Assembly (NCBI GenBank): GCA_003971905.1
Contig: RSEE01000022.1
Coordinates: 186,001 to 250,000, forward strand
Length of the DNA stretch: 64,000 nucleotides
Reading direction: 5' to 3'
Source: Moniliella sp. 'wahieum'
Lineage: Eukaryota
Shown here: one piece after another, positions 1-64,000 of the stretch
Layout: each line of letters begins with the position of its first letter
Numbering within the stretch: the first letter of the stretch is position 1
The notes under the pieces: generated by a model
Told to the model about the DNA's origin: nothing
Seen by the model: only the letters and a program-made list of their open reading frames with translations
Databases searched by the model: none
Position numbers and translations under genes: made by a program

Positions 1-97
1 GTGTGTGCTTCCCAAAAGTTCCCCCGCACCGTCTAGCAGTGGCTTAGTGACCATGGTAGACAGAGACTGTTCGGGATGCACGTTAGTTGTGCAGTGA

Positions 98-121
98 TCA
101 CATGTCACATGTCGCATGCCA
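98..121. repeat. TNA-palindrome 7-bp lattice (TCA CATG TCA CATG TCG CATG CCA)
   Basis: Read directly; three CATG palindromes at 7-bp spacing. Confidence 0.8.
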
Positions 122-1036
122 CGTGACGTGTATCATTGAAAGGACTCTTGTTGTCACTTTTCCCCATAACCGTTGCATCAATCGCGCGAACCACTGCGGT
201 CCCTACTACTACTAGCCCAAATGTATAGTGCTTTCATCGACTTGTGATGCATTCGTTAGCTCCTGCGACAACATGAATCAGCGGCGTAAACAGAAAACCG
301 TGGAGGACATACATCCGATTTGAAGATGGCCCGCGGGAAGATCGAGTTACAGAAGGACCTGACGCTGCCTGACTGATCGACGCGGCCATAATGCATAACA
401 GCGCCGAGCGCGAACTGCAGCAAATGCCCGACTTTAACCATAAAGTCTCGCACAGCAATCTTCCGGCCACTAGTGACTCCATTTGTTGTGACGAATGCTT
501 TTGGGATACGCTCCTCGGTGAGTTCGGTGAGTACACCGAGAAACAAAAAGGCCACACGAGGATGTGAGAACCAGAGTGCGATTGACACACGCGAGCAACT
601 AACTTTTTAGCATCAGGGCCCAGACCTTCAGGGCCAACCTAAGATGGGAGGCAGTTAGAGTCACTAAACGAGACGGCCTCCAGGGAACAACAGTCGAGAG
701 CCTAGCCCCAATTTTGTCACCATTTCTCTCTTTGCTGATACTGACTACTCTTTGTCACCGTCGCATTTCGCCCTCTACACCTGCACCAAACCTCTGATCT
801 TTCTCATTTCGAGTGTCTCGCTGCCCTTGTCGATTTCGGGATGGCCTTTGGCCGTGAACTGAATGCCATTCCTAGTGAACAATTTACTGAGTAATAACAA
901 GAATGTGGGGCGAAGGAGTAAGAGTATATATACAAGGAGAATCCACCCGTGGAAAGCGCCAAAATCGATCCCTACAATAGTCAATACCTTGGGTGTGATC
1001 AACGTGGCGGGGGCAAACTCTTATCGGACCCGACGA

Positions 1037-1053
1037 TGATCGATGAGATCTGA
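1037..1053. repeat. Mixed TNA-palindrome lattice TGA TCGA TGA GATC TGA
   Basis: Read directly; two different palindromes separated by an identical TGA. Single units also at 1264-1273 (TGA GATC TGA) and 1390-1399 (TGA GGCC TGA). Confidence 0.85.
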
Positions 1054-3195
1054 GAGGCCTCGTCTCTGTGCCTTGAGTTTGACGTAACAACTTCTCTCCG
1101 GTAATTCATTAGTTCGACCATTGTCCCGAAAAGGACGGATAGGAGGCACCCGTCGTCGCTAGCAGCTCATGCCTACAAACCAGCGGCACATGTACACCTA
1201 TATGTCAGCCCAGAACAGAAGCATCGTTAAACACTTTTTGCATTCGCAGAGGGGGACAGCAAGTGAGATCTGAGAAAACACCGTATTCTCCCCTCTCCTC
1301 CACCTCCTGTGGTACGGAGAGGAAAATCCCGTCGTAAGACTAGATGACCACCATGTCTGTATTCAACCTGATCAAGACCGGTTCATGCCTGAGGCCTGAG
1401 GACGGAGTGCCAGTAGGGCTGGCTATACCATAGGTTGTACTTTGCGCCGGTACCTCGAAACGTTTTATTGACACGACGGTTGACGCGCACAGCAATGTTA
1501 TAGACCCTCCACTCTCGTGACGTGGAGATGATAGCGTGGCTAGACAGACAGTACGCGACGCTGGCACTAGGCCACTGCTATGCCTGCGCGAGTGTGCGCC
1601 TTTTCCTATTCTCCTGTGGCATGTGAGCTCTTTCGCTCTTCTCTCCACTACCGACACCGGCTCGACTCTGTACTTGGTTCGCCTTCTCCGTGTTCGGACG
1701 GTTCGGCTCCCTAGCCCGTTCAGTCATCAGTAGGGGGAATATGAGTGCCGGCCAGTTGGTCACGGTGCTACAAACTCGAGCGGCACCCACCATTAAGAGA
1801 CTTTCCTCTCCCCTTCGTCAAGAAGACAAGCGGGCACACCACCAATGATCAACAATATACTTGAGCAGTGGACTAAAAGTCAGTCTTACACCCAAGAGTC
1901 TCGTAATACAGGTCTACCACGATTGGAAGCGAATGGCGAGAGCCAGAGGGGCGGAATCCTGACCTGCTGGCGACTCAACGATCCGCCTCCTCTTTGGTTG
2001 ATTGACACGAACTAGCAGTGGCCCGCCAAAGCCGCGAAATCATCATCGTGCACCGCCTCTCTCCCTCCATCTGTGTGCCCTTTATGAGGATGGGGGAGCG
2101 TCAGGATTTGACGTAGGCAAAGGAAAGGTGGCATGATCTACGTGGTCGGCCTGTACGTTCTTTTGTGTGAGGCATATATTCACGGTGGAGAATGGCCAAA
2201 ACATATATCGCCTACTATGCAATTTATAACCCCACACTCCTGGTACTGTTATGAGGGACTTTGGGGAGAGGGTTATCTGTTCCGTTTGAATTCCTTCTCT
2301 GTGGATAAGGGCCTGCCACACATGCCAGCTTGGCTACTTGGACTTCTCTTTACAGAGACTTCTAACGTACATTATCTCTCTGTTGTTTTTGAGAGCCTTT
2401 TTCTTTCGTCATAGGCACATATAGCTTTATAAGATGGTGGTGTAAAACCGAGAAGGAAAGTGCAGGAGTTGTGGCTAGGAATACCTACCGCATACGTGTG
2501 GCTCCCTTGGATGGACAAGGCATGATATCAAAATCGATGCTGCAGTGAAGCTGATGTGATGGCGACCAACCTCCTTCATCATCCAATCGAGGATTCCGCA
2601 TTGTTAAGAAACGCATTAAGTTGTTAGTACTGCGCGGCCCAGACGAGCGGCGCCGATGGTGGCAGATCCGTCTAATGTTCCTATGCCCAAGTCGTTGTGA
2701 TTGATCCGGGGTCCGTAAGGTGGGGAATGGGCACGTTTCTGCCTGTGATCGACAATGGAGCCATTCACCACATGGAGTTTGTCGGAAAGTGCGTGAAAGA
2801 GAAGAAGTGCGTTGGCCTGATCGTTTCCTACAGAGGCGACTCCAACGGCGAGGGGATAGACCCTCTTTCCCCCCTCCCAGGTCTCATTTTCAGAGGAGTA
2901 TTGGGCCACCATGCTGTACAATATGGGTGAGACGTGGTATATGTCCTTGGTGGGACCACAAAATGTTTCCGAGAGGCCATGCGTTCTGAACCACAAAGCA
3001 TAATCAGACTACTTGCGAGCGTTTGGTGGGAAGAAAAGGCCAGGCCGTTGGCCGCGGATTCAGATATCTCAAGCCCGAATATGTATCAACGAAGTGGGTT
3101 GGCGAGAGTGACACCAGGGGGACAAGACAACCCACAGTGTGTAGATACTAATTAAAGGATAGGATCGGTCTTGTAGGAAAGCACATGGTAATGAA

Positions 3196-3219
3196 TGAGG
3201 CCTTAGGCCTTAGGCCTTG
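3196..3219. repeat. TNA-palindrome lattice TGA GGCC TTA GGCC TTA GGCC TTG
   Basis: Read directly; related GGCC units near 4287-4316, at 4575-4588 and at 4841-4871. Confidence 0.85.
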
Positions 3220-5516
3220 GGCTCGAGGAGACATGTCAAAGAGGGGCTCATGTGGTACGCAGTATTCAGGCTGAGTCCTGAGCCTCAGGAGAGTGAGATT
3301 ATTGTTTGCGGTCGGTTGTTACATGTGTTACACTCGAACATACCGGAAGGAAAAACAAAGACACTTTTGCAGCGCTGTGTCCCACGGGTACTACTATAAC
3401 GCCCACGTAACGCGCCCATAAGTTTTCGGAACCCACGCAACGCCTCCGATTCATCATAGTTGTTTCACAGGATCTCCCGACGCGATCATTGCAAGTTATA
3501 TATTCAGGGAGCCATTCATTGCATTCACCACGCTCGTTCATTCTCTGCTTCTTTTTATAGATATTGGAAAGAAAACTGGAAAGAAAGGTCGCCTAATAGA
3601 TGACATAGATTATCGCGGTAATTACGTAGTTACTGTAAGAATCGGGCGATACGAGTGAGACCAAATACCAAGGGAAGCCAAAGATGCAGTGGTAGGAGAA
3701 GGGAGAACAGGATCGGCGGGGAGAGCAGTGAGACAAAGATTCCCCTGATTAGCTAAGAGGACCGTGCAGTTACTCACTTATCTGTCCCCAAAGCCAGTAT
3801 AGGGACGAGTTGGCAGTAACAACTAGCAAAGATCCACACTGCGGTGTTATCATTGCCACACCAGCCCTAATTGCCCTCTTTACTGAATACCGCCAATATC
3901 GCCCCAACCCCGGTTTCGCTTCGGGTCGGATCCGCCGTCTGCGTACTTGAATAGTACTGTTTTTTGTCGTGAGCCGCTCGTTTCCTCTGAGGGTACCCTC
4001 AGCAATATAAGAATGTGGCTCTATATAGGAGCGCGTTCGTCACTGTCATGAACCCTCTGTGGTGATGACATGCACAGGCCGGTTCGCCGACAAAAGATCC
4101 AGCCAGCTATATGTGTCGAAGGAAAAGAGAGTTGATATATGGTCACGGGATAAAGAAAAAACCCAAGAGGAGGTGAACCAGAACAGGCGATTAAACCATT
4201 ATTGTGACTCACTTACAGGGGGACGTAGCCGCCGAGTGAGGGACGTTTCGAGTGTTACCTCCTTGTGATGCTTATGGTTTTGTATAGGCCTCAGGCCTGC
4301 CTCAGGCCGGCCTCAGGTCTGATTTCAAGGCGATATGCCACATGCCAACTATCATTATCAAGGCGATGGGATCATAACGAACCGTGGTTTTTTTTACATG
4401 TTCATGCCAGTGTTTAAAACGTGTCATGAGGGACAGGAATAGGCCACGGCCATGTGGACTTGCAGTGTTGCACAACGCTGCTGCATATAATCCTCTCAGC
4501 AACACACGCAATGCAGGTCTCGTGGGTAGGCATGCACCACCGGGAAATGATCCATACTATGTTGCCCCTCATCCTGAGGCCTGAGGCCCGATACCTGATG
4601 CCTGATCCTGATGATTGATTCCTTGATATGAGGGCCTGAAGGGTTAATTATTCCTCCAATCGACGAGGCCGAAGTCTGATAGTCCAGGCTGGGGTCGATG
4701 AGGTTGATGGGCGATGAAGCCTCTGGATCTGAGGGATCAGATGCGTGAGAAGGGTTGTCGTAACTTGTGATATGATACGTTCATTGGATGACTGGACCGT
4801 AGACACCTGTAGATGAGACTTTTTGTGGGCGGTTTGGCCCTCAGGCCTCAGGGGCCTCCTGAGGCCTCAGGTGCTGCACGCAATGCAGCGTCAGCAGCGG
4901 GTTTGAACACCCAGGTTTCACCCGTTTTTGTTTGAGTGAAAAATGCGGTGTGGCAAGCAGGTGTGGCGAGGGATGCACCTACCTGATGCACTGATGCAGG
5001 CACCGCAAGTATTATTAGGGGCTCCGCTTGTGGGGCTACATGAGACGTTCAGTTTTAGCGGTTACCGGCTACTAGAACCGGGTATACCATTCGCTGGCGG
5101 TATTACGTTTGTGTGAACTGTGGAGACTCTCTCCGCCGATAGTCGCTTCTCTGTGGTCATTGAATACTGACCCCACACACTTGACATTTGTTTGTTCGTG
5201 AGATGATGTCGAGGATGTTGACGAGAATTTGTGACCAGTACGGATACCGTCGCTTCCGCCTTCGGCTTCTGCTTTCCATCCGAAGTTGGCAGTGTATATA
5301 ACGTAACGTGCAACCCATATGTGGCGCTGGCCACACTATGTATGGTTCACGGCGAGACTGCGCGGTGTGGCTCTCGAGGCCTATGAAATTCGAGAGGATG
5401 TTGTCCTGTGGACTCAGCCTGAGCGAAGAGTCGCCCGCGCATAGCGCTTAGCCTGGGGGCGCACAAATGATTCGGCACAGATTATGTTCGGATCGGTGCG
5501 CGTTATGCGCGTTGCG

Positions 5517-6272
5517 TTACGCGTTACGCGTTGCTAGCGCCTAGCGTTTTATACTCGAGTTGGCCGTTGGACGTGTTTCGCCTGTCTCCGTCACACACAC
5601 CTTCAGAATTGCATCCCTTCTCCGCAGGCACATATTTGCCACATTCACCGACTGCCGCCATGATGCATGATGCATGGTGTGGCGTCTGTATCGTGGGTCG
5701 CTTTGCTCCGCAGGAGCTCAGGCGTGACACATCCAGGCCCTCCGCTGGTGGTCGCGCACAAGAGCACCGCGCCAAGCTTTGAGCTTGAAGCTTGAACGTT
5801 TAGAATGTGCTGAACGTACCGAACTTTTAACGTTTTTTTATGGTTAAACGTTAAACGTTAAACGTCAACGCGTCACGCGTCAACGTTGAACGTTGATTGA
5901 GTACATCGAACATTGATGATCGGATGAGCTCCTAGCGATGATATACTGATTTGCCACAGAAATGTTTCGGTCGTGGTAAGGGCCCAAGACCCAAGGGTTG
6001 GACGTTGGTGCTCCGCGGAGAAGTGTCTAGCCGTTAACCAAACTCCTGCCCATAAGACCACTACTCCTTTCGAAGCCGAGCGTCTGCCGAGTGCATCCGC
6101 ACTGTTGCGTCCTCAGGACTTGTTGTAAAGCTTAGGTCTGCAGAGCGCTGGCCTGATGCCTGACGGGCGACTATGGCAGCTGCTTTGGCGCGCTATGTGG
6201 AGTCAGATCTCAGAAGTCAGTTCTCAGACGTTCAACAAGCTTCAAGCTTCAAGCTTCAAGCTTCAAGCTCCA
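5517..6272. repeat. Dense cluster of TNA-palindrome lattices (CGCG, TGCA, AGCT, ACGT, GATC)
   Basis: 5517-5533 TTA CGCG TTA CGCG TTG; 5661-5674 TGA TGCA TGA TGCA; 5772-5802 AGCT x3 then ACGT; 5845-5896 seven palindromes in register; 6203-6226 TCA lattice; 6235-6272 AGCT x5 at 7-bp spacing with TCA spacers. Confidence 0.9.
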
Positions 6273-6687
6273 ATAAGCTTTAGGGAAGCACTGGGAAGCC
6301 TCCAGCGCAAGTTGCTCATCTTTGTCAGATCATCGATTATCACTTTGGGCGTTAGCTTGCTAGATGGCCGATGAGCGTTTGAGCCCAAATCGGGCGATCA
6401 GGCCGGGCGATAGTATTGTGCGCACCTTGGTTTCGATCAAACCGGCATAAGCTGAAAGCAGCACATCCATGTGGTCTGCTCTGGTCTACCGACCTGGACG
6501 GCACGCCTAGACCTTAGGGAGTGCGGGGGAAAGGCACAGTGTGCCAATGCCCCCTCCAGACTTTCCCTCTGTTGAGGGTGCCCTGCGCACGAACGGGCGC
6601 GGGTGGCATACTATGCACGCTCGCGAGATGCAGGCATGCGGCGCCGCCGGGCGCGGCGGAGAGGCTGCCGGCCGCTTTGCAAGGGCG

Positions 6688-7665
6688 TTACATGTTACAT
6701 GGGCCTGGTGCTGCCCTCGGTATTAGCGTGAGTACTGAGTGGCGTTGCGAGGGCCAGGAGGGTTCCATGTTGCGTGGTTGCATGTTGCATGTTACAAGGG
6801 TACGGATATACTGATGGTACCGATGGTGGTAACCAGTTACCTCATGCTGGCGTATCGCAACTGTCCGTGGATCATACATCGCCCAACGCACCCAGGACGC
6901 TGAGCGAACGCTCCGGTTCGCGGCTTAGCGGCTCAGCGCGACTGGGACTGCTGGAGCGGAGCTGGCCACGATGCGGTCTGCCAGCCGGGCTTCGTTGGCC
7001 TCGCTTGCGGCTGCCGCCCTGCCGAACGAGCGCTTCTTCGGCGCTCAGACGCCCTCAGGCCTCACGCGTCAAGCTTCATCTTGGATTCTAGGCCGGGGGT
7101 GGCAAGGCACGGCAGCGCAGTGCAGGGTGCAGCTGCCCCATCATGCATCACACACCCCATGTCACACATAGCCCCAGACCACCCTGCCCCGGGCACACGT
7201 GCATGCAGGCGCGCCTTGGCCGCTGCCACGACCGGCTACTGCCCCCGTGGGGTGCGGGCTTAAGCGTGCAACCCTACCTCCCTGCCCCCGTGCCGACAGA
7301 AAGCGTCCCCCAACGGCGTGGCAGCCAGCCGTCCCCGACACAGGGCCAGTGGCGGACGGGGGGGAGCGGCCTAACGCGAGTGCTGTATCATGCGCCACGG
7401 GGGAAGCGTCCGCAACCACGCCGTCGGGGCACAGGGCCGTGTGGCTATGTCCGCTTCCGTGCCTCCGCCCCCTCGGATCTGAGTCTCAGACCACAGGCTG
7501 AGGCCAACTGAGCGCTGAGGCGCTCACGCCTCGGCCTGAGGCCACCTCTCCCGCCTCCCGCCTCACCCGTCACCGCGGCCGGACCGGCGCAGGCCACCAC
7601 ACAAAAACGGGACGGGTTCATATATACCCCTCAGGCCTCACGCGTTCGCTTCCTCTCAGATCTCA
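6688..7665. promoter_or_regulatory. Upstream region of the zinc-finger TF with a TATA-like element (~7619-7626) and multiple TNA-palindrome units
   Basis: Units at 6688, 6729, 7055-7078 (GGCC/CGCG/AGCT), 7141, 7509, 7631 and 7656; TATATA about 110 bp upstream of ATG 7735, followed by a pyrimidine-rich leader. Confidence 0.55.
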
Positions 7666-7734
7666 CGCCTTTTATTCCCTCTCCGGCGCAGTCTTGCTTC
7701 TCCCACCACTTTCACTCTTCCCCCTCCCCCCGCC

Positions 7735-9522
7735 ATGGATGCCCACAGCGGACGCGCTTTCCAGCCCGGTGCTCAACATCGCCGCTCATCCGCCCCGGCC
7801 CCCGCCGGCGCAGCAGCGCTGACCGCTGGACACAGGTGCGATGCTTGGCAAAGCGTCGGCGCAGCGCCAATTTGTGTGTGGACACTGTGGCCGCTCGTTT
7901 GGGCGTCTGCTCCACCTCCAACGCCACGAATACCGCCACGTAGACTACCGCCCCTTCGAGTGCCCGTGCTGCCTCAAGTCGTTCAGTCGCCATGATTCGC
8001 TTGTTCGCCACGCTCGCTTGCACAAGGATGGGCTGCCTGAGGGCAGTCTCGCTACAGCCCAGCTACGCAAGCACAACAAAGGTATGCCGTTTGCTTCCTC
8101 GGTCCTCAAGCCATCCCTCCTTGACCTAGCATTGACCCTGTATTCCCCCTCCTCTATCCTTCGTCGTGCTGGATGCGCCTCACACCTGCATGTCGTGCAC
8201 CGAAGAACAAGTGCGCGCGTTGCGCCCAGTTTGCCCGTCGTGCATCCGGTGCAAAACAGGCAAGAAGGCTTCGCTGGCTGTTGCAGCCAACTCTATCCCC
8301 CCCCTACCACGACCACGGATGCGCCTGCGACGCACGTGGCCAACGTGGTCATAGTGCCTCGTCAGACGACACTCGGTCCTCTACAAATGTGTCTCCAGGC
8401 CTTGACGGATCCTCTATGCCAGGAGACTTGCTTTCGCAGTTCCCAACTTCAACAGTACACCCGCTTCCGGCGAGCTGGAATTTGCTTCCAGCCTTTCTTC
8501 CCATCGAACCAAGTGCCAAACCACGTGCAGGCCGGGCAAGGACCCTCGCCCTTGGCCGCCCAATTGGTCCACTCAGTGTCTGGGCTACCCCCTGTAACCT
8601 ACTCTATGCCCTACCGAGGCGGTGCATTTGCCTCCTCTGGGCCCACCTCGGAAGGGAGCACCCTTAAACGGATGCCTTCAACATCCTCCTTGGCTTCGGC
8701 CCCACCTCGAGCCTCGTTTTCCTCTTCGGTTGCAACGGCAGTGGAACCTGTACCGGTTCTGAGTCTTCGTCCCACTCAAGCGTTTCGGACGAAGCTCTTC
8801 CGTTGACCCCGAGCCCCGCGACGAATGCCTCCTGCACTGGGTTTGACCCCAACTCCAGTCGCGCTTGAGGGGATACCAGATGAGTAGTTCGTTGGCCGAA
8901 GGAGATGCGGCCAAGCCATTAAGCTTTGGTCCCACTTCTTGTCACTTCCCCCCCGAAGCGCACATTTCGCCGCCGCAAGAATGGCTCGACCCAGTCGGCC
9001 TTGTGAACCCGGAGGCTCTTGCACAGCAAGGACTTCTCCTCGACACGTACCTGCAGATGCAACAGCAGCTGGCTAGCATTCGTACCTTTATGCAAACCAA
9101 CATGGTTGACAGTCTTTCTCGCCGTCTTCCTCCCCAAGCCCTTTCCGCCCCCCTCCTGCTCCCACTTGCACCCAGCCCAACACAAGCTCCGGCCTGTAGT
9201 CCATCCCAATGGTGCATCACGACGTCGTGCCCACCAAGCCACCCACCTCCCGCACCATCGTCGCCCACACGGTTGCTGCCTCTCACGCCTCCTCCGCGCC
9301 CGACACTCTGCAAGGTCCCGCGTTCGCTCTCTCAGAGCCAGCTGGGGCGCTCGCCCCCGCCTCGGCCGACGTTTTCTACAAGGGAAATGCGCAGTGCCGA
9401 GACTAGCATGGCTGCTCTTTGGGGGAACGAGTTTGCCTGCCGTACGATGAGGCTGTGGCTCGGCCCAAACAACGACTCTGGACCCAAGGGACGTGTTCAC
9501 GCTCGAAGGCTTGGCCAACTGA
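7735..9522 (+). CDS. C2H2 zinc-finger transcription factor with a downstream Zn2Cys6-like cluster (intron-containing, frameshifted)
   Basis: Two C2H2 fingers: FVCGHCGRSFGRLLHLQRHEYRH-VDYRPFECPCCLKSFSRHDSLVRHARLH. GTATG donor at ~8082, then CMSC...PSCIRCKTGKK in ORF 8166..8354 and an S/P/Q-rich tail. The 3' end is uncertain. Confidence 0.75.
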
Positions 9523-11160
9523 GCCGACCGCTTCTCCTCTTCCCCCCCTCTGGTTGCCACCGTGAATGGTGGCGTTCGAGAGGCGAGCGTGTGGGAAGAT
9601 GGGACGATACCCTGCCTCTTTTCTCTTTCTCTTTCTCCGTTTGTTTCCTTTTCCTCCTCCTCCTCTCCTCCTCTTCCCCCTCCTTCCGGTTGGTTCCTGA
9701 CTCCTCTCCCTCTTGTGAGCCGGAACCGGTTTGACCTTGTTTGTGGTCTAAGTTATTGTCTTTTCGGTCTTGTCGCCCCCACATCAGTATGGTTATGTTT
9801 CCCTCCTCGCTCTATAACTCACAGACTGTTGCGTGGGTTTACTGGCCTCCTCGGATGCGATCCCCTCGACTGGGACTTGCACATATATTGCTGCACACTC
9901 CATGTTATACGAAGAGGAGATGGATCGATGAGGGAGGGAGGAAGGAATCAGACTGAGATGCTCGGGGGGTAATAAAACCTCGCAGTAGGTAGTAGAGACT
10001 TGGACCAGACTAAGCTGAGCGCTGAGCGCGGATCGCCTGAGCGTTTCTTCTTGACCCGTTAACGCGTTAACCGTCATTTGCAATCACTCGGCTGACTATA
10101 GAGTATGAACTCCCCTGTACAAGGGCTCGCGGTGATCCATACCTCTGATGCTTTGGGGGGGGGAACTCTGAGGTAAAAGAGCGGACAAATGGATCTCTGC
10201 AGTGGCTCCCGCTCTTTCCATCGTATACGGAAAGATGGAAGTCCAACTGCGTAGAGATCAGTATACTGTTGGTGATTTGCGAGGTATAGTAGCGTTTGGC
10301 GTAACACTTGAGATGGGATGTGGACCCCACAACTGCAGGGACTCAGGGACGAGAGGAAGTCACCAGACAGGTGCGTTTTGGAGGGCTACATGCAAAACAA
10401 GAGAAGATCCGTCCACATCTCTGGAACGTATACAGGGGTGAGGCCTGGGGGGGACATCAAGTTGTCTCTGTGCTCGAGCAAGCTAATTCGAGAAACGAAT
10501 GAAGCATACCCAACCTCCTGCCATTGTTACGGGGCGCTCAGGTTTATCTCCCTCGGAGCCCCGTAGTCGTAGACACCTCATCCAAAACATGCGTCAGTCC
10601 CCTAGACTAGCGAGAGGGAGCCGGCGGATACCTTTCCTTGCTGCGCATGATATTGTCCGCAGCCTGCCATGTGGCCGCAAGGGCTCATCGGTACGATGCT
10701 GTGTGCCCATCGCGCCCAGACTTGGTCGAACCCTTGCTACTGGGCCCGATTGCGTAGCGTCAGCGCCTTTGAGAGCGCGGGCTGTGTAGTCTTTCCCTCT
10801 CTGGAAAGATCCCCACGTTTGCTTATACCTGTCTGAGGTATATAAGCAGCCATTGTCTAAGGATGTGGTCCTTATCGACATCCTGTCCCTGTTCACATGT
10901 TCGCCCTGTTACCTCTATTCCACCTTCTACCAGCCTCACAATTCCAACCTACGTCGACTACGCATGGTTACTCCTCAGTAGCGCCTGCTCTTCATTAGAT
11001 TCCGACTGATTTCGCCTCCGCTATCAGTACGTCGAGTGTGGTAACGCCACCGGGAAAGCGCGTTACCCCACAGAGCTCCTGGATGCCTTCAGCTGTCTGA
11101 CGACCTACGTACGCAGCTCTTACTTCGGAGGTCTAACCTGCGGCCTTTGCCCGTTCGTTC

Positions 11161-11736
11161 TCAGATCTCACCCCAGGCCTTGGGGCTGGATCCATATTTC
11201 GCGAGCCCCCCATCCCCTCTGTAACAATGCGCCCGACCTCCCTCTGACACTGCAGCAGAACACCCATCGTAGCGCAAGGATACCATGCTGAACTCGTATG
11301 ATACCCAACACCGCGCAGCCGTCGCGTGGTCTTGTAGTCACGCGTCACGCGGCCACGGGTTACGCCCTCCGGCGTCACTTGACCGCTTGAGCCCCAAGCT
11401 TGAGCCCCTTCAGCTTCAAGCTTCAAGCATCAAATGAGGCTTCGAGTCAAGCTTCAGGGGGATGGCGCCTCCCGCAGGCTTCACGAAAGACATTACGTGT
11501 CGACGTTCGGCGTGCAGAGTACGGAATACATTACGTGTCGACGTTCGGGCGTGGACAGGCGGGGGCTCTGGGACGGTGGCTGGAACGACGCGTGACGAGG
11601 GCGATGCGTGATTGGTGATCTTTGGCACGGCGAGTGGCCCCGGCTGGCTGGGCGCGGGCTGGGCTCCGCGCTGACGCAGCACGAGGGCAGTTGCGGCGGG
11701 CGATGGCGGCTTGGCAGCGGGCGATGTGAGATCTGA
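11161..11736. repeat. TNA-palindrome units upstream of the Sec14-like gene
   Basis: 11161 TCA GATC TCA; 11338 TCA CGCG TCA CGCG; 11416 and 11447 TCA AGCT TCA; 11727 TGA GATC TGA. Confidence 0.8.
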
Positions 11737-11947
11737 GAGGCGAGATCGGAGAGCGGGCGTGCTGCGCTGAGCTGAGTCGCTGCGTCGGCGCGCCGAGGCG
11801 GGCGACTGGCGCTGCGCCCGACCAGAGCCCGCGAGCCAGAGCCCGCGAGCCAGCGCCTAGCCACGCCACGGCCTGCTTTTGCGCCCCCCACCCCCCACGT
11901 ACAGCGCGCCTCGTTCTGACGCTGTCTCTCCTTCTTGGCACCGCACC

Positions 11948-13969
11948 ATGGCCGCACTCCATCCCAGCCCCAGCATCGACAGCTTCTGCTCCGCCGTCCC
12001 TCGCTCTCCCCCAGCGACCCGCCCCGGCCCTCTGCCCCCTGCCCCTCTGCCCCCTCTGCCCCTCCGCCCCCCCCATCCCCCATGCCACGCCGCCCACGCC
12101 GGCGCCCCGCCTCGCCCATCCCGCTCCCGCGGACGACTGGGCTCTCGTGTCCCAGCTGACCACCCCCTCGCGCCGCGTCTCTCTCCCGCCCCTTCCTGCC
12201 GACCCCCTCGCCCACTCTCTGCCCAAGCCGGGCTCGGACCCCGTCTCGGCCGCCAGCAACCGGGTGGGTGCGCGGGCAGGCGGTCTTGCCCCCCTCTCTG
12301 CTGGAGCAGCGCATCTCGGCGTTGATCGGGTCCTCCTCCGAAGTCTCCTTGCCCGTATTTAACGATCCCTTTGGCGAGACGGCTGGTGTGCCGCTCCCCG
12401 CTCACCAGCCCGACGTCGCACACCTCGGCCTCGGTCCGTTCCGCGCGCTCGAACCGATCGCGCACGTCCCTCGCCTCGTTTCTCTTGCCTTCTTCCCTTC
12501 GCTTCCGGCGCAAGTCCCGGCAGCCGTCCAACGCGCTTCCGCCGCTCGCTGCCACCGCCGGCGCCCACTGCAGGTCCACCATCACCATCGCTTCCACCGC
12601 CGCGTCCGATTCGGCATCGGCTTCGCCCTCGGCATCTGGATCGGCATCGGTCTCTGCCGCGGCGCTGGCACCGGCCTCGGCATCCTCGCCTGCGCTCCCA
12701 GTCCCGCTCCCGGACCACTGTACACTGACGCGCGGCGGGAGCGGCGCAACGCGCTGTACGCCCGTGGTGGAAGGCGCGGTGGTGCATTCGGCGCCAGCCT
12801 CGGCTCGTACCTCGGCCGAACGCGAGACGCGCGCGACGGCACAGGCGTGCTGGCGCCGCGGGTGTACCAGTACGTGCCGCCTCCGCCCGAGCGGCACGGC
12901 AAGGAGAAGGTGGTGACTACCTACACGATTCCCGAGGGCCATGTGGGCAACTTGACCGCGGCGCAAGAGACGGCGCTGGCGCAGTTCGTCTTGGGTCTCC
13001 ACACTCAGGGGGAGCTGCGGCCATTCCCGACGCCGGCGGACCCCGTGTACCCGCTGCGGTGATCCGACCGGACGCGGTCCCGGACGCGCCCCCGGCGCCT
13101 GCTGGGGTGGAGCTAACGCCGCCGCCGCCAGCCGACGTTGAGGCGCGCGGCGGGCCGCCGTGTCTCGCGACACAGCAACGCATCCACCTGCTTCGCTGGC
13201 TGCGTGCGCGCGATTGGAACGTGCCCGCTGCGATGGACATGTACCGCCGTGCGCACCGGTGGAAGTACACGTCGCCGGCGGATGCGAGTGCGGCGGCGAT
13301 TGAGGCCGAGGTCGGCGTGCCGCCGTTGGATTTGGAGCACAAGTTGGCCCATGGCTGGACCTGGCCCGAGGCTGGCTTTGTTGCCCACCATGGCTGGCGC
13401 ATGTATTTCCACAAAACCGACAAGCTCGGTCGTCCGATCTTGATCCAGGACTTGGCCCAGATCGATACTGCGGCCATCTTTGGGCGCGTGACCGGCGCAG
13501 AGATTGTGACCAACTTTGCGGTCACGCTCGAGGCGGCGATCCGGTACCAGTATGCGTGTGCGTCGGCGCAGGTGCCGCGCACGGTGGAGGACAACTTGAT
13601 GATCATCAACGTCCAAGGCTTGGGGCTCAGCACGTTCTGGGCCATGAAGAACGAACTGCAGACGCTCCTGGCGCTGTTGGACAAACTTTCCCGAGCTCTC
13701 GGGCCGCGTGCAAATCATCAATGCACCCTGGGTGTTTGCCACCATGTTCAATTACATCAAGGCCTGGCTGCCCGCCGCGACGCGCGACAAGATCGATATC
13801 AAGGGCAGCGACTATGCGCGCACGCTGCGCGAATGGATCGCGCCCGATGCCCTGCCCGCTCCTTGGGCGGCTCCTGCACGTGCGGCGACCATGCGTGTGC
13901 GTGGGACGGCGCGCAGACCCAGCGCGCCGCCGCGGCCGTGGCCAGCGTCGCGTCCTTGGGCAGCGGCCT

Positions 13970-14002
<33 letters not shown>

Positions 14003-14237
14003 GTCCGGCTTGGCACTGGCCACGCCGCTGACGACACCAGGCGCCTCGTCGGCCGCCCTGGCGGCCATGGGCACCGACACGGCCAAGGCCGGCACGCTGC
14101 CTGCCACCCAGTTTGAGACGCTCGCCTTGCCGCCCGTGCCGGGGGGGCTGTGCACGGTGACGAATGCCGGGCCGTGGCCGCGGACGTATGGCGGGTACCA
14201 GCACCTGCGCTTTGGCCCGAGCTTGGTGGCGCACTGA
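11948..14237 (+). CDS. Sec14/CRAL-TRIO lipid-transfer domain protein with a long low-complexity N-terminus (frameshifted)
   Basis: GHVGNLTAAQETALAQF and LLRWLRARDWNV (CRAL-TRIO N), YFHKTDKLGRPILIQ, IINVQGLG, QIINAPWVFATMFNYIKAWLPAATRDKIDI; split over ORFs 12268, 13059 and 13708. Confidence 0.85.
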
Positions 14238-14441
14238 GTGGGAGCACTGGTGGAGGAGGAGGGTTATGGTACTGGTACTGGTGCTGGTACGGAGGATTGA
14301 CGACGACGCACATATAGGATGGACGCGATGCATACAATCATTTGAGTTGGATGGGAAGAACCCCAGTGGGGGTTAGTAAGATCGAAGAGTGTGGTGTGAT
14401 GCTGATGGATAGCCGCGCCCTGGGCAGCAGCCACGCGCAGG

Positions 14442-14788
14442 TCACATGTCACATGTCACATGTGGCTGTCACATGCCCTGACAGACATCCCATCACGTGC
14501 CACATCACATGTCGCATGGGGGCATGTCACCTGTCACCCGGTATCAACATACCAGCGCATCCCACACGCTCACCCGCCCGGCCTCTCGGCCTCGGCTGCT
14601 CTCCTCGCCCGCATCCAAGGATAGCACAAACGCCAGGCACCAGCCCCGCACCGCACCTGTGTGTGCGCAGCCGCCGCGGGGGCTGCCTGGCGCATGTCAC
14701 ACACGTCACAGCGCCATGCCATGCATGCCACCGCATGCATCCCACATCCCACATCATGCATCCCACATCACACATCCCACATCCCACG
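14442..14788. repeat. (TCA CATG)n lattice and degenerate 7-mer (TCC CACA / TCA TGCA) array upstream of adenylate cyclase
   Basis: 14442-14462 TCA CATG x3; 14733-14788 eight 7-bp units in register. Confidence 0.8.
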
Positions 14789-15254
14789 CGGGCCCCCAGG
14801 CGCAGTGTGAGCTTCGCACGGGCGGTGGCGGGGTGCTGCTGCTGCATGCTGCATGCTGGGGGCTGGCCTGGGGCGGACCCGCACCGCCTGCACGCACGCT
14901 GCACCCCGCAGCCGCTGGGCGATGCATGGGGCGGGTGCTCCCGTGCGCGTGTCACGTGGCGTGCGTGGGCGCTGCTACACCCCCCGCAGCCACGCGCGCC
15001 GGCTGGGCTGCGGCGCTGCTCCCGCCTGCTGGGTGCCCAGCCTGGGCGCCCGCCCCGCTGCTGCGCCGCCACCTGCGATGCGTCAGCGTCACCGCCACCC
15101 CATCGGAGCACGCCGTCACGCGTCACAGCAGGCCGCCATGCAGGAGCAGCAGCCTGCCGGGCACCGCGCGGCACCCCCCCACCCCACCCCACCCCACCTT
15201 GCCCCACCCACACCTCCTGCCTGCTGCGCCTCCATCCTGCTCCGCCGCGCCCCC

Positions 15255-18200
15255 ATGGTCTTGCGCCGCCGCGCTCTCTCCAGCTCCGCCACCCTCTCCA
15301 GCACCGCCCCCCCCCCCCCACGCCTCCGCCGCCTCCCTCGCCCCCTCCAGCGCCTCCGCCGGCACCCCCGCCGCCCCCGCCGCCGCCCCCGCCTCCGCCT
15401 CCGACCACACCCGTCGCCCGCGCCGCCAAGCGCGCGGCGGCACCATCCTCGCCATCCTCAAGCATGCCACCCACGCCGCCCACCCGTCCCCCGCTCCCTC
15501 CGACCACCCGTCCCCCGCCCCTCTGCTGGCCCGCCGCAGACCCAGGGCGCAGGCCGCGGCCGCGATCGCCGCCTCCGCACCCTGCCTCTGGCTGGTTCCG
15601 CCGCGGCGTATGCCTCGGCCTCGGCCTCTGCCTCTGCCTCTGCCTCTGCTCCCGTCCGTCGCTCGCCCACCCCCATCACGCGTACTCCTCCCCCGCCTCC
15701 ACCCCGCCGGTAGCCCCAAAGCCCATGCCAGCGCACCCCGCCCCGTCCCCCTGCCCTTCCCCTTGCCCTACCCGCTGCCTCTGCTCTGCCTCCACCTCCA
15801 CCTCTACCCCCCGCGTGGCTGGCCAGGAGAGCACGCCCAGTGTGCTGGGACTCGGACTGGGCGTGGAGGAGCAGGCACCCAGCAGTGCGAGGACGAGGAG
15901 CGGCAGCCGCCGCTTCCCTACACGCCTCCGCCCCGCCCCGGGCTCCCGGCGACCAGCTTTGACTTTGAACGGCCCCGGCTGGCTCGATTCTCGGCCCTCG
16001 GGCGAGGCCGCCTACTCGCATGGATCCGCCTCGCCCCCGCTTGCCCCACCGTGGCTCGCCCGCCCGCCCGCCAATGCCGCCTTGGACACCGCCGCCCACC
16101 CGGACGCCGACCCGCTCGACCCCGAGACGGCTTTCCATTCGCCCCCGTCGCCCGTCGGCTCTGGCCACGTGCCGCTGCCACCGTCCGGCCCTGGTCCTGG
16201 CCCTGGTCCTGGTCATCATCATGGCATCTTCCCCTGCTGCGCGCCATCCTGGCAGTGGTGCCCGGGCCCCGTCCCAGCCTCGAGTCGGCGGGTACCCCCC
16301 CTTTTGCCCCATCCCCATCCTCACTCTTCTCTGCCGCCTGCCACCACTTCCACCCACCGCTCTCCCAGCCCCCCCGGCTCTCGCTCAGCTTCGACGCCAC
16401 GATCGAGCTCGGCCTCCCGGTCGGCTTCTGCCTCGCGCTCCCGCTCCCACATACGTACGCGTAGCCATTCCCGCGGCCGATCCGCCTCCCCCGCTACGTT
16501 GGCCGAACATCCCTCGCTCGCAATGGACCGCCCGCGCCGCCCCAACCGGTCGCATTTGCCCTTTCATCCCAAGAAGCGTGCTGCCCACGACACCCAGTCC
16601 CAACGTTCTCTTGATGCCGGGCTGACCAATGTGCTGGCCACTTCGTCCTCTGATACCTCCCTGCGCCCTGCTGCTGATGACGACGACGCTGGCTCCACCA
16701 CCCATCCCCCAATCACGATCACGGGTTCCGGATTCACTTGGGTGGATTGTTCAAAAAACATCATCACCGTCATCCTGCCCCTTCTTCTCACCACCATTCC
16801 CATCACCATCACAACTCCTCCCCTGGCCCTGTCCAAGCAGCACCGTCTCATTCTGTCTCAGCAAGCACAGCAGCGCATCTTCCGTCCCTCCCCTCTGTAC
16901 TGGATCCAGCACGCACCCCATCCCCAGCTCACCCTTCGGCCCACGATCCCCTCCGGTCCTCCACATCGCTCCCTACCCCTCCGGGAACGAATCAACCTGT
17001 CCCGGCCTCGCCTGGGCTCGAAGTGGGGGGGCCCTGGCCATTCTTTGCCCCGGCCCACCCCTACACCCTGCCGCCTGGGTCCAGTAGTCCAGCAGCCCCC
17101 TCGGCTCCCATCGCACATGAGAGCAGCTTTATTCCCGCTCGCCCGGCTCGCCCCGGCTCCTGGCAGCCGCGCCGCCAGCAACGATCGACCTCCGCTTTGA
17201 TCCCAACGACGTGACTGCCTTTGTGGATCCCCACCGGCTGTCTCGACCCTCGTCCCCATCTCGGTCTCGCTCCACCTCGCGTCCACCCCGGTCTGGATCT
17301 ACGTCGCGTGCGCCGTCGCGCGCATCCCCGCCCCGACTGCCCTCCCAGCCCGTTTCCCGCGCCGCCTCGCCCATCATTCGGGTCCAGCTCCTGTGGTGCA
17401 AGAGGAAGATAAGATGGGCAAACCAGGGCCGTCGGTCCCTGCCTCATCGCGAATAGGTAGGCCATTGAAGGGGCTGCGCTCTCACTCAGACACACGTGGT
17501 ATGCGCGGCTCCCCGTTCCTTCCTACTTTCCCTCCATTTGGCATTCCTCCCAGCAAGAAGTCCATCCCCTGCCCCCACTTCCACCCCCACGCCCACGCCC
17601 ACGCCCCCGCCCCCTGCGCCGCCTCCCCACCCATCGTGCCGCCGAGTCGGTACTGCAACGCCCACCTATTCAGCCCCTTGCCACCCCACACGGCCCCCCG
17701 CAGTCCAATCCTTTCTGGCCTCCAGGCCGATTCCGCGTCGGACGCGCTCCTTCCCGAGCGCGGCAGGGTTCGATCTCTGGCTCTGGCACCGGTTCGGTGT
17801 CGGGTTCGGGCTCGGTGTTGGCCGCTGCGTCGTGGTCCGCCCCGGACAGTTGGGCGGTCAATCCGCCTTCGCCCCCCTCGTTGAGCTCGCGACGAGAGGA
17901 GGAAGAAGAGGAAACGTGGATGCGCTACTGGACAGCAACACAGTGCTCCGGCTCAGTTCATTCCACCGGTAGTCTCGCCCGTGGCTGGGAGCGAAGAGAC
18001 GCCGGTCACTGCGCCCCCGCGCGGCCCGAACAATTGGATGGGCACCGGATTCCTGGGCTGTTCAAGCGGAAGGCGGAGGGTCGGAACCGGGCGAGGAAAG
18101 GTCTTCTTCCTCCCTCGACACGGTTTCTACCCCGCAAGAGAAGGAGGCCGAATGCGCGCCAACGGAATGGCTCCCAGCCCGCAGCTCCTCCCCCGACTCG

Positions 18201-21200
18201 TTTTCGACCCATCGTGGCTCGGTGGCCACCTTGGGGCCGGACCTAGGTGGCGGGCGGCACAGGTCCGACTCGGCCTCGGTTCTGCCCGCTCCGTCGCCCG
18301 AATCTTCCACCTTCTCCCTCATTCGTCCTGCCACCGATCGGCCGCACCACACGCAGTCCATCCGTTCGGTCCAGTCGGGCCATTCGACGCATTCGAACCA
18401 CTCGGGCCACTCTGGCACCTCGCAGCACCCGGCCTCGACTAAGAAACCTGCGCCGCGAAACGCGCGCGGTGGGCGGCGGGTTGGCAGCCGCGTCGGGCGC
18501 GGTGGGCACCGCAGCGTCCCTGTTTGGCGGTTGCGCAACAACCCGCCCGCGTGGCTGTGCTCGGCCGGTACGGCCACCATCACCATCGTGAGCCAGCCAA
18601 GGAAGCGCCTATCGTCGACCCGCCTTCCCGCTACGCTTCTCCCGCGCCCGCGTCGCCGCGCCGGCGTACTGGGGCAACCAGCACCCTCTCGGGTCTCCCC
18701 GAGACGGCGGTACCTCATTATGCGTGGATGTTGGGCTCGCGCGAGCGAACGGGCAGTCCGTCCATTGCGTCGCACCACTCTTCGTTGGCGCCGCCGCCGG
18801 CGGCGCCGCCTGCGGCGCGCCCTTTTCCAGCCCTGGTTCGGCTGCCGTGTCGGGCATGTGGGCGGACGAAGCAGGCGGCGGATCGGATCTCTTGTCGGTC
18901 TACCGGCATGTGGTTGTGGCAAGCGAGCCGGCTCGGCGCTTGGGCTTGACGCGACCCAGTGTGGCCACGGGCGCCACGACCACCACCACCTCCACCTCCT
19001 CGGGCGAGAGGCCAAGGCGCATTTGGTCCGCATCTGGCTCCCCGACGGTTCCTTCACCACCTTGGGTCTTACCCCGCAGACCACCGTCCAGGAACCAAGG
19101 CGATTTTGACCCGCAAACCCTCGTTCTGGTCCTTGGGCAATTCGTTCCGCTTGTTCGTGTGGGACAAGGGTGCTGGTACGTCCTCGATATCCCCTGCCTC
19201 CCTGTTGCTTGATCCAGCTGGTCCTGGTGTGTGGCGCATGTCTGACCTGACCTGACCCGGGGTTGCGTTTGCCAGAGCGTCCCTTGGGTCCCAACGAGCG
19301 GCCGGCGGTGATGCAGCGCCGCCGTCTCATGCAGGCTGGCTACACGGACGCCGATGGGTTGGAGGAGATTGGCAAGGACGACTTGTCCTACTTTCTCAAG
19401 TTTATCTACCGGCCCGATTTTGTGCCGACGTTTGACTCGGACAGCTTTGGCAACGATCCCGCCCGCTACGCCAACCTGGACCTTCACGCACGCAACTTGG
19501 AGATGGTGCCCTCTTTCTCTACAAGCATGCTGACTGGATCCTGTCGCTCGACCTGTCTGGCAACCCGATCCCCGACGTGCCAGCGGACTTTGTTCAAATG
19601 TGCACCCACCTTCGCCACCTGACCTTGACCAACTTGGCGCTCAAGCGCATCCCAGCTGGTGTGCGCGTCTCTGCCTCCCTCACCCACCTCGACGTGAGCA
19701 ACAACCGTATCCTCCGCCTCGAGCCGTCGCTGGAGGAGTGCCAAAATTTGTGCTCGATCAAGGCGCAGAACAACCGGTTGTACCAGCTGCCATCGTGGGT
19801 GGCCAACGTTGACTCGCTTCGCACCCTCCATTTGTCCAACAACCGCTTTGATGTGCTGCCGCCCGTGGTGACCCAGTTGCGCAACTTGGCCGATCTGGAC
19901 GTGTCGTTCAACAACCTCCATACGCTGCCTCCCGAGATGGCCAACCTGGCCAACCTGGAGCACCTCAAGGTGGTGGGCAACTCGTTGGAACGCTTGCCGG
20001 ACCAGATGGCGCAGTTGGGCAATCTGCAAACGATTGATCTGCGCCGCAACTTGGTGCACGACGTGTCGATCCTGTTTGCCATGCCGCGGGTGAATGTGGT
20101 GAAATGCGAGCACAATCAGATCCGCCACTTTGAAGCCACGTTGGGCGCCAAGATGCGGATTCTGGAAGTGGGGCAGAACCCAATGACCAAGGTCTCTCTC
20201 GGTGCCTTGTCCGCCTCGGACCTCACCAGCCTCAACTTGAGCTCCACCAACATGGCTCGCTTGGACGAGGGCTTGTTCCGCCTGCTGCCTTCGCTCACCG
20301 AGCTCGTTTTGGACCGCAACCAATTCGTCACCCTGCCCGATTCCTTGGGCCAGCTGACCAACCTGGTCGTCTTTAGCGTCAGTAACAACAACTTGGTCGC
20401 CCTGCCCGATTCGATTGGCAACCTGCGCAACTTGACCCGGCTCAACATTCAGAACAACAACCTCAAACATCTGCCCGCTTCCATTTGGCACTGCGCCGCC
20501 CTGTACCGTCTCAACGTCACGTCCAACTTGCTCGAAGCCTTTCCTGCCCCGCCGGCTACGCCCTTGGCCCCAGCGCTGGCCGCGTCGGAGACCACGTCGC
20601 TGCTGCCGGGCACCAGCTCTGCTTCGGGCACCAGCACCTCGGCCACAACGTCGGATGCTAGCCGCCAAGGCTCGGTGGGCTCGACGCTGCCGTCATCAAT
20701 GGCGACGACGGTGCTGCCGCCGCTGGCATGCAGTTTGCGCCAATTGCGCCTGGCGGACAACCATGTGGCAGACGATGTGTTTACGATTTTGCGCTTGTTT
20801 ACCGAGCTCGAGGTGCTCAACTTGAGCTTCAACGAGATTTACGAAGTGCCGAGCCACACGTTATCCGCCCACACGCGGCTGCAGGAACTGTACTTGTCTG
20901 GCAACAGTTTGACCAGTGTGCCGGAAGACTTGCTGGGCCTGCCTGACCTGCGCATCCTCTTCCTCAATGGCAACAAGCTCCAGACGCTCCCGGCCGAGCT
21001 GGGGCACATGACGGCTGGTCAAGCTCGACGTGGGCAACAACAACCTCAAGTACAATGTGGCGAATTGGACGTACGATTGGAACTGGAACAACAACCCCGA
21101 CTTGCGCTACCTCAACTTGAGTGGCAACAAGCGCTTTGAGATCAACTCCAAGTTCATCACCCTCTATGGCCGCCGGCAAAACATTACCGACTTTAGCAAC

Positions 21201-23544
21201 GTGCGCTCTCTCCGCGTCTTGGGCCTGATGGACGTGACGGTGGCCACGAGCTCGACGCCGGACGATGTGATGAACCGACGGGTGCGCACCTCTCTCTCCA
21301 AAGTCAACCGTCTGTCGTATGGAATTGCCGATGCGCTGGGCGAGCGCGACTCGCTGCACACGGTGGATGTGGTGGTGCCGGATTTCCGCAAGCGCGATGG
21401 ACAGGAGGCGTTGCTGGGCTTGTTTGCGGGCCGGGGCACGGATGCGAGTGGGGGCAGCAAGATTGCCCGCTTCATGGCCGAGGGCTTGTCGGTGCAGTTG
21501 GAAAAACAACTCATGTTGTTGGACGCCGATCCCGAGGGCGGCACAGTGGAAGATTGTCTGCGCCGGTCGTTTCTCTATCTCAACTCGCTCTTTGCCCAGC
21601 TCATCTCGGACGAACATAAGCGCCGCACCTCGGACGCGCGCGTGCACGCACTGGAAACCCGCTTGCCCATCAACCGGTCCGACCTCACCTCGCTGCCCGA
21701 GTGGACCGAGGGTTGCTCGGCCGTGGTGGCCTACTTGACGGACGCACGTTGTACATTGCCAATGCGGGCGATGCGCTGGCCGTGCTGAGCCACACAGGCG
21801 GGCAGGCAGAGCTGCTGGGCCACAAGCACGAGCCCTTTGACCGCGACGAGACACAACGAATTCGCACGGCGGAAGGGTGGGTGTCGCTGCGCGGGTGCGT
21901 GAACGATGTACTGGACGTGTCGCGTGGGTTTGGGTACTATCATCTGTTCCCGGTGGTCAATGCGGCACCAGCGGTACGCAAGGTCGTCTTGGCTGATTCG
22001 GACGAATTTTTGATCTTGGCCAACCGTCTCTATGGCAGTTCCTCTCCTACCAGACCGCCGTCGACATTGCGCGCATGGAACGCGACGACCCGATGAACGC
22101 GGCGCAGCGCCTGCGCGACCTGGCCATCTCCTACGGCGGCGACGAGAGCATCATGGTGATGATCTTGTCGGTGGCGGATCTATTTGGCCACGGCCGGGCC
22201 AAGCGACCGGACTGGCCACGTCCGACACGGATGGCATGCGGCGCAAACGGTTTGGCGAATCGCTGGGCGGGAGTTTGCCCGCGGACCGCAACTTGGCTCG
22301 GTTGGAGCGCGAAGTGGCGCCGCCCATTGGCCAGATCGCACTCGTGTTTACCGACATTCAAAATTCCACCCGCTTATGGGAGACCAACTCGGGCATGCAC
22401 ACCGCTATGCGCATCCACAACTCGCTCCTTCGTCGTCAACTGCGCGTCGTGGCCGGGTTTGAAAGTAAGGTCGAAGGCGATGGGATGATGGTACGTCTGG
22501 GTTCCCATGGGCGCTTGGCGCTTCCTTTGTGCACGCATGTGGTCGGCCGATTTTCTGACTGGGATCTCTCTTTTTTTGTTTCTGGGACTTTAGGCTAGCT
22601 TTTCGAGCGTGTCGGCTGCGCTGTTGTGGTGCTTTAATGTGCAAATGCTTCTTCTGAAAGAGGATTGGCCTCAAGAGCTGCTTGAGAGCGAGGAGGGCAA
22701 GGAGGTACGCGACGAGGAGGGTAACGTGATTTACCGTGGCCTTCGGCTCCGGATGGGCATTCATTGGGGAAGTCCGGTGTGTGAGCCCGACCCGATTACG
22801 GGGCGGATGGACTACTTTGGTCCGATGGTCAACCGGGCCGCGCGGATTCAGAGTGCGGCGCGCGGCGGGCAAATTTTTGTGAGCCAGGACGTGGTGCAAG
22901 AACTGACGGACACGATGGGCGCCTTGGACTCGACCAACCCGGCGCGGACGGAAGAGGAGGAGGTGGGACACCAGGCCAGTCGCGACGTGACCTTGCTCCG
23001 CCGGATGGGATTCGGCATCAAGGAAATTGGCTTCCGTCGGCTCAAGGGACTGGAGAGTCCCGAGCTGCTGTACAATGTGTACCCGAGCGCGATTGCCGGG
23101 CGGCTGCTGCACGATCCGTCGCTACAGGACCCGGCGGTACCGTTGCGGGTGTTTGAACCGACGGTGTGCAGTTGCTGGACGCGCAGCAGGTGCGCCAGAT
23201 GGCGCTGTTGTGCGTGCGCATCGAGGCCTTGAGCGCCGGCCACGTATTTGCCGGCCTCGCGACGGACGAGGGCGGTGGCCTGCTCCCGGCCTGTAAGAGG
23301 TCCTTGATGGTCGAGCAAACAGCGACGGCGCAACCAGAGTTGCTCGTATGCGGGGTACGCGACGATGCATCGGACGAAGAGTTGGCGGTGGTGCTGGCCC
23401 AGGTTACCACTCGCCTGGCCAATGCGGCGAGCAAGATGACACTGGACTCGATGCTGGCCACGGCCGGCGCGGGCGCGGGACGGGCTGGGCGTGCCGCTTG
23501 CGGAGCTGCATGCGCTCGTCGCGCGGCTGCAGCGCCTGGGCTGA
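15255..23544 (+). CDS. CYR1: Fungal adenylate cyclase (RA domain, LRRs, PP2C-like domain, class III cyclase domain)
   Basis: HLVRIWLPDGSFTTL and ERPLGPNERPAVMQRRRLMQAGY (RA); long LRR array 19577-21139; NLKYNVANWTYDWNWNNNPDLRYLNLSGN; PP2C LYIANAGDALAVLS; cyclase ALVFTDIQNSTRLWE, EGDG, GLRLRMGIHWG, RMDYFGPMVNRAARI. Introns near 19177-19275 and 22492-22593. Start is inferred. Confidence 0.95.
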
Positions 23545-23683
23545 TTGAGCGCGCAAGATCTGGCCTGAACGCGCTGGTGCGACGGGCACGCTGCCGAGGC
23601 GAGGGGGGGATGAGGGGCTGGTGGAAGGCGAGAGATGTGGGGTTCTACTAGCTATGGGAGCCGCAGAAGGCTGTTTGGTTCCA

Positions 23684-26092
23684 TTAATGTACATATAATA
23701 CACGCATCAGAGCGTGGAACCCCTCTGGAGATGTGTGGCTCTCACCGTTCCATTGGAACCAAGCAGCGTTGTGGACGCTCTCGGAGCCTACACAGCTGAA
23801 TCCACAGCGCCTGATATGTAGTACCATTGTAGTGTATTGTTGCCGGCCAGGTTCGGTGGCTGCGCCGCTTGTCCACATATCCTTGCTCGCGCTACAGGCC
23901 CATGTGCTCAAGAGCCTGCTGCCTCCAGTCCACTGCACTAACGAGATGATCCTGCCCGTGGCGTCGCGCAGGCCCACCCCTGCCTTAGTGGGAGTCAAGT
24001 GCAACGTCGGCGCGCCCCTTTCGATTGGCGGTAAGGCGGCCCAGGCAGCCATGCCCTGCGACCCCGCTCCCTTTCCCACCTCCAACTCGGTCGCACACAG
24101 GGGGCCAGTGCGGGCCCAGTGGACCAAGACGGCCAGGTCCCATGGCTGTTGCTTTTGTGGATGGCACGCACCGCCTGCCCCGCGAAGCAGAAGCAGGTTC
24201 CCCTCGCATTCGGCCCAAAGTGTGTCGCCCCGTTGGATTTGACCATGCGGGTTGATAAAGTAGCCGTGGCTGACCCCCGTTGTGAATCCATCGATCCGCA
24301 CCAGCTCGCTTGTGCCGATGCGTGTCGGAAAAAGGCATTGTAGTGTCGGAAGAGAACGAGGCAGCCTTTGCGGTACTGGATGACCAGCGTCTCTGTCGTG
24401 CTGTCAACGTGGATCCGATCGAAGCACAAGTTGGAAAGGGTGTCATCCTGTCCTATCACTCGTTAGCCCTGCCGCCCACCATATGAAAACCAAGGGTAGG
24501 CAATCGGCTCACCATATCCTCATCCCACCTCTGGCACGATACTTGCATGGATCCATCTAGGGACGATGGGCCTGCAAATGTGACACGGCGCGCCCAGGCT
24601 TCACTCCGGTGGGCGTGCCTTCGGGGGACAAGAGTCCCATGTGCATACTCCAAACCGCAGTCCAGTGGCCGCCGAAACGGCGCGAATGTCTAGCCGGTCA
24701 TGCCCCTGATGTACGAAGGGAACCGACACGAAAAGAACGAGCCGTCAAACGCGACGCTCTCTCGTAACACCCAGTCAGCCAGGTGATGGTCATAGTCATC
24801 CCTGTAGAAAACAATTCCGGCCAGACGCAAACATGCACACACAATGTCAGAAAACACATCCGAACAGAGTGCACCGAGAGTAGGGTGCAGATAGGTCTCC
24901 GCTAAGGAAAGAGAAAGGACGGGTTCGTACCGTTGGGCGGCTAAGGATATGCTTCGAAATGGGCTGGGGTCCCAACAACCCACCTGTTGCTTGTCTGAGG
25001 AGATGTGAAGATGGTAAATTTCCCTTCGTCTTGAGAATTGACCGTGAAAAGGCTAACAGGGCAAACATCAAGCCGGTGTATAAGGCGGGTTAATATATCG
25101 GTACAGACAGCAAACCGCTGGGGACCAAAACTCATACCTGGATAGGAGGGGTGGCGCAAAAAGTCGGGCATTAGTAGCACATGGAACCGTGCACAGTTGT
25201 TTCAAGTGTCCTGAACGAGGAGGGTGCCCAAGCTTGGACGGAGGTATACTCGCTTCTGTTTGGAAGACGTAGGCTGGTTGCCCGCGACCATCATCACGCA
25301 TGCAGAGTATTAGAACAAACATTAATACCAATCATCAGACGCCCCTTCAAAAACTCTTTTTGCCGGGAAAAGGGGGGAAAGGATCGTCATTACTCACATA
25401 GATGTTCAGAAAGGACACTCACAACATATGTTCCTCCACAGGCAAACGTATCGAGGGGTAAATTTGGTATTGGGGCAGTTGCGATTCTGATGTTGCCCTC
25501 CATTGTCGAGTCGTATATGCTGTAAGCCAATCCCGCTCCCTCAACCACCGATGGGGGGGCAAGAATGGTCCCGTCAGGAAACTCAGTGACAAAGTCATTC
25601 TGAAGCGGCGTCATAGGTGGGGCCCCACTTCCAGCGACAGTGTGGGGACGTTCGCGCGGATGGCAAACGGAATGGTGCCAGAATCCGTTCCAACGCCAAG
25701 TTGCCGCGCCATAAGGTGATGAAACACTACTAGACGGTCCCACGATTTGGGAGAATTGTGCACAGCCGGGGGATCCCAGGTATGAATGTCAAGGTCAGGC
25801 AACTGCATTGGCGATTCTTCGGTGGATGGTGTACCCAGGTGCCACCGCCGAGCCAAGCGATGCCAAAGCGCGGGACAGGTGGAGACGGCATGCCAGGCTG
25901 TGGAGGATGGCATGCGCGTATAGGATGAAAACTGTCAGCGGACAAGTAATAGATATGCAAAAAGTGGTTATACAGAGTACAAAGAGAAGAGAGACGACGC
26001 ACCACGACATGTGCGGCCGAGGCGGACAATCTCAGCGGGTGCCAACACACCGATGCCGCGATTTCCAGGCGCAGTTCAAAGGGCAGCAGCAT
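23684..26092 (-). CDS. Probable F-box protein (multi-exon, frameshifted)
   Basis: N-terminal MLLPFELRLEIAAS followed by TAWHAVSTCPALWHRL matches the F-box LPxE...W...LW pattern. Downstream coding-like ORFs lie at 25390, 24690, 23995 and 23684 on the minus strand. Confidence 0.45.
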
Positions 26093-27326
26093 ATGATGGA
26101 GTTGAAGCAGGACGAGAACTGGCGGCAAATGCGCGAGGTTGGTGGCAGCACGCACGAACCACACGGCCGTCGGACGCCCGAGGCTGTCAAAATGCATATA
26201 AATATGCCAATGTAACGCCACTCTGTTCGCTCTCTTCGAACCGGAGATCCACGCCCCCCAACACTAAATCCATCGATCAGAGACATACATATCTTGCGTC
26301 GATAATCGCCGATAATTGATAACACTGCAGATTTAATATTTACCCCGCATCCGCAGTAACAAAAACCCCAATCGGATCCTTTATGCTTCGTATTCCTCCT
26401 CCCTCGCGTGCACTTCAACATATATAAACGTCAATTGGCGCTGATACTCTGATCCGCTGACGCGGGAAGCTGACTGAAGGAGGTAGATCTCCGGACTCAG
26501 GGTAGGTACAGGAGGCTATCGCACGTTTGGGCTATATTGTGGACCGAAGCTCATCTCCCTGACAGTGACCTATATTTATTAGTGTCATAATTGAGGCATT
26601 GGGGGGGACCGTTGAGATGACTGCGCAGTGGAGTTTTGCATGTGAGATATGACTGCGTGTAGTTTTGCAGCTGTGGGACATACTATATTGCCTTTGACTC
26701 CTATACAGAGTTTGGGAACAAACGAGACGGACGCTAAACAGAGAGCGTTCTTTGTGGTTTCTTCCTTCACCCTCTGCCGCTCTTTTCCTTCGTCTTTGGG
26801 TTTGTCAGCTATACGCTCCGCTATAGTACGTTGTTTTGTGTGGTGGGTACATTCTTCCTCCATAGATATTCGTTTCCCGTATCTCCTTTTTCTCCTTAGT
26901 AGTTGTGCCTCGTTTCGGGTATGACAAGCATCACATTTACTAATATGTGGACCACACAAAAGTGTAGAATAGCTCTCGTTCCAGGATAAGAGTCTCTCCA
27001 ATATACATTCTCAACATCCACAATCCACATACATATATCCACATACATATATACAACCAGAGTTCCATCCCTCGTGCGTGATGCACGCACAAATGGCCTC
27101 ACTCTGGTATCAGCCAAAGGCTAACGCCGAGGTTCCATCATAGGGAGAGAGAGTTAAAGATCTGCCAGAAAGATATACCTACTCCACACCGCATCTTCAG
27201 AATGTTGAACGCCGGATAGCATGACGTTATTCCGAGGCAAGAGAGAAATGATGGACGAGGGCTCGTTAAATGAGAAAAAGGGTGTGTGTGTTGCTTGTGA
27301 CAAAATAGGCCCAACTTTCCTTCCCT

Positions 27327-30300
27327 CTAGCACTGAATGGGCCCAAAATGAGAATCAAACCAGCCGTCCATGTCCTGCCAGTATCCGTCAGAACGAACAA
27401 AGTATTTCCGCACCATGGTCGGGGTACCTCGTCCGGCCAAAGTGATTTAGAACGGAAAGGCGAGGAGGGAGTTGGAGTGCGGACAGGTGGTAAAGGCGAC
27501 CGTTTTCCTGATGGGTAAGGAGATCGCTTTCCTGATGGCTGCGGGGAGGGTGCGGGCGATTCTGGCCTTCTCCTTTGTTGCAACAGAAGCACTTTGGTCA
27601 AAACAGCCTGGGACCCAATTGCGTATTTAGTTTGAGCCTCTGTGCCCGCCTTGAGCGGGACAGAGAAAGTGGTTGTCCCTTCTTTAGCGGCGCGTCGAGC
27701 CGAGCGAGAGGAACCTTGCGTTCATTCGCTGCCTTGGCCACGGCTACCTCCAAATCATCCATCTTGTTGGCCACGTACGGAGCCCACGCCCAATCGCCCT
27801 GTTCCGTGAAGCCACCAGAGGAGCGATAGGCCTCGCCTACTCCCACGGCTGGGCGTGACGGTCGCCTCTGGGATGTGTTGGCCGCCTGCAAAGGGGAGAC
27901 ACTTGCCCCTCCCTTTTGCCTCATCCCTGTTCTTGGCGTCGCGGACCCGCCCACTGTACGCCCCAATCCGGACCAGACTCGTCCCAGAGCGCGTGTGGCC
28001 GGGGGAGGTCGGGAATCCACCGCTGAGGACGACCTGCCTTTGACGAGAGAGTGCCGGTTGCGTGTATAGGTAGGAGAGAGCAAATTGTTAGCGTCACCTC
28101 TGGGAGACAAGGCTGGTCCAGGAGATCGAGATGGAGGGGTCTTGAGTGGGTCCATAACTGTGGTCGGCCGGACCAAGGTCGGGGTGGCACGGGTGGAAGC
28201 CGTCACCAGTCGAAGCGGTACATTTTGTTTCCCTTTGAAACAGCAGTAGGGCTCGAGGCTGAGCTACCTCTCCCTTTTCATGCGAACGGTGCGAAAAAAG
28301 TCGACTTGCCTTATTTTCCTCATTCGATTGAGGACGGGATGGTGCTCGTGGTACCTGGAGCTGCAACTGGGGATCCGAGTTTGTTTGCCAATGGTTTCGG
28401 GCTGAGGGGGATATGAACAGTTGATGCACGGAGCCGCGGAATGCGGCTGGCATGAAATGGAATTCGCGACAACAGTGTTCGGCTTGCTGGTGTTGCTGGA
28501 TCAAGAGTAGGGGAGGATGCTCCTATCGGGGTGGGATTCCTTCATAGAAGAGGAAGCATGCGAATCAAACCGTGATGTCAGTTTCCATGAAAAAGAGGAG
28601 GCCACAGCAGGCTGTGGAGACGTGTCCTGCTGCGGCAGTGAAGGTAGGGCAAATTGGTCGGAGGCAGCGCACTTCACTGAAGTACGCGATGGATATTCCT
28701 CCACCACTCTTCCGGCAGTCCAAGAAGGGACGATCACTGGCGATGATAGAGGAACCGACCGAGCCGGTGATGGAGCTAGTGCTCGTAATACTGGCGACCG
28801 CGGAGTGCCTAGTGGCTTGCCACGAGGACCAGAAAAGAAGCGCTGCTTGGGTGGCTCGGGTGTATCGGACGACTGGCCGACGGCTGAGGGGTCTGAGTGC
28901 GCGGCGTATCCCAATGAGGGGGTGGGGGCATAGGAGAGGTCAACGATATTGGACCTGTAGATACCGAGGAATGGACGAGGCAAGCGAACGCAAGCTGCTG
29001 TTGAACTCGCCTAGTTGTGCGCGTAAAGTCGTTGATCCGCACCATCAACGCCCCTTTCCGCTGCTCGACATCTTGCATCCCCGCAATCAAACGGCCATGA
29101 GGTGCATGCTGGATCACCACTGCCAAGGAAGCCTGAGCTCGATCCAAGGCAGAAAGATAGTACTCTTTGCGAGAGGTCCAAGTCTGAACAGCCTTCGCAA
29201 GCTCTTTCTCAGCCTCGACCATACTTACCCCGACGTCCCTTGATGTAGAAGGTTCCTTGAGAGCGGATTGAGCTTGAGTTAGTGCCTGCTCTGCTGTGGA
29301 CATAACGGTTCCAGAGTGGTGCAAAGGTTGGCTGCATGCTCGGGCACTAAATCAGGAGTACGCAGGTCTGCTGCCGCCTCATTCCGGGCAGCGACGACTT
29401 GAGCTTTGACCTGTTTCCATTCGCGTTCGAGTGTCTGGAACTGTAGCGTGACCCACTTAGACAGAGGACCGTGCTGGCCGATGCGACCTTCTCGTTCAAT
29501 TGCTGGCGAGTTGGAGGAGGACGGTTGGATAGTCTGAGGTGTCAGCAGGTCCGGGGCAGCGATAGAAAGGGGGGAAATGAGGGCATGAATCAGCTCGTCA
29601 TCAAAACTACCCGATGTCACCCCAGTACTCGTAGTGTTAGCGGAGGTAAAACTGGAAATACTGCCGTAGAGTGGCGCAGCCGTTGATGTCGCTCTAAATT
29701 GGGACTTGGTTTTCCCCTACGCCCCCTTGCCTGGGACCCAATAAGTGAACGCCGTTTTCGGAAAACTTTAGCCCATGATTTGCGTCTTGCTTTTCCAGCT
29801 CTGCAGCGGCCGCCATGGCCTTGTTGCCACATTGATTTGCCAGATCCAAGGCATGGTCTAGCATCTGCTGGTCCTCTGCGTCAGCGGTTCCTGATGGGGA
29901 CAACGTTCCCACATCCCTTGGCCGCGTGACGACGCTCGTGGAAAATAAACAGGGCAACACGAACGGCATCGATGGCAGCGCTCCAGGAGAGGAAAGCCGA
30001 TATACAGGGATTGGGGCGTTGAGGTCGGTGGAGGGGGGGCTAGGAGGAGGTTGAGGAAGGCTGAGGTGGGCCAAGGTGGGAGTGGGGCCAGGCTGGGGAG
30101 GGTCATCCTGGTGGTTAGCACGTCAGGGGCAGTTGATCGAGAGCAGGTGTGAACAGAGAGAAATGGGCAGGCGAAAGTGATGAAGAAGACCCATCGTGGG
30201 CCTGCATGCTCAAATCAATGGCATTCTGAGCGTGGGCTGCGCTCGGCAAGAAGGACATTGGCATGCCGGGCGGAGGCGGAGGGCTGGAACTGGGGTTGGG

Positions 30301-30496
30301 ACTGGGGCTGGAGAGGGGCGAAACGTCGTCGGAGGCTGCTATATTATGTTGGGAGACGGAGGCGAAGGATGGCGCGTGCCCGCGCGCGTGCGCTGGCCAG
30401 TGCGGCGCCGGGCGATGAAACGGCGGGAGGTGATGGGAGAGGAGACTCAGGGGAGGAAGGATGCCGCGGGTGGCCCGTGCTGCTGATGGAGGGCAT
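27327..30496 (-). CDS. Coiled-coil protein with a C-terminal GAR/Gas2-like microtubule-binding domain
   Basis: Helical segments (LQFQTLEREWKQVKAQV, MVEAEKELAKAVQTW), an S/P/R-rich linker, then YVANKMDDLEVAVAK...TKYAIGSQAVLTKVLL...YFVRSDGYWQDMDGWFDSHF-stop, resembling GAR-domain motifs (LDVAV, KYxxG, VRVGGGW). Confidence 0.5.
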
Positions 30497-31120
30497 TGGA
30501 TGGAGCGCGGAAATGGTGGGCAAGAGGGAAGGAGGGAGCACGGGGCGGCGAATAGGCTCTATGGTGCCCCCTTAGGAACATGACTTATCCATCGTGATGT
30601 GTGCCAGATGCTCTCTTCTCTCTCTGTATGAACCCCGCGTGGTAATTATTAGCTCCACCAGCCCAGCTACTTACGCCCTCATTGCGCCACATGTGAAAGT
30701 TTCCACTTTCTCGCCCCTCGCCGCCCTCTCCCCTTTTGAATTCAAAGAATTTGCAGGGCTTCAACCACCATCGGGACCATAACTACCACTAGAACCGCTT
30801 CTATGACTTGCTCATCTATCATGATCGAGCTCGGCTCCGGTGTGTGTGTGTGGTACTATTAGCTACGACTCTGTGGGTGCAACATCAAAATATTGAGTCG
30901 AAGCGTGTTGGCCCTATTAGGGAAGAGAGAAAAGACAGTAGCAGGAGATAAAAGCAAACACGGCCCGAGAGCACGAGGGATGGCGCACGCGCGAGTCCAA
31001 TTAAAGTATGATACTACTAGTAAGGTGACCTGGTGCCCGCGTACCAGAGGGTCCCGTTAAGGAAGCCATCATATATTTTCACGTCAGAAAACATCACAGA
31101 TACCCCCGCCGATGAGAGAT

Positions 31121-34100
31121 CTACCACGCCGCCTTGGCTACCCAACTGCGCGGGAAGCAGCGCACCAGCAACTTGCGGCATTCGTCCATCACGATCACCC
31201 CCAGCGCCAGAGGAATGGGGATGAACCAGAAGCGGATGGGAACAGGTGCAGTGCCAAAGGTGGTTTGGAACCAATTCACCTCGGTCACCAGAATCGCAAT
31301 CCCAATGGATACCAGTGGACCGAGCAACACCGATAGGTTGCGGCGCTTCTTGTTAAAGATCGGGTCGGACTGGAGTAGCGACATGCGTTTGGACCGAACC
31401 GAGAGTAGGTTGCCGATCTGCATGATGACCAGCGTGACGAAAAAGATCGACTCGCCAACGTTGGTAAAGTTGGTGATCTCTGCGGCCGTGTAGCCATGGA
31501 AGCCGTCACCCCAATTTTCATACAAAAAGAACAGGTCCCCAATGTTGAAGCCTCCGTCTTGCTTAAGGTACAAAAAGAACATGCCCATCGCGCTCAGCAT
31601 CTCCATCATACCCACAAACCCATACGCCTGACCATACAGCTTAAAGTTGACGAGATGTTCCTGTTTCTTCCGGGGTGGCAACGACAGCAGATCAAACTCC
31701 TCCTTCTCAAAGATCATGCAGAGCGAGCAAGCCAAATCGGTCAGAAGGCAGATGACGATCATCTGGAATGACGACAGGGGAAGCTGGAGAAGAAATACTG
31801 CGAGTCAGGATCCAGAAATGTCAAAGGCAGCAAGGATACCCTAGGAGGGATGCTGGCGGGGACGTACTGGGACACCAAAGAAAACATTGGCAATGATTGG
31901 ATGTCTTCCGAAAAGGACCCAGCCGGAAGAAGGTAACAAATGACCTTCTGCAAATTCTGGAACACCAGCCGCCCCAGACGCATTCCTTCAATGATAGACG
32001 AAAAGTCACCGAGCAGAACGAGGTCGGCCGCCGCCAAGGCCACATCCGAACCGGACGCCATCGCAATGCCTACGTCGGCAGCGCGGAGAGCGGGAGAATC
32101 GTTTGTACCATCACCAGTCATGGCACAGATGTACTTGCGCTCCTGGAACTCTGAAAGGATGGCCAGCTTTTGCTCTGGCGTCGTCCGAGCAAAGACGACT
32201 TCTTCGCAGCGGCAAATAACATCCCACTGTTGTTGTGTGATGAGGGATCTCTTTTCCCTCAATGGCTAAGGCAAAAGGGGGCTCCGCCTCCGAATCATGC
32301 GGTACCTCTACCACCCGAGCAACCCTTTCACTTGATGAGAAGATGCCACACATCTCAGCAATCGCCGCCGCTGTCGTGACAAAATCGCCAGTCACCATAA
32401 AGAAGCGGCAGCCTGAGCGGCGACAGTCTTCAACGGTTCCGGATTTCAGGTTTCGGTGGGTCGACAATCCCAACCAGGCCCAAACACTCCAAGTCAGTCA
32501 TGGTGCGCGTCTCTTCTTCCGTCGGCCACCATTGGGTCGGATCGGCTTTAGACGCAATGGGCAAGCGCGAAGCGACGAGAATTACCCTTTGCCCTTGAGC
32601 TGACATGTGTTCTTGTGCTTCCATCACCGCTTTGCGCTGGTGCTCGGGCATGGAACACTTGGTCAGCAGAATGTCCGGAGCACCCTTGAAAAGGACGGTG
32701 CGTGCCCGAGCTGGCGAGGAAATCTGCTGTTGACAGGCGGTCATCATGAACTTATTGGTCGAGTTGAAGGGAAGAACAAAGACACGCTCATAGGCAGCCA
32801 GGGTGCTCTCGTATGTCGCGCTGTTCGCCACATAGTTGAGCACTGCCACATCCGTCGCATTACCCCGCGCGATTCCGTGTTCGAAATGAGGTTCCCCGTT
32901 CGTACTCGACTCGTCGTCCAACTTATCCTTCTCAGCCTCCATCGACTTGGTCTCCGATACGGCTACTACCCCTTCGCTCGCTTCAAAGAATGCGTCGTTG
33001 CACAGAACCAGGGCACGTTCAAAGTGTTGGTAGGGGGGCTCAGTCCGGGCCTTCTGCAGAGCGCCCTCAGAATCTTGCACTTTCCCGTCGCAGTAGACAG
33101 TGGTAACGGTCATCTTGTTGGCAGTCAGGGTGCCAGTCTTGTCTGACAAAAGCACATTGACCGTTCCCAGTGTCTCGACCGTTGCCAGCGATTTGGGAAG
33201 CACATCTGCATCCCGCATCCTTCGCGCCACCAAAGAAAGAGTCGAAGTCACCGCCATTGGCATTCCCTCTGGAATAAAAGACACAACGACGACTTTAGAG
33301 GAGGAAGAGAGCCGAAACGAATATGGTAAAGTCAGTTTTTGCAAAACATATGCATTTCTTCCCAAAAGGGAAGGGAGTCTCACGACGTACCATAAGGTTG
33401 ACAATGATGCCCGAAGTGCTAAGGAAGCCCTTGTGGTGCTTGCGCAAGTAAGCAAGCCAAAAGATCAACATGGAAAGGATGAGCCCAATGGTGAGGGTCA
33501 CAATAATGAAGACAAAGCGATTTACTTCCTTTTGGAGGTTGGTCGTCTTCTCCTTGCCCGTGTTGGTCAGCCGGTTGATCCGTCCCATCACCGTTTTGGG
33601 GCCGGTGAGAAGCACGAGCCCAACGCCAGAGCCGGCAGTGACATACGATCCGAGAAAGGCAACCGCTTTCGACTCGAGAAAGTTTTTCTCGGTAGCATCC
33701 AGCTCCGCCGACACTTCCTCCGATTCACCCGTCAGAATGGACCGATCAAAGGCCAAGTCGTTTGAGCCGGAGACAAGACGCATGTCGGCCGGAACACGTG
33801 CCCCCTGGGTCAAAACCACCACATCGCCCATCACCAAGTCGGCAGCGGGAACGGTAATCTTTTTGCCGTCGCGCAACACCACCGCATCCGAGGGGAGTAA
33901 TCCCATAATTGAGTTCATTACGCGAGTGGTGGACCAGTCTTGGGCAGCGTTGAAGAGACCTTGAAGGACAACGACAATCAAGATGAGAATCGCAAGGGCT
34001 AAGTTGTAGGCCTGGGGGTCCGGATTCCCCAGCGGCTTGTAACTGACCCCCAACAATATGACAGCGAGCGAGAGGATGGCTCCAAACCCACCAAAGAACC

Positions 34101-34720
34101 AAAAGAACAACTTGACGAAGTAGTTTGGTTTCTTGGACTTGAACACATTGGGACCATCCTTGCCCAGTCGTTCCTGTGCTTCAACCGCGCTGAGCCCCGT
34201 GGCGAGATTGACTTTCAGCTTGGCTGCTACGTCCGTTGCCGGGGTGAGGTGGTAGGACAGTTTAGAAAAGTAATCGGCATCCAGAGCAGTAGGGTCTTTT
34301 TGTTAGCTTTGTCTTTATTCCTGCGGGACAAAACAGGAAGGCCAAGCTTGGCAGAAATGCCTTCTGCATGGCCTTGATGCGGTGGTAGTCCTTGTGCTGG
34401 ATGTCGCCGACTTGGATGGAGAGGGTGTGAAACTCGGTGGGAAACAGTGCGCCTTGGCGCATCTGCACCGATCGGACAGACTGAATGGTGTTGGTGCGTG
34501 AACCGAGTCCGGCCGGATGGGAGACGTGGGCAGGTACCGCGCTGTGCTGGGGCGCCGTGCTGCGCCCCATGGCATGGTCACGGGCACTGCGAGCAAAGGC
34601 AGCTGCCACCGAGTTGGAAGCTGAAAGACCATGGGCCAACGTCGGAAGCGCTGGCAGATCTTCGCCCATTTCAGCGTCTGAAACTGTTGTGGCAGTGTGA
34701 CGATGATCGTAGTCGCTCAT
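31121..34720 (-). CDS. P-type cation ATPase of the Na+/K+ (P2C-like, fungal ACU-type) family
   Basis: DRSILTGESEE, FIPEGMP, LSDKTGTLT (phosphorylation site), FKGAPD, DPP, MVTGD, FARTTPEQK, TGDGTNDSPALRAADVGIAM, GRLVFQNLQKVICYLLPAGSFSE; introns near 34262-34340, 33295-33388 and 31765-31870. Confidence 0.93.
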
Positions 34721-35706
34721 GCTGAGGAAGCGGCGGGACGAACGAATCGAAAGGAGAGAGGGCTGAGAGGGGAGAGGCGATAGGGGGAATGAGCTGGGGG
34801 ATATGATTGTGTAGAGAGTGCTTGGGGAAGGCATATATATAAGGTGAATCCACTGCATGCAACAGGGTGTAGCCTCGTGCAGGGCTCTCGTTCTACTCTC
34901 CGTACAACTAAAAAGCAGAGGAAGGTGCATGCCTCCGTGTGTCGCAGTGACCTCCTGCTATCGGGTATGCCCGCCCTCAACGTTCAACAGGGGGTGTGGG
35001 ATCTTCGCCAGGTCCCAAACGATAGAGAGTGCTCCCCAAGCCAACACACAGCGCGGGTGGCCGTATTCAGGTGCTAATGAACAGCACATGTGTTAGTGGG
35101 GGTCGCACAGAGCTCCGCAATAGCGTATTATTCTATTCGAAGAGAGCTTCCCTCCTAAGCAATGTGGGGCCCCTTCTGTGCCTCCACAAAAGTTGCGCTC
35201 CTGTATAGGTGCAGACACAGCCAGGTAGTCAATGCCACATGTATAGGCCAGAGGGAACCGCTAATAGCGGACGAGGGCGAAGGGGAAAAAAGGTGTGTGC
35301 TGTGCGAGTTCGCCCGCAAATGAGGCACAGAGCACGCCGATGTGAGAGGTGATACTATGTGATGATGATAAGATAAGATGAAACCTACTCTGCCTTATTG
35401 GCTACTCTGCCTTACAGCACCAACGTGCGATTGAAATCTAGAGCACAAGGGAAGAGGAGGCTGCTCAATGATTTCGCAGCTATAGTACGTTCCTATTACA
35501 CCGGTCAAAAGCCGAACTCAAGCTCCAATTGGCAACCTTCTCGAGCTCATTGCGGCCAGTGTATTGCCCTCGGCCCACGCACGTGCCAGAGGCATACGCT
35601 GTTGGTCGCACCAACGCGCTCGAACTGACTGTACTGATCAATCCGCTGTGGGTTTTTGAAGAGTACTCCATCCGCGTCACGCACCCCACACCCACGCTAT
35701 AGGTGT

Positions 35707-35728
35707 TCAACGTTCAACTGAACGTTCA
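35707..35728. repeat. ACGT lattice TCA ACGT TCA ac TGA ACGT TCA
   Basis: Read directly; a related inverted copy lies at 53502-53530. Confidence 0.8.
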
Positions 35729-37504
35729 ATATACTGCGTGTGGACATGTGCATGGAATGTGTGTGATGCGTGGCAATATACAAACGATGGATATAATGCC
35801 CTACACCCACGGTAATCTCTACTCTTCCGCGTCGCTCAGGGCTGCTCAGGCCTCTAACCACCTCGACCCAATCGGTGGCAAAAACAACAGCAAAATGCGC
35901 ATGCAGCTCATGCACTGGCGATTGCACATTCCACCCTTTGCCCCCCTGCTCTGATCCCACCCTTTGCCCCTTCTTCTCCCGATTCCCACGCAGCATTCTG
36001 TTTTGTGAAGAATCTCATTCAATACCGGCTACTCCCCGTCCAATATATCCACAAAATCACCTTGTCGGGGGTTTTAATAACCGTGCGTTTATACTGCGTT
36101 TTTGATGAAACGTCTGTTGATGGAAAGGTGATTTTCCTTCAAGGGTTATGCTGTACGTGGCGCTCGGGAAGTTTTTATTCCTGGACACAGTCCTGTATGC
36201 CGTTTTGGCATCTATTCTAAACACACTTCTCAGTCCCGTTCGACTATCGAGAGAGAGCCTGCGGACACGTCCATGGCGGAGATATCATCCGCGGCCCGCG
36301 CCATGATTGCTTGGGCTCATCGGTGCGATGCTTTGTGCTCATCGCGCCAGCCTTGGCAGAACCTACTGTTACCTGCTAGAAAATTCCCCAAATTATGTTT
36401 ATATACCTGTGTATGAGGTGCATGAGGCACTTGAGGCTCTTTCCATCTGAATATGTTAAGTATAGCCTCTATTAGGGCTCGCTTGTTGCGGTGGCCTTAT
36501 CGAACATCCCGTTACGCCTCTTCTGTTACACCTGCTGCAGCACCTGTTCACCTTATTACATCTGTTCCTGTTCCAACCTTTCCCTACATCTCTCCCCCCC
36601 TTCCACCTTATAGCCAGGATTACTCTCACAAAATACTAAGCGCGTTTGATCTTCATTACGACTCCGTCTGATTCCGCCTATTACAGCGCGTGAGTGTGTG
36701 GTAACGCCCCTGGTCGTCTTACTACGCAGAGTTCCTGGACCCTTTCAACTGGTCTGAAGACGACCTACGTATGCTACTCCTACCTCGGAGGGTCTGACCT
36801 TTGCACGCAGACACAGCCACCCAAACTAGAGGGTCTCTCCTCGCATCTGCACCGCTCGGTTCGACCAGGATCTGAGGCCGGACATGCCTTAGGCCTTACG
36901 TGGCTCGATTGGCTGTCCAACGTTTTGCATGCCTAAACGACAGGTGTGGGTTCCACCTCCCGGGGTTGAATGATGCATCGCTCGCTATACTGTGTGGACC
37001 ACACAACAGGGGCGTTGGAGGATCACGGATGGGGCTTGGAGGTGGAACGTGCGGACCACACAGGTAATGTGAGGAACTCGGATAGAAACAGAGGTTGCGC
37101 ATAACCCGAAGGGGATACATGAGGAGGTTACAACATCTGCGGAACGCGGGGAGAAGGAGCTGCATCGACTGTTGCATTTTATTGGAGAGCACAATATTGA
37201 ACCGGAATGCGACAAAAGCAAACGCCAATGGTCATTAATTGACCGCCCGATGATCATCATCGCATATCGTCATCGTCCATCGACATCGTCTTCGCTACCC
37301 CACCTTTTGCGTCAATATACCTCGCCGCCCACACCCTACGACACGCCTGCCCTTCAAGCTTTTAGCATACAGCTATGCAGTGTCTCTCCGCCTTTTTGAT
37401 ACGCGCGCGGTGGCCGCGGCTGCGACGACCCAAAGATGGCGGCGAGTCTTACTGACGGACGACGGAACTGGGGGTAGTACGTGGTGGCCATATAGCGAAG
37501 CTAG

Positions 37505-37608
37505 TGAAGCTTGAAGCTTGAAGTTGCCTAGTCGCCAGGCCACTCGCCCAGCCTTGTCACATGTCACACGGCCGAATAGAGTTCCAGGTGCGGCAGGTTT
37601 ATCGATTA
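37505..37608. repeat. TNA-palindrome units upstream of GYP7
   Basis: 37505 TGA AGCT TGA AGCT TGA; 37557 TCA CATG TCA; 37599 TTA TCGA TTA. Confidence 0.8.
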
Positions 37609-37843
37609 CCTAAATCGATAAGCAGCCGCTCCCCCGTGCGATGCCGGCGGCCGCAGGCAGGCAGGCATGGCGCCGGTGGGTGAGCGCATGGAGCTGTGCG
37701 CTCGGCCAGCCCCAGCACCTCCACCACCCATCTGCCCGCCGCCAACCATCTCCCAGCCGTCTCCGCCGCTCGCAGCCGCGCGATGATCGCCGTGCTCGCC
37801 GCTGGTGATTCCCGCCGGCGTCTTCTTCCCATCCACACCGCCC

Positions 37844-40800
37844 ATGCTGTCTGGCGCTGCTCGGCTGCTGCCCCCCTCCCCCTCCCCCTCCCACCACCCG
37901 CCTTCGACCTGCTCTACACGCGGCCCAAGGTGTATGTCCACCCCACCCCCTATGCGCGCGACAATGTCCCCGGTGTTCTCGCCTCCTCCGCGACACCACC
38001 GCCCCCCTTCCGCCACGCCTCTGGCTCGCTTTCCTCCCCGAGGCTGCCCTGCCGCCGCGGACGACGCCTTGTCCATGTCCGCCCCGGCGCTCCCGCCGGG
38101 CTCGAGCTAGAGCTCGAGTCCGATGGCGACGCCACGGCCTGGCATGACGCGGTTCATGCTACCGTCATCTCCTTCTACATCTGCATATCTCGCGCTGAGG
38201 CTGCCCCCGTCCTACGTCGATGCCCTCCCTCTTCGCTCAGACCGCCCCCTAGCCGGCCTGCCGCCACCGGCACGACCGATCGCGTTGCCTTGAACACTAC
38301 CTTTACCCCCCGAACAGTATGCGTTCGCCTCTTTGCTGCTGTACAGGGATTGGTGCTAGCAGCACCCACCTTTTCTCAGTGGTAGCAGCGTAGTGTCCTC
38401 TTCAAGTCGGACACGGACCCTGCAACACATCGGTGCAGCTGCCGACCCTCTTCTACCATGATGATGAGTCAGTCCGAACGGTCGACCTTGATCACGAGTC
38501 CGAATTCGAGACCATTCCGGCCACGCGCTTGCGCATAACCGACAAGATCATCTTCCGGGGGCACACCGTGCCCCACAGCATGCGTGGGCGCGAATCCTGT
38601 CATTGCTGCTGGGAGGGCCTTGGGATCCCCATCCTCTAGTTCCCATTCAGGATCCACCTTGAGTCGCACTTCTACTCCTGTCACTCAGCGCCCGTCCTCC
38701 TCGGATTCCAGTCCCGCGCACCGACTTCCGACGCCAACATGGGGGGGGGATGAATTGGTGACGGTGATGCGGAAGTACAACCAATGTCTTCCGATCCCTG
38801 CTCCAACCGGGACTTGTCTTACTCAATCCAAGCCCCGAAATGATGGCCATCATGGAAGTCCGTACTACGAGGCCGACGCCATCGATCGGCCGGTCCGCCG
38901 CACCGGTGTTTGGGGTCGCTTGACCGACCCAGGCTCCTCTCCCGGCCACCCTCTCCCTTCTCTGGGTGGTCCCCAGCACTCCACCGAGGCTGACGAGCAC
39001 GATGCTGGCCTGGACGATATCCATCGTCTCGACCCATACTTTTTATGGGAATCGACTCGATCGCTCGTCTTGACCCGTTTCGCTTCCTCTGACGCAATCG
39101 GCGCGGCAAGCATCGCAGCACGTCCTTGCCAAGTCCGCTGCACCAGGGAGCTCAGTAGATGCATCGTTCCCAACACCTTTGAACTCTGGCTTTTCCCTCC
39201 TTACCCATCAGCGGCTCAGTATCACACTGATCCAGCGTCAGAAGGTGCGACACCACGTTCGGATGGTTTGAGTGTCGTGCTTGGCCAAGGGGATCGGCCC
39301 CGTTCATCTTCTCCTGTTCCAACAGCGGAGCATACTAGTTCGGTTGGTACATCTGCTCCACTCCGTCGAGCCGCCAGTGCCTCTGGCTCCGTTCAGACCC
39401 AGCACAGTCGAGCCCTCGGACGGTCCGATGGGCCCAAAAGTGTTCGTACGCGGATGCGCGACTATCTGCATATCGGCCTCAGTCCCTTGACTAAGCCAGT
39501 CCAAACATTGGCCCAGGCGGGCCGGTTCCAATGGGACCTCTGACGGATGCGGAATGGGGACGGATTTCGCAGCAAGGTGGTGTCGAATTTGATTCGGCTC
39601 GCACGTATCTTACTCGCTGGGCGCGTTTGGTGGCCGATGCAGGAGAGCGGTGCCGTCGCACGGAAGAGGCAGGTGTCCCTCCAAGCGTCACAACTCCTGA
39701 TACGAAGAATGAGTCAAGCACACCGTTGTCTCCTGGTGCTTCTGCTCCACTCCCCTCATCTTCGGCAGACGAGCCGCCTCCAGCTCCCGCTGATGAGGTC
39801 GATGAGGAGATCGGGCAACTGGGGGTATTCGAGCTGCTCGCCCGTTGCCCGGATGTACCCCTACTCCCTTCTACGCGTGCCCAGGCGATTCACTTGGGCC
39901 CAATCTCGCTGGAGGAATGGGAAGGATGGTTTGAACCTCGCACGGGTCGTCTTGCACGCCCTGTTCGCAGCGTCAAGCAAGCTATCTTCACCCGTGGCGT
40001 CGCCCCTGATCAACAGGGGCAAACCCCCCAGGCCCGGCAAACGATTTGGCCTTTCTTACTGGGTGTGGTGGCTTGGGAAAGCACTCGGTGTGAGCGAGAG
40101 GAAGCATGGGAGAGCAAGCGCGAAGAGTACCAGCGGTTCAAACGCTTTTGGGAACACGACCCTGTCCTCCTTGCACGAGATGATGTGCTGGACCAGCGGA
40201 GTCAGATCCGAAAGGATTGTCTCCGCACCGACCGGGGCCACCCAATGTTTAGCTCGCAGGACAATCCGATTCGATCAAACGGACACATGGTGGTCCCTCC
40301 CTTTCTCCGGCACCAAAAGTCTTGTCGGCTAGCATCATTCAAGAGAAGGAATGGGCGCATGCGGGCTCGTCGGCAATCAGCATGTGGCCCGCTGGGCGAA
40401 ATTTGTTGACGTATGGGTTTTGGGAAGCACACCAGGCCGCCTTGGAGCAAGCGCTGGCTGCTGGTGAGCCGCCGCCACGGTTGGACCCTCGGACGTTTCG
40501 GTATCAGCCGTTGGGAGACCAAACAGCGACAGTCGTTGGGGGGTATGCGCAGGGCATGTCCGACCTATGTGCGCTGCTTTACATTGTCTGCCATGGCGAC
40601 GAAGTGTTGACATTTTGGTGCTTTGTACACCTCATGCAACGCCTCGCACCCTCTTCTTTGCCGATCAGATTGCCATCGCGGGGCCGCTGCTCCGCCTGCA
40701 GCGCCTTCTGGCCCTTATGGATCCTGCGTTCTACGCCCACATCGAGCAGGCTGGCGGTCTCAGCTTATTCTTTGCCTATCGGTATGTACATTCTCCGAGA

Positions 40801-41952
40801 GACACCTTGGTTGATGACTGATCATTGTGAATGGTGGGGATCAGATGGTTTCTTGTGGGCTTCCGGCGCGAATTCAGCGTACCCGACACGCTCAAGTTGT
40901 GGGACTGTATGCTAGCCGCTGAGTTTACTCCTTTGTCTCGCACCCCCTCGGCTCGGCCGTCTGTTGTGTCCGCTCCTCGGCCCATGCAGGAGCCAACGGA
41001 ACCGGTCCCGAGCCGATGGGGTCTCTTTTCTCCTCGCTCGCCAGATCTGCTGGAGTTGAGCCAGGGGACCCATCCGCCGTGCCCGACTCGTCGAACGGGT
41101 CCACATCGTGGCATGTCCCTTTCCGCCCAGATCCCAAGCCCCTGCACGCTCCCAACGCACCCGTCCCCGTCCCCACAGCGCCCGAGCCGAGAGTGGGACT
41201 TACAAGCGGGTTCAGCCTGTTTGTGGCGCTGGCCATCATGCAGTCGAAACGTGAGGTGATCATGACCGAATTCTTTGACTTCGCCGATATTCTCGGCTAC
41301 ATCAATGGCCTTCACCACAAACTCGACGTGGAGCAGATCATTGCTGCTGCCGAGAAGGCAGCGCGTGCTGCCAAAGTTCTCTTCGCGTGCGGGATGTGGC
41401 CGAAGGAGACGGAGCGGAGGTCCTTACGCCTTCCTCTCCTCTGGATGAGTGAGGTGCGGTGAATCCGGTGTCTCCATTTCTCGACAGAATCGAAGACGTT
41501 CGTCTGGTCGGATCTCCATGTCGTCGAGCAGCTTTCCATGTTCCTGCCCGTCTTGGTCCCGCTTGCCCGATCCTCCTCGGGTTCAGGATGGTCAAAACTG
41601 GGCTTGGTGATCGCACCGGTGAGATTGAGGGTCACGGGCGGGCGGAAGATGGGCAAGCGGCCCTCGTTCCTCCCCCCCCGTTACGGACGAGCGCGAGCGG
41701 GGTGGGGAGCTCGATTCCTGTTCTCACCGGGTTTGGGCGGTGGACGAGGAAGACTTTGTGCTGGGTATGGACGAATTTTCGTCGTCGTTAGATCTACCCG
41801 GCCCGCCCACCCTCCCGTGCGAAGCGGCAGTCGATGAGACAGAGGCGGAGGAAATACGGGCGGCACAGGCGCTAGCTCGGTCTAAAGGGGCGCTACCGCT
41901 TTGCGCCCGCATTGCCGAGGCGGATGAGTTACTACGAGACTTGGTCCTATAA
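37844..41952 (+). CDS. GYP7: TBC-domain Rab GTPase-activating protein, Gyp7/TBC1D15-like
   Basis: N-terminal LLYTRPKVYVHPTPYARDNVPG, LPTLFYHDDES and WGGDEL; TBC motifs IWPFLLGV, QIRKDCLRTDR, GYAQGMSDL, FWCFVHLMQR, FAYRWFLVGFRREF. Multi-exon and frameshifted. Confidence 0.88.
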
Positions 41953-42621
41953 CGAGCGTCTCTTATTGTGCGCCCCTGCCCCCCTCCCCACCTCGCGTCT
42001 TCTCCCTCCTTCCCCTTCCCATACTGTCTTGGGTACGCCTTCACGATCGCTGTTTTCGCACCCGCCATACCCCTACCCGACGCTCCTTGTTGTCCTCATC
42101 TGTGCTCCTTTGTTTCCCCTACTACGTCTCTTTCCCCTTTTACCCCCCTCCCTTTTTCCCCCTGCCCCTGATAGTCCCTTCCCTCGCCCCGCTGCTACTC
42201 CAAGGCTGCTTCATGTTTGCCTGTCTTGATTTTTGTATAAATACGACCTGTCCACCTTCTTTACGTGTTCCAACTGGCGCGGGCGGAGCCTCCTACTGTG
42301 CATAAGCGAAACGTACGTGTCGCTCTAAACAAGTTTTGCTCTAAAGTCTAGGCTCAAAAAGAGCGAAGTAGTGGAAAACATGGCTGATGCAATGGGCAGG
42401 CCGATAGTCAGTGGTTAGTCGAATGACGGGGGGGATGGTATGGTTACTAAACGAGACCGCACGGGAAATCCCAGATGATGGCATAGTTGATATATGATTT
42501 ACATGGAAGGTTTTGTTTGGCTGGGCATGGTGTGGGCGCCCTCCATGGATGAATAAACAGTTGACGAACAATTCATACTGAGGGTTACACTCAGGAGACA
42601 GATGGGGGGCTATGTACAATT

Positions 42622-43492
42622 TTAGGCCAAGCGAGCAAGATAAGCATCCCATCCGGCCTGGCGGGCGCTGGGCCTCAAGCTTGACCTGCTCCATCGCTTG
42701 CGCCTTTACCGTCTCATCAGCCCCAGCCTCGAGCGCCTTGAGCAGCGGGCCGTAAATGCCACGGCCAACGATCATCACGTCGGACTGGGACTCACGCACG
42801 ACTTGGTCGGGGGTCGGTATTGCTGGCCCAGTGCGTCGCCCGCGACCGCAAGATTGACCCCGGGGGTAAGTACCAAAAAGTCCTGCTGCTTAGCAGCCGG
42901 GGTAGCGTGGGCGGCATAGTACGTTTGGTCTACCCGGCCCATCGCAATGAATCCGACAACAAAGCCAGTCGTGTCGTCCAAAGCGGCGGCCACACTGGCG
43001 TCCGTATAGGGCTCGGTGCACAGGTTGCCCTTGGAGCTCATCTGGGCGAGCAAGAGGCAAGCACGGCCCTTGGGAACGCCGGCCTTGGCGAGCCCAGCAA
43101 TGATACCAGGTCCAGGGACGAGGTGGGCGTTGGTGAGGTGAGCCCAGTCGGCAATGCGGTAGACGCCCTGGCTGTACTGCATGGTCACCGTGTTTCCAAT
43201 GTCGGCAAACTTGCGGTCCTCAAACAGCACCACGTCCAGCTCGGTACTGAGCCGCTCCAGCTCCGCCGCCAGCGACGGAGTAAAGTCCGTGACAATGTCA
43301 ATGTGCGTCTTGACCATGCACGAACGGCGCAACAGCGCGGACGACCGCCAGGAGGTCCTCCGCCCGAGTCACGTCCACGCTCACGCACAAGTTGGACTGC
43401 TTGCGCTCCATCGTCTCGAGGATGGAGCGCGCCGTGGGGTTAGAAAAGTGTGCTGCGCGCGCGCCATACGGTTGGGTGGGGAAGGTGGACAT
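42622..43492 (-). CDS. URA3: Orotidine-5'-phosphate decarboxylase
   Basis: YGARAAHFSNPTARSILETMERKQSNLCVSVDV, KTHIDIV, FEDRKFADIGNTV, LLLAQMSSKG, LTPGV, GDALGQQY, IVGRGIY, C-terminal GWDAYLAR-stop; a few single-base indels. Confidence 0.97.
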
Positions 43493-43656
43493 GGGCAGGA
43501 CTCGTGACGAAGGGAGTCGGTGGTGGTTAGGTGGTGGTGCAAAAGCAAGACACCAGGGTATGTACGTAGGTGCCTCAGGGCCAGAAAAGTCACATGGCCA
43601 GAACATTTCCGCTGCATCGGTGCAACTGGGCCACCTGAACCACCGGGGCGCGTAAA

Positions 43657-43764
43657 CGCGTAACGTTAAACGTTAAACGCCCTAAATATTAAATCTCGCT
43701 AAAGTGCTTGTCCCGCGAATCGTCCTTGAAGCTTGAAGCTTGAAGCTTGAAGCTTGAAGTTTCA
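43657..43764. repeat. TNA-palindrome lattices in the URA3 promoter
   Basis: ACGT TAA ACGT TAA (43663-43676); TAA ATAT TAA (43683-43692); (TGA AGCT)x4 TGA AGTT TCA (43727-43764). Confidence 0.9.
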
Positions 43765-44111
43765 ATAAGGCGCACGTGGGCAGGAACAAAGAACCAGCGC
43801 TTTCATGGGGAATCGATACCCTCGGCCGACATGGAATGGTGCCCCAATTCGGTACTGGCGACAGTCGAAAAGTCTTGGTGTGCTAGAAGAGATACGCAAG
43901 CTGGGCGACGGTGCGGCAGCGTGGTCCGTCTTATGAGTCGGCGAAGCGGCAACAACCGTTTGTGCTCCGCTACGTTTGCAATTTGCCTACCTTAGGGTTA
44001 TTGCAAAACGTAGGCGAAGGGACAGAGGAGGCCCCTCGCCTACTGAGCTCGCTCAACTACGTCCAGCGTTCGCTGGCAACTCGTTCCCCGGTGGTAACAA
44101 ATCGGGTGTTG

Positions 44112-44283
44112 GTGTCACAGCCGGGGCTAGGGTGAGGGAGACCAAAATCGGGACTAGGCCAATAACCCTAAGGGGAAGAAGCAAGAGCAGAGAACATGGT
44201 GCGAGGTGGAAGAAACAGGGAAGGAGCGAGACGCTCGAGACGAAGAAATTGGACATGGGAGCGAGATCAGTCAAACGATGACA
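44112..44283 (+). repeat. Diverged dispersed repeat, paralogous to 55778-55983
   Basis: Collinear shared blocks GTGTCACAGYCRGGGCTA, CGGGACYAGGCCAA, GGGGAAGAAGCAAGA, GAAGAAATTGGAMATGGGAGCGAGATCA and CAAACGATGACA. Confidence 0.8.
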
Positions 44284-45545
44284 GTTGGGGCTGCCCTACA
44301 CGCCTACTCGAAGATCTCTGCCGCTGATGCTCTTGGGGATCCAGTGTGGACCCCCGTTTGGTATGACACTAGATGACTCTATAGTAGACCTATTTGGGTC
44401 ACACTATCGGCCTGGCTCACCGGCCCCGTCCTCCCATTGGCCCTCTGCTGAAGGAGGAGTGGAATGGAGGATGTGGTTCTGAGGAAGATACAGGAGGCTA
44501 TGAGAAGTAGGGCCTTATATAGCCGAGGGTACCGCGGAGCTGAGAGCGTCCGGGCTGATAAGAGGAGTGATGCCTGTCATATATCACGCAGAATGATGTG
44601 ATTGGGGCATCGCCCCGACACCATCCGCGGGAGCTGGACACAGACAACAGTTACAGAGAATGAGAGGGAAGGGCGTTGCCTGGCAGGTTAACGGTGGATT
44701 GACAAGGATGTTGTACAAGGACGAAAGATGAGAGGAAGAGGCAAATGTGGACGAAGACGAAATAGGTAAAAGCCCGCTAGGGGGAAAGGAGAATGGGTCA
44801 AAGGTTATACAGACAGTATCTATGTTGTATAGGGGATAGACAACACCATGAAGAAAGGAGAAATTAATCGAGATTGGTGGCTCCCACAGAAAAGGAGCAC
44901 AGGCCACCAAGTATTAGGGAAATGGTCCCACATTCGGTCAGGCGGGAAATGAGAAAGGCGCCAGGAGAGAATCTCACTGCGAGAGAACGAGGAAGTGTGC
45001 AGATCACAGGAAACTGAAGTCCACAGATCCACGCGAGACGGGCAACCCGGGTTTGGAAAGAAAGTGGAAGAGACGACTTTTGACGGGGAATCGGACCCAC
45101 CATCTTCGGTATTGTAGCCACGGATTTGCTTCTGGCCAACACTGCACTATATTGAGCCTGGATGGAGTGTCAATAGGGGAAGATTAACCATATATATTGA
45201 TTGACCTCCAACGATCAGGAGGCTCAACTTTTGAAGCTCACTTGCATCCACGACCAAAGACCAAACATAAAACGATGGGAACATGCTCCGTTTAGACAAA
45301 CGGAGTGCATGGGTTTGCTTTCAACATTCAGACAAGCCAACCTAGTCTTGACGTAGTACGTAGGCCCATAATGCATAATCGATAATCCAGGCAAGGCAGG
45401 GAATGGGAGGGGACGGGCTCGGCCACCTCGGCCGCCTCGGCCATTGCCTGGGACATGTGCACGTGTCATGTGACAGAAGCCACTGGCTACGCCTGTGTGG
45501 CATGCGACGCGTGACGTATAGACGAGAAGCCGCGCGGCCGGAAGA

Positions 45546-46286
45546 CGATCGATGATCGATGGATCAATATTGAGATGCAGGCCGCGGCCTAGCGCGGACG
45601 GAGGTCTAGTAGGGCAGAGTGAGAGCCTACCGGACCTAATTTGTTGACCAGTGCCGGTGATTCCGGTGACTAGTGACTCGTGACTAGTGACTAGCTAGTG
45701 ACTAGTGACTGGTAACTAGGTGAACGGTGACCCTGTGTCGAAGGTTGCGTGGTTGAACGTTGCACGTAACTGAGCGGACTGAACCAGTGTTCATCGAGCA
45801 GATCTGATAGAAAAATGGGAAACGAAGGGCGATCGCCAGCATATGTCCGGCGGACATTACTGAGAGGGCGTTAGTTTTCAGTACTTCGGCCGGGGGTGCT
45901 TCTCAGCAGTAGCACACTGCCCTGGTGCCTCTGGCCAAGACCAACTGCGGTAACTAAAACTAGTACCTAGTAGGTCGTTACCTTAGGGTTAGGTCTGCTA
46001 TTAGATCTTCACGCTTCAACCAACTAGTCTCTGGTCGCCGTCACGCGTCACGCCTGAGGCTGAGGAGGATGCCGCGGCTTTTGAGATCTGAGATTGGCCG
46101 GGTGCTCGCTATCCACACACCAAACTCCGGACCCCGTCTTCAAGCCCGCGGCCGAAAACTAGCAGCAAAGCAGCAAAACCCTAGGCCCGGTGTTGAAGAA
46201 ACGCGACGCTCTGCCACGCTCTCACTGTGTGACATGAGTAATCGAATCGAGAATCATTAATCGATAGTCATCGAAGTCATCGATCA
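45546..46286. repeat. TNA-palindrome lattice cluster upstream of the ABC transporter
   Basis: TCGA units 45546-45559; (TGA CTAG)n 45667-45719; TCA CGCG TCA 46041; TGA GATC TGA 46082; TCA TCGA TCA 46277. Confidence 0.85.
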
Positions 46287-46478
46287 TCCTGTCTGATTTT
46301 CAGCTGCATCTTCGGTATCGTGTACTAGCGTCCATCACGATCAGGCCCGGCAACTGGTCCGTATACTCCAACAAATACTTATATCCGATCCAACGCAACC
46401 TGGGCCCCAAGCTGCCTGCCCCCTCCTCCCCACCCCCTCCTTCACCCACCTCCTTCTTCCTGCGGGACGCTGTGCGCA

Positions 46479-49400
46479 ATGAGTGCCGGCGTGACCCACG
46501 CTCCTGGCATCGCATCCGCTGGGGTGCAGTCGCCCCAAACAGGCGCTTCCTCCGAGCCCGGCGCCGACCAGCTCACGCCGATCGACACTTCGGAAGTTCC
46601 CCCCGCCGAGTACAAAGGCGAGCTTTCGGATCTGCATCGATTCCTCCAGACTACCTGGATCGACGACCCCACGCACTTGCTGCGCCGCCCATGGATGTGG
46701 CGTGGAAGGACTTGCAGGTCACCGGCGTTGGGGCTGGTTCCAAGCATGGCCAGACTGTGCTGTCGATGTTTTACTCTCCTTTTTCTCCCAGCACCATCAA
46801 GTCCCTCCTTAACCCTCCTGTCAAAACCATTATTAACTCCACCACTGGTGCGCTCAAGGCCGGTGAGACGCTCCTTGTCCTTGGCCGGCCTGGCTCTGGC
46901 TGCACCACCTTCCTCAAGACCCTCGCTAGTTATCGGGAGGGATACCGCTCTGTTGACGGTGAGATCACCTACGGCGGCGCTAGTCACAAGACTATTGATG
47001 GTCCCTTGGTACGTCCTCCTGTTTCTCGCTTTATCTGCTTTCCACCTCTGCCCCCAACTAACCCATCCACCTCTTCTTAGCGCGGCGAGGTTGTCTATGC
47101 AGGCGAAGATGATATACATTTCCCATCTCTCAGCGTGAAACACACTCTCAGCTTTGCTACTGCTGGTCGCACGCCTCAGGAGTCTGTACGGCCACTGATG
47201 GGCCAAGCGAAGCCTAGCCGCGCCACCTACATCAACGAGGTCCGCGATGCCCTTGCGCGTACCCTCGGCTTGACTCACACATACAACACACCCGTTGGCG
47301 ATGCGCAAATCCGGGGTGTCGGGTGGTGAAAAGAAGCGCGTGAGTTTGGTCGAGATTATGGCTCTTCATGCCCGGGTCATGTTGCTTGACAACCCATCCC
47401 GTGGCTTGGATTCCAGCACAGCCGTTGAGCTCGCTGCGGCGCTCAAGACCCTGTGCAGGGTGACAAAATCGAGTTGTGCAGCGTCCATGTATCAAGCCGG
47501 TGAGCCCGTATACAACCATTTCGATAAGGTGGTTGTCCTCAACGCTGGGCATGTCATCTATTACGGTCCATCCGATCAGGCGGTTGAGTACTTCACCGAC
47601 CTAGGCTTCGAGCAGTTTGAGCACCAGACCTCGGCCGATTTCCTTGTCGGCGTGACAGATGTTGCGGCACGCAGGGTGCGTCCTGGCTTTGAGAAAAAGG
47701 TTCCCGTGACTCCGGAGCAAATGGCCGAATGCTGGATCAATAGCCAGCAGGGTATCGCAAGCGCCCAGGAAGCGGATGCCGTGCTTGCAGCAGGTGCCCA
47801 GAGCGACACGAAGGGCATGGTTCAACAGTTGCACAAACAGCGGAAAAGTGGACGACCAAGAACACGCCATTCCTCCTCACTTGGGCGCAGCAGATTCGCC
47901 TGTGTATCAAGCGCCGTGCACAAGTCCAGATGGGTGACCTGGCGACACCCATTGTGATGTCCGTGGCCGTTTTGATTCAAGGTCTGATTAACGGGTCTGC
48001 ATTCTATCAAATGCCCAAGACAACCGCTGGCTTTTTCCCCCGAGGCGGTGTGCTCTTTTTCCTTTTGCTCTTCAACTCGTTTATGGCCCAGACCGAGTAA
48101 CCATCTCATACACCCAACGTCCCATTGTTATTCGGCACCGCAAGTTTGCGTTAGTCCATCCATCTGCTGACGCTCTGGCCAACACATTACTGGACATTCC
48201 GATTCGCACGGTCAACGTGACTCTCTTTACCATTCTCATTTATTTCCTCACTGGCCTCTCGTACACGGCCGACCAGTTTTTCATCGCCTGGTCGGTTATC
48301 ATGCTTGTCACTGTCATCATGGTCGCCATCTTCCGTTCCATTGCGGCCGTGTTCCGGCACTCGTCGGACGCAATGTTGGTCAGTGGTCTCATTGTCTTGT
48401 GGTTTGCGATCTACGCTGGCTATGTCGTCCCGCGCACGTCGATGGTCATCTGGTGGAAGTGGCTCTCCTACTGTAACCCGGTCGCGTGCGTTTACCCCTT
48501 TGCTCTCTATAGCATTCGTGTCTCACCGTATTAACATCTCTACTTTGTCTGTGCAGATTTGGCTTTGAGATTCTCATGACGAACGAGTTCCGTCGAATCA
48601 ACGCTCCCTGTGCTGGTCTCGTGCCCAACTACCCCAACGCCGCGCTAGCCAACAAGGCATGCACCGTGGCGGGTGCTGTTTCAGGACAGACGACCGTTAA
48701 TGGTCTGAGTTACTTGGAGGCCCAATATGGGTACCTCTGGAAGAACAAGAATCGGAACGTGGGCATCCTCATCGGATACTTTGTCTTCTTTGTTCTTTTA
48801 TGCGGTCATGACCGAGCTCCAATCCGACCCATCTACTCAGGGGGGTGTAATGATTTTCCGTCGGGGGGTCAAGAACACCGTCTCTCAAGGGAACTCGAGC
48901 AGATGACCGAGGAAAAGATTCAAAAAAGCGTCAGGAGATTCGGAGACAGTGGACGGTGCCCTTGCCCAACCAGCGACGATATCTTTGCTTGGCGCGACGT
49001 GACCTACACTGTCAACATCAAGGGTGGCGAGAAGCGACGCCTGCTAGACCAGGTAACTGCCTGTGTGCAGCCTGGCAAGATGACGGCCTGTAAGTACTGC
49101 ATCGCCTTTCCACCCACGGTATGATACTACATGGTTCGATGCGTAAGTGATGGGTGAGTCCGGTGCAGGCAAGACGACATTGCTCAATGTGCTGGCGCAG
49201 AGGGTAGACACGGGTGTTGTGACGGGCGACTTTACTGTCAATGGCTGGCCTCTCTCTTCTGCTTTCCAACAGCAAACAGGATATTGCCAACAACAAGACA
49301 CCATCTGTCAACAGCCACGGTACGCGAGGCGCTCCAGTTCAGTGCGCTACTCCGCCAATCGAGTGGTACACGAGAGGAAAAGTTGGAGTATGTCGAGGAG

Positions 49401-51062
49401 GTCATTCGCATGCTCGACATGGAGCTTTTCGCCGACGCTCTGGTTGGAGATGTGGGAGAAGGCCTTTCTGTTGAGCAAAGGAAGCGTCTCACTATTGCTG
49501 TGGAGCTGGCTGCTAAGCCTAAACTGCTACTCTTCCTTGACGAGCCCACGTCTGGTATGGACTCGCTGGCGGCTTGGTCGATTGTCCGATTCCTCAAGAA
49601 ATTGGCAAACTCGGGCCAATCCATTCTTTGCACAATTCACCAGCCTAGTGGCGAGCTTTTCTCTCAGTTCGATCGTCTCATCTCCTCAAGCGCGGTGGGC
49701 AAACCGTCTTTTCGGGAGACATCCACAATGAAACGAATCTGCGGTCGCATGCTCGACTACTTTGAGGGGGTTTCGGGACAGAAGGTCGGCCACGGCAATC
49801 CAGCCGAGTTTATGCTCGAGTGTATTGGGGCGGGTGCAACGGCCACAACGGACAAAGACTGGGCTCAGCTCTACAATGACTCTACACTGGCTCGTGACAT
49901 GCGCATGGAGGTGGAAAAAGTCATGGCGCGGCGTCAAGACCCAGGATGGCGCCCGGAGGAAGGTGACGACAAGAATCGGGAGTATGCTGCGGGCTTTGGG
50001 ACCCAAGTCAGTCAACTCGTCAAGCGTACCGCAGTACACTACTACCGCCGGCCTGACTATCTCTTGGGCAAGATTGGGCTCTACGTTGTGTCAGGCCTGT
50101 TTATTGGCTCCTCCTTCTGGGGCAAGGAGAAAAGTCGACGGTCAACTCCCTCCAGAACAAGCTATTTGCCACTTTCTTGTCGCTGGTTATCGTCACATCT
50201 CTGGCTCAGCAGATTATGCCTGAGTACCTCGTACTGCGTGACCTCTTTCAAATCCGGGAGCACCCTTCAAAGATGTACTCATGGGTGACCATGCTCCTTG
50301 CCTTTTTCATCGTGGAGACTCCCATCAACTGGTTCGGTGGTACTCTCTTCTGGATTCCGTGGAACTTTATGGTCAAGGCGCAGGAGAAGGCATTTACCTG
50401 GTTCTGGTACGCCATTCTCTTCCAGAGCTTCTGGACTTTCCTCGCCACAGCAATCCAAAATGGGGGCTGCCAATTCAATGATTGGTGGTGTCATCTTTGC
50501 CCTGATTCTCAGTATTATCCTCCTCTTGAGCGGTGTGGTACAACCACCACCTCTTCTTCCCGGAATTTGGCGAGGGATCTCCAATGCTAGTACCCTTCGG
50601 TACTATATCGAGGCGGTCGTTGGTGCTCTATTGCACAAAAAGCGTATCGTTTGCGCGCCCAAAGAGCTGGCGGTCATTCATCCCCCGGCGAACCAGACGT
50701 GCGATCAATATCTCTATGGCTTTAGCTCCACCTTTGACGATCCCAACCCAGTCGGTACCGGGTACTATACCACCAACGCTGACGGAACATGTGGATACTG
50801 CCAATACCGTTATCAGACCGAGTTCCTCACCAACGATGACCTTCACGGTTCGGATCGTTTCCGTGACATTGGGTTTCTTTGCGCCTACATTGCCTTTAAC
50901 TTCTTCCTTGCCTTTTTCTTCTACTGGCTGTTCTACGTCTTTAACCCGTCCAAGATGATGGCCAAGCGCAAGGAGAGGAAGCAAAACCAGCGCGACCAGG
51001 CTGAGATGGCTCAATTCGCCGATCCGGGTCAGGATATCGAAAAGGTGGACCAGACCGCCTAG
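46479..51062 (+). CDS. Full-size pleiotropic drug resistance (PDR/ABCG) ABC transporter
   Basis: NBD1 [42 protein letters not shown]2 [71 protein letters not shown] loop; several introns. Confidence 0.95.
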
Positions 51063-53501
51063 GATGACTCTATCTTTTGCTTTTCCCCTCCTTCGTCTTG
51101 ATCTGCTTTCCCTCTTATTCCCTTTGACTACTTCACATTCTCCTACTATCTCTCTCTCCTTTAATAAACTATGGCACACTATAATGTGCCCCTCCGTGCC
51201 ATTTGATGTCGTGTTACTACTGCATAAGTGTACTAGCATAAAACTCTGTTGGTTAAGGACGCTTCTCCGGTGTTGCTTCACTGGGTCTCTAACACTCCGC
51301 GTCGCGTTCATCATCGCATTCGTGTGCCGTCTGCTGGGCACATATTCCACATTCAGTTCATTTCATGGCTTTTCGTGGAGCAGCATAAAATGTTGCCGAT
51401 AATTCGACGGTTAGCTTCCTCCCATACCGGGTCTGCCATTATACTATTACCTGTGTGAGTTTTGTGGTGCCGTGGAACAGGGTATTCTCCGACGAGCAAT
51501 CTACAGGAGAGGGGCCAGTCGGTCGAGCACAGAGAGCGGGATTGAGGGTACGAGTGAAGCGAAATGCGGAGCGGTAGTGGAGAGGCAGAGCACCAACTGC
51601 AGAGAAAGAGGACAGGAAAGGCGGGCGCGCGCGCGCAGCGCGAGCTAGCATGAGTATGAACGGGCCTTTGTGCCCTAGAGTCATGGCACCAGCCTAGGCT
51701 ATCTATATCACCCCGACGTCACAACAGTGTCACTAGTTCACTCTGCCAGTAGCCCTGTGGCTGGTCACCGGTCACCTGGTCGCGTCTATGCATGTCACGC
51801 GCCAACATCGAGATCATCCACAATCATCCATCATCCAGCCGATAGCAGGTGCAGGTTCCCGCTTCCACGTCTGTTCGCACCGAGCCTTCCTCCAAGAAAA
51901 ACTAGTACCACCACCCCTCAGTCCAAGCCATGTTGGTGGCGTTCACGTCCTTCAATATGCGCCACTTCCCCATGTTGGCCGAGCGGGAGATCGTGGAATG
52001 GCTTCTGTTCCAGGTCAAAGCGCTAGCGGGGGTCCATTCCCGCATGCCAAGGCCGAGGTGAAGCAAGTGGAGCACCTTTGGGGGCAGAATTCCCTTCTTC
52101 TTGGTATCTCTTCCCCTGTTGAGGGCGATGGCTAGACGGTGGTCATTACTGGCGCTCACTAGGGCTCGGCCCACATGATTCTTCTCTTTGCCCCCCCCTG
52201 GGATAGGCGATGAGATGGTTCGGGTACAGCCACTAGCATCTTGAAGGAGCTACGTGTGCTGTTGACACCGGCTTGGGTGTTCAAGGGGGAGTAAGATGTG
52301 GTGTGGCACTGGTACTCTTCTGAACAAAAGGCGGGTTTCTAGGTGGCGGGGGAGAAAATGTGGTGAGGGTGGACCTTCGTCAAGGCGGCTCAGTCGGGCT
52401 TTGGCTGCAATAGGTGTGACGGCCATGCCAAGCTCCCCGGGTCGAATGGGTAGGTGGGTCTCGAACCGGACTGGACGGGTTTTTGGAACGCCTGACTGGC
52501 ACGTACCCCACCGCCACCCCTTGGGGGGTAGATCCAACTGTATCGGATACGCAGGATCAGACCTTGGGTCCTGTGCACGCCTCAACGGATACTGGCGACG
52601 TTTGGGATTGGATGTCTGTTTGCAGATTCTAACATTCATGCCCCGTTCACACCAAGGAGGGCCTAACCATCATCGATGGCTGTGCCTGGGACCACCTAAA
52701 GCAGTTTGTTCGCCTGTCCACTGCATTCATGGTGAGGCGCTAGCAGACCAGAAGTATGCAACGAGTCTGCAGCGGTATTTCTTTTGAACTGAGGAAGTAG
52801 AGAAAAGTGGAGGGAAAGAGAAGGAAAGAGACAAAGTGGATTTTGGGGGGGGGGGCGCTTGGAGCGGTCTAGTCGGTCCCATCAGGGTAAATACGCATGC
52901 CGATGCGCTGGATGCAGTTCCGGCAGTATCGCCCCTGAGGTTTGTAGGCATACGTCAATACGCTTGACGGCGCCCGACATTCGGGCCGCTGGCATCTGGG
53001 AAGTGTGGAGCTCTGGACGTGAGTTGGCAATGCGCTCCTCTAGATGGGGCGACTGGACGGAGGACGTACCGCAAGCACAATGGCAGACGAATGGCACATC
53101 CCGCTGTCAAGCGCAATGGGCATGGTGGTAGCCGGAAAAACGTGGAAGGGCTATAGGGAGTATGACACCAAGAAGATGTGTCCGCCATGCGTTGGCGGGC
53201 AGCAAACAACATGGGGCTTATCCAGCTATCACAGGCCCTGGGATAGTGCCAACTCGAATTGAGTGGTGTTGTTTGACGTGCTTCCTTCGATGGCAGGCGC
53301 CGTTCGATACGGAAGCTTATATTTTGGGTCCGCTGGCACACCGTGGGAGCCGCCCAGTTCGCACATAGCATAAACTCAAAAAATCCGCCCACAAAGCGCA
53401 GCGCCCTGCGCGCCTACGCCCCGCTCCTGCTCCCATTTTCACTCATCCTGCTATCCGCCGGATATCGAGATGGGGTCAAACGAGGGCAAACCTATGCTTA
53501 T

Positions 53502-53530
53502 TCAACGTTCAGTTGAACTTTGAACGTTGA
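53502..53530. repeat. ACGT lattice TCA ACGT TCA gt TGA ACTT TGA ACGT TGA
   Basis: Read directly. Confidence 0.8.
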
Positions 53531-53889
53531 CTACTGCCGAGTCTACCTGGTCGTCGCGGCCCAGATCGCACGCGACCGTACCACCTCGACTGGTTCATAA
53601 TTCATGACACCCCCATTTGTTCAATCTACACAACCACCTCTTTCATATTGCGAGCTCCGGAATGGTGACACAAGGGACGATGGAGAGGAGAGCATGTTCC
53701 ATGGATGGGGACAAGGTACATGAAGACTAGGAAGGGAAGGGGATCGCAGCAAGGCGGATAGATTTTTCTTTCTCAACCTGAGCCGAGGTTATCCTCGCAA
53801 GGAAGATGTTCACGGAGCAAGGAGAGCAACAGGGGGAAGCACTGAATACGCCGTGGAACAGGCGTAGCTACCCACCACAGGACAGGTCC

Positions 53890-54809
53890 TTAAGCGCCCA
53901 ACGAGGGGAAGGCCTTGGAGTCACCGAGGTTAACGTCCGGCTGGCGGCTGCCCTGGTTGGCACGGCCGCCGCGACCGCGGCCGTTGCCGGCACCACGGCC
54001 ACGAGGAGCGCCACGGCCACGGCCAGAGAAGCCGGGGCCATCACGGGGACGCCCCCGGCCCGCAGTGGGGGGAGCAAAGGAGAAGGCAGTGTCAATCTGC
54101 TCGAACGACTTGTCCTTCTTGGCCTTGTGGGCCTTCTCCTTGTTGATGGCAGCGAAGTACGACTCCTCAGCCTCAGTGGCCTTGGTAACCTTCTTGCCCT
54201 CCTGGGGGGCAGCCTCAACCTGGCGGATCTCGCGCTTGGGAGCAATCGCGGCCTTCTTTTCAGCGAGCGAGGCAAGGTACTCGTCGAGGGTCAGAGTCTT
54301 GTCCTCAGGCTCGGCCGGAGCGGCCTCCTCAGCGGGGGCGTCAGCAGGGGCAGCCTCTTCAGCCTTAGCGTCGGCCTTGCCCTCGTCCTCAGCCTCGAGC
54401 TCGCGCTTGGGGTCAGCACCGCCCCATCCCTGCTCAACGGTCTTGGCCGTGTCAGTGTGGGCAGTAGCCGAGTGCCGGTCGAACTGGCGTCCGTGGCCGC
54501 CGCCACGGGCGCGACCACCACGGCCACGGCCACGGGTCTCACCTGCTCCAGAAGGTTAGCTAGTGTTGCAACAAGGGGAGAAACGTACCACGGGGCGCAC
54601 GGCGGTTCTCACGGGGCACGTTGCCGGCAGCGGCGAAGGACTCCTCCTTGGGCGCGGCAGGGCCCTTGCGGTTGTTCTGGCGCTTAGGCGCACCGGGCAC
54701 CTCACGGGCTTGGGCGCGTCGGCCTTCTTGGGCGCAGCCTTGGCAGGCGCCTGGGCGGGAGAACCGTCCTCGCTAAGGAGCGCAAAGGGTTGGACGAGGC
54801 AAAGCTCAT
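53890..54809 (-). CDS. STM1: Stm1/HABP4-PAI-RBP1 family ribosome-associated RNA-binding protein
   Basis: MSFASSNPFALL N-terminus, RGG tracts, FDRHSATAHTDTAKTVEQGWG, TLDEYLA, C-terminal VNLGDSKAFPSLGA-stop; two short introns near 54690 and 54560. Confidence 0.85.
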
Positions 54810-55101
54810 GCCGACGACGACGATGGGGGTGGGAGGAGCAGCTGGAGGGAAAGAGAAGCCCAAGCAACGACCTTCAGCTAGTTCGCAGCTTGCCTGCTGG
54901 GACCAAACCAGGCCGCACAAGGACAGTGTACCGCAAATCTTGCCGCAGCATACTCAGAACTAGGGTTAGACGTGGTATATTAGGTAAGGTGTTCAGTGGC
55001 CCGACCTTGACGTTTCCATTTCTCGATTTCGAGGAACCGCCTCGCAGGCGGCCTCTGTGTGTCTACCAGGCTCTACCTCAGTCTCCCCTCATGCCTCGGT
55101 C

Positions 55102-55172
55102 TCAGGCCTCAGGGTCTGCTCAATATACCTCAGGCCTGAGAATGGCCTCAATCCTCACTAGCTCACTAGTCA
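55102..55172. repeat. TNA-palindrome units in the STM1 promoter / tRNA downstream interval
   Basis: TCA GGCC TCA 55102; TCA GGCC TGA 55130; TCA CTAG TCA 55163. Confidence 0.8.
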
Positions 55173-55446
55173 CTGGCATCAGTACTGTAGTCACTTATTC
55201 AGCTTGACTTCGCCGGCCCACTCACTCCATTGAGCGTCCCACACTGGACTGTACCCCAGGAAGCCGGACTTGCATTGCACCTTGGTCCCGTTCCATAGCT
55301 GCGTGCTACAGGTCACGGAGAGACCAGTTGGCTATGGGCACCCTCAGTAGTGGCCAAGCCGTACGCGGTCCGGCGGAGTCGGCCAATTTCATTTCAAGCC
55401 TTTTATTGGTTAGATCCTGGATCCGTGCGCGGCAGATTGTCTGAGC

Positions 55447-55452
55447 AAAAAA
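55447..55452 (-). terminator. RNA polymerase III oligo-T terminator of tRNA-Glu
   Basis: T6 run on the minus strand just 3' of the tRNA discriminator base. Confidence 0.75.
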
Positions 55453-55453
55453 G

Positions 55454-55541
55454 TTCCCCGACCGGGAGTCGAACCCGGGTCTTGACGGTTCCCCACAATG
55501 GAAATGAGAGCGTCACATCATAGCCGTTGGACCATCGAGGA
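55454..55541 (-). tRNA. tRNA-Glu (anticodon CTC) with a 16-nt canonical intron
   Basis: Minus strand TCCTCGA-TGGTCCAACGGCTATGATG-TGACG-CT-CTC-A-[TTTCCATTGTGGGGAA]-C-CGTCA-AGAC-CCGGG-TTCGACT-CCCGG-TCGGGGA-A; acceptor, anticodon and T stems pair; intron after position 37. Confidence 0.95.
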
Positions 55542-55777
55542 TTGAATGTTTGAAACGCATTGACAAAGTAAGTGCGCAGTAGTTGACTGGTGATTAGTTA
55601 TTTGTTTCGTAGCGTAACTTTTCTTAACAAAAAGTGGCTCAGGCAACTAAGCCGATACTTTGTGAGCATCTATGTTACAGCAAACCCCTACGACGTTGGG
55701 AAAACTTAGTAGGTGTTACCACACCCCTCTGTGGTGGCAAATATACACCAAACCGCGCATCCATGTATAGTAACCGC

Positions 55778-56864
55778 GTGTCACAGTCAGGGCTATATGA
55801 AGGCGAGGGAGAGACGGGACCAGGCCAAAAAGAAATGTGGCAATCGTTCGTACAGAAGAAGCACGCGGTGGGGAAGAAGCAAGAAAGAGAAGATAGTGCG
55901 AAGCAGAGCCGCAGGAAAGGCGCGGGAGCCTCGTGATGAGAAGAAATTGGAAATGGGAGCGAGATCACAGCCAAACGATGACATCCTGTGCCGGAACACG
56001 TCCCCATCCCTTCTCAACGGTTTCCATCCCAGCCCAATGCAGTAGCGATAGGCTGGCAGTCGACCTGGGTGCAGTATCCGATGAAAAATTTAGTTTTCCA
56101 GCAATGCCCACAGGGAGGTGAGGGTGCAGGGGGAAGGAACCGCCAATACCAAAAGGCCAATTGGACAGGTGAACTTGCCATCGTACCCCCGAGACATCGC
56201 CCGCCCCGGCGACGGCACCGAAGACGCTCTGCTAGAGACGCTAAAGAGACTGGCGACCTGGTCCAAGTACCTGTTGGCAAGACGTGGTTCCAACGTGGCT
56301 GGAACCGTGCGTTCCGTCACGGAAGTACCAAGGACAAGATTACTTTGTTATCAGTGCCGTGCTCATTATTCCTGGCGTATATTTGACAGTCGCGGGTAGT
56401 GACTTGACCGTAGTGGCGACGAAGAACGATGTGGCGGCGGGCAAGGGAATCCTTTCTCGTGCCAAGACAATAGCGTCTAATTATGAACTCTTTTCCGCCT
56501 TCAGTCACCGGCGACCCAGGACGGCCAACAAGATGTTTGAGCACCGGAAAAGTCTTACTGAGAGGAGTCTCATAAGGGATGGTTCATTGCTCACACGTCG
56601 TGTCTATACCACGCACGTGTCCACCGCGCTCATTCACACCCACTCGCGCTGCATCCAGCTCCCTCACACTCTTATTCACGTCTGCGGCATCAGAGTGAGC
56701 TGACTACATTGGCACATGCTCTGCCTGAACACCTCCATCGCAACAACGGTTTCCGTTCCAGTCCAATACAATAGAACAAGGATGTGGCAGCCGACCTGTG
56801 GATGAATTAACCACCGGGGGGGCTGTTACCAGTGACTAGAAAGAAAGTCCTGCTCAACTTGAAT
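55778..56864 (+). repeat. Mosaic of diverged copies of neighbouring loci (44.1-44.3 kb segment and the 3' end of the forkhead gene)
   Basis: 55778-55983 ~ 44112-44283; 55982-56242 ~ 59881-60110; 56661-56798 ~ 59823-59962; 56818-56864 ~ 60704-60749. Confidence 0.8.
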
Positions 56865-57551
56865 GAGTTGATTCTCCGCGGTATGATGTTCAGCATGCTT
56901 GTGCCAGTCCCCGCATAACATGTTTGCTATATATGCACCACAGGCTATATACACGGCAGCAGTAGGCTAATATCATTATAGAGAGGCTGTGGGCCTTTGT
57001 GATCAGAGAGCCACAGCAGGACGGCTCGTGCGTTTGGCCCAAAATGTCTTCGGTCACTAGCTCATACAGTCTCAGATCTCACAGCAAACCATTCATTGCG
57101 GCAGAGGATGTGTGCTGGAGGCACATGAGTGGGAGGATGTGTCTCAAAAATGGGACTGGCTATCCCAACAGGTCAACTGGTACAAAAATGAGACAAATCG
57201 CATGCATCACACCTACTGATATTCCAATGGGGCCCCGCCTATCGATCGCCTATCATACATGCATCATGCATCGCACATCGACAATCCGCGCACGCACTGC
57301 CCCCATGCCGCCGCCCCACTAGCCCAACTGGCCGCACGGCGTCACTGTGTGCGCCTAAAGTACGCTCGCATGCCAGGCACTGGCGCTGTGCCCAGGCGGG
57401 CCCAGCAGTGCTCCGAGGGCACCCGAGCCTCGACCACGCCCGCTCCCTGGCCGCATAAAAGGCCTGCACACCACCATTTGGCCCTCTTCTTTCTCCCACC
57501 ACCGCCTGCCCTCATCCCTTCGACGCCGGCAAACGACACACAGCATCTGCA

Positions 57552-59305
57552 ATGGCCCCGCTCAAGTCGTCTACCTTCTCCCGCCACCCGCGCGTCGGCC
57601 AGCTTGGCCCACGCCTCAAGCAGGCCCTCCCGCACAAGGGACACAAAGCCAGCACCCTCCTCCGTCCTTGCCTTAACCCTTCCCTCCCACGTCCAGCGCC
57701 CGCGTCCCCATTGCTCCCCACCCCTCTTCCTGCGCAGGCTCCGCTTCCGATGCCCCGGCCGATTTGCAATCTGCCACGCCGGCGCCACGCCACCGGTGCT
57801 GTTCCTCATCGGACACCTAGTGGTGCAGGAGCACCACCTGCTGCCATCGCCACCGCTGCCAGGGTTGTACCCGCCACGACGCCCCCTCCAGTGTTGCGCA
57901 AGCGCGCGAATGAGAACGTCTTTGCCACTTTTTACACACCAGCACCCAAACGGCACCAAGCGAAGCATGCTCGCATCGCTGAAAACCACAATACCACCCA
58001 TTATTTCTCGCCCTATCCCAGTGAAAACCCAATAAGCGTACGTTACCCTACATGCGCCCACAACTTGGAAGCTAACTCTGATATTCACGTGCAGCCTGCT
58101 GTTGCTGACGAGGTGCAAGCCGATCCAGTGGAACTGGACAATCTCGCCAGCGTTGGTGGCACCCAAGTCATTGGCCCCATCCTGCGTTTTTCCCGGAGCG
58201 ACAGCAGCGCCTATCTTCTGGCGCAGCGATACATCATTACCGGGGACCGTGGCAAGACCCCCTATGGACATGCAATGCTGGCCCATGACATGGTCACCAA
58301 CCAAGAGGTGATGATCAATGTCAGCCACACCGCTACGGACATGCGTGCCGAGAGCATGCGCCAGGCCCGGATCCTGCATGCAGTGGGAGCCATGAAGCCG
58401 GACGTCATTGGCTGGGTGCATGTGCGCGAGGTGTTTCTCTACAACCACGACCGCCTTTGCATCGTGTTTGACAACAAGGCTTGCACGCTGGACCGCTTTA
58501 TTAAGCACGATCTCCATGGCCGTGGACTCCCACTGGAGCACATTCAGGCCATCATGAAGCAACTGCTTCTCTTTCTCGCCTCCCTTCATGACCAGGGATT
58601 CGTCCATGGCAATCTGACCGCAGAACACATTCGGTTCGACAGCACCGCCGCCGCTCTCATCCCCAATCCCTCCAAGGACGGCGAGGTGGTTCCGTTCCTC
58701 ACTTCGTCAATGGTCCACATGACTGGTGCGGGTAACATCCGCATTCGTCCCAGCACCAAACCGAGTGCGCTTCCCAAGGCCTATCTTCCCCCGAGGCGCT
58801 CCTTGGCACCCACGCCTGGTCGGCTCCCCTCGACATGTGGGCAGCTGGGTGTGTGATGCTGGAGCTGATGACGGGTAAGCTTCCATTTGGACCCCATCAG
58901 CGCGATGTCTGGCCAACGCAGGAGGCGTACAACCAGTACAAAGCAGAGAAGCACGCCTTTGAGGCCAGCGACACACCTCTCTTGGCGCAGATGCAGAGCG
59001 CGCTGGGTGTGATGCCCAACAGCCTGCTGGCCAATCTCCCGGCCGACAAGCGTCAGCAGCTCTTCTTCCCCGATGGCACTGTGCGCACCACCAAGCCGAT
59101 CCCATCCACCCCACTTTCTCGGTACCAGTACCATCAGAACGAAGCAAAGTACATGAGCTACGACATTTGCTTCCGGGACCTTGTCGGTCAACTTCTCGAG
59201 CTGGAGCCCAGTCTGCGCATCTCGGCCGAGCAGGCCTTGAAGCACCGCTTCTTTGACCTCCAGCGTGGCACGGACTACCCACGCAACATTCACCTGCCGC
59301 AGTAA
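57552..59305 (+). CDS. LAMMER/CLK-like protein kinase fold, predicted pseudokinase
   Basis: RYIITGDRGKTPYG, HDRLCIVFD, PLEHIQAIMKQLL..LHDQGFVHGNL, YLPPE..LG..WSAPLDMWAAGC, LLAQMQSALG (LAMMER position), RISAEQALKHRFF; one frameshift near 58795. Confidence 0.8.
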
Positions 59306-59993
59306 CCGTTATCCGGTTTACTTTTTTACTCGGTCCAGCGCCCGACCACAAAATCCAGTCGGGCATGTCGAGTGTATGGTAGGAAGATGTCCACCGCTCC
59401 TACTGTGTACCCCCGCCAACCAATGGGTTGGCAACATGTTGGGCGTGGGCCCCCTCTCCTGATAAGCGATGAGAAGGACAGATTTAACGAGGTCGAGCAC
59501 ATCGCTTCCTCGGCCCTGCCTCAGGGTTTATCGACCTACTACTCGTCTGCGCCATTATTGGAGCATATAACGACCAAAAATCATCTGGTCCCTCCGGTCA
59601 AGTGCCGGACGCGTCCGACCCCGTCACGGGAACCGGATCCTTTTACTTATCTCCTTTTTTCGCTTTCCCATATACCGCGGAGCTATCGTATTCAATTGAA
59701 TGACCGTCTCTTCAGATGAATGATGCAAATCCCCTCTTTCGTAGTGAGCTAGGGACGCCACACCCACCGACAGCAGCCTGTACTATATACATGTACTAGG
59801 GTAGCCGCGGGTTCTCCGACTTCCCTCCTCTTATCGCTTTTTTACATCTGTGTTGCAACAGAGCGAGCTACATTCTGGTGCATCCTGCCTGAATAACACG
59901 TCCATCCCTTCAACCGTTTCCATCCCAGTCCAATGCAGTAGCTAGGCTGGCAGTCGACCTGGGTGCATTATCCAAAATACAGCTTTCCGATGC

Positions 59994-62900
59994 TCAGGGC
60001 GGTGGGGGCGCAGGAGGAACGGAACCACCAACACCATGAACAGGTGAAGTTGCCATCGTACCTGAGACCTCGCCCGCGGGCGGCGGCACAGAGACGCTGC
60101 CACAGACGCTGCGGCTGGTACAGATGCAACAGGGGATGGCGACCCTGTCGAAGCGAGCCCGGACGACACACTCGACTTGGCCTTCTTGGTGGCCAGGATG
60201 AGCAGCTTCCGCTGGGCGGGCGAGAGCTTGGTTACATCTAATTTCTGTCCTCGCTGCAGCATGGCAATCAAGCCCGCCGCTTCCGGGTGGCCTTTAAGCG
60301 CGTCCAACGGTGAGGATTTCCCTTTGGGCGTGGAAGAAGAAGCGGGTGCGGGTAACACAGCGGACTTGATGGAGCTGCTTGCTCCAGTGGTCGCAGACGT
60401 CTCGGGAGCGCTCCCAAGTGAGGAAGTAGTCTGAGAGGACAATGCCACAGTAGGAACATCCAACCCAGGTGGGGCAAGGAGGTCGAGGAAGGTAATGGCG
60501 CATTCTTCGGGGACAGAGAGGAGCTATCCCTTGCAAGAGCGGGCGCCACGGAAGAAGGCGGGGTTGGCGACAGCCTCTGCCCGAGTGCGGTTGCTGGCAC
60601 AGGTGTAGGTTCAGGTGCAGGTGCAGGTGCAGGTGCAGGTGCAGGTGCCGCTGCTGACACAACGTCCACAGCTTCTTCCTGTGCAAGTCCCCCCTCTGCT
60701 TCCGGGGTTGCTACCAGTGGCGGGAGAGAAAGTTCTGCTCGACTTGAATCCGTAGTGGGGACGGAAGGGGGAGGGGAGAAGCGCTCGTCCTTGCTGTTGG
60801 ATCCGTGGGGGGTACGGGAGGGGGAAGGGGCTGAGCTCCCACGGCGGCAGGCACCGGATGGACCGCAGAAACTGTCGTGAGAGGGGAGTCACAGCTGGCA
60901 GCTTTGAAGCTGCTGTACCTGACGATGTGGCGGTGTGTTGCCCGCTACTGAAGGAGGCTCAACTGGAGGACCTAAGGAAGTTGTGGTGGCCACGGGAACT
61001 GCTGGACCGGCACCAAGAGGGGCCCCTGAGGGTGCAGGAATCGATACCGGAGTAGACACCTTAGGTGATCCTGGAGCAGGGGACTCCTTCGTATGGCGCT
61101 TCTTCTTCTTCTTGATGCGATGACGTAGGTATACCTTAAGGCGTTCCTGTACGTTGGCCAGAGCAGCGGTAAACCCTTTCGCTTCAAGCGCTTGAACTTC
61201 TTCCGCCGACAGGGGGAACACATCCGGATTCAAGTAGAGCGTCCCTTCGTGCACAACCAACGGTGGACCAGAGAGTAGTTTCTCCAGTTGCCCCTGTGGT
61301 GCGGCAGCATGAGCAGAAGGAGGAGGAGGTCCGACAATGATCTTAATTTGACCTTCGGTCATGGGCGCGGCGGGAGTGACGGGTGCAGGTACGGGAGCGA
61401 CGGAGGTCGGGGACCCAGCCGCAGGGACTTCAGACGGGGGAATGGGCGATCTGGCAGGAACAGCAAGGCTCGTGGTGGGGGCGGGAGATGCCTTCGTGGC
61501 TGGTGGAAGAGAAGGAGATCCAGCGTCGTGTTGTGATTTAGCCCACTGCCCAGCAGGGTAGAAGCGAGAGCGTAAAACAACCCTTTCTTTGGGTACTGTC
61601 CTCGGGCGTCCGCGGGACCCTCACCACATCCTTAGCAGAGGTGAGAGCATGACGGATGGCACTGTGCCAATCATGCCCGTTTGCCCGGTTGTGGGTACGG
61701 TACCACGACCATTTGTCCGCAATCCAGTCGTATAGTTCATGCAACGTCATCTTACCTCCTTTCTGGGTTGCTTGCGGCGAACCCAATGCCATTGTGACAA
61801 GGACTTGGTTGGAGATCGCTGGGCGGTCATCAGGTGGTCCCGACGCACTGAGCGGCGCACCAGGGAGGAAGGGGGGCAAGGATGGCATCCCCATTCCTCC
61901 TACGCCTCCCATGGAAAGGAAATGGATACGCAAAAGGCATAGTGGGGAACATTCCGGGCCCAAACATAGGCGGGAACCCCATCTGCGACCCCATCCAAGG
62001 AGGCACCTCGGGCTTGTCGGGTCGGAGGGGGACAGCCTTGGGAAGTGGCAAATCTGTAGGGGGAGATGCAGAAGGAAGAGACGACGGCTTGCTCACCGGA
62101 GAAGGGATGCTCCCAACAGTTGCGGAAGTAGCTGTTGAGTCCACTTCGAGGCGAGTTTTCTCCTTCTCCTTCTTCTCCAGAGGCCCATCTTTATCCTTGA
62201 GAGTGAGCTTGTCCTTGTTCTTGACGGAATTCTTGGCAGTAAGCGGGTTCTTATCAGTGCCCTTCTCTTTGCCCTTCTCTTTCTCCTTCTCCAAGTCCAT
62301 CTCTTTGGCAGGGACTTTTTGCTTATCCTTGCCTGGCACTTTGTCCTGGGCGCCCACCTTCTCCTTCTCCGTCGCAGTCTTCTTCCGCTCCCGCTCCCTC
62401 CTCTCGCGATTGGCCTTGCGCCGCGCCGCGTCGACGGCCTCGATACCAATAGGCTCTCCGACGCGAGGGACATGGCTATCATCCTTGTCCGTACGTTTCC
62501 TCTTGCGAGAAGTGCCGTTGCTCTTTCCTTTGTCCTTGTCCTTCTCTTCCTTGACTTTAGCATCTTTGTCCTTCGGGTACTTCCCCTTCTCGTCCTCCTC
62601 CTCCTTCAAAGGTCGTGCAGGCTTGGCACGCTTCTTAAGCCGTAGTTTCGGTTCCTTACGAGGGGGAGGAGCAGACAGCTCATCAGCCATCTCTCCTTCA
62701 GAGAGAGAGAGTTCCCCGCTACCAATTGAAACAGACCTAATGCTCGACTGGGGGAGCGAGTCGCTGTCTTCCTGCTCTTGGACAGGAAGGAGGGGGGGTG
62801 ACAGTGCTTCGGGCTCAGGTGGAGGGAGCACAAAGTAAAACACGCGCTCCGAGATCTGGACCTTGGTTCTTGGCATGAAGTCAGTCTTGACCGAAACAGA

Positions 62901-63505
62901 AAAGAGGGGGGGTGCATACCGGTTGGAAAGCAATACACAAGTGCCGCGATCGTGATAAACGTCATCCACGAACGCACCGTTTCGTCCGAGGACTTGAAAA
63001 ACAAAAGCACCATCTGGCAAGGCTGGACCAAGTTCCTCCTCTTCCACGCGTCGGGGACCAGGCGGATGGGGCAAGGGCACCCCTGCAGGCGAATAGAATA
63101 TGCGTGCATGGTGTCGGGAGATGGACTTGAGCGGTCCCAGGTCCACATCCACCCCGCCTTCTACGCGGGAGCCGGTGATCCTCTGGGCAGGGGGGGGGAA
63201 GGTGCGGTGCCGGGGCGCCGGCCAATAAGGACATCGAGGGTCTGAAGGTAATAGGAGAAGCCGGGGAACTCGAGTTTGGCATACGCCTGGATCTGCTCGC
63301 CCTCGGGCTGGGGCAGTTGGGTGGGAATGGGCAGGTCGTCGAGCAGCGATTGATTCGGCCTCCAGGTCGTCGGGCGGGTCGTCGGGCGGGGGTCGTGCAG
63401 GTCGCGGAGCGACGCGTGCCCACTGGCGGGCGGGGGCATGGGTGGAGGCAGCGGCAGGGGTGCCGGCACGGGGCTCCCGTGGGGCGCTGCGGCAGGGCTG
63501 GACAT
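59994..63505 (-). CDS. FHL1: FHA + forkhead domain transcription factor, Fhl1-like
   Basis: IQAYAKLEFPGFSYYLQTLDVLIGRR, DVDLGPLKSISRHHARIFY, FQVLGRNGAFVDD (FHA); KMTLHELYDWIADKWSWYR...WHSAIRHAL (forkhead); K/E-rich linker; intron near 62870-62920. Both ends are approximate. Confidence 0.85.
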
Positions 63506-64000
63506 GCGCGCGATGGCGACGCGGGCGGAGCAGGCGAGATGGTGGCAGCAGGAGCGTGCGACCGCTGAGAGGCACGCGTTGGGTGGGACGGCCTGCTGAA
63601 TCTGGCGTCGGGGCGGCGATGGTGATACAGACGTGATGCACGCTGCCTCGCCTGCAGCCTAGTGGGCCGGGCGGAATGGGCCGATGTTTGGCGTTCCGCC
63701 CCTGAAACTTTTCCGCCGCCACGTGACATCTTGTTGGTCGGTTCCAACGTCCTCTCCCGCTTCAAGGATGGCGCAGATTGCGAATGGCTCTCCCTGTTTT
63801 CTTTTGGGTTGCTCATATGGTGTGCGGCAGCAATTGCAATGCACAACCCGCTACAGAGGACGCACAAGAGGGGAGCACAACCGATGTCCGTCTCTTTGCC
63901 ATTCTCCCGCTCGTCCGTATAGGCGTTTGACGTGTGCGTCAGTACGTCTCCATCCATTTCTTACTTACAATCCGTTCTGTGGCCGCAACATATACGTTGT

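Follow-up and report, generated by a model that had tools for sequence, protein, structure and literature searches.

Hairpin-forming transposons and their footprints

Transposases of hAT, Transib, RAG and Mutator-like Muta1 elements form hairpins on the flanking DNA, and these are opened by host enzymes (PMC5499845). Muta1 yields a 43 + 43-nt hairpin, which places the cut right at the boundary (PMC5499845). In a fungus, Ac/Ds footprints have been described as short deletions with palindromic P-nucleotides, of two predominant types, and the palindromes of classic Ac/Ds footprints as odd, with the complement of the bordering base at their centre (PMC5873905). In Ustilago maydis, numerous 10-bp repeats were suggested to be transposable element footprints (Ali et al. 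2014, PMC4081816). The DNA analysed here is also from a basidiomycete, probably one of the Ustilaginomycotina. A sequence-only reading of it had known of no described system of this form, but the view that none exists does not hold, since duplications with P-nucleotide footprints are the textbook result of hairpin-on-flank excision as these sources present it (PMC5499845, PMC5873905). The palindromes in our window (the whole 64-kb stretch of DNA that was analysed) are even, whereas those described for Ac/Ds are odd, and therefore a typical hAT element does not fit.

Repeat units in the window

Units were defined as T-N-A, a 4-bp palindrome and the same T-N-A. An exact scan of the 64-kb window gave 68 units, which merged into 56 loci (48 single units, five chains of two, two chains of three and one chain of four). 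About 60 had been counted earlier by hand, and all 25 coordinates named at that time were recovered. Twenty dinucleotide-preserving shuffles of the window contained 0–5 units (mean 2.25), and the repeats in this window are confirmed as real. Fourteen of the 16 palindrome types are present, spread fairly evenly, and AATT and TTAA alone are missing; the earlier tally of 13 had omitted TATA. While palindromic 4-bp spacers occur 68 times between TNA flanks, each remaining XNY flank class has at most 10. Non-palindromic spacers were found in 40 cases of TNA-N4-TNA, though such 4-mers are 15 times more numerous than palindromic ones, and the effect is absent there. N was identical in the two triplets 68 times and differed 10 times, as expected of a TNA that is copied directly. 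Among (quasi-)palindromic spacers of 1–7 bp between TNA triplets, only a length of 4 stood out (68 observed versus 2.0 expected), with 16 versus 8.5 for spacer 3 and 5 versus 2.0 for spacer 5. Shuffles, non-palindromic spacers and 3- and 5-bp spacers were the controls that the sequence-only reading had proposed, and the pattern withstood all of them. Tandem identity with period 7 was raised as well: runs of 5 bases or more numbered 161 versus 53.8 in shuffles (about threefold), and those of 7 bases or more 42 versus 3.8 (about elevenfold). Near-miss units form a decay series, with 23 versus 13.0 expected when one palindrome pair is broken and 46 versus 22.0 expected when the second triplet has one mismatch.

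Flank templating and the 7-bp duplication

The TNA-palindrome-TNA rule proposed earlier holds as a pattern but is incomplete, as it overlooked the two flanking bases, from which the mechanism becomes apparent. At 49 of the 56 loci, one palindrome half (outer or inner) equals the 2 nt just outside one TNA, compared with 6–11 of 56 when the comparison was slid by 1–6 nt. The palindrome is a copy of these two bases, half direct and half inverted. Both flanks match at 19 loci, the right only at 17, the left only at 13 and neither at 7. The similar numbers of right-only and left-only loci fit a strand-symmetric process. The unit proper is therefore 7 bp long: ab-TNA-cd is duplicated, and two palindromic P-type nucleotides lie at the junction.

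The loci below were assigned by the exact scan and comparison with the flanking dinucleotides, with strand (.) throughout; left- or right-templated means that the palindrome matches the 2 nt just outside the left or right TNA. Right-templated single units are TCA-CATG-TCA (98..107), TGA-GATC-TGA (1264..1273, 11727..11736 and 46082..46091), TCA-GATC-TCA (6203..6212), TTA-CATG-TTA (6688..6697), TGA-GTAC-TGA (6729..6738), TCA-CGCG-TCA (11338..11347), TCA-ACGT-TCA (34977..34986), TAA-ATAT-TAA (43683..43692), TCA-GGCC-TCA (55102..55111) and TCA-CTAG-TCA (55163..55172). The left flank templated TAA-TGCA-TAA (389..398), TGA-AGCT-TGA (5786..5795), TCA-CGCG-TCA (5873..5882 and 15116..15125), TGA-ACGT-TGA (5887..5896), TCA-TGCA-TCA (7141..7150), TCA-GGCC-TCA (7631..7640), TCA-GATC-TCA (7656..7665, 11161..11170 and 57072..57081), TTA-ATAT-TTA (26333..26342) and TTA-GGCC-TTA (36889..36898). 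Both flanks match at TGA-GGCC-TGA (1390..1399 and 4575..4584), TCA-GGCC-TCA (4841..4850), TTA-CGCG-TTA (5517..5526), TGA-TGCA-TGA (5661..5670), TGA-GCGC-TGA (10016..10025), TCA-AGCT-TCA (11416..11425), TCA-ACGT-TCA (35707..35716), TCA-CATG-TCA (37557..37566), TAA-ACGT-TAA (43667..43676), TCA-CGCG-TCA (46041..46050), TCA-CCGG-TCA (51765..51774) and TTA-GGCC-TTA (3203..3212), where GGCC extends on either side as in a decayed chain. There is no flank match at TGA-GCGC-TGA (7509..7518), TCA-AGCT-TCA (11447..11456), TTA-TCGA-TTA (37599..37608), TGA-TATA-TGA (42488..42497) and TCA-TATA-TCA (44577..44586), the last two possibly being chance occurrences. TCA-ACGT-TCA and TGA-ACGT-TGA, inverted and 19 bp apart (53502..53530), are likewise not flank-templated.

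Chains of one palindrome are TAA-ACGT-TAA-ACGT-TAA (5845..5861), (TCA-AGCT)x3-TCA (6242..6265), (TGA-AGCT)x2-TGA (37505..37521, right-templated), TCA-CATG-TCA-CATG-TCA (14442..14458, right-templated, in a 70% G+C stretch that is ambiguous between coding and non-coding) and the longest, (TGA-AGCT)x4-TGA, with four units (43727..43757). Three hetero-chains carry differing palindromes on one TNA register. In two of them, two events in succession, the first using the left flank and the second the right, account for every palindrome: in TGA-TCGA-TGA-GATC-TGA (1037..1053) TCGA derives from the left flank GA and GATC from the right flank GA, and in TAA-TGCA-TAA-TCGA-TAA (45369..45385) TGCA derives from the left flank CA and TCGA from the right flank TC. 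The third, TCA-GGCC-TCA-CGCG-TCA-AGCT-TCA (7055..7078), is explained only in part, as its present flanks account for the first palindrome only.

These chains of two to four units, at 8 of 56 loci, might suggest ordinary 7-bp microsatellites, in which chance quasi-palindromic heptamers (e.g. CTTCAAG) were expanded by replication slippage and the grammar reflects a bias of slippage-prone heptamers. Moreover, at least 120 metagenome stretches, widely differing in G+C, contain (TCAAGCT) arrays of at least three copies. These 674.5 kb had no excess of further units (39 versus 40.4 expected), and such arrays are thus possible where the wider grammar is missing, which also speaks for this reading. 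In our window, however, 48 of the 56 loci consist of one unit with about 1.4–2 copies, the hetero-chains change palindrome within one register, and at the 30 of 56 loci that match one flank only, a direct repeat of 5 bases is joined by an inverted dinucleotide, a combination that slippage is unable to produce. Isolated 7-bp xyTNAy'x' palindromes were not enriched (181 versus 172.4 expected), leaving no seed pool for slippage. We therefore regard microsatellite expansion as improbable.

The window was also scored for the products of a 7-bp duplication. Spacers made of cd and its two P-nucleotides, with ab lost, were observed 44 times and the mirror case 40 times (0.2 expected for each). A P pair plus one retained base was seen three times (2 + 1; about 0.1 expected). 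Both P pairs were kept in two 18-bp scars (0.0 expected), which are consistent with a 7-bp duplication and not with one of 5 or 3 bp. The first, CC-TCA-GGCC-GGCC-TCA-GG (4300..4317), is a 7-bp duplication that retains two P-nucleotides of each flank. The second, AG-TGA-CTAG-CTAG-TGA-CT (45686-45703), also with both pairs retained, lies in a cluster of three TGA-CTAG-TGA units (45667, 45681 and 45699; 45667..45708). Among non-palindromic nnTNAnn 7-mers, just one is perfectly duplicated in the window, as the 14-bp TGTCACC-TGTCACC (14525..14538), a scar without P-nucleotides. Since spacer 4 alone is enriched and this duplication is single, the outcome is stereotyped.

Another possible source of the four bases is the element itself. 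Tc1/mariner elements leave terminal nucleotides behind as a footprint, and PIF/Harbinger insertions typically come with a T-A-rich duplication of 3 bp. A transposon that duplicates 3-bp TNA (PIF/Harbinger- or CACTA-like) and leaves 2 nt per inverted terminus would yield TNA-xy-y'x'-TNA directly, because the 4 bp left by inverted repeats form a palindrome, and it would account for hetero-chains sharing one TNA, such as that at 7055. However, the 14 evenly spread palindromes would require at least 14 families, the 64-kb window was found to hold no element that combines terminal inverted repeats (TIRs) with duplication of a TNA, and element-derived bases would not show the dependence on flanks seen at 49 of 56 loci, against about 12% by chance. 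This dependence largely refutes terminal-nucleotide footprints, which we consider quite improbable.

Location and probable origin of the units

Outside the Pfam-supported ORF intervals there are 67 of the 68 units, at 2.0 per kb versus 0.03 per kb inside, in agreement with the earlier claim that the grammar is non-coding. The sole exception is the right-templated TCA-TCGA-TCA (46277..46286), in the first 20 bases of a Pfam-supported stop-to-stop ORF interval. Promoter-containing spacers hold 62 units in 21.0 kb (about 3 per kb) and convergent 3'/3' spacers hold 5 in 12.6 kb. This non-coding, promoter-side location is as expected from frame-shifting 7-bp scars and promoter-seeking DNA transposons.

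The units are probably footprints left on excision by a cut-and-paste DNA transposon now absent from the window, most likely a Mutator-like, Transib/RAG-like or atypical hAT element. Insertion would create a 7-bp target-site duplication, ab-TNA-cd, with T and A preferred at positions 3 and 5. On excision, the transposase would cut precisely at the boundary of the element and close each flanking end covalently into a hairpin, and a host nuclease might open each hairpin 2 nt from its tip. The resulting 4-nt overhangs, cd-d'c' at the left flank and b'a'-ab at the right flank, would be self-complementary. The two ends would be sealed with the overhangs in register, and replication or mismatch repair would give one palindrome per daughter. 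Either ab-TNA-[cd d'c']-TNA-cd or ab-TNA-[b'a' ab]-TNA-cd would result in every case, so that one TNA recurs at a period of 7 around a 4-bp palindrome. Chains could be built by re-insertion into the newly made palindromic 7-mer, or by slippage. In essence, these results favour the first of two earlier suggestions, a recurrent cut-and-repair process that writes scars, given the flank templating (49/56 versus 6-11/56) and the identity of N (68 versus 10).

Several observations are difficult for transposon excision. No TIR-bearing segment flanked by TNA, nnTNAnn or a 5-bp duplication was found in the 64-kb window, no transposase family was matched among its 125 ORFs of at least 150 aa, and 687.6 kb of metagenome loci contained no donor element apart from self-matches of the arrays. 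As only 64 kb were surveyed, the absence of the element from the window is weak evidence. The 19 of 56 loci that match both flanks are far above the approximately 1 in 16 expected with non-palindromic targets, and thus a further assumption is required: either palindromic 7-mers are favoured, or cohesive overhangs are sealed more easily. Footprints of known elements formed by NHEJ vary more than this nearly single outcome. Such scars are of a known kind, and their density in this fungal window is unusually high; an extraordinary number of insertion-excision cycles would be needed to reach about 3 per kb in promoter DNA.

The same structural evidence would be produced by a host process that involves no mobile element, in which a domesticated hairpin-forming transposase or other nuclease cuts nnTNAnn sites in open promoter chromatin again and again with a 7-bp stagger, followed by fill-in and hairpin/P-nucleotide repair. 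The very high, promoter-biased scar density and the lack of an element or transposase in the 64 kb speak for it. However, integration and subsequent excision normally yield both a target duplication and hairpinned ends, and we know of no nuclease that makes the two. A host process is thus rather unlikely.

The concentration in promoter-containing spacers might instead reflect a cis-regulatory lattice, with a dimeric symmetry-reading protein on palindromic 6- or 7-mers at 7-bp spacing, and the 18-nt string CCCTCAGGCCTCACGCGT is present twice, at 7052 and 7628. However, the palindrome sequence is free (14 types) and dictated by the neighbouring bases, decayed copies are common, and with 7 bp between them neighbouring sites lie on different sides of the helix. 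Nor is there an enrichment of isolated palindromes: 6-bp A....T palindromes outside units numbered 205 versus 173.4 expected, and only the duplicated form is in excess. The second earlier suggestion, a symmetry-reading protein with 7-bp periodicity, therefore finds no support in these counts or in those of xyTNAy'x' (181 versus 172.4). Such a lattice is very improbable, and our verdict is that the scars are mutational rather than a binding code. An assembly or sequencing artefact is extremely unlikely, as it would neither avoid coding DNA (67 of 68 units) nor obey the flank-templating rule, and it would leave no mutated derivatives.

The units and their place among the genes

An exact scan of the window for a T-N-A triplet, a 4-bp palindrome and the same T-N-A found 68 units. 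Of the 56 loci into which these merge, 48 are single units and eight are chains; five of the chains have two units, two have three and one has four. All 25 positions named in the sequence-only reading of this DNA are on the scan list, and the excess that it proposed was borne out, as 20 dinucleotide-preserving shuffles gave 0-5 units with a mean of 2.25. Its tally of thirteen palindromes was one short: 14 of the 16 types occur, and AATT and TTAA alone are absent. Symmetry and spacing, which it took as the conserved features, hold up as well. TNA-N4-TNA with a non-palindromic spacer was found 40 times, though such spacers are 15 times more numerous, and among palindromic or quasi-palindromic spacers of 1-7 bp only the spacer of 4 bp stands out (68 against 2.0 expected). 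Odd quasi-palindromic spacers are barely raised (16 against 8.5 expected for 3 bp, and 5 against 2.0 for 5 bp). Around a palindromic 4-bp spacer, TNA gave the 68 units and every other X-N-Y class gave at most 10 matches, several of which are TNA arrays read out of phase. The units are strongly non-random and real.

N is identical in both triplets 68 times and differs 10 times, and the triplet is therefore copied directly and not inverted. Fold-back or template-switch synthesis predicts a complementary N in the second triplet. It was rejected, since complementary N occurs seven times and the same N 68 times. Tandem identity at period 7 is also raised, as at least 5 bases match in 161 runs (53.8 in shuffles) and at least 7 in 42 runs (3.8 in shuffles), and a comparable rise was seen only at the coding periods 3, 6, 9 and 12. 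Near-miss units exceed expectation in both counts made (23 against 13.0 and 46 against 22.0), which indicates that older, mutated copies exist.

The long ORFs of the window form an ordinary fungal gene set in Pfam scans. They encode a C2H2 protein, a CRAL-TRIO protein, an adenylate cyclase with LRR, PP2C and cyclase domains, a P-type ATPase, a RabGAP, an OMP decarboxylase, a PDR-type ABC transporter, an HABP4-like protein, a kinase and a forkhead protein. The ATPase has its best named relatives in Tilletiaria, Testicularia and Ustilago species (55-59% identity) and the OMP decarboxylase in mixed basidiomycetes (about 60%); thus the host is a basidiomycete and, judging from these two proteins, probably a member of Ustilaginomycotina. 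In the protein collection compared, the host had no close sequenced relative.

All units but one (67 of 68) lie outside the Pfam-supported ORF intervals, at 2.0 per kb against 0.03 per kb, and the sole unit inside falls among the initial 20 bases of a stop-to-stop interval. The adenylate cyclase interval was set to start at 15200, and the units at 14442, 14449 and 15116 are just upstream, in DNA that may or may not be coding. This region is 70% G+C with all three forward frames open, and its long frame would give an implausible protein without family matches. At 14720-14870, just upstream of the adenylate cyclase ORFs and also 70% G+C, there are period-7 arrays that lack TNA, for example of CATCCCA and TGCTGCA; they fall outside the grammar, the rule that the units obey. 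Intergenic spacers with at least one gene 5' end contain 62 units in 21.0 kb and convergent 3'/3' spacers contain 5 units in 12.6 kb, on a rough gene map in which the 7.5-kb spacer at 23.7-31.1 kb may conceal genes. This spacer (23651-31123), which separates the adenylate cyclase from the P-type ATPase, has one unit only and long ORFs without a Pfam match, and it may hold unrecognised genes.

Flanking bases and the form of the joint

The rule of a TNA triplet, a palindrome and the same triplet describes real units, but it is incomplete because it omits the dinucleotides on either side. Period-7 identity typically runs exactly 2 bases past the unit on one or both sides. An extension of 2 was found at 20 of the 56 loci on the left and at 20 of 56 on the right, where chance would give about 1 in 16. 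When the sequence is written ab-TNA-[P]-TNA-cd, with ab and cd the dinucleotides outside the triplets, the palindrome P at 49 of the 56 loci reads either as cd and then the reverse complement of cd, or as the reverse complement of ab and then ab. Both flanks match at 19 loci, the right only at 17, the left only at 13 and neither at 7. Matches fell to 6-11 of 56 when the control dinucleotide was shifted outward by 1-6 bases, and hence the palindrome is not free but is templated by the host bases beside one TNA.

The joints were then described by a model in which a 7-bp target ab-TNA-cd is duplicated and each inner end loses 0 to 2 bases or gains 1 to 2 inverted (P) bases, with all fitting TNA...TNA pairs counted. 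Joints whose left end gained two P bases and whose right end lost two were observed 44 times (0.2 expected), and the mirror joint, with two P bases gained on the right and two bases lost on the left, 40 times (0.2 expected). Sites whose flanks are palindromic can be read in more than one way, and this accounts for the remaining model cells of equal length. Both P pairs were retained in two cases (0.0 expected), the 18-bp scars CC-TCA-GGCC-GGCC-TCA-GG at 4300-4317 and AG-TGA-CTAG-CTAG-TGA-CT at 45686-45703. These two fit a 7-bp duplication base for base, and they cannot be derived from a duplication of 3 bp or 5 bp. A P pair with one further base was kept in three cases (about 0.1 expected), and a non-palindromic 7-mer is perfectly duplicated once, at 14525.

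Several simpler accounts were weighed on the same data. A 3-bp TNA element that leaves its terminal nucleotides behind was rejected on the flank dependence (49 of 56) and the 14 palindromes; the extra bases of Tc1/mariner or PIF/Harbinger-like footprints are constant for a family and independent of the flank, and those of the window are neither. A 5-bp symmetric duplication predicts a 2-bp palindrome between the TNAs, and this form shows no enrichment (7 against 8.5). Chains of identical 7-bp units recall heptanucleotide microsatellites, but the window has mostly single events with an inverted dinucleotide, as well as hetero-chains, in which the palindromes differ on one TNA register, and 14 palindromes. 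Pure slippage was rejected since neither the inverted dinucleotide nor the hetero-chains can arise by it and single units make up most loci (48 of 56; three chains are heterogeneous), though it may have lengthened some of the eight homo- or hetero-chains. The sequence-only reading also offered a protein that binds with 7-bp periodicity. Isolated palindromes of 6 bp (205 against 173.4 expected) and 7 bp (181 against 172.4) are at expectation, and thus such a lattice of binding sites is unsupported. The array of a transcription factor would have a motif that is enriched in itself and constrained in sequence, and the palindromes here are of 14 types. The units are very probably mutational scars of some process that combines a duplication with hairpins, and not functional sites.

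Two further arrangements were seen. The units TCAACGTTCA and TGAACGTTGA at 53502-53530 form an inverted ACGT pair 19 bp apart, and neither is flank-templated. Upstream of the C2H2 gene, the 18-nt string CCCTCAGGCCTCACGCGT occurs twice (7052-7069 and 7628-7645, 576 bp apart) and carries two units on one TCA register. It may be a small duplication, two parallel series of scars or a real regulatory element.

Hairpin-forming transposition as a possible source

The best explanation, and one that we hold to be reasonably probable, is that the units are scars left by the excision of a cut-and-paste element that forms hairpins and makes a 7-bp nnTNAnn duplication. As in transposon footprints, the target is directly duplicated on both sides of the joint and the joint nucleotides are inverted copies of the flank bases next to the break. 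If the transposase formed hairpins on the flanking DNA, integration followed by excision would leave the 7-bp direct duplication with two inverted joint bases. Artemis-type nucleases open hairpins 2 nt from the tip, and ligase IV can ligate non-cohesive overhangs. We infer that each hairpin would be opened 2 nt off its tip to give the self-complementary 4-nt overhangs cd-d'c' and b'a'-ab. The ends would presumably be joined with these overhangs in register, each strand bearing its own palindrome, and replication or mismatch repair would then fix one of the two. Opening at 2 nt with sealing in register would explain why the spacer is fixed at 4 and the period at 7, why the left and right classes are nearly equal and why other lengths are rare.

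After such an event, one of the two TNAs would lie within a palindromic 7-mer. Re-insertion there would add one more copy of the unit, and a second event that used the other flank would add a different one and give a hetero-chain. These steps fully explain the hetero-chains at 1037 and 45369, and the first unit alone of that at 7055. The model fits poorly to the loci that match on both flanks, as their frequency (19 of 56) is far above 1 in 16. About 10 of these 19 resemble decayed chains, with extensions of at least 4, and about 9 require either that palindromic targets be preferred or that cohesive overhangs be sealed more easily. The outcome here is more uniform than any footprint spectrum in the literature consulted.

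Footprints of this general kind are already known. In the passages of PMC5499845 covered, hAT, Transib, RAG and the Mutator-like Muta1 form hairpins on the flanking DNA, which host enzymes open and end joining converts to footprints; the Muta1 hairpin is of 43+43 nt, that is, from a cut at the exact boundary. The part of PMC5873905 that was covered mentions ligase IV joining of non-cohesive overhangs and describes Ac/Ds footprints in Candida, all of which showed short deletions or insertions of palindromic P-nucleotides and among which two types predominated. Like the footprints of Ac/Ds, Hermes, Muta1 and Transib and the V(D)J/RAG coding joints, as far as these sources describe them (PMC5499845, PMC5873905), the window scars keep the target duplication on both sides and have short inverted copies of break-adjacent bases at the joint, and few outcomes predominate. 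Unlike those footprints, they have a 7-bp duplication with a TNA core, and their palindromes are even, nearly always of exactly 2+2 nt, with the total length conserved.

Tc1/mariner and PIF/Harbinger footprints are also short T/A-anchored duplications around a few extra bases, but these bases come from the element and those of the window are templated by the host flank. The hAT duplication consensus is the 8-bp nTnnnnAn, and the window has period 7 and even 4-mer palindromes. Ac/Ds scars are described as having the complement of the bordering base at their centre, and they vary much more than those here (passages covered of PMC5873905). Therefore, a typical hAT is a misfit, although hAT families with 7-bp target duplications are said to be in Repbase (PMC4455052, in the part covered). 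An exact-boundary cutter that is Mutator-like or Transib/RAG-like fits better.

No such element was found in the window, though an absence from so short a part of the genome is weak evidence. We scanned for terminal inverted repeats (TIRs) of 11-14 nt with at most 2 mismatches beside a duplication of TNA, nnTNAnn, TNAnn/nnTNA, any 7-mer or any 8-mer, and the 64 kb gave only chance-level matches or self-matches of arrays. The 687.6 kb of listed metagenome loci that contain a heptamer array gave array self-matches only. Pfam transposase families were not found among the 125 window ORFs of at least 150 aa. A host nuclease or a domesticated transposase might write the scars without any mobile element; we consider this improbable, given joints that carry the target duplication and inverted flank bases of a transposon footprint, even with these empty scans on its side.

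The dispersed repeats of the window gave no paralogue test, because no 7-bp indel in them coincides with a unit. A paralogous stretch of about 0.6 kb, with about 74% identity, is present in two separate intergenic regions (10594-11139 and 36230-36800) and could represent an old dispersed repeat or a promoter module that the two share. The aligned pair (10.5-11.2 kb and 36.1-36.9 kb) had no TIRs, no target duplication and no 7-bp indel matching a unit. A small repeat family of 71-79% identity flanks the kinase gene (55995-56242, 56671-56813 and 59837-60110), and a second module at 55870-55983 is shared with the 44.2-kb region (44172-44283). The family at 55.9, 56.6 and 59.8 kb likewise had no TIRs, target duplications or clear ends, and no 7-bp indel matching a unit.

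If the units are excision scars, about 1 base in 30 of the promoter-side DNA of the window would be transposon scar with no transposon in sight, and the scars would be a countable fossil record of insertion-excision cycles, each a 7-bp indel in regulatory DNA. The interest would lie in their density and stereotypy, and in the search image that they give for the missing element, which would duplicate 7 bp around a TNA core and form hairpins on the flank that are opened 2 nt off the tip. In annotation, these micro-repeats would then have to be treated neither as binding sites nor as ordinary microsatellite markers. We regard as rather unlikely the stronger proposal that an undescribed hairpin-forming transposase system, RAG/Transib- or Mutator-like, with a 7-bp nnTNAnn target and exact-boundary hairpins and maybe domesticated or of very low copy, has cycled in and out of promoters up to about 3 scars per kb as the main source of promoter indels in a basidiomycete lineage. 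If it were so, the near-invariant 2+2-nt outcome would mean an unusual, register-preserving joining of opened hairpins.

Possibly related repeats in Ustilago and in metagenomes

Numerous 10-bp repeats in the genome of Ustilago maydis have been proposed as footprints of transposable elements (Ali et al. 2014, PMC4081816, in the part covered, citing Laurie et al. 2012 and Schirawski et al. 2010). Compared by that description only, the window units are similar: they are 10 bp long (3+4+3), numerous and intergenic, in a TE-poor setting of a smut-type basidiomycete. Since the length and the setting are the same, the two are likely akin, and that they are the same phenomenon is a lead, although the window host is distant from Ustilago and relatives, with two proteins just about 55-60% identical. 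If they are the same, the mechanism proposed here would explain the Ustilago maydis repeats. The searched supplements of PMC4081816 make no mention of the 10-bp repeats. The literature searched contained no description of the flank-templated grammar, PMC8120014 and PMC4041787 had nothing pertinent to it, and a literature sequence search with six unit sequences returned primer lists only.

A 24-nt AGCT array taken from the window was used as query against metagenomes. Arrays of (TCAAGCT) with at least 3 copies were found in at least 120 metagenome stretches, on contigs of 30-70% G+C, and the array-bearing contigs listed include some of 0.7-1.8 Mb. In 674.5 kb around the listed arrays, 39 non-AGCT units were found and 40.4 expected; thus the grammar is not general in the array-bearing metagenome DNA listed. 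Because these surroundings lack an excess, the array of the quasi-palindromic heptamer TCAAGCT is widespread by itself, and the full grammar belongs, as far as seen, to the window genome. Among the 39 units, 18 are flank-templated, where chance would give about 12%, and this may reflect generic tandem duplication. One array-matched locus, L038 (1-20024), was considered as grammar-enriched and rejected, as its units repeat one another inside a tandem repeat of about 5.6 kb and amount to about three independent loci. The same tandem repeat carries repeated sets of ORFs.

Follow-up and report, generated by a model that had tools for sequence, protein, structure and literature searches.

The DNA that flanks a mobile element is closed into hairpins by Muta1, Hermes, Transib and RAG1, after which host enzymes open the hairpins and end joining leaves footprints (PMC5499845). 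Footprints containing P nucleotides also occur in a fungus, namely after Ac/Ds excision in Candida albicans, where 28 scar types were reported in 128 excisions; the palindrome of a hAT scar has an odd centre, the complement of the base that bordered the element (PMC5873905). Target duplications of hAT elements usually measure 8 bp, and 7-bp ones are found in Basidiomycota in hAT7 (Pucciniales) and Kyakuja (KDZ; Laccaria) (PMC12730594). Transib, which makes 5-bp duplications, was reported absent from 1,726 fungal genomes in a survey that describes Ustilaginomycotina as compact and repeat-poor (PMC5751038). Excision of mPing is mostly precise (PMC4561436).

Here we analyse a 64,000-nt stretch of DNA, referred to below as the window, from Moniliella sp. 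'wahieum' (RSEE01000022.1, positions 186,001-250,000, forward strand), whose proteins are closest to those of Ustilaginomycotina fungi. It carries many copies of a short unit in which two TNA triplets enclose a 4-bp palindrome (Table 1). No description of TNA-centred palindromic scars of +7 bp, or of the heptamers themselves, was found in the literature searched, which under-represents subscription journals.

Comparison with described footprints

The window has two traits of the P-nucleotide footprint class (hAT, MULE and Transib/RAG): direct target copies, as TNA and 2 bases are repeated at a distance of 7 bp, and a loop-free inverted complement of the flank, present at 41 of the 48 two-copy loci. 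Ac/Ds in plants, budding yeast and C. albicans is similar in that both target copies are kept, with P-nucleotide palindromes from host-opened flank hairpins and end joining (PMC5873905, PMC5499845). Ac/Ds scars, however, are odd-centred and heterogeneous (PMC5873905), whereas those of the window are even-centred (the axis of A-c-d-d'-c'-T falls between d and its complement d'), consist of nearly one product and always lie at TNA. In this respect the units depart from a hAT-type footprint, whose palindrome would be odd-centred. With regard to length, hAT duplications are usually 8 bp and those of hAT7 7 bp (PMC12730594); the +7 and +11 scars of the window fit 7 bp, and the common product can also be read as 5+2 or 4+3. 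hAT7 and Kyakuja provide basidiomycete examples of 7-bp duplications; neither an element of this type nor a matching transposase lies in the window.

In V(D)J coding joints and after Transib excision, as in the window, the last 2-3 bases of the flank recur in inverted, even-centred form, which is consistent with a border-closed hairpin nicked about 2 nt from its tip. Artemis opens hairpins at an offset of 2 nt. V(D)J coding joints nevertheless differ in being highly variable and free of target duplication. Transib is a superfamily that the fungal survey did not find (PMC5751038); its 5-bp duplication, read as 5+2, agrees with the common product of the window and disagrees with the +11 products.

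PIF/Harbinger (3-bp TWA/TNA) and Tc1/mariner footprints resemble the unit in their layout, that is, a short duplicated target, 4 bases and the duplicated target again, with TNA as the duplicated core. In these families, the intervening bases derive from the element ends and are constant within a family (the canonical Tc1 footprint being TA, element-end bases and TA), whereas in the window they derive from the local flank at 41/48 loci. A 3-bp TNA duplication alone cannot make a flank-derived palindrome, and with at least 14 palindrome forms present, a PIF/Harbinger footprint is not supported.

Form, flanks and distribution of the unit

Under an order-3 Markov null, 1.9 units of the form TNA, 4-bp palindrome, TNA are expected in the 64-kb window; 68 are present, at 56 loci. 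A scan of all 64 trinucleotides for the pattern X3-pal4-X3 gave 161 matches, to which TCA contributed 31, TGA 24, TAA 7 and TTA 6, and each of the 60 non-TNA trinucleotides 0-5. The TNA share is 68 against 93 other matches (42%), compared with 59 TNA-type against 1028 other (5%) in 736 kb of unrelated metagenome loci, a negative control that was used for composition only. Same-TNA pairs at spacer 4 number 108 (28.5 under the order-3 Markov null), while palindromic spacers of other lengths between such pairs occur at chance frequency (spacer 2, 7 vs 6.25; spacer 6, 1 vs 0.4).

In its minimal form, the event directly repeats TNA together with 2 flank bases and places these 2 bases, inverted, between the copies. 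Words of five bases (W5) followed by the reverse complement of their last 2 bases and by W5 again occur 125 times on both strands (10.4 expected), and 84 of them begin with TNA (0.2 expected). The 12-mer T-N-A-c-d-d'-c'-T-N-A-c-d has 84 perfect copies against 0.5 expected. Other duplication and inverted-copy lengths yield TNA-start counts of mostly 0-17, as opposed to the 84 of the main form; the larger counts belong to TNATNA (108 vs 84.2 expected) and to plain 7-bp tandem arrays (42 vs 0). Two copies are found at 48/56 loci and arrays of 3-5 copies at 8/56. The palindromes take at least 14 different forms, and about 14 decayed copies with one mismatch are present.

The central N is copied directly and uncomplemented, with 68 TNA-pal4-TNA units against 7 perfect 10-bp palindromes of the form TNA-pal4-TN'A. 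This excludes snap-back or quasi-palindrome template switching, in which the central N would be complemented and which depends on a loop or on microhomology. A TNA that precedes a 4-bp palindrome and lacks a second TNA shows only a mild excess (9.0% vs 6.5% background), which points to a single-step event; a two-step origin, in which the palindrome arose before the duplication, was rejected because there is no such pool of intermediates. A sequencing or assembly artefact was set aside by reasoning, given the decayed copies and the fact that a structured 7-bp insertion confined to non-coding TNA sites is, to our knowledge, not a known error mode.

The preliminary description had noted that half of the palindrome equals the adjoining flank in 22 of 26 inspected units. 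The observation holds and is in fact stronger: 59 of 68 units match the adjoining 2 flank bases (left 40, right 44, both 25), where chance predicts about 12%, that is, 1-(15/16)^2 for a match on either side. The examples on which it relied all stand, namely TGAGA-TC-TGAGA (1264, 11727, 46082), TCTCA-GA-TCTCA (7654, 11159, 57070), TGAGT-AC-TGAGT (6729) and TAAAT-AT-TAAAT (43683), as does the array GATGATCGATGAGATCTGAGA at 1035-1055, which equals one leftward and one rightward event on an ancestral GA-TGA-GA. One-sided matching, seen before in about 13 units, extends to 27 of the 48 two-copy loci (12 match on the left alone and 15 on the right alone; of the other loci, 14 match on both sides and 7 on neither). 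Plain 7-bp slippage cannot account for these 27 loci, because 12 of 14 bases repeat and the remaining two repeat the flank in inverted form.

The similar numbers of left and right outcomes (12 vs 15), and their co-occurrence at one site twice (1035-1055 and 45367-45387), are predicted by a two-fold symmetric target centred on N. Palindromic targets account for 14 of the 41 flank-matched events, whereas 1/16 is expected; this excess fits either compatible tails or a dimeric target preference. The form TNA-pal4-pal4-TNA occurs only twice (4302 and 45688; null 0.17), in both cases exactly as abTNA-cdd'c'-b'a'ab-TNAcd, a +11 product that a 5-bp duplication would not yield. The case at 4300-4320 has the form that would be expected had 2 P nucleotides been attached to each copy of a duplicated 7-bp target CCTCAGG. 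The unit had earlier been read as a 5-bp duplication with 2 inverted nucleotides. Its combination of repeat and inverted copy holds, while a symmetric 7-bp nnTNAnn duplication fits somewhat better because of the two +11 products and the palindromic-target excess. A loop-free inverted copy is the hallmark of a hairpin nicked off-centre (P nucleotides), which makes a hairpin intermediate, as had been proposed, the natural inference; the agents that were named for it (hAT, Transib, PIF/Harbinger) are unsupported as such.

Some features are not symmetric. The A adjoining the copied flank is obligatory (w2 = A in 100/112 hits), whereas the far T is relaxed, with 16 first-T violations against 3 second-T violations. 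On the non-copied side, G precedes TNA in 18/27 events (P = 1.3e-5), and the copied dinucleotide is TT, AA or TA in 0/41.

The units avoid coding-like DNA: only 7 of 68 lie in ORFs of at least 200 codons, although such ORFs make up 54% of the window, as expected of frameshifting neutral scars. Within about 23 kb of intergenic-like DNA, 53 loci stand on 1123 TNA sites (4.7%). Most of the units fall in intergenic blocks, two of which (34.9-38.5 kb and 43.4-46.3 kb) separate divergently oriented genes, and the loci show mild clustering, with 15 gaps no longer than 60 bp where 7.2 are expected. Two paralogous segments, 10594-11139 and 36230-36800, share 73-75% identity, which is too diverged for the empty site of the units at 11161 and 36889 to be recovered from them. 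Among metagenome contigs, at least 80 loci were matched by the URA3-like ORF, the best at 55% and most at 46-54% identity; none came from a close relative that could supply orthologous empty sites.

Table 1. Loci in the window, with flanking bases in lower case and window coordinates
Feature	Position	Sequence	Flank match or remark
Two-copy unit	96-109	ga TCA CATG TCA ca	right only
Two-copy unit	387-400	ca TAA TGCA TAA ca	left only
Three-copy array	1035-1055	ga TGA TCGA TGA GATC TGA ga	TCGA mirrors left GA; GATC mirrors right GA
Two-copy unit	1262-1275	ag TGA GATC TGA ga	right only; inferred empty site agTGAga
Two-copy unit	1388-1401	cc TGA GGCC TGA gg	both; perfect 7-bp tandem copy of palindromic target CCTGAGG
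Unit	3201-3214	cc TTA GGCC TTA gg	both
+11 product	4300-4320	cc TCA GGCC GGCC TCA gg	both flank-derived palindromes retained
Unit	4573-4586	cc TGA GGCC TGA gg	both
Decayed TGA-spaced repeats	4590-4630
Unit	4839-4852	cc TCA GGCC TCA gg	both
Unit	5515-5528	cg TTA CGCG TTA cg	dense cluster 5515-5898
Unit	5659-5672	ca TGA TGCA TGA tg	same cluster
Unit	5784-5797	ct TGA AGCT TGA ac	same cluster
Array	5843-5863	gt (TAA ACGT)x2 TAA ac	same cluster
Unit	5871-5884	cg TCA CGCG TCA ac	same cluster
Unit	5885-5898	gt TGA ACGT TGA tt	same cluster
Unit	6201-6214	ag TCA GATC TCA ga	right only
Four-copy array	6240-6267	ct (TCA AGCT)x3 TCA ag
Unit	6686-6699	cg TTA CATG TTA ca	right only
Unit	6727-6740	cg TGA GTAC TGA gt	right only
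Array	7053-7080	cc TCA GGCC TCA CGCG TCA AGCT TCA tc	flank explains first palindrome only
Unit	7139-7152	ca TCA TGCA TCA ca
Unit	7507-7520	ac TGA GCGC TGA gg	none
Unit	7629-7642	cc TCA GGCC TCA cg
Unit	7654-7667	tc TCA GATC TCA cg
Unit	10014-10027		both
Unit	11159-11172		left
Unit	11336-11349		right
Unit	11414-11427		both
Unit	11445-11458		none; one base short of right match
Unit	11725-11738		right
Array	14440-14460	gg (TCA CATG)x2 TCA ca	inside 960-codon open frame without Pfam match
Unit	15114-15127	cg TCA CGCG TCA ca	inside the same 960-codon frame
Unit	26331-26344	at TTA ATAT TTA cc	left only; sole unit between 15.2 kb and 34.9 kb
Intergenic block with units	34975-37610		between P-type ATPase and RabGAP-like genes
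Unit in block	34975		right
Unit in block	35705		both
Unit in block	36887		left
Three copies in block	37503-37523		right
Unit in block	37555		both
Unit in block	37597		none
Unit	42486		none; palindrome TATA
Unit	43665		both
Unit	43681		right
Five-copy array	43725-43759	ct (TGA AGCT)x4 TGA ag
Unit	44575		none; palindrome TATA
Two-palindrome array	45367-45387	ca TAA TGCA TAA TCGA TAA tc	TGCA from left CA; TCGA from right TC
Decaying TGACTAG array	45665-45710		units at 45665, 45679, 45697
+11 product	45686-45703	ag TGA CTAG CTAG TGA ct	within decaying TGACTAG array
Unit	46039-46052	cg TCA CGCG TCA cg	both
Unit	46080-46093	tt TGA GATC TGA ga	right
Unit	46275-46288	ag TCA TCGA TCA tc	right
Unit	51763		both
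Units	53500 and 53519		none
Units	55100 and 55161		right
Unit	57070		left

Possible origins of the units

The reading that we tentatively favour is that the units are, quite possibly, excision scars at the donor sites of one or more cut-and-paste elements with a symmetric 7-bp nnTNAnn target duplication, whose flank hairpins were opened 2-3 nt from the tip. The window directly shows the form of the unit, its statistics, the symmetry of its two orientations and its restriction to non-coding DNA; an element, its 7-bp duplication and a hairpin are inferred from these. One such DNA transposon, or a few of them, would insert at T-N-A to give abTNAcd[element]abTNAcd and later excise. Excision would nick the DNA precisely where the element ends and close both flanks into symmetric hairpins, as in RAG/Transib-type chemistry, and a host nuclease would open each of them 2-3 nt from the tip, leaving self-complementary 3' tails, (A)cd d'c'(T) at the left end and (A)b'a' ab(T) at the right end. 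At a palindromic target (cd = b'a'), the two tails would anneal and be ligated; at a non-palindromic target, one tail would be retained and the other clipped. The predicted products are abTNA-cdd'c'-TNAcd or abTNA-b'a'ab-TNAcd, with a net gain of 7 bp, or rarely of 11 bp when both tails are retained. A new TNA would be made in each event, so that arrays could grow.

Several observations speak against excision. As the preliminary description stated, the window encodes no transposase: a transposase domain is found in 0 of 164 ORFs of at least 130 aa. The 64-kb window also contains no TIR of at least 11 bp flanked by identical nnTNAnn or of at least 13 bp flanked by TNA, and an inverted-repeat scan of it returned no real TIRs, only unit-versus-unit or low-identity pairs. 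The even-centred palindromes differ from those of hAT, and Transib, the known family with symmetric hairpins, is reported absent from fungi (PMC5751038). The uniformity of the product, with one scar type dominating, is unusual for end joining, the density (about 4.7% of intergenic-like TNA sites) is high, and only one non-palindromic target, at 14525, carries a simple 7-bp duplication without modification. In addition, the symmetric model leaves three asymmetries unexplained, namely the obligatory A with relaxed T, the G before TNA and the lack of copied TT, AA or TA.

In a broader formulation, which we consider possible though doubtful, an undescribed break-and-rejoin activity makes a deterministic +7 mutation at TNA, turning x-N-A-c-d into x-N-A-c-d-d'-c'-T-N-A-c-d. 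The activity might belong to a new lineage of nnTNAnn transposons with RAG-like hairpins or to a host or domesticated nuclease; by a rough estimate, its rate per site would be of the order of that of base substitution, which would make it a major shaper of the promoters and intergenic DNA of this fungus.

It is unlikely that mobile DNA played no part and that a host enzyme (a domesticated transposase or another nuclease) cuts TNA with a stagger and hairpins at least one end, the +7 scar being the stereotyped mis-repair of a programmed or accidental break. One cut and one hairpin add inverted bases only, and a direct repeat 4-7 bp long would require fill-in at staggered nicks as well; we know of no enzyme that does both. 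A transposon target duplication predicts just what is seen in the +11 products, in the palindromic-target excess and in the equal frequency of leftward and rightward outcomes. On the other hand, a host enzyme would suit a 64-kb window free of element and transposase, and the extreme uniformity (84 perfect 12-mers) suggests a product determined by the enzyme and not by variable end joining. The obligatory A, the relaxed T and the G on the non-copied side suggest an asymmetric single-site reaction, and the high scar density occurs in a lineage described as repeat-poor (PMC5751038).

Rather improbable is an element that leaves the same hairpin scar with a shorter duplication, either 5 bp (TNAcd) with 2 P nucleotides or 4 bp (NAcd) with 3 (d'c'T), such as a relative of CACTA, Mirage, Chapaev or Transib with duplications of 2-5 bp. 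At most loci, the 5+2, 4+3 and 7-bp readings give identical sequence. The 16 cases of xNAcd-d'c'T-NAcd in which x is not T, as against 3 second-T violations, indicate that the second T can arise as the complement of A, which amounts to a 3-nt inverted copy; in five of the 16, x is the C of CGA, and the usual change at CG sites is C-to-T, not T-to-C. However, TNA would then lie off-centre, P nucleotides would be required always at one end only, and neither the two +11 products nor the palindromic-target excess is predicted. CACTA-type enzymes are not known to use hairpin chemistry. CMC elements are present in Basidiomycota, while Transib was reported absent from fungi in the same survey (PMC5751038), and the Plavaka and EnSpm families carry duplications of 2-3 bp (PMC12730594).

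Far less credible is the view that the units are heptanucleotide microsatellites formed by slippage of 7-bp interrupted palindromes abTNAb'a'. TNA with a 4-bp palindrome makes up 28 of the 42 perfect 7-bp tandem duplications in the window, and the arrays of 3-5 copies probably grow partly by slippage. This view is contradicted by the one-sided two-copy loci and does not explain the restriction to TNA or the two-palindrome arrays at 1035 and 45367. A selected cis-regulatory motif, for example promoter-enriched tandem TGA/TCA half-sites for a dimeric DNA-binding protein, is the least probable of all, since, for all the mild clustering of the loci and the concentration of units in intergenic blocks, two of them between divergent genes, the local flank and not a consensus dictates which of the 14 or more palindromes is used, and about 14 copies have decayed.

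Significance for the genome

If the units are excision scars, a repeat-poor genome would record repeated rounds of insertion and excision by an element that has since become rare or been lost, and about 1 in 20 intergenic TNA sites in the window is scarred. The scars would then also provide a readout of how a basidiomycete opens and joins hairpins, with a fixed offset of 2-3 nt and retention of a single tail. Since fungi are reported to lack Transib, symmetric hairpins on fungal flanks, if true, would bear on how RAG/Transib-type chemistry arose and spread. Without an element, the units would represent an endogenous mutational signature that is new. In both cases, the process introduces new TGA, TAA, TCA and TTA triplets and restriction-site-like palindromes into promoters and seeds heptamer arrays, and it is relevant to the annotation and the population-genetic models of this organism.

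Abundance of the units and mirroring of their flanks

The commonest 12-mers of the whole window all consist of TNA, a 4-bp palindrome, a second TNA and two further bases (TCAAGCTTCAAG ten times, TGAGATCTGAGA seven times and TGAGGCCTGAGG five times). When every trinucleotide was scanned as X3-pal4-X3, 68 of the 161 matches were TNA units (TCA 31, TGA 24, TAA 7, TTA 6), and each non-TNA trinucleotide gave at most 5. TNA accounts for 42% of these matches in the window and for 5% across 736 kb of unrelated metagenome sequence. Compared with an order-3 Markov null, the window has an excess of same-TNA pairs at a spacer of 4 (108 versus 28.5 expected), and palindromic spacers of 4 account for 68 pairs versus 1.9 expected; palindromic spacers of 2 and 6 occur at chance level. 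A mild excess is also seen at a spacer of 3 (51 versus 29.4 expected). The observation is confirmed as real and strongly non-random.

Of the 68 units, 59 have half of their palindrome identical to the two bases outside the unit (on the left in 40, on the right in 44, on both sides in 25), where chance is about 12%; the mirroring of the flank reported in the preliminary description is therefore upheld, and the example units it quoted were all found at their positions. Its wording, a duplication plus P-like nucleotides, is right as a description. W5 followed by the reverse complement of its own last two bases and by W5 again occurs 125 times (10.4 expected), and 84 of these matches begin with TNA (0.2 expected). 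After merging, the units form 56 loci, namely 48 with two copies and 8 arrays with 3–5 copies. The two-copy loci mirror the left flank only in 12 cases, the right only in 15, both in 14 and neither in 7, and a single base separates at least two of these 7 (11445 and 53500) from a match. Slippage is ruled out for the 27 one-sided loci, where the repeat covers just 12 of 14 bases and the remaining two form an inverted complementary copy of the flank.

Two arrays (1035-1055 and 45367-45387) contain two different palindromes, each set by its own flank, and each array is what a leftward event and a rightward event at one and the same abTNAcd (the target site with two bases on each side) would produce. 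This is the account already proposed for the first of them, and it fits. The simple two-flank rule breaks down at the four-copy array 7053-7080, where only the first palindrome agrees with a flank; CGCG and AGCT agree with none and lie beyond every model built.

Anatomy of the event and length of the duplication

The central N is copied directly, as 68 TNA-pal4-TNA units versus 7 perfect 10-bp palindromes TNA-pal4-TN'A indicate, and snap-back and quasi-palindrome template switching are thus ruled out. The TNA-pal4-TN'A palindromes might represent a less frequent outcome in which more bases were copied in inverted form. The event is a single step, because TNA plus a 4-bp palindrome that lacks the second TNA is only slightly commoner than background (9.0% versus 6.5%).

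Among 12-mers with exactly one broken rule, the break falls at the first T in 16, the second T in 3, the first A in 8, the second A in 9, N in 7 and the palindrome positions in 7 and 4 (nulls for all classes 0.4–1.9). The 16 first-T violations mostly have C there, and five have CGA, e.g., CGA CGCG TGA CG. Since violations pile up at the first T rather than the second, the counts suggest that the second T can arise as the complement of A, that is, by a 3-nt inverted copy (Acd to d'c'T). The far-side T is favoured and not obligatory (84 of 100), and A is required beside the flank that is copied (100 of 112 matches, the rest being near the null).

A loop-free inverted copy (P nucleotides) is what results when a covalently closed hairpin end is nicked off-centre. 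The common product can accordingly be read as a 5-bp duplication plus 2 P nucleotides, as a 4-bp duplication plus 3 P nucleotides, or as a symmetric 7-bp duplication of abTNAcd in which 2–3 junction bases are replaced by P nucleotides of the other end. The first of these, put forward in the preliminary description, fits the common product; we nevertheless prefer the 7-bp reading, because TNA is then central, as a dimeric enzyme would have it, left and right outcomes are equally common, palindromic targets (cd = b'a') are over-represented among flank-matched events (14 of 41 versus 1/16 expected), and both TNA-pal4-pal4-TNA cases are the product keeping both tails. The excess of palindromic targets is expected if both ends have self-complementary tails, since one tail would be compatible with the other at such targets and nowhere else. 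The window holds just two such +11 products (null 0.17), both exactly abTNA-cdd'c'-b'a'ab-TNAcd, and they argue weakly for the 7-bp duplication, because a later 4-bp slip could yield both. One plain, unmodified 7-bp duplication occurs at a non-palindromic target.

Cause of the scars

The cause we tentatively consider likeliest is a cut-and-paste element that forms hairpins and has inserted and excised many times, with a target duplication centred on TNA and probably 7 bp long. No candidate element was found in the 64-kb window, and none of its 164 ORFs of at least 130 aa has a transposase domain in Pfam, in agreement with the earlier statement that the window encodes no transposase. A host or domesticated nuclease is a less likely but live rival; scar types other than the +7 scar are nearly lacking, which is odd for end joining and would suit an enzyme-determined reaction. 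Versions of the hairpin scar with shorter duplications (5+2, 4+3) are a further live rival, somewhat less likely again. The 3-bp TNA duplication of PIF/Harbinger alone is unable to yield a flank-derived palindrome.

Muta1, Hermes, Transib and RAG1 are reported to form hairpins on flanking DNA, which host enzymes such as Artemis open and end joining turns into footprints (PMC5499845). For Ac/Ds, the scars reported from Candida, yeast and plants comprise deletions as well as palindromes of P nucleotides whose centre is the complement of the border base, with 28 scar types from 128 events (PMC5873905), whereas the window palindromes are even-centred and almost of one type; classic hAT chemistry is therefore not what is seen. 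A survey of 1,726 fungal genomes gives Transib as the sole DNA-transposon superfamily absent, hAT as ubiquitous, CMC and KDZ as present in Basidiomycota, and Ustilaginomycotina genomes as compact and repeat-poor (PMC5751038). Duplications of 7 bp are given for hAT7 in Pucciniales and Kyakuja in Laccaria (PMC12730594), a length shared with the duplication proposed here. The literature searched held no description of this scar pattern.

Two biases lie beyond every model built. Of the 27 one-sided events, 18 have G directly before TNA where the flank was not copied (background 26%, binomial P = 1.3e-5), and the equivalent count on the copied side is 8 of 27, without such bias (Fisher P = 0.013 between sides). 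Furthermore, no event copied TT, AA or TA (0 of 41, versus ~15% of background flanks beside TNA; P ~0.001). GA and GG are copied most often (7 each).

Genomic setting and age

Long open reading frames are sparse in the window, and its Pfam domains are parts of ordinary eukaryotic genes spread across several frames. The window is probably from a basidiomycete of the subphylum Ustilaginomycotina, judging by the ATPase ORF, whose top database relatives belong there (Tilletiaria anomala 52%, others ~40%). The GC-rich region is probably a low-complexity 5' part or upstream region of the adenylate-cyclase-like gene.

Sites and gene features in the window
Feature	Position	Description
Four-copy array	7053-7080	cc TCA GGCC TCA CGCG TCA AGCT TCA tc; three different palindromes
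Unit-like, 3-base spacer	46054-46066	cc TGA GGC TGA gg; GGCC minus one base
Inverted arms	7478-7490	TCTGAGTCTCAGA; 6-bp arms, one central T, same TGAG/CTCA material as units
TNA-pal4-TN'A	4860, 5880, 10060, 35719, 42675, 45564, 55130	perfect 10-bp palindromes
TNA-pal4-TN'A adjoining ordinary units	35705-35728, 5871-5898	examples of several
First-T violations	11586, 45505, 45546, 6235	near-perfect units, examples
G on non-copied side	1262, 6727, 7629, 11725, 45679, 57070	examples; GTGA above all
+11 products	4302, 45688	
Plain 7-bp duplication	14525	
GC-rich region	12000-18000	GC 0.67-0.72; both strands carry long open frames that overlap, without Pfam match
960-codon frame	14318-17197	in GC-rich region; includes units 14440 and 15114
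Diverged short paralogous segments	10594-11139 vs 36230-36800; 55995-56242 vs 59895-60110; 44172-44283 vs 55870-55983	non-coding, 73-79% identity
Adenylate-cyclase-like gene		LRR, PP2C, cyclase domains (Pfam)
P-type ATPase		Pfam
RabGAP		Pfam
OMP decarboxylase		Pfam
PDR-type ABC transporter		Pfam
Forkhead protein		Pfam
Protein kinase		Pfam

Only 7 of 68 units lie inside ORFs of at least 200 codons, though such ORFs make up 54% of the window. Intergenic-like blocks totalling ~23 kb hold 53 of the 56 loci. Of the 1123 TNA sites in these blocks 4.7% are occupied, and the loci show about twofold clustering (15 gaps of at most 60 bp versus 7.2 expected, P = 0.002). Dense regions also carry visibly decayed arrays. 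The process making these scars is recent yet not instantaneous, since ~14 extra copies differ from the perfect form by one substitution.

Follow-up and report, generated by a model that had tools for sequence, protein, structure and literature searches.

Genomic setting and sequence of the array

The window, by which we mean the whole 64-kb stretch of DNA analysed here, is eukaryotic, and its genes are split. Pfam searches identified an adenylate cyclase with LRR, PP2C and cyclase domains (19.4-23.2 kb), a P-type ATPase on the minus strand (31.1-34.3 kb), an OMP decarboxylase, a PDR-type ABC transporter, a kinase and a forkhead protein. The P-type ATPase exon has its best named relatives in Ustilaginomycotina (Tilletiaria anomala, 64%; Kalmanozyma brasiliensis, 61%; Violaceomyces; Meira), which marks the source as a basidiomycete related to the smuts. 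Rfam returned no matches at gathering score over the whole window, and ARAGORN predicted one tRNA-Glu, far from the array that is the subject of this study.

This array occupies positions 7055-7078 in intergenic DNA, and a C2H2 zinc-finger ORF identified with Pfam (7.8-8.8 kb) lies just downstream of it. Read directly, its sequence is TCA GGCC TCA CGCG TCA AGCT TCA, that is, three units with four TCA triplets that start at 7055, 7062, 7069 and 7076 and so follow an exact 7-bp period. The GGCC, CGCG and AGCT spacers are all perfect 4-bp palindromes with a central GC in common (xGCx'), and the complementary outer pair is all that sets them apart. The first-pass annotation of this DNA had described four evenly spaced TCA triplets separated by three different perfect palindromes, which could be converted into one another only by a complementary change of a base pair, and the direct reading confirmed both points. 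It had also noted a shorter version of the array at 7631, close to a TATA-like element. This proved to be an exact 18-nt repeat, CCCTCAGGCCTCACGCGT, found at 7052-7069 and again at 7628-7645, where the second copy begins right after ATATATA (7620-7626). The putative TATA-like element itself, TCATATATAC, read from the sequence as context on the plus strand (7618-7627), stands directly upstream of this second region, which we refer to as copy B.

TNA-palindrome arrays are abundant in the non-coding DNA of the window

We counted arrays of the form TNA(pal4 TNA)n, in which pal4 is a 4-bp palindrome, and compared the counts with those in 200 dinucleotide-preserving shuffles of the window; all counts for this class of arrays refer to the one 64-kb window. 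The window held 62 such arrays against a mean of 7.3 in the shuffles, and chance accounts for about 7 of the 62. Arrays with at least two units numbered 11 (0.02 in shuffles), and only four, the array at 7055-7078 among them, had at least three units, a number of units that was reached by no array in any of the 200 shuffles. Single TNA-pal4-TNA motifs with the same N on both sides occurred 68 times, as compared with 2.2 +/- 1.5 times in the shuffles, where the maximum was 7. These comparisons ruled out a chance origin of the arrays.

The excess was confined to palindromic spacers of one length. Among 108 occurrences of TNA-N4-TNA, 68 had a palindromic spacer and 40 did not, while the shuffles gave 35 occurrences, of which about 2 were palindromic. 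Spacers of 2, 6 and 8 nt showed no palindrome excess. Relatives of the motif with one mismatch were found 88 times against 49 +/- 6.5 in the shuffles, an excess of about 39, and perfect copies (68 against 2 in shuffles) therefore outnumber the excess of their one-mismatch relatives. The mismatch broke the palindrome in 23 of these 88 cases, and most of the others fell at the TNA positions. The first-pass annotation had set its reading against a random decay of homogeneous 7-mer repeats, and the array at 7055-7078 is indeed no such remnant: all of its spacers are perfect, and the non-palindromic TNA-N4-TNA motifs of the window (40 of 108) scarcely exceed those in the shuffles (about 33).

The excess was also confined to one type of flanking trinucleotide. 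When XYZ-pal4-XYZ was counted for all 64 trinucleotides there were 161 cases, and 68 of these belonged to TCA (31), TGA (24), TAA (7) and TTA (6); the remaining 60 trinucleotides had a mean of about 1.5 cases each, and ANT, CNG and GNC were not enriched. The two TNA copies around a palindrome had the same N in 68 cases and differed in N in another 10; seven of these 10, by hand count, were complementary pairs, i.e. perfect 10-bp palindromes. TNA thus behaves like a target-site duplication, present as a direct repeat. The palindromes between the repeats were varied, with 14 of the 16 possible ones in use. Junctions of the form pal-TNA-pal joined identical palindromes in 32 cases and different ones in 20. 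Tandem Repeats Finder reported 136 rows, 34 of them with period 7 (hand count), and the period-7 rows in non-coding stretches consisted mostly of T[ACGT]A followed by a 4-bp palindrome. Almost all arrays (61 of 62) started outside Pfam-supported ORFs, and one started inside them (17.3 kb).

The palindrome is usually a copy of the flank

The scars are described by an empirical rule, according to which a sequence ...G TNA xy... gains seven bases and becomes TNAxy y'x' TNAxy. The typical scar is thus a 12-mer, in which a 5-nt direct repeat surrounds the reverse complement of its own last two bases, and a mirror-image version of the same 7-base gain takes its copy from the left flank. Under this rule, repeated events at one site extend homogeneous arrays, and a left copy together with a right copy at one site produces two different palindromes.

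Of the 51 single-unit arrays, 15 had flanks that matched the palindrome on both sides, 25 had one matching flank and 11 had none, with a chance expectation of 1/16 per side; the palindrome therefore continued into the flank on at least one side in 40 of the 51. We measured the length of this extension at the 88 edges of the 44 single-unit arrays with the same N on both sides. It was 0 nt at 27 edges, 1 nt at 11, 2 nt at 32, 3 nt at 7, 4 nt at 7, 5 nt at 1 and 6 nt at 3, a distribution which indicates that edges are either unextended or extended by exactly 2 nt. Consistent with this, the edge pairs (0,2) and (2,0) together occurred 15 times, as against once for (1,1).

A count based on the direct repeat gave the same picture. 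TNAxy was repeated at a distance of 7 in 102 cases, where 5.1 were expected, and the spacer was the reverse complement of xy in 84 of these; repeats at distances of 5, 6, 8 and 9 numbered only 11, 14, 12 and 19. Spacers that resembled P nucleotides but were 1 or 3 nt long were found just 6 and 4 times, compared with the 84 of 2 nt, and the mirror outcome, in which the P nucleotides stand on the T side, accounted for one of the 18 non-standard cases at distance 7. Individual scars recurred as well: counted in both orientations, the 12-mer TGAGATCTGAGA had seven exact matches in unrelated contexts, and CCTNAGGCCTNAGG occurred five times, with 0 expected for each. When a script took out 7 nt at every occurrence of the 12-mer pattern or its reverse complement, 59 of the 78 units in the window were removed and 19 proved irreducible, two of which are among the three units at 7055-7078. 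Together, these results show that the palindrome is usually derived from the flank and not from an element.

The scars were also polar. In the 31 one-sided arrays, the base at -1 of the uncopied edge was G in 20 and C in 6, against a baseline of 27% for G, and GA (7) and GG (6) were enriched among the copied dinucleotides. The preferred sites, G TGA GA/GG, bear a resemblance to the 5' splice-site consensus, but N was C or T in 12 of the 31 and the sites are intergenic.

Several simple duplication routes were considered for the 12-mer and rejected. Its periodic extent of 12 nt is less than two 7-nt units and so is not that of a plain tandem duplication; a simple 7-mer tandem duplication was excluded on the grounds that the modal scar is 12 nt long and its phase is fixed at the TNA edge. 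An inverted (fold-back) duplication of TNAxy was excluded as the main route, given that the same N stood on both sides in 68 cases and a different one in 10. Symmetric target duplications of 5, 7 or 8 bp, in which a hairpin inverts the adjacent bases, were worked through by hand, and starting from a left flank of any sequence none of them yields TNAxy y'x' TNAxy.

Other arrays in the window, identified by listing and reduction, illustrate the rule. The heterogeneous array GA TGA TCGA TGA GATC TGA GA (1034-1055; array start 1037) reduces fully to GA TGA GA, its left palindrome coming from the left flank and its right palindrome from the right flank. Likewise, CA TAA TGCA TAA TCGA TAA TC (45367-45387; array start 45369) reduces fully to CA TAA TC, each palindrome coming from its own flank. 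A composite run of TAA-ACGT, TCA-CGCG and TGA-ACGT units (5843-5896), found in the tandem-repeat listing, contains one array, at 5845, that reduces fully and another, at 5873, that retains one irreducible unit. Two homogeneous arrays, (TCA AGCT)n at 6236-6269 and (TGA AGCT)4 at 43725-43759, the latter with exactly 5.0 copies, showed strong hairpin potential in folding (z = -3.83 and -4.79, respectively).

History of the array at 7055-7078

Reduction by the flank-copy rule took the array at 7055-7078 from three units to two. The removed 7 nt sit within the 12-mer CC TCA GG CC TCA (7053-7064), which has the form uvTNA v'u' uvTNA and comprises the first unit with its templating flank; GGCC is the sole unit of this array that the rule removes, and its template is the left flank CC. 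No other array in the window kept two irreducible units after reduction. One of these two, the AGCT unit (TCA AGCT TCA, 7069-7078), is not derivable from its present flanks, which are CG on the left and TC on the right.

Comparison with copy B (7628-7661) suggested an order of events. Repeat search and alignment showed that the 18-mer CCCTCAGGCCTCACGCGT of copy B (7628-7645) is followed by 17 aligned columns of which 11 are identical to the sequence that follows the 18-mer at 7052-7069 (locus A), a similarity that only 0.43% of random 17-mer pairs matched. Locus A and copy B are therefore likely paralogs over a length of about 35 nt. They have CC TCA GGCC TCA CGCG T in common, and copy B thus carries a one-unit scar of its own (CC TCA GGCC TCA, 7629-7640). 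A neighbouring one-sided scar, TC TCA GATC TCA (7654-7665), is among the seven exact copies, in either orientation, of TGAGATCTGAGA. Beyond the shared part, TCA AGCT TCA of locus A aligns to T-T CGCT TCC in copy B, where CGCG is followed by TTC and has no TNA after it.

The presence of CGCG in both copies, without a following TNA in copy B, is most simply explained if CGCG was ordinary ancestral sequence. CGCG (7065-7068, within ACGCGT) was thus probably pre-existing flank and not the product of an event, although the paralogy that underlies this assignment extends over just 35 nt (p about 0.004). The GGCC unit, common to both copies, was either there before the duplication or formed on two occasions at an identical site, CC TCA C. 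The AGCT unit differs from the paralog at the aligned position, and is best read as a later addition specific to the locus at 7055-7078. Its template may no longer be adjacent, perhaps through a change in the flank or a small deletion, or it may reflect a minority pathway. A path that would be compatible with the rule starts from a CGCT-TCA site, where the left flank is copied, and ends with the loss of 6 nt; it is no more parsimonious than three substitutions and an indel.

Taken together, the array at 7055-7078 does look like a composite mutational scar left by several events at one TNA target, in agreement with the suggestion of the first-pass annotation that successive events had struck a single target. 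Our best reading of its history would be at least two successive events and one coincidence, rather than three transposon families. The first-pass annotation had further stated that the third palindrome is not explained by flank copying, which stood, as the reduction removed GGCC only, and that the array discriminates between models, which did not: with CGCG likely to be ancestral flank, the "three palindromes" would be partly a coincidence, and the array alone does not discriminate between models. The message of this locus taken by itself is a modest one, namely that it is a real multi-event scar.

A possible break-and-repair mechanism and its known counterparts

For the class as a whole we observed T-N-A specificity, direct duplication of this trinucleotide and two more bases, an inverted flank copy that lacks a loop, a uniform gain of 7 bp, polarity with G by the uncopied edge, and confinement to non-coding DNA. 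The scars point to a recurring cut-and-repair process and not to chance or to ordinary repeat slippage. The process may consist of repeated staggered breaks at TNA whose repair involves a hairpin or a step akin to P-nucleotide formation, a reading on which our own judgement is evenly divided. In the first step, a staggered break would be made at TNA. In the second, repair would proceed via a covalently closed, hairpin-like end and leave a loop-less palindrome resembling P nucleotides. We infer the hairpin-like end because a loop-less perfect palindrome is the product of hairpin opening or of symmetric element ends; to our knowledge, established polymerase requirements do not allow such a palindrome to be primed by fold-back synthesis. 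The enzyme making the break would most likely be a TNA-targeting cut-and-paste transposase (PHIS/PIF-Harbinger-like, which targets TWA or TNA) or a related nuclease, with the break as a by-product.

Several features fit this mechanism poorly. The scar, with its constant gain of 7 bp, is far more uniform than the usual hairpin footprints, and it is polar, unlike what would be expected from symmetric transposon excision. The 5-nt direct repeat has TNA at only one of its ends and thus represents an asymmetric target, and the bias to G at -1 is unlike the NuwaII target, C|TNA|G. Excision of PIF/Harbinger elements, e.g. mPing, is mostly precise.

Enzymes of the hAT, MULE, Transib and RAG types are described as making hairpins on flanking DNA (PMC5499845), and excision of Ac/Ds in Candida albicans and S. 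cerevisiae is reported to leave palindromic P-nucleotide footprints of a few predominant types, two of which, in C. albicans, made up 35 and 18 of the 128 clones (PMC5873905). The scars in the window resemble hAT (Ac/Ds) footprints and the P nucleotides of V(D)J coding joints in being perfect, loop-less inverted copies of break-adjacent DNA, the inserted spacer being the reverse complement of xy in 84 of the 102 cases in which TNAxy recurs at a distance of 7; the Ac/Ds report also indicates that the host can shift the outcome towards a small number of prevailing footprints (PMC5873905). However, hAT elements duplicate 8 bp, and their footprints are centred on the element-adjacent base, with deletions and variable lengths, whereas the class described here has a direct repeat of 5 nt (TNAxy), a P-like part of 2 nt on one side only, no deletions and a uniform gain of 7 bp. 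Nor did it show the use of either flank, the variable lengths and the deletions that mark footprints of flank-hairpin enzymes, the mirror outcome having been seen once. Duplication length spoke against these families as well: the repeat here is 5 nt, hAT duplicates 8 bp, MULE 8-10 bp, and Transib, the only one of them with a 5-bp duplication, is reported to be absent from fungi (PMC5751038). Transib was set aside as a source on the basis of that report.

In the PHIS superfamily, PIF/Harbinger elements duplicate TWA, and NuwaII, a group that also occurs in fungi, uses C|TNA|G (PMC4482050). The class shares with PHIS a 3-bp T-N-A duplication with any central base. For the extended target C|TNA|G the observations point both ways, as CCTNAGG doublets numbered five in the window, but the one-sided scars carry G more often than C at -1 (20 and 6 of 31, see above). 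Footprints of this kind are not described in PMC4482050, and the ORF scans of the window described below found no transposase. On this comparison, none of the hAT, Transib and PIF-type models would fit the class fully.

We searched the window for the elements that could be responsible. Pfam detected host genes only, and no transposase domain, in 126 of the 164 listed stop-to-stop ORFs of at least 130 aa, and the same was true of 128 ORFs of 70-129 aa from seven array-rich non-coding stretches. A search for TNA-flanked inverted termini of at least 12 nt, with at most 2 mismatches and 40-8000 bp apart, gave 21 pairs, all of them either array against array or 12-nt arms with 2 mismatches, and therefore no convincing TIR element in the window. 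In these ORF and TIR searches the 64-kb window showed no DDE transposase (plus Myb-like ORF) with TIR-bounded copies, and no donor elements with termini matching the palindromes were found within it.

A variant of the break-and-repair reading, which we regard as possible but put forward only tentatively, is that the scars are made by a previously undescribed endogenous mutational engine. A domesticated or still-mobile transposase-like nuclease would here perform T-N-A-specific, polar cleavage, and covalent-hairpin repair would write exactly 7 bp, a product that would be the footprint of no known transposon family. Each event would create a new, fully palindromic y'x'TNAxy site, and scars would thereby seed further events and grow into arrays of palindromic heptamers. 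Such arrays would populate promoters and intergenic DNA and would introduce stop codons in each of the three frames.

In the literature searched, which covered openly available papers, we found no description of TNA-palindrome heptamer arrays. If the flank-copy rule holds genome-wide, the scars would be a clean and countable signature of one break-and-repair reaction in a lineage of fungi in which mobile DNA is believed to be nearly absent, and would reveal both its cut site (G|TNA) and its end processing (a 2-nt hairpin-type palindrome). Break-repair events, and not slippage, would then seed a class of promoter tandem repeats, which would provide a testable link between transposase-like nucleases and microsatellite birth as well as natural markers for the order of events between strains.

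Alternative origins of the arrays

Tc1/mariner excision leaves a footprint of TA, element-end nucleotides and TA, e.g. TA-CATG-TA. The scars described here are alike in that a duplicated target encloses a palindromic filler of a few nucleotides, and repeated events at one target could stack. They differ in that the target is TNA, of 3 nt, and not TA, with no TA-based periodicity, in that the filler is flank-templated in 59 of 78 units, and in that no element is present in the window. Across the class the filler was not independent of the flank, as one from element ends would be, and at 7055-7078 one of the three units is flank-derived. The first-pass annotation had offered, as one of two explanations, independent events as in Tc1-type footprints, with palindromes from elements with different terminal dinucleotides; the continuation of the palindrome into the flank in 40 of 51 single-unit arrays, and the removal of those 59 units by flank copying, speak against such an origin of the palindromes.

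Applied to TNA, this model invokes cut-and-paste elements that duplicate a 3-bp TNA target and come and go one after another at the same site, each footprint consisting of the duplication, the first two and the last two nucleotides of the element, and the duplication again. The variety of palindromes would then reflect elements with different terminal dinucleotides. We consider this unlikely. It would yield the gain of 7 bp, the perfect palindrome and the TNA direct repeat automatically, and it could cover the 19 irreducible units, including CGCG and AGCT at 7055-7078. GGCC is the classical PIF/Tourist terminal pair. TNA-targeting PHIS elements are reported from fungi (PMC4482050). However, the ends of elements should be independent of the flank, whereas half of the palindrome equals adjacent flank in those 40 single-unit arrays, with a discrete edge of 2 nt, and in the arrays at 1037 and 45369 every palindrome matches its own flank. 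This origin would also require 14 of the 16 possible palindromes to have been contributed within 64 kb of a lineage, Ustilaginomycotina, described as compact and repeat-poor (PMC5751038), in a window with no matching element or transposase.

A second alternative dispenses with a nuclease altogether. Heptanucleotide microsatellites and other hairpin-forming tandem repeats also form period-7 head-to-tail arrays in non-coding DNA, and quasi-palindromic hairpin units could expand by replication slippage, their symmetry being kept or made by template switching or by mismatch correction in the hairpin. This would account for how homogeneous arrays grow, and these fold far better than shuffles (z = -4.79 and -3.83), with TNA as the hairpin triloop; homogeneous pal-TNA-pal junctions exceed heterogeneous ones (32 against 20); and palindrome-breaking relics with one mismatch are few (23 of 88). 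We nevertheless consider slippage highly unlikely as the origin of the class. The units here are TNA plus a palindrome, the minimal and commonest scar is 12 nt and so shorter than two units, its phase is fixed at the TNA edge, as reflected in the 15 to 1 ratio of one-sided to (1,1) edge pairs, heterogeneous arrays exist, and a flank-dependent sequence is the rule. A loop-less palindrome would not be primable by fold-back synthesis, and the thermodynamics of hairpins leaves the T-N-A specificity unexplained, given that ANT, CNG and GNC were not enriched. At 7055-7078 all three units are different, so that not even two full identical units are present, and the heterogeneous array has no hairpin advantage: the folding energy of the segment 7050-7083 is -2.8 kcal/mol (z = -0.79), which 47 of 200 shuffles matched, and the self-complementarity that hairpin slippage would use was not found in it. 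The first-pass annotation had offered active maintenance of symmetry as another explanation of this array, and this proposal received no direct support from a sequence that folds no better than its shuffles.

Finally, a cis-regulatory module of clustered ACGCGT-, AGGCCT- and AAGCTT-type palindromic binding sites, kept by selection in a promoter, would be in keeping with the intergenic position of the array upstream of the C2H2 zinc-finger ORF, with the recurrence of the 18-mer CCCTCAGGCCTCACGCGT beside the TATA-like element and with ACGCGT, which presumably resembles the fungal MluI cell-cycle box, but it keeps at most a slight probability for the 18-mer and is scarcely credible as an account of 62 arrays that share one architecture, use 14 palindromes and depend in sequence on their flanks, as these fit a mutational process and not one regulator.

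A recurrent 12-mer and a preferred scar site

We identified seven exact copies of the 12-mer TGAGATCTGAGA in the window, where none were expected, at positions 1044, 1264, 11727 and 46082 and, on the reverse strand, at 7654, 11159 and 57070. The sequences surrounding these copies were otherwise unrelated. Six of the copies form single-unit scars, that is, a 4-bp palindrome between two TNA triplets, and in five of these six the 12-mer is preceded by G. This suggests that G TGA GA is a strongly preferred site for scar formation.

Repeats at distance 9 and a possible minority form of the scar

Direct repeats of TNAxy (TNA plus the next two bases) at a distance of 9 bp were also in excess across the whole window, with 19 observed versus 4.5 in shuffled sequences. 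None of these 19 repeats had a P-nucleotide-like spacer, an inverted copy of the adjoining bases, but in several the spacer was itself a 4-bp palindrome such as TGCA or TCGA. Perfect 10-bp palindromes, TNA-pal4-TN'A, in which the two N positions are complementary, were also present (seven cases, at 4860, 5880, 10060, 35719, 42675, 45564 and 55130). Each lies one mismatch from the class with identical N in both triplets, and is counted among the cases in which N differs. The chance level for this form would be expected to be about as low as that of the identical-N form. These palindromes may represent a minority inverted outcome of the process that gave rise to the identical-N scars.

Higher-order arrangements of scars

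Mutually inverted arrays of the (TGA AGCT) and (TCA AGCT) types, at 5774-5796 and 6236-6273, have arms that are 91% complementary and enclose a segment of 444 bp. This layout looks like that of a MITE, but could be a chance arrangement since AGCT is the most frequent palindrome. At 6201-6228, a whole scar with its flanks is present as a 14-bp tandem duplication, AGTCAGATCTCAGA followed by AGTCAGTTCTCAGA, with one mismatch. Higher-order re-duplication of scars is therefore possible.

In arrays of at least three units, a run of three TGA or TAA units closes each reading frame of its own strand with a stop codon; where the units are TCA or TTA, it is the opposite strand that carries stops in all frames. 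We note this purely as a consequence of the 7-bp spacing, which is not divisible by 3, and not as a selected trait.

Composition and gene content of the window

An 89-nt tRNA-Glu (CTC) was predicted by ARAGORN on the reverse strand at 55453-55541; a search of the whole window, including this site, gave no Rfam match at gathering score. The prediction may be spurious, or it may correspond to a tRNA gene with an intron. Scar density peaks at 1-7700 (23 of the 62 arrays), a stretch of comparatively low GC content (49-52% up to 6 kb) in which no ORF had Pfam support. A 960-aa ORF at 14318-17197 had no Pfam match. It lies in a very GC-rich region (12000-18000, reaching 72%), where long ORFs overlap on both strands and low-complexity tandem repeats, proline- or alanine-like, are numerous.
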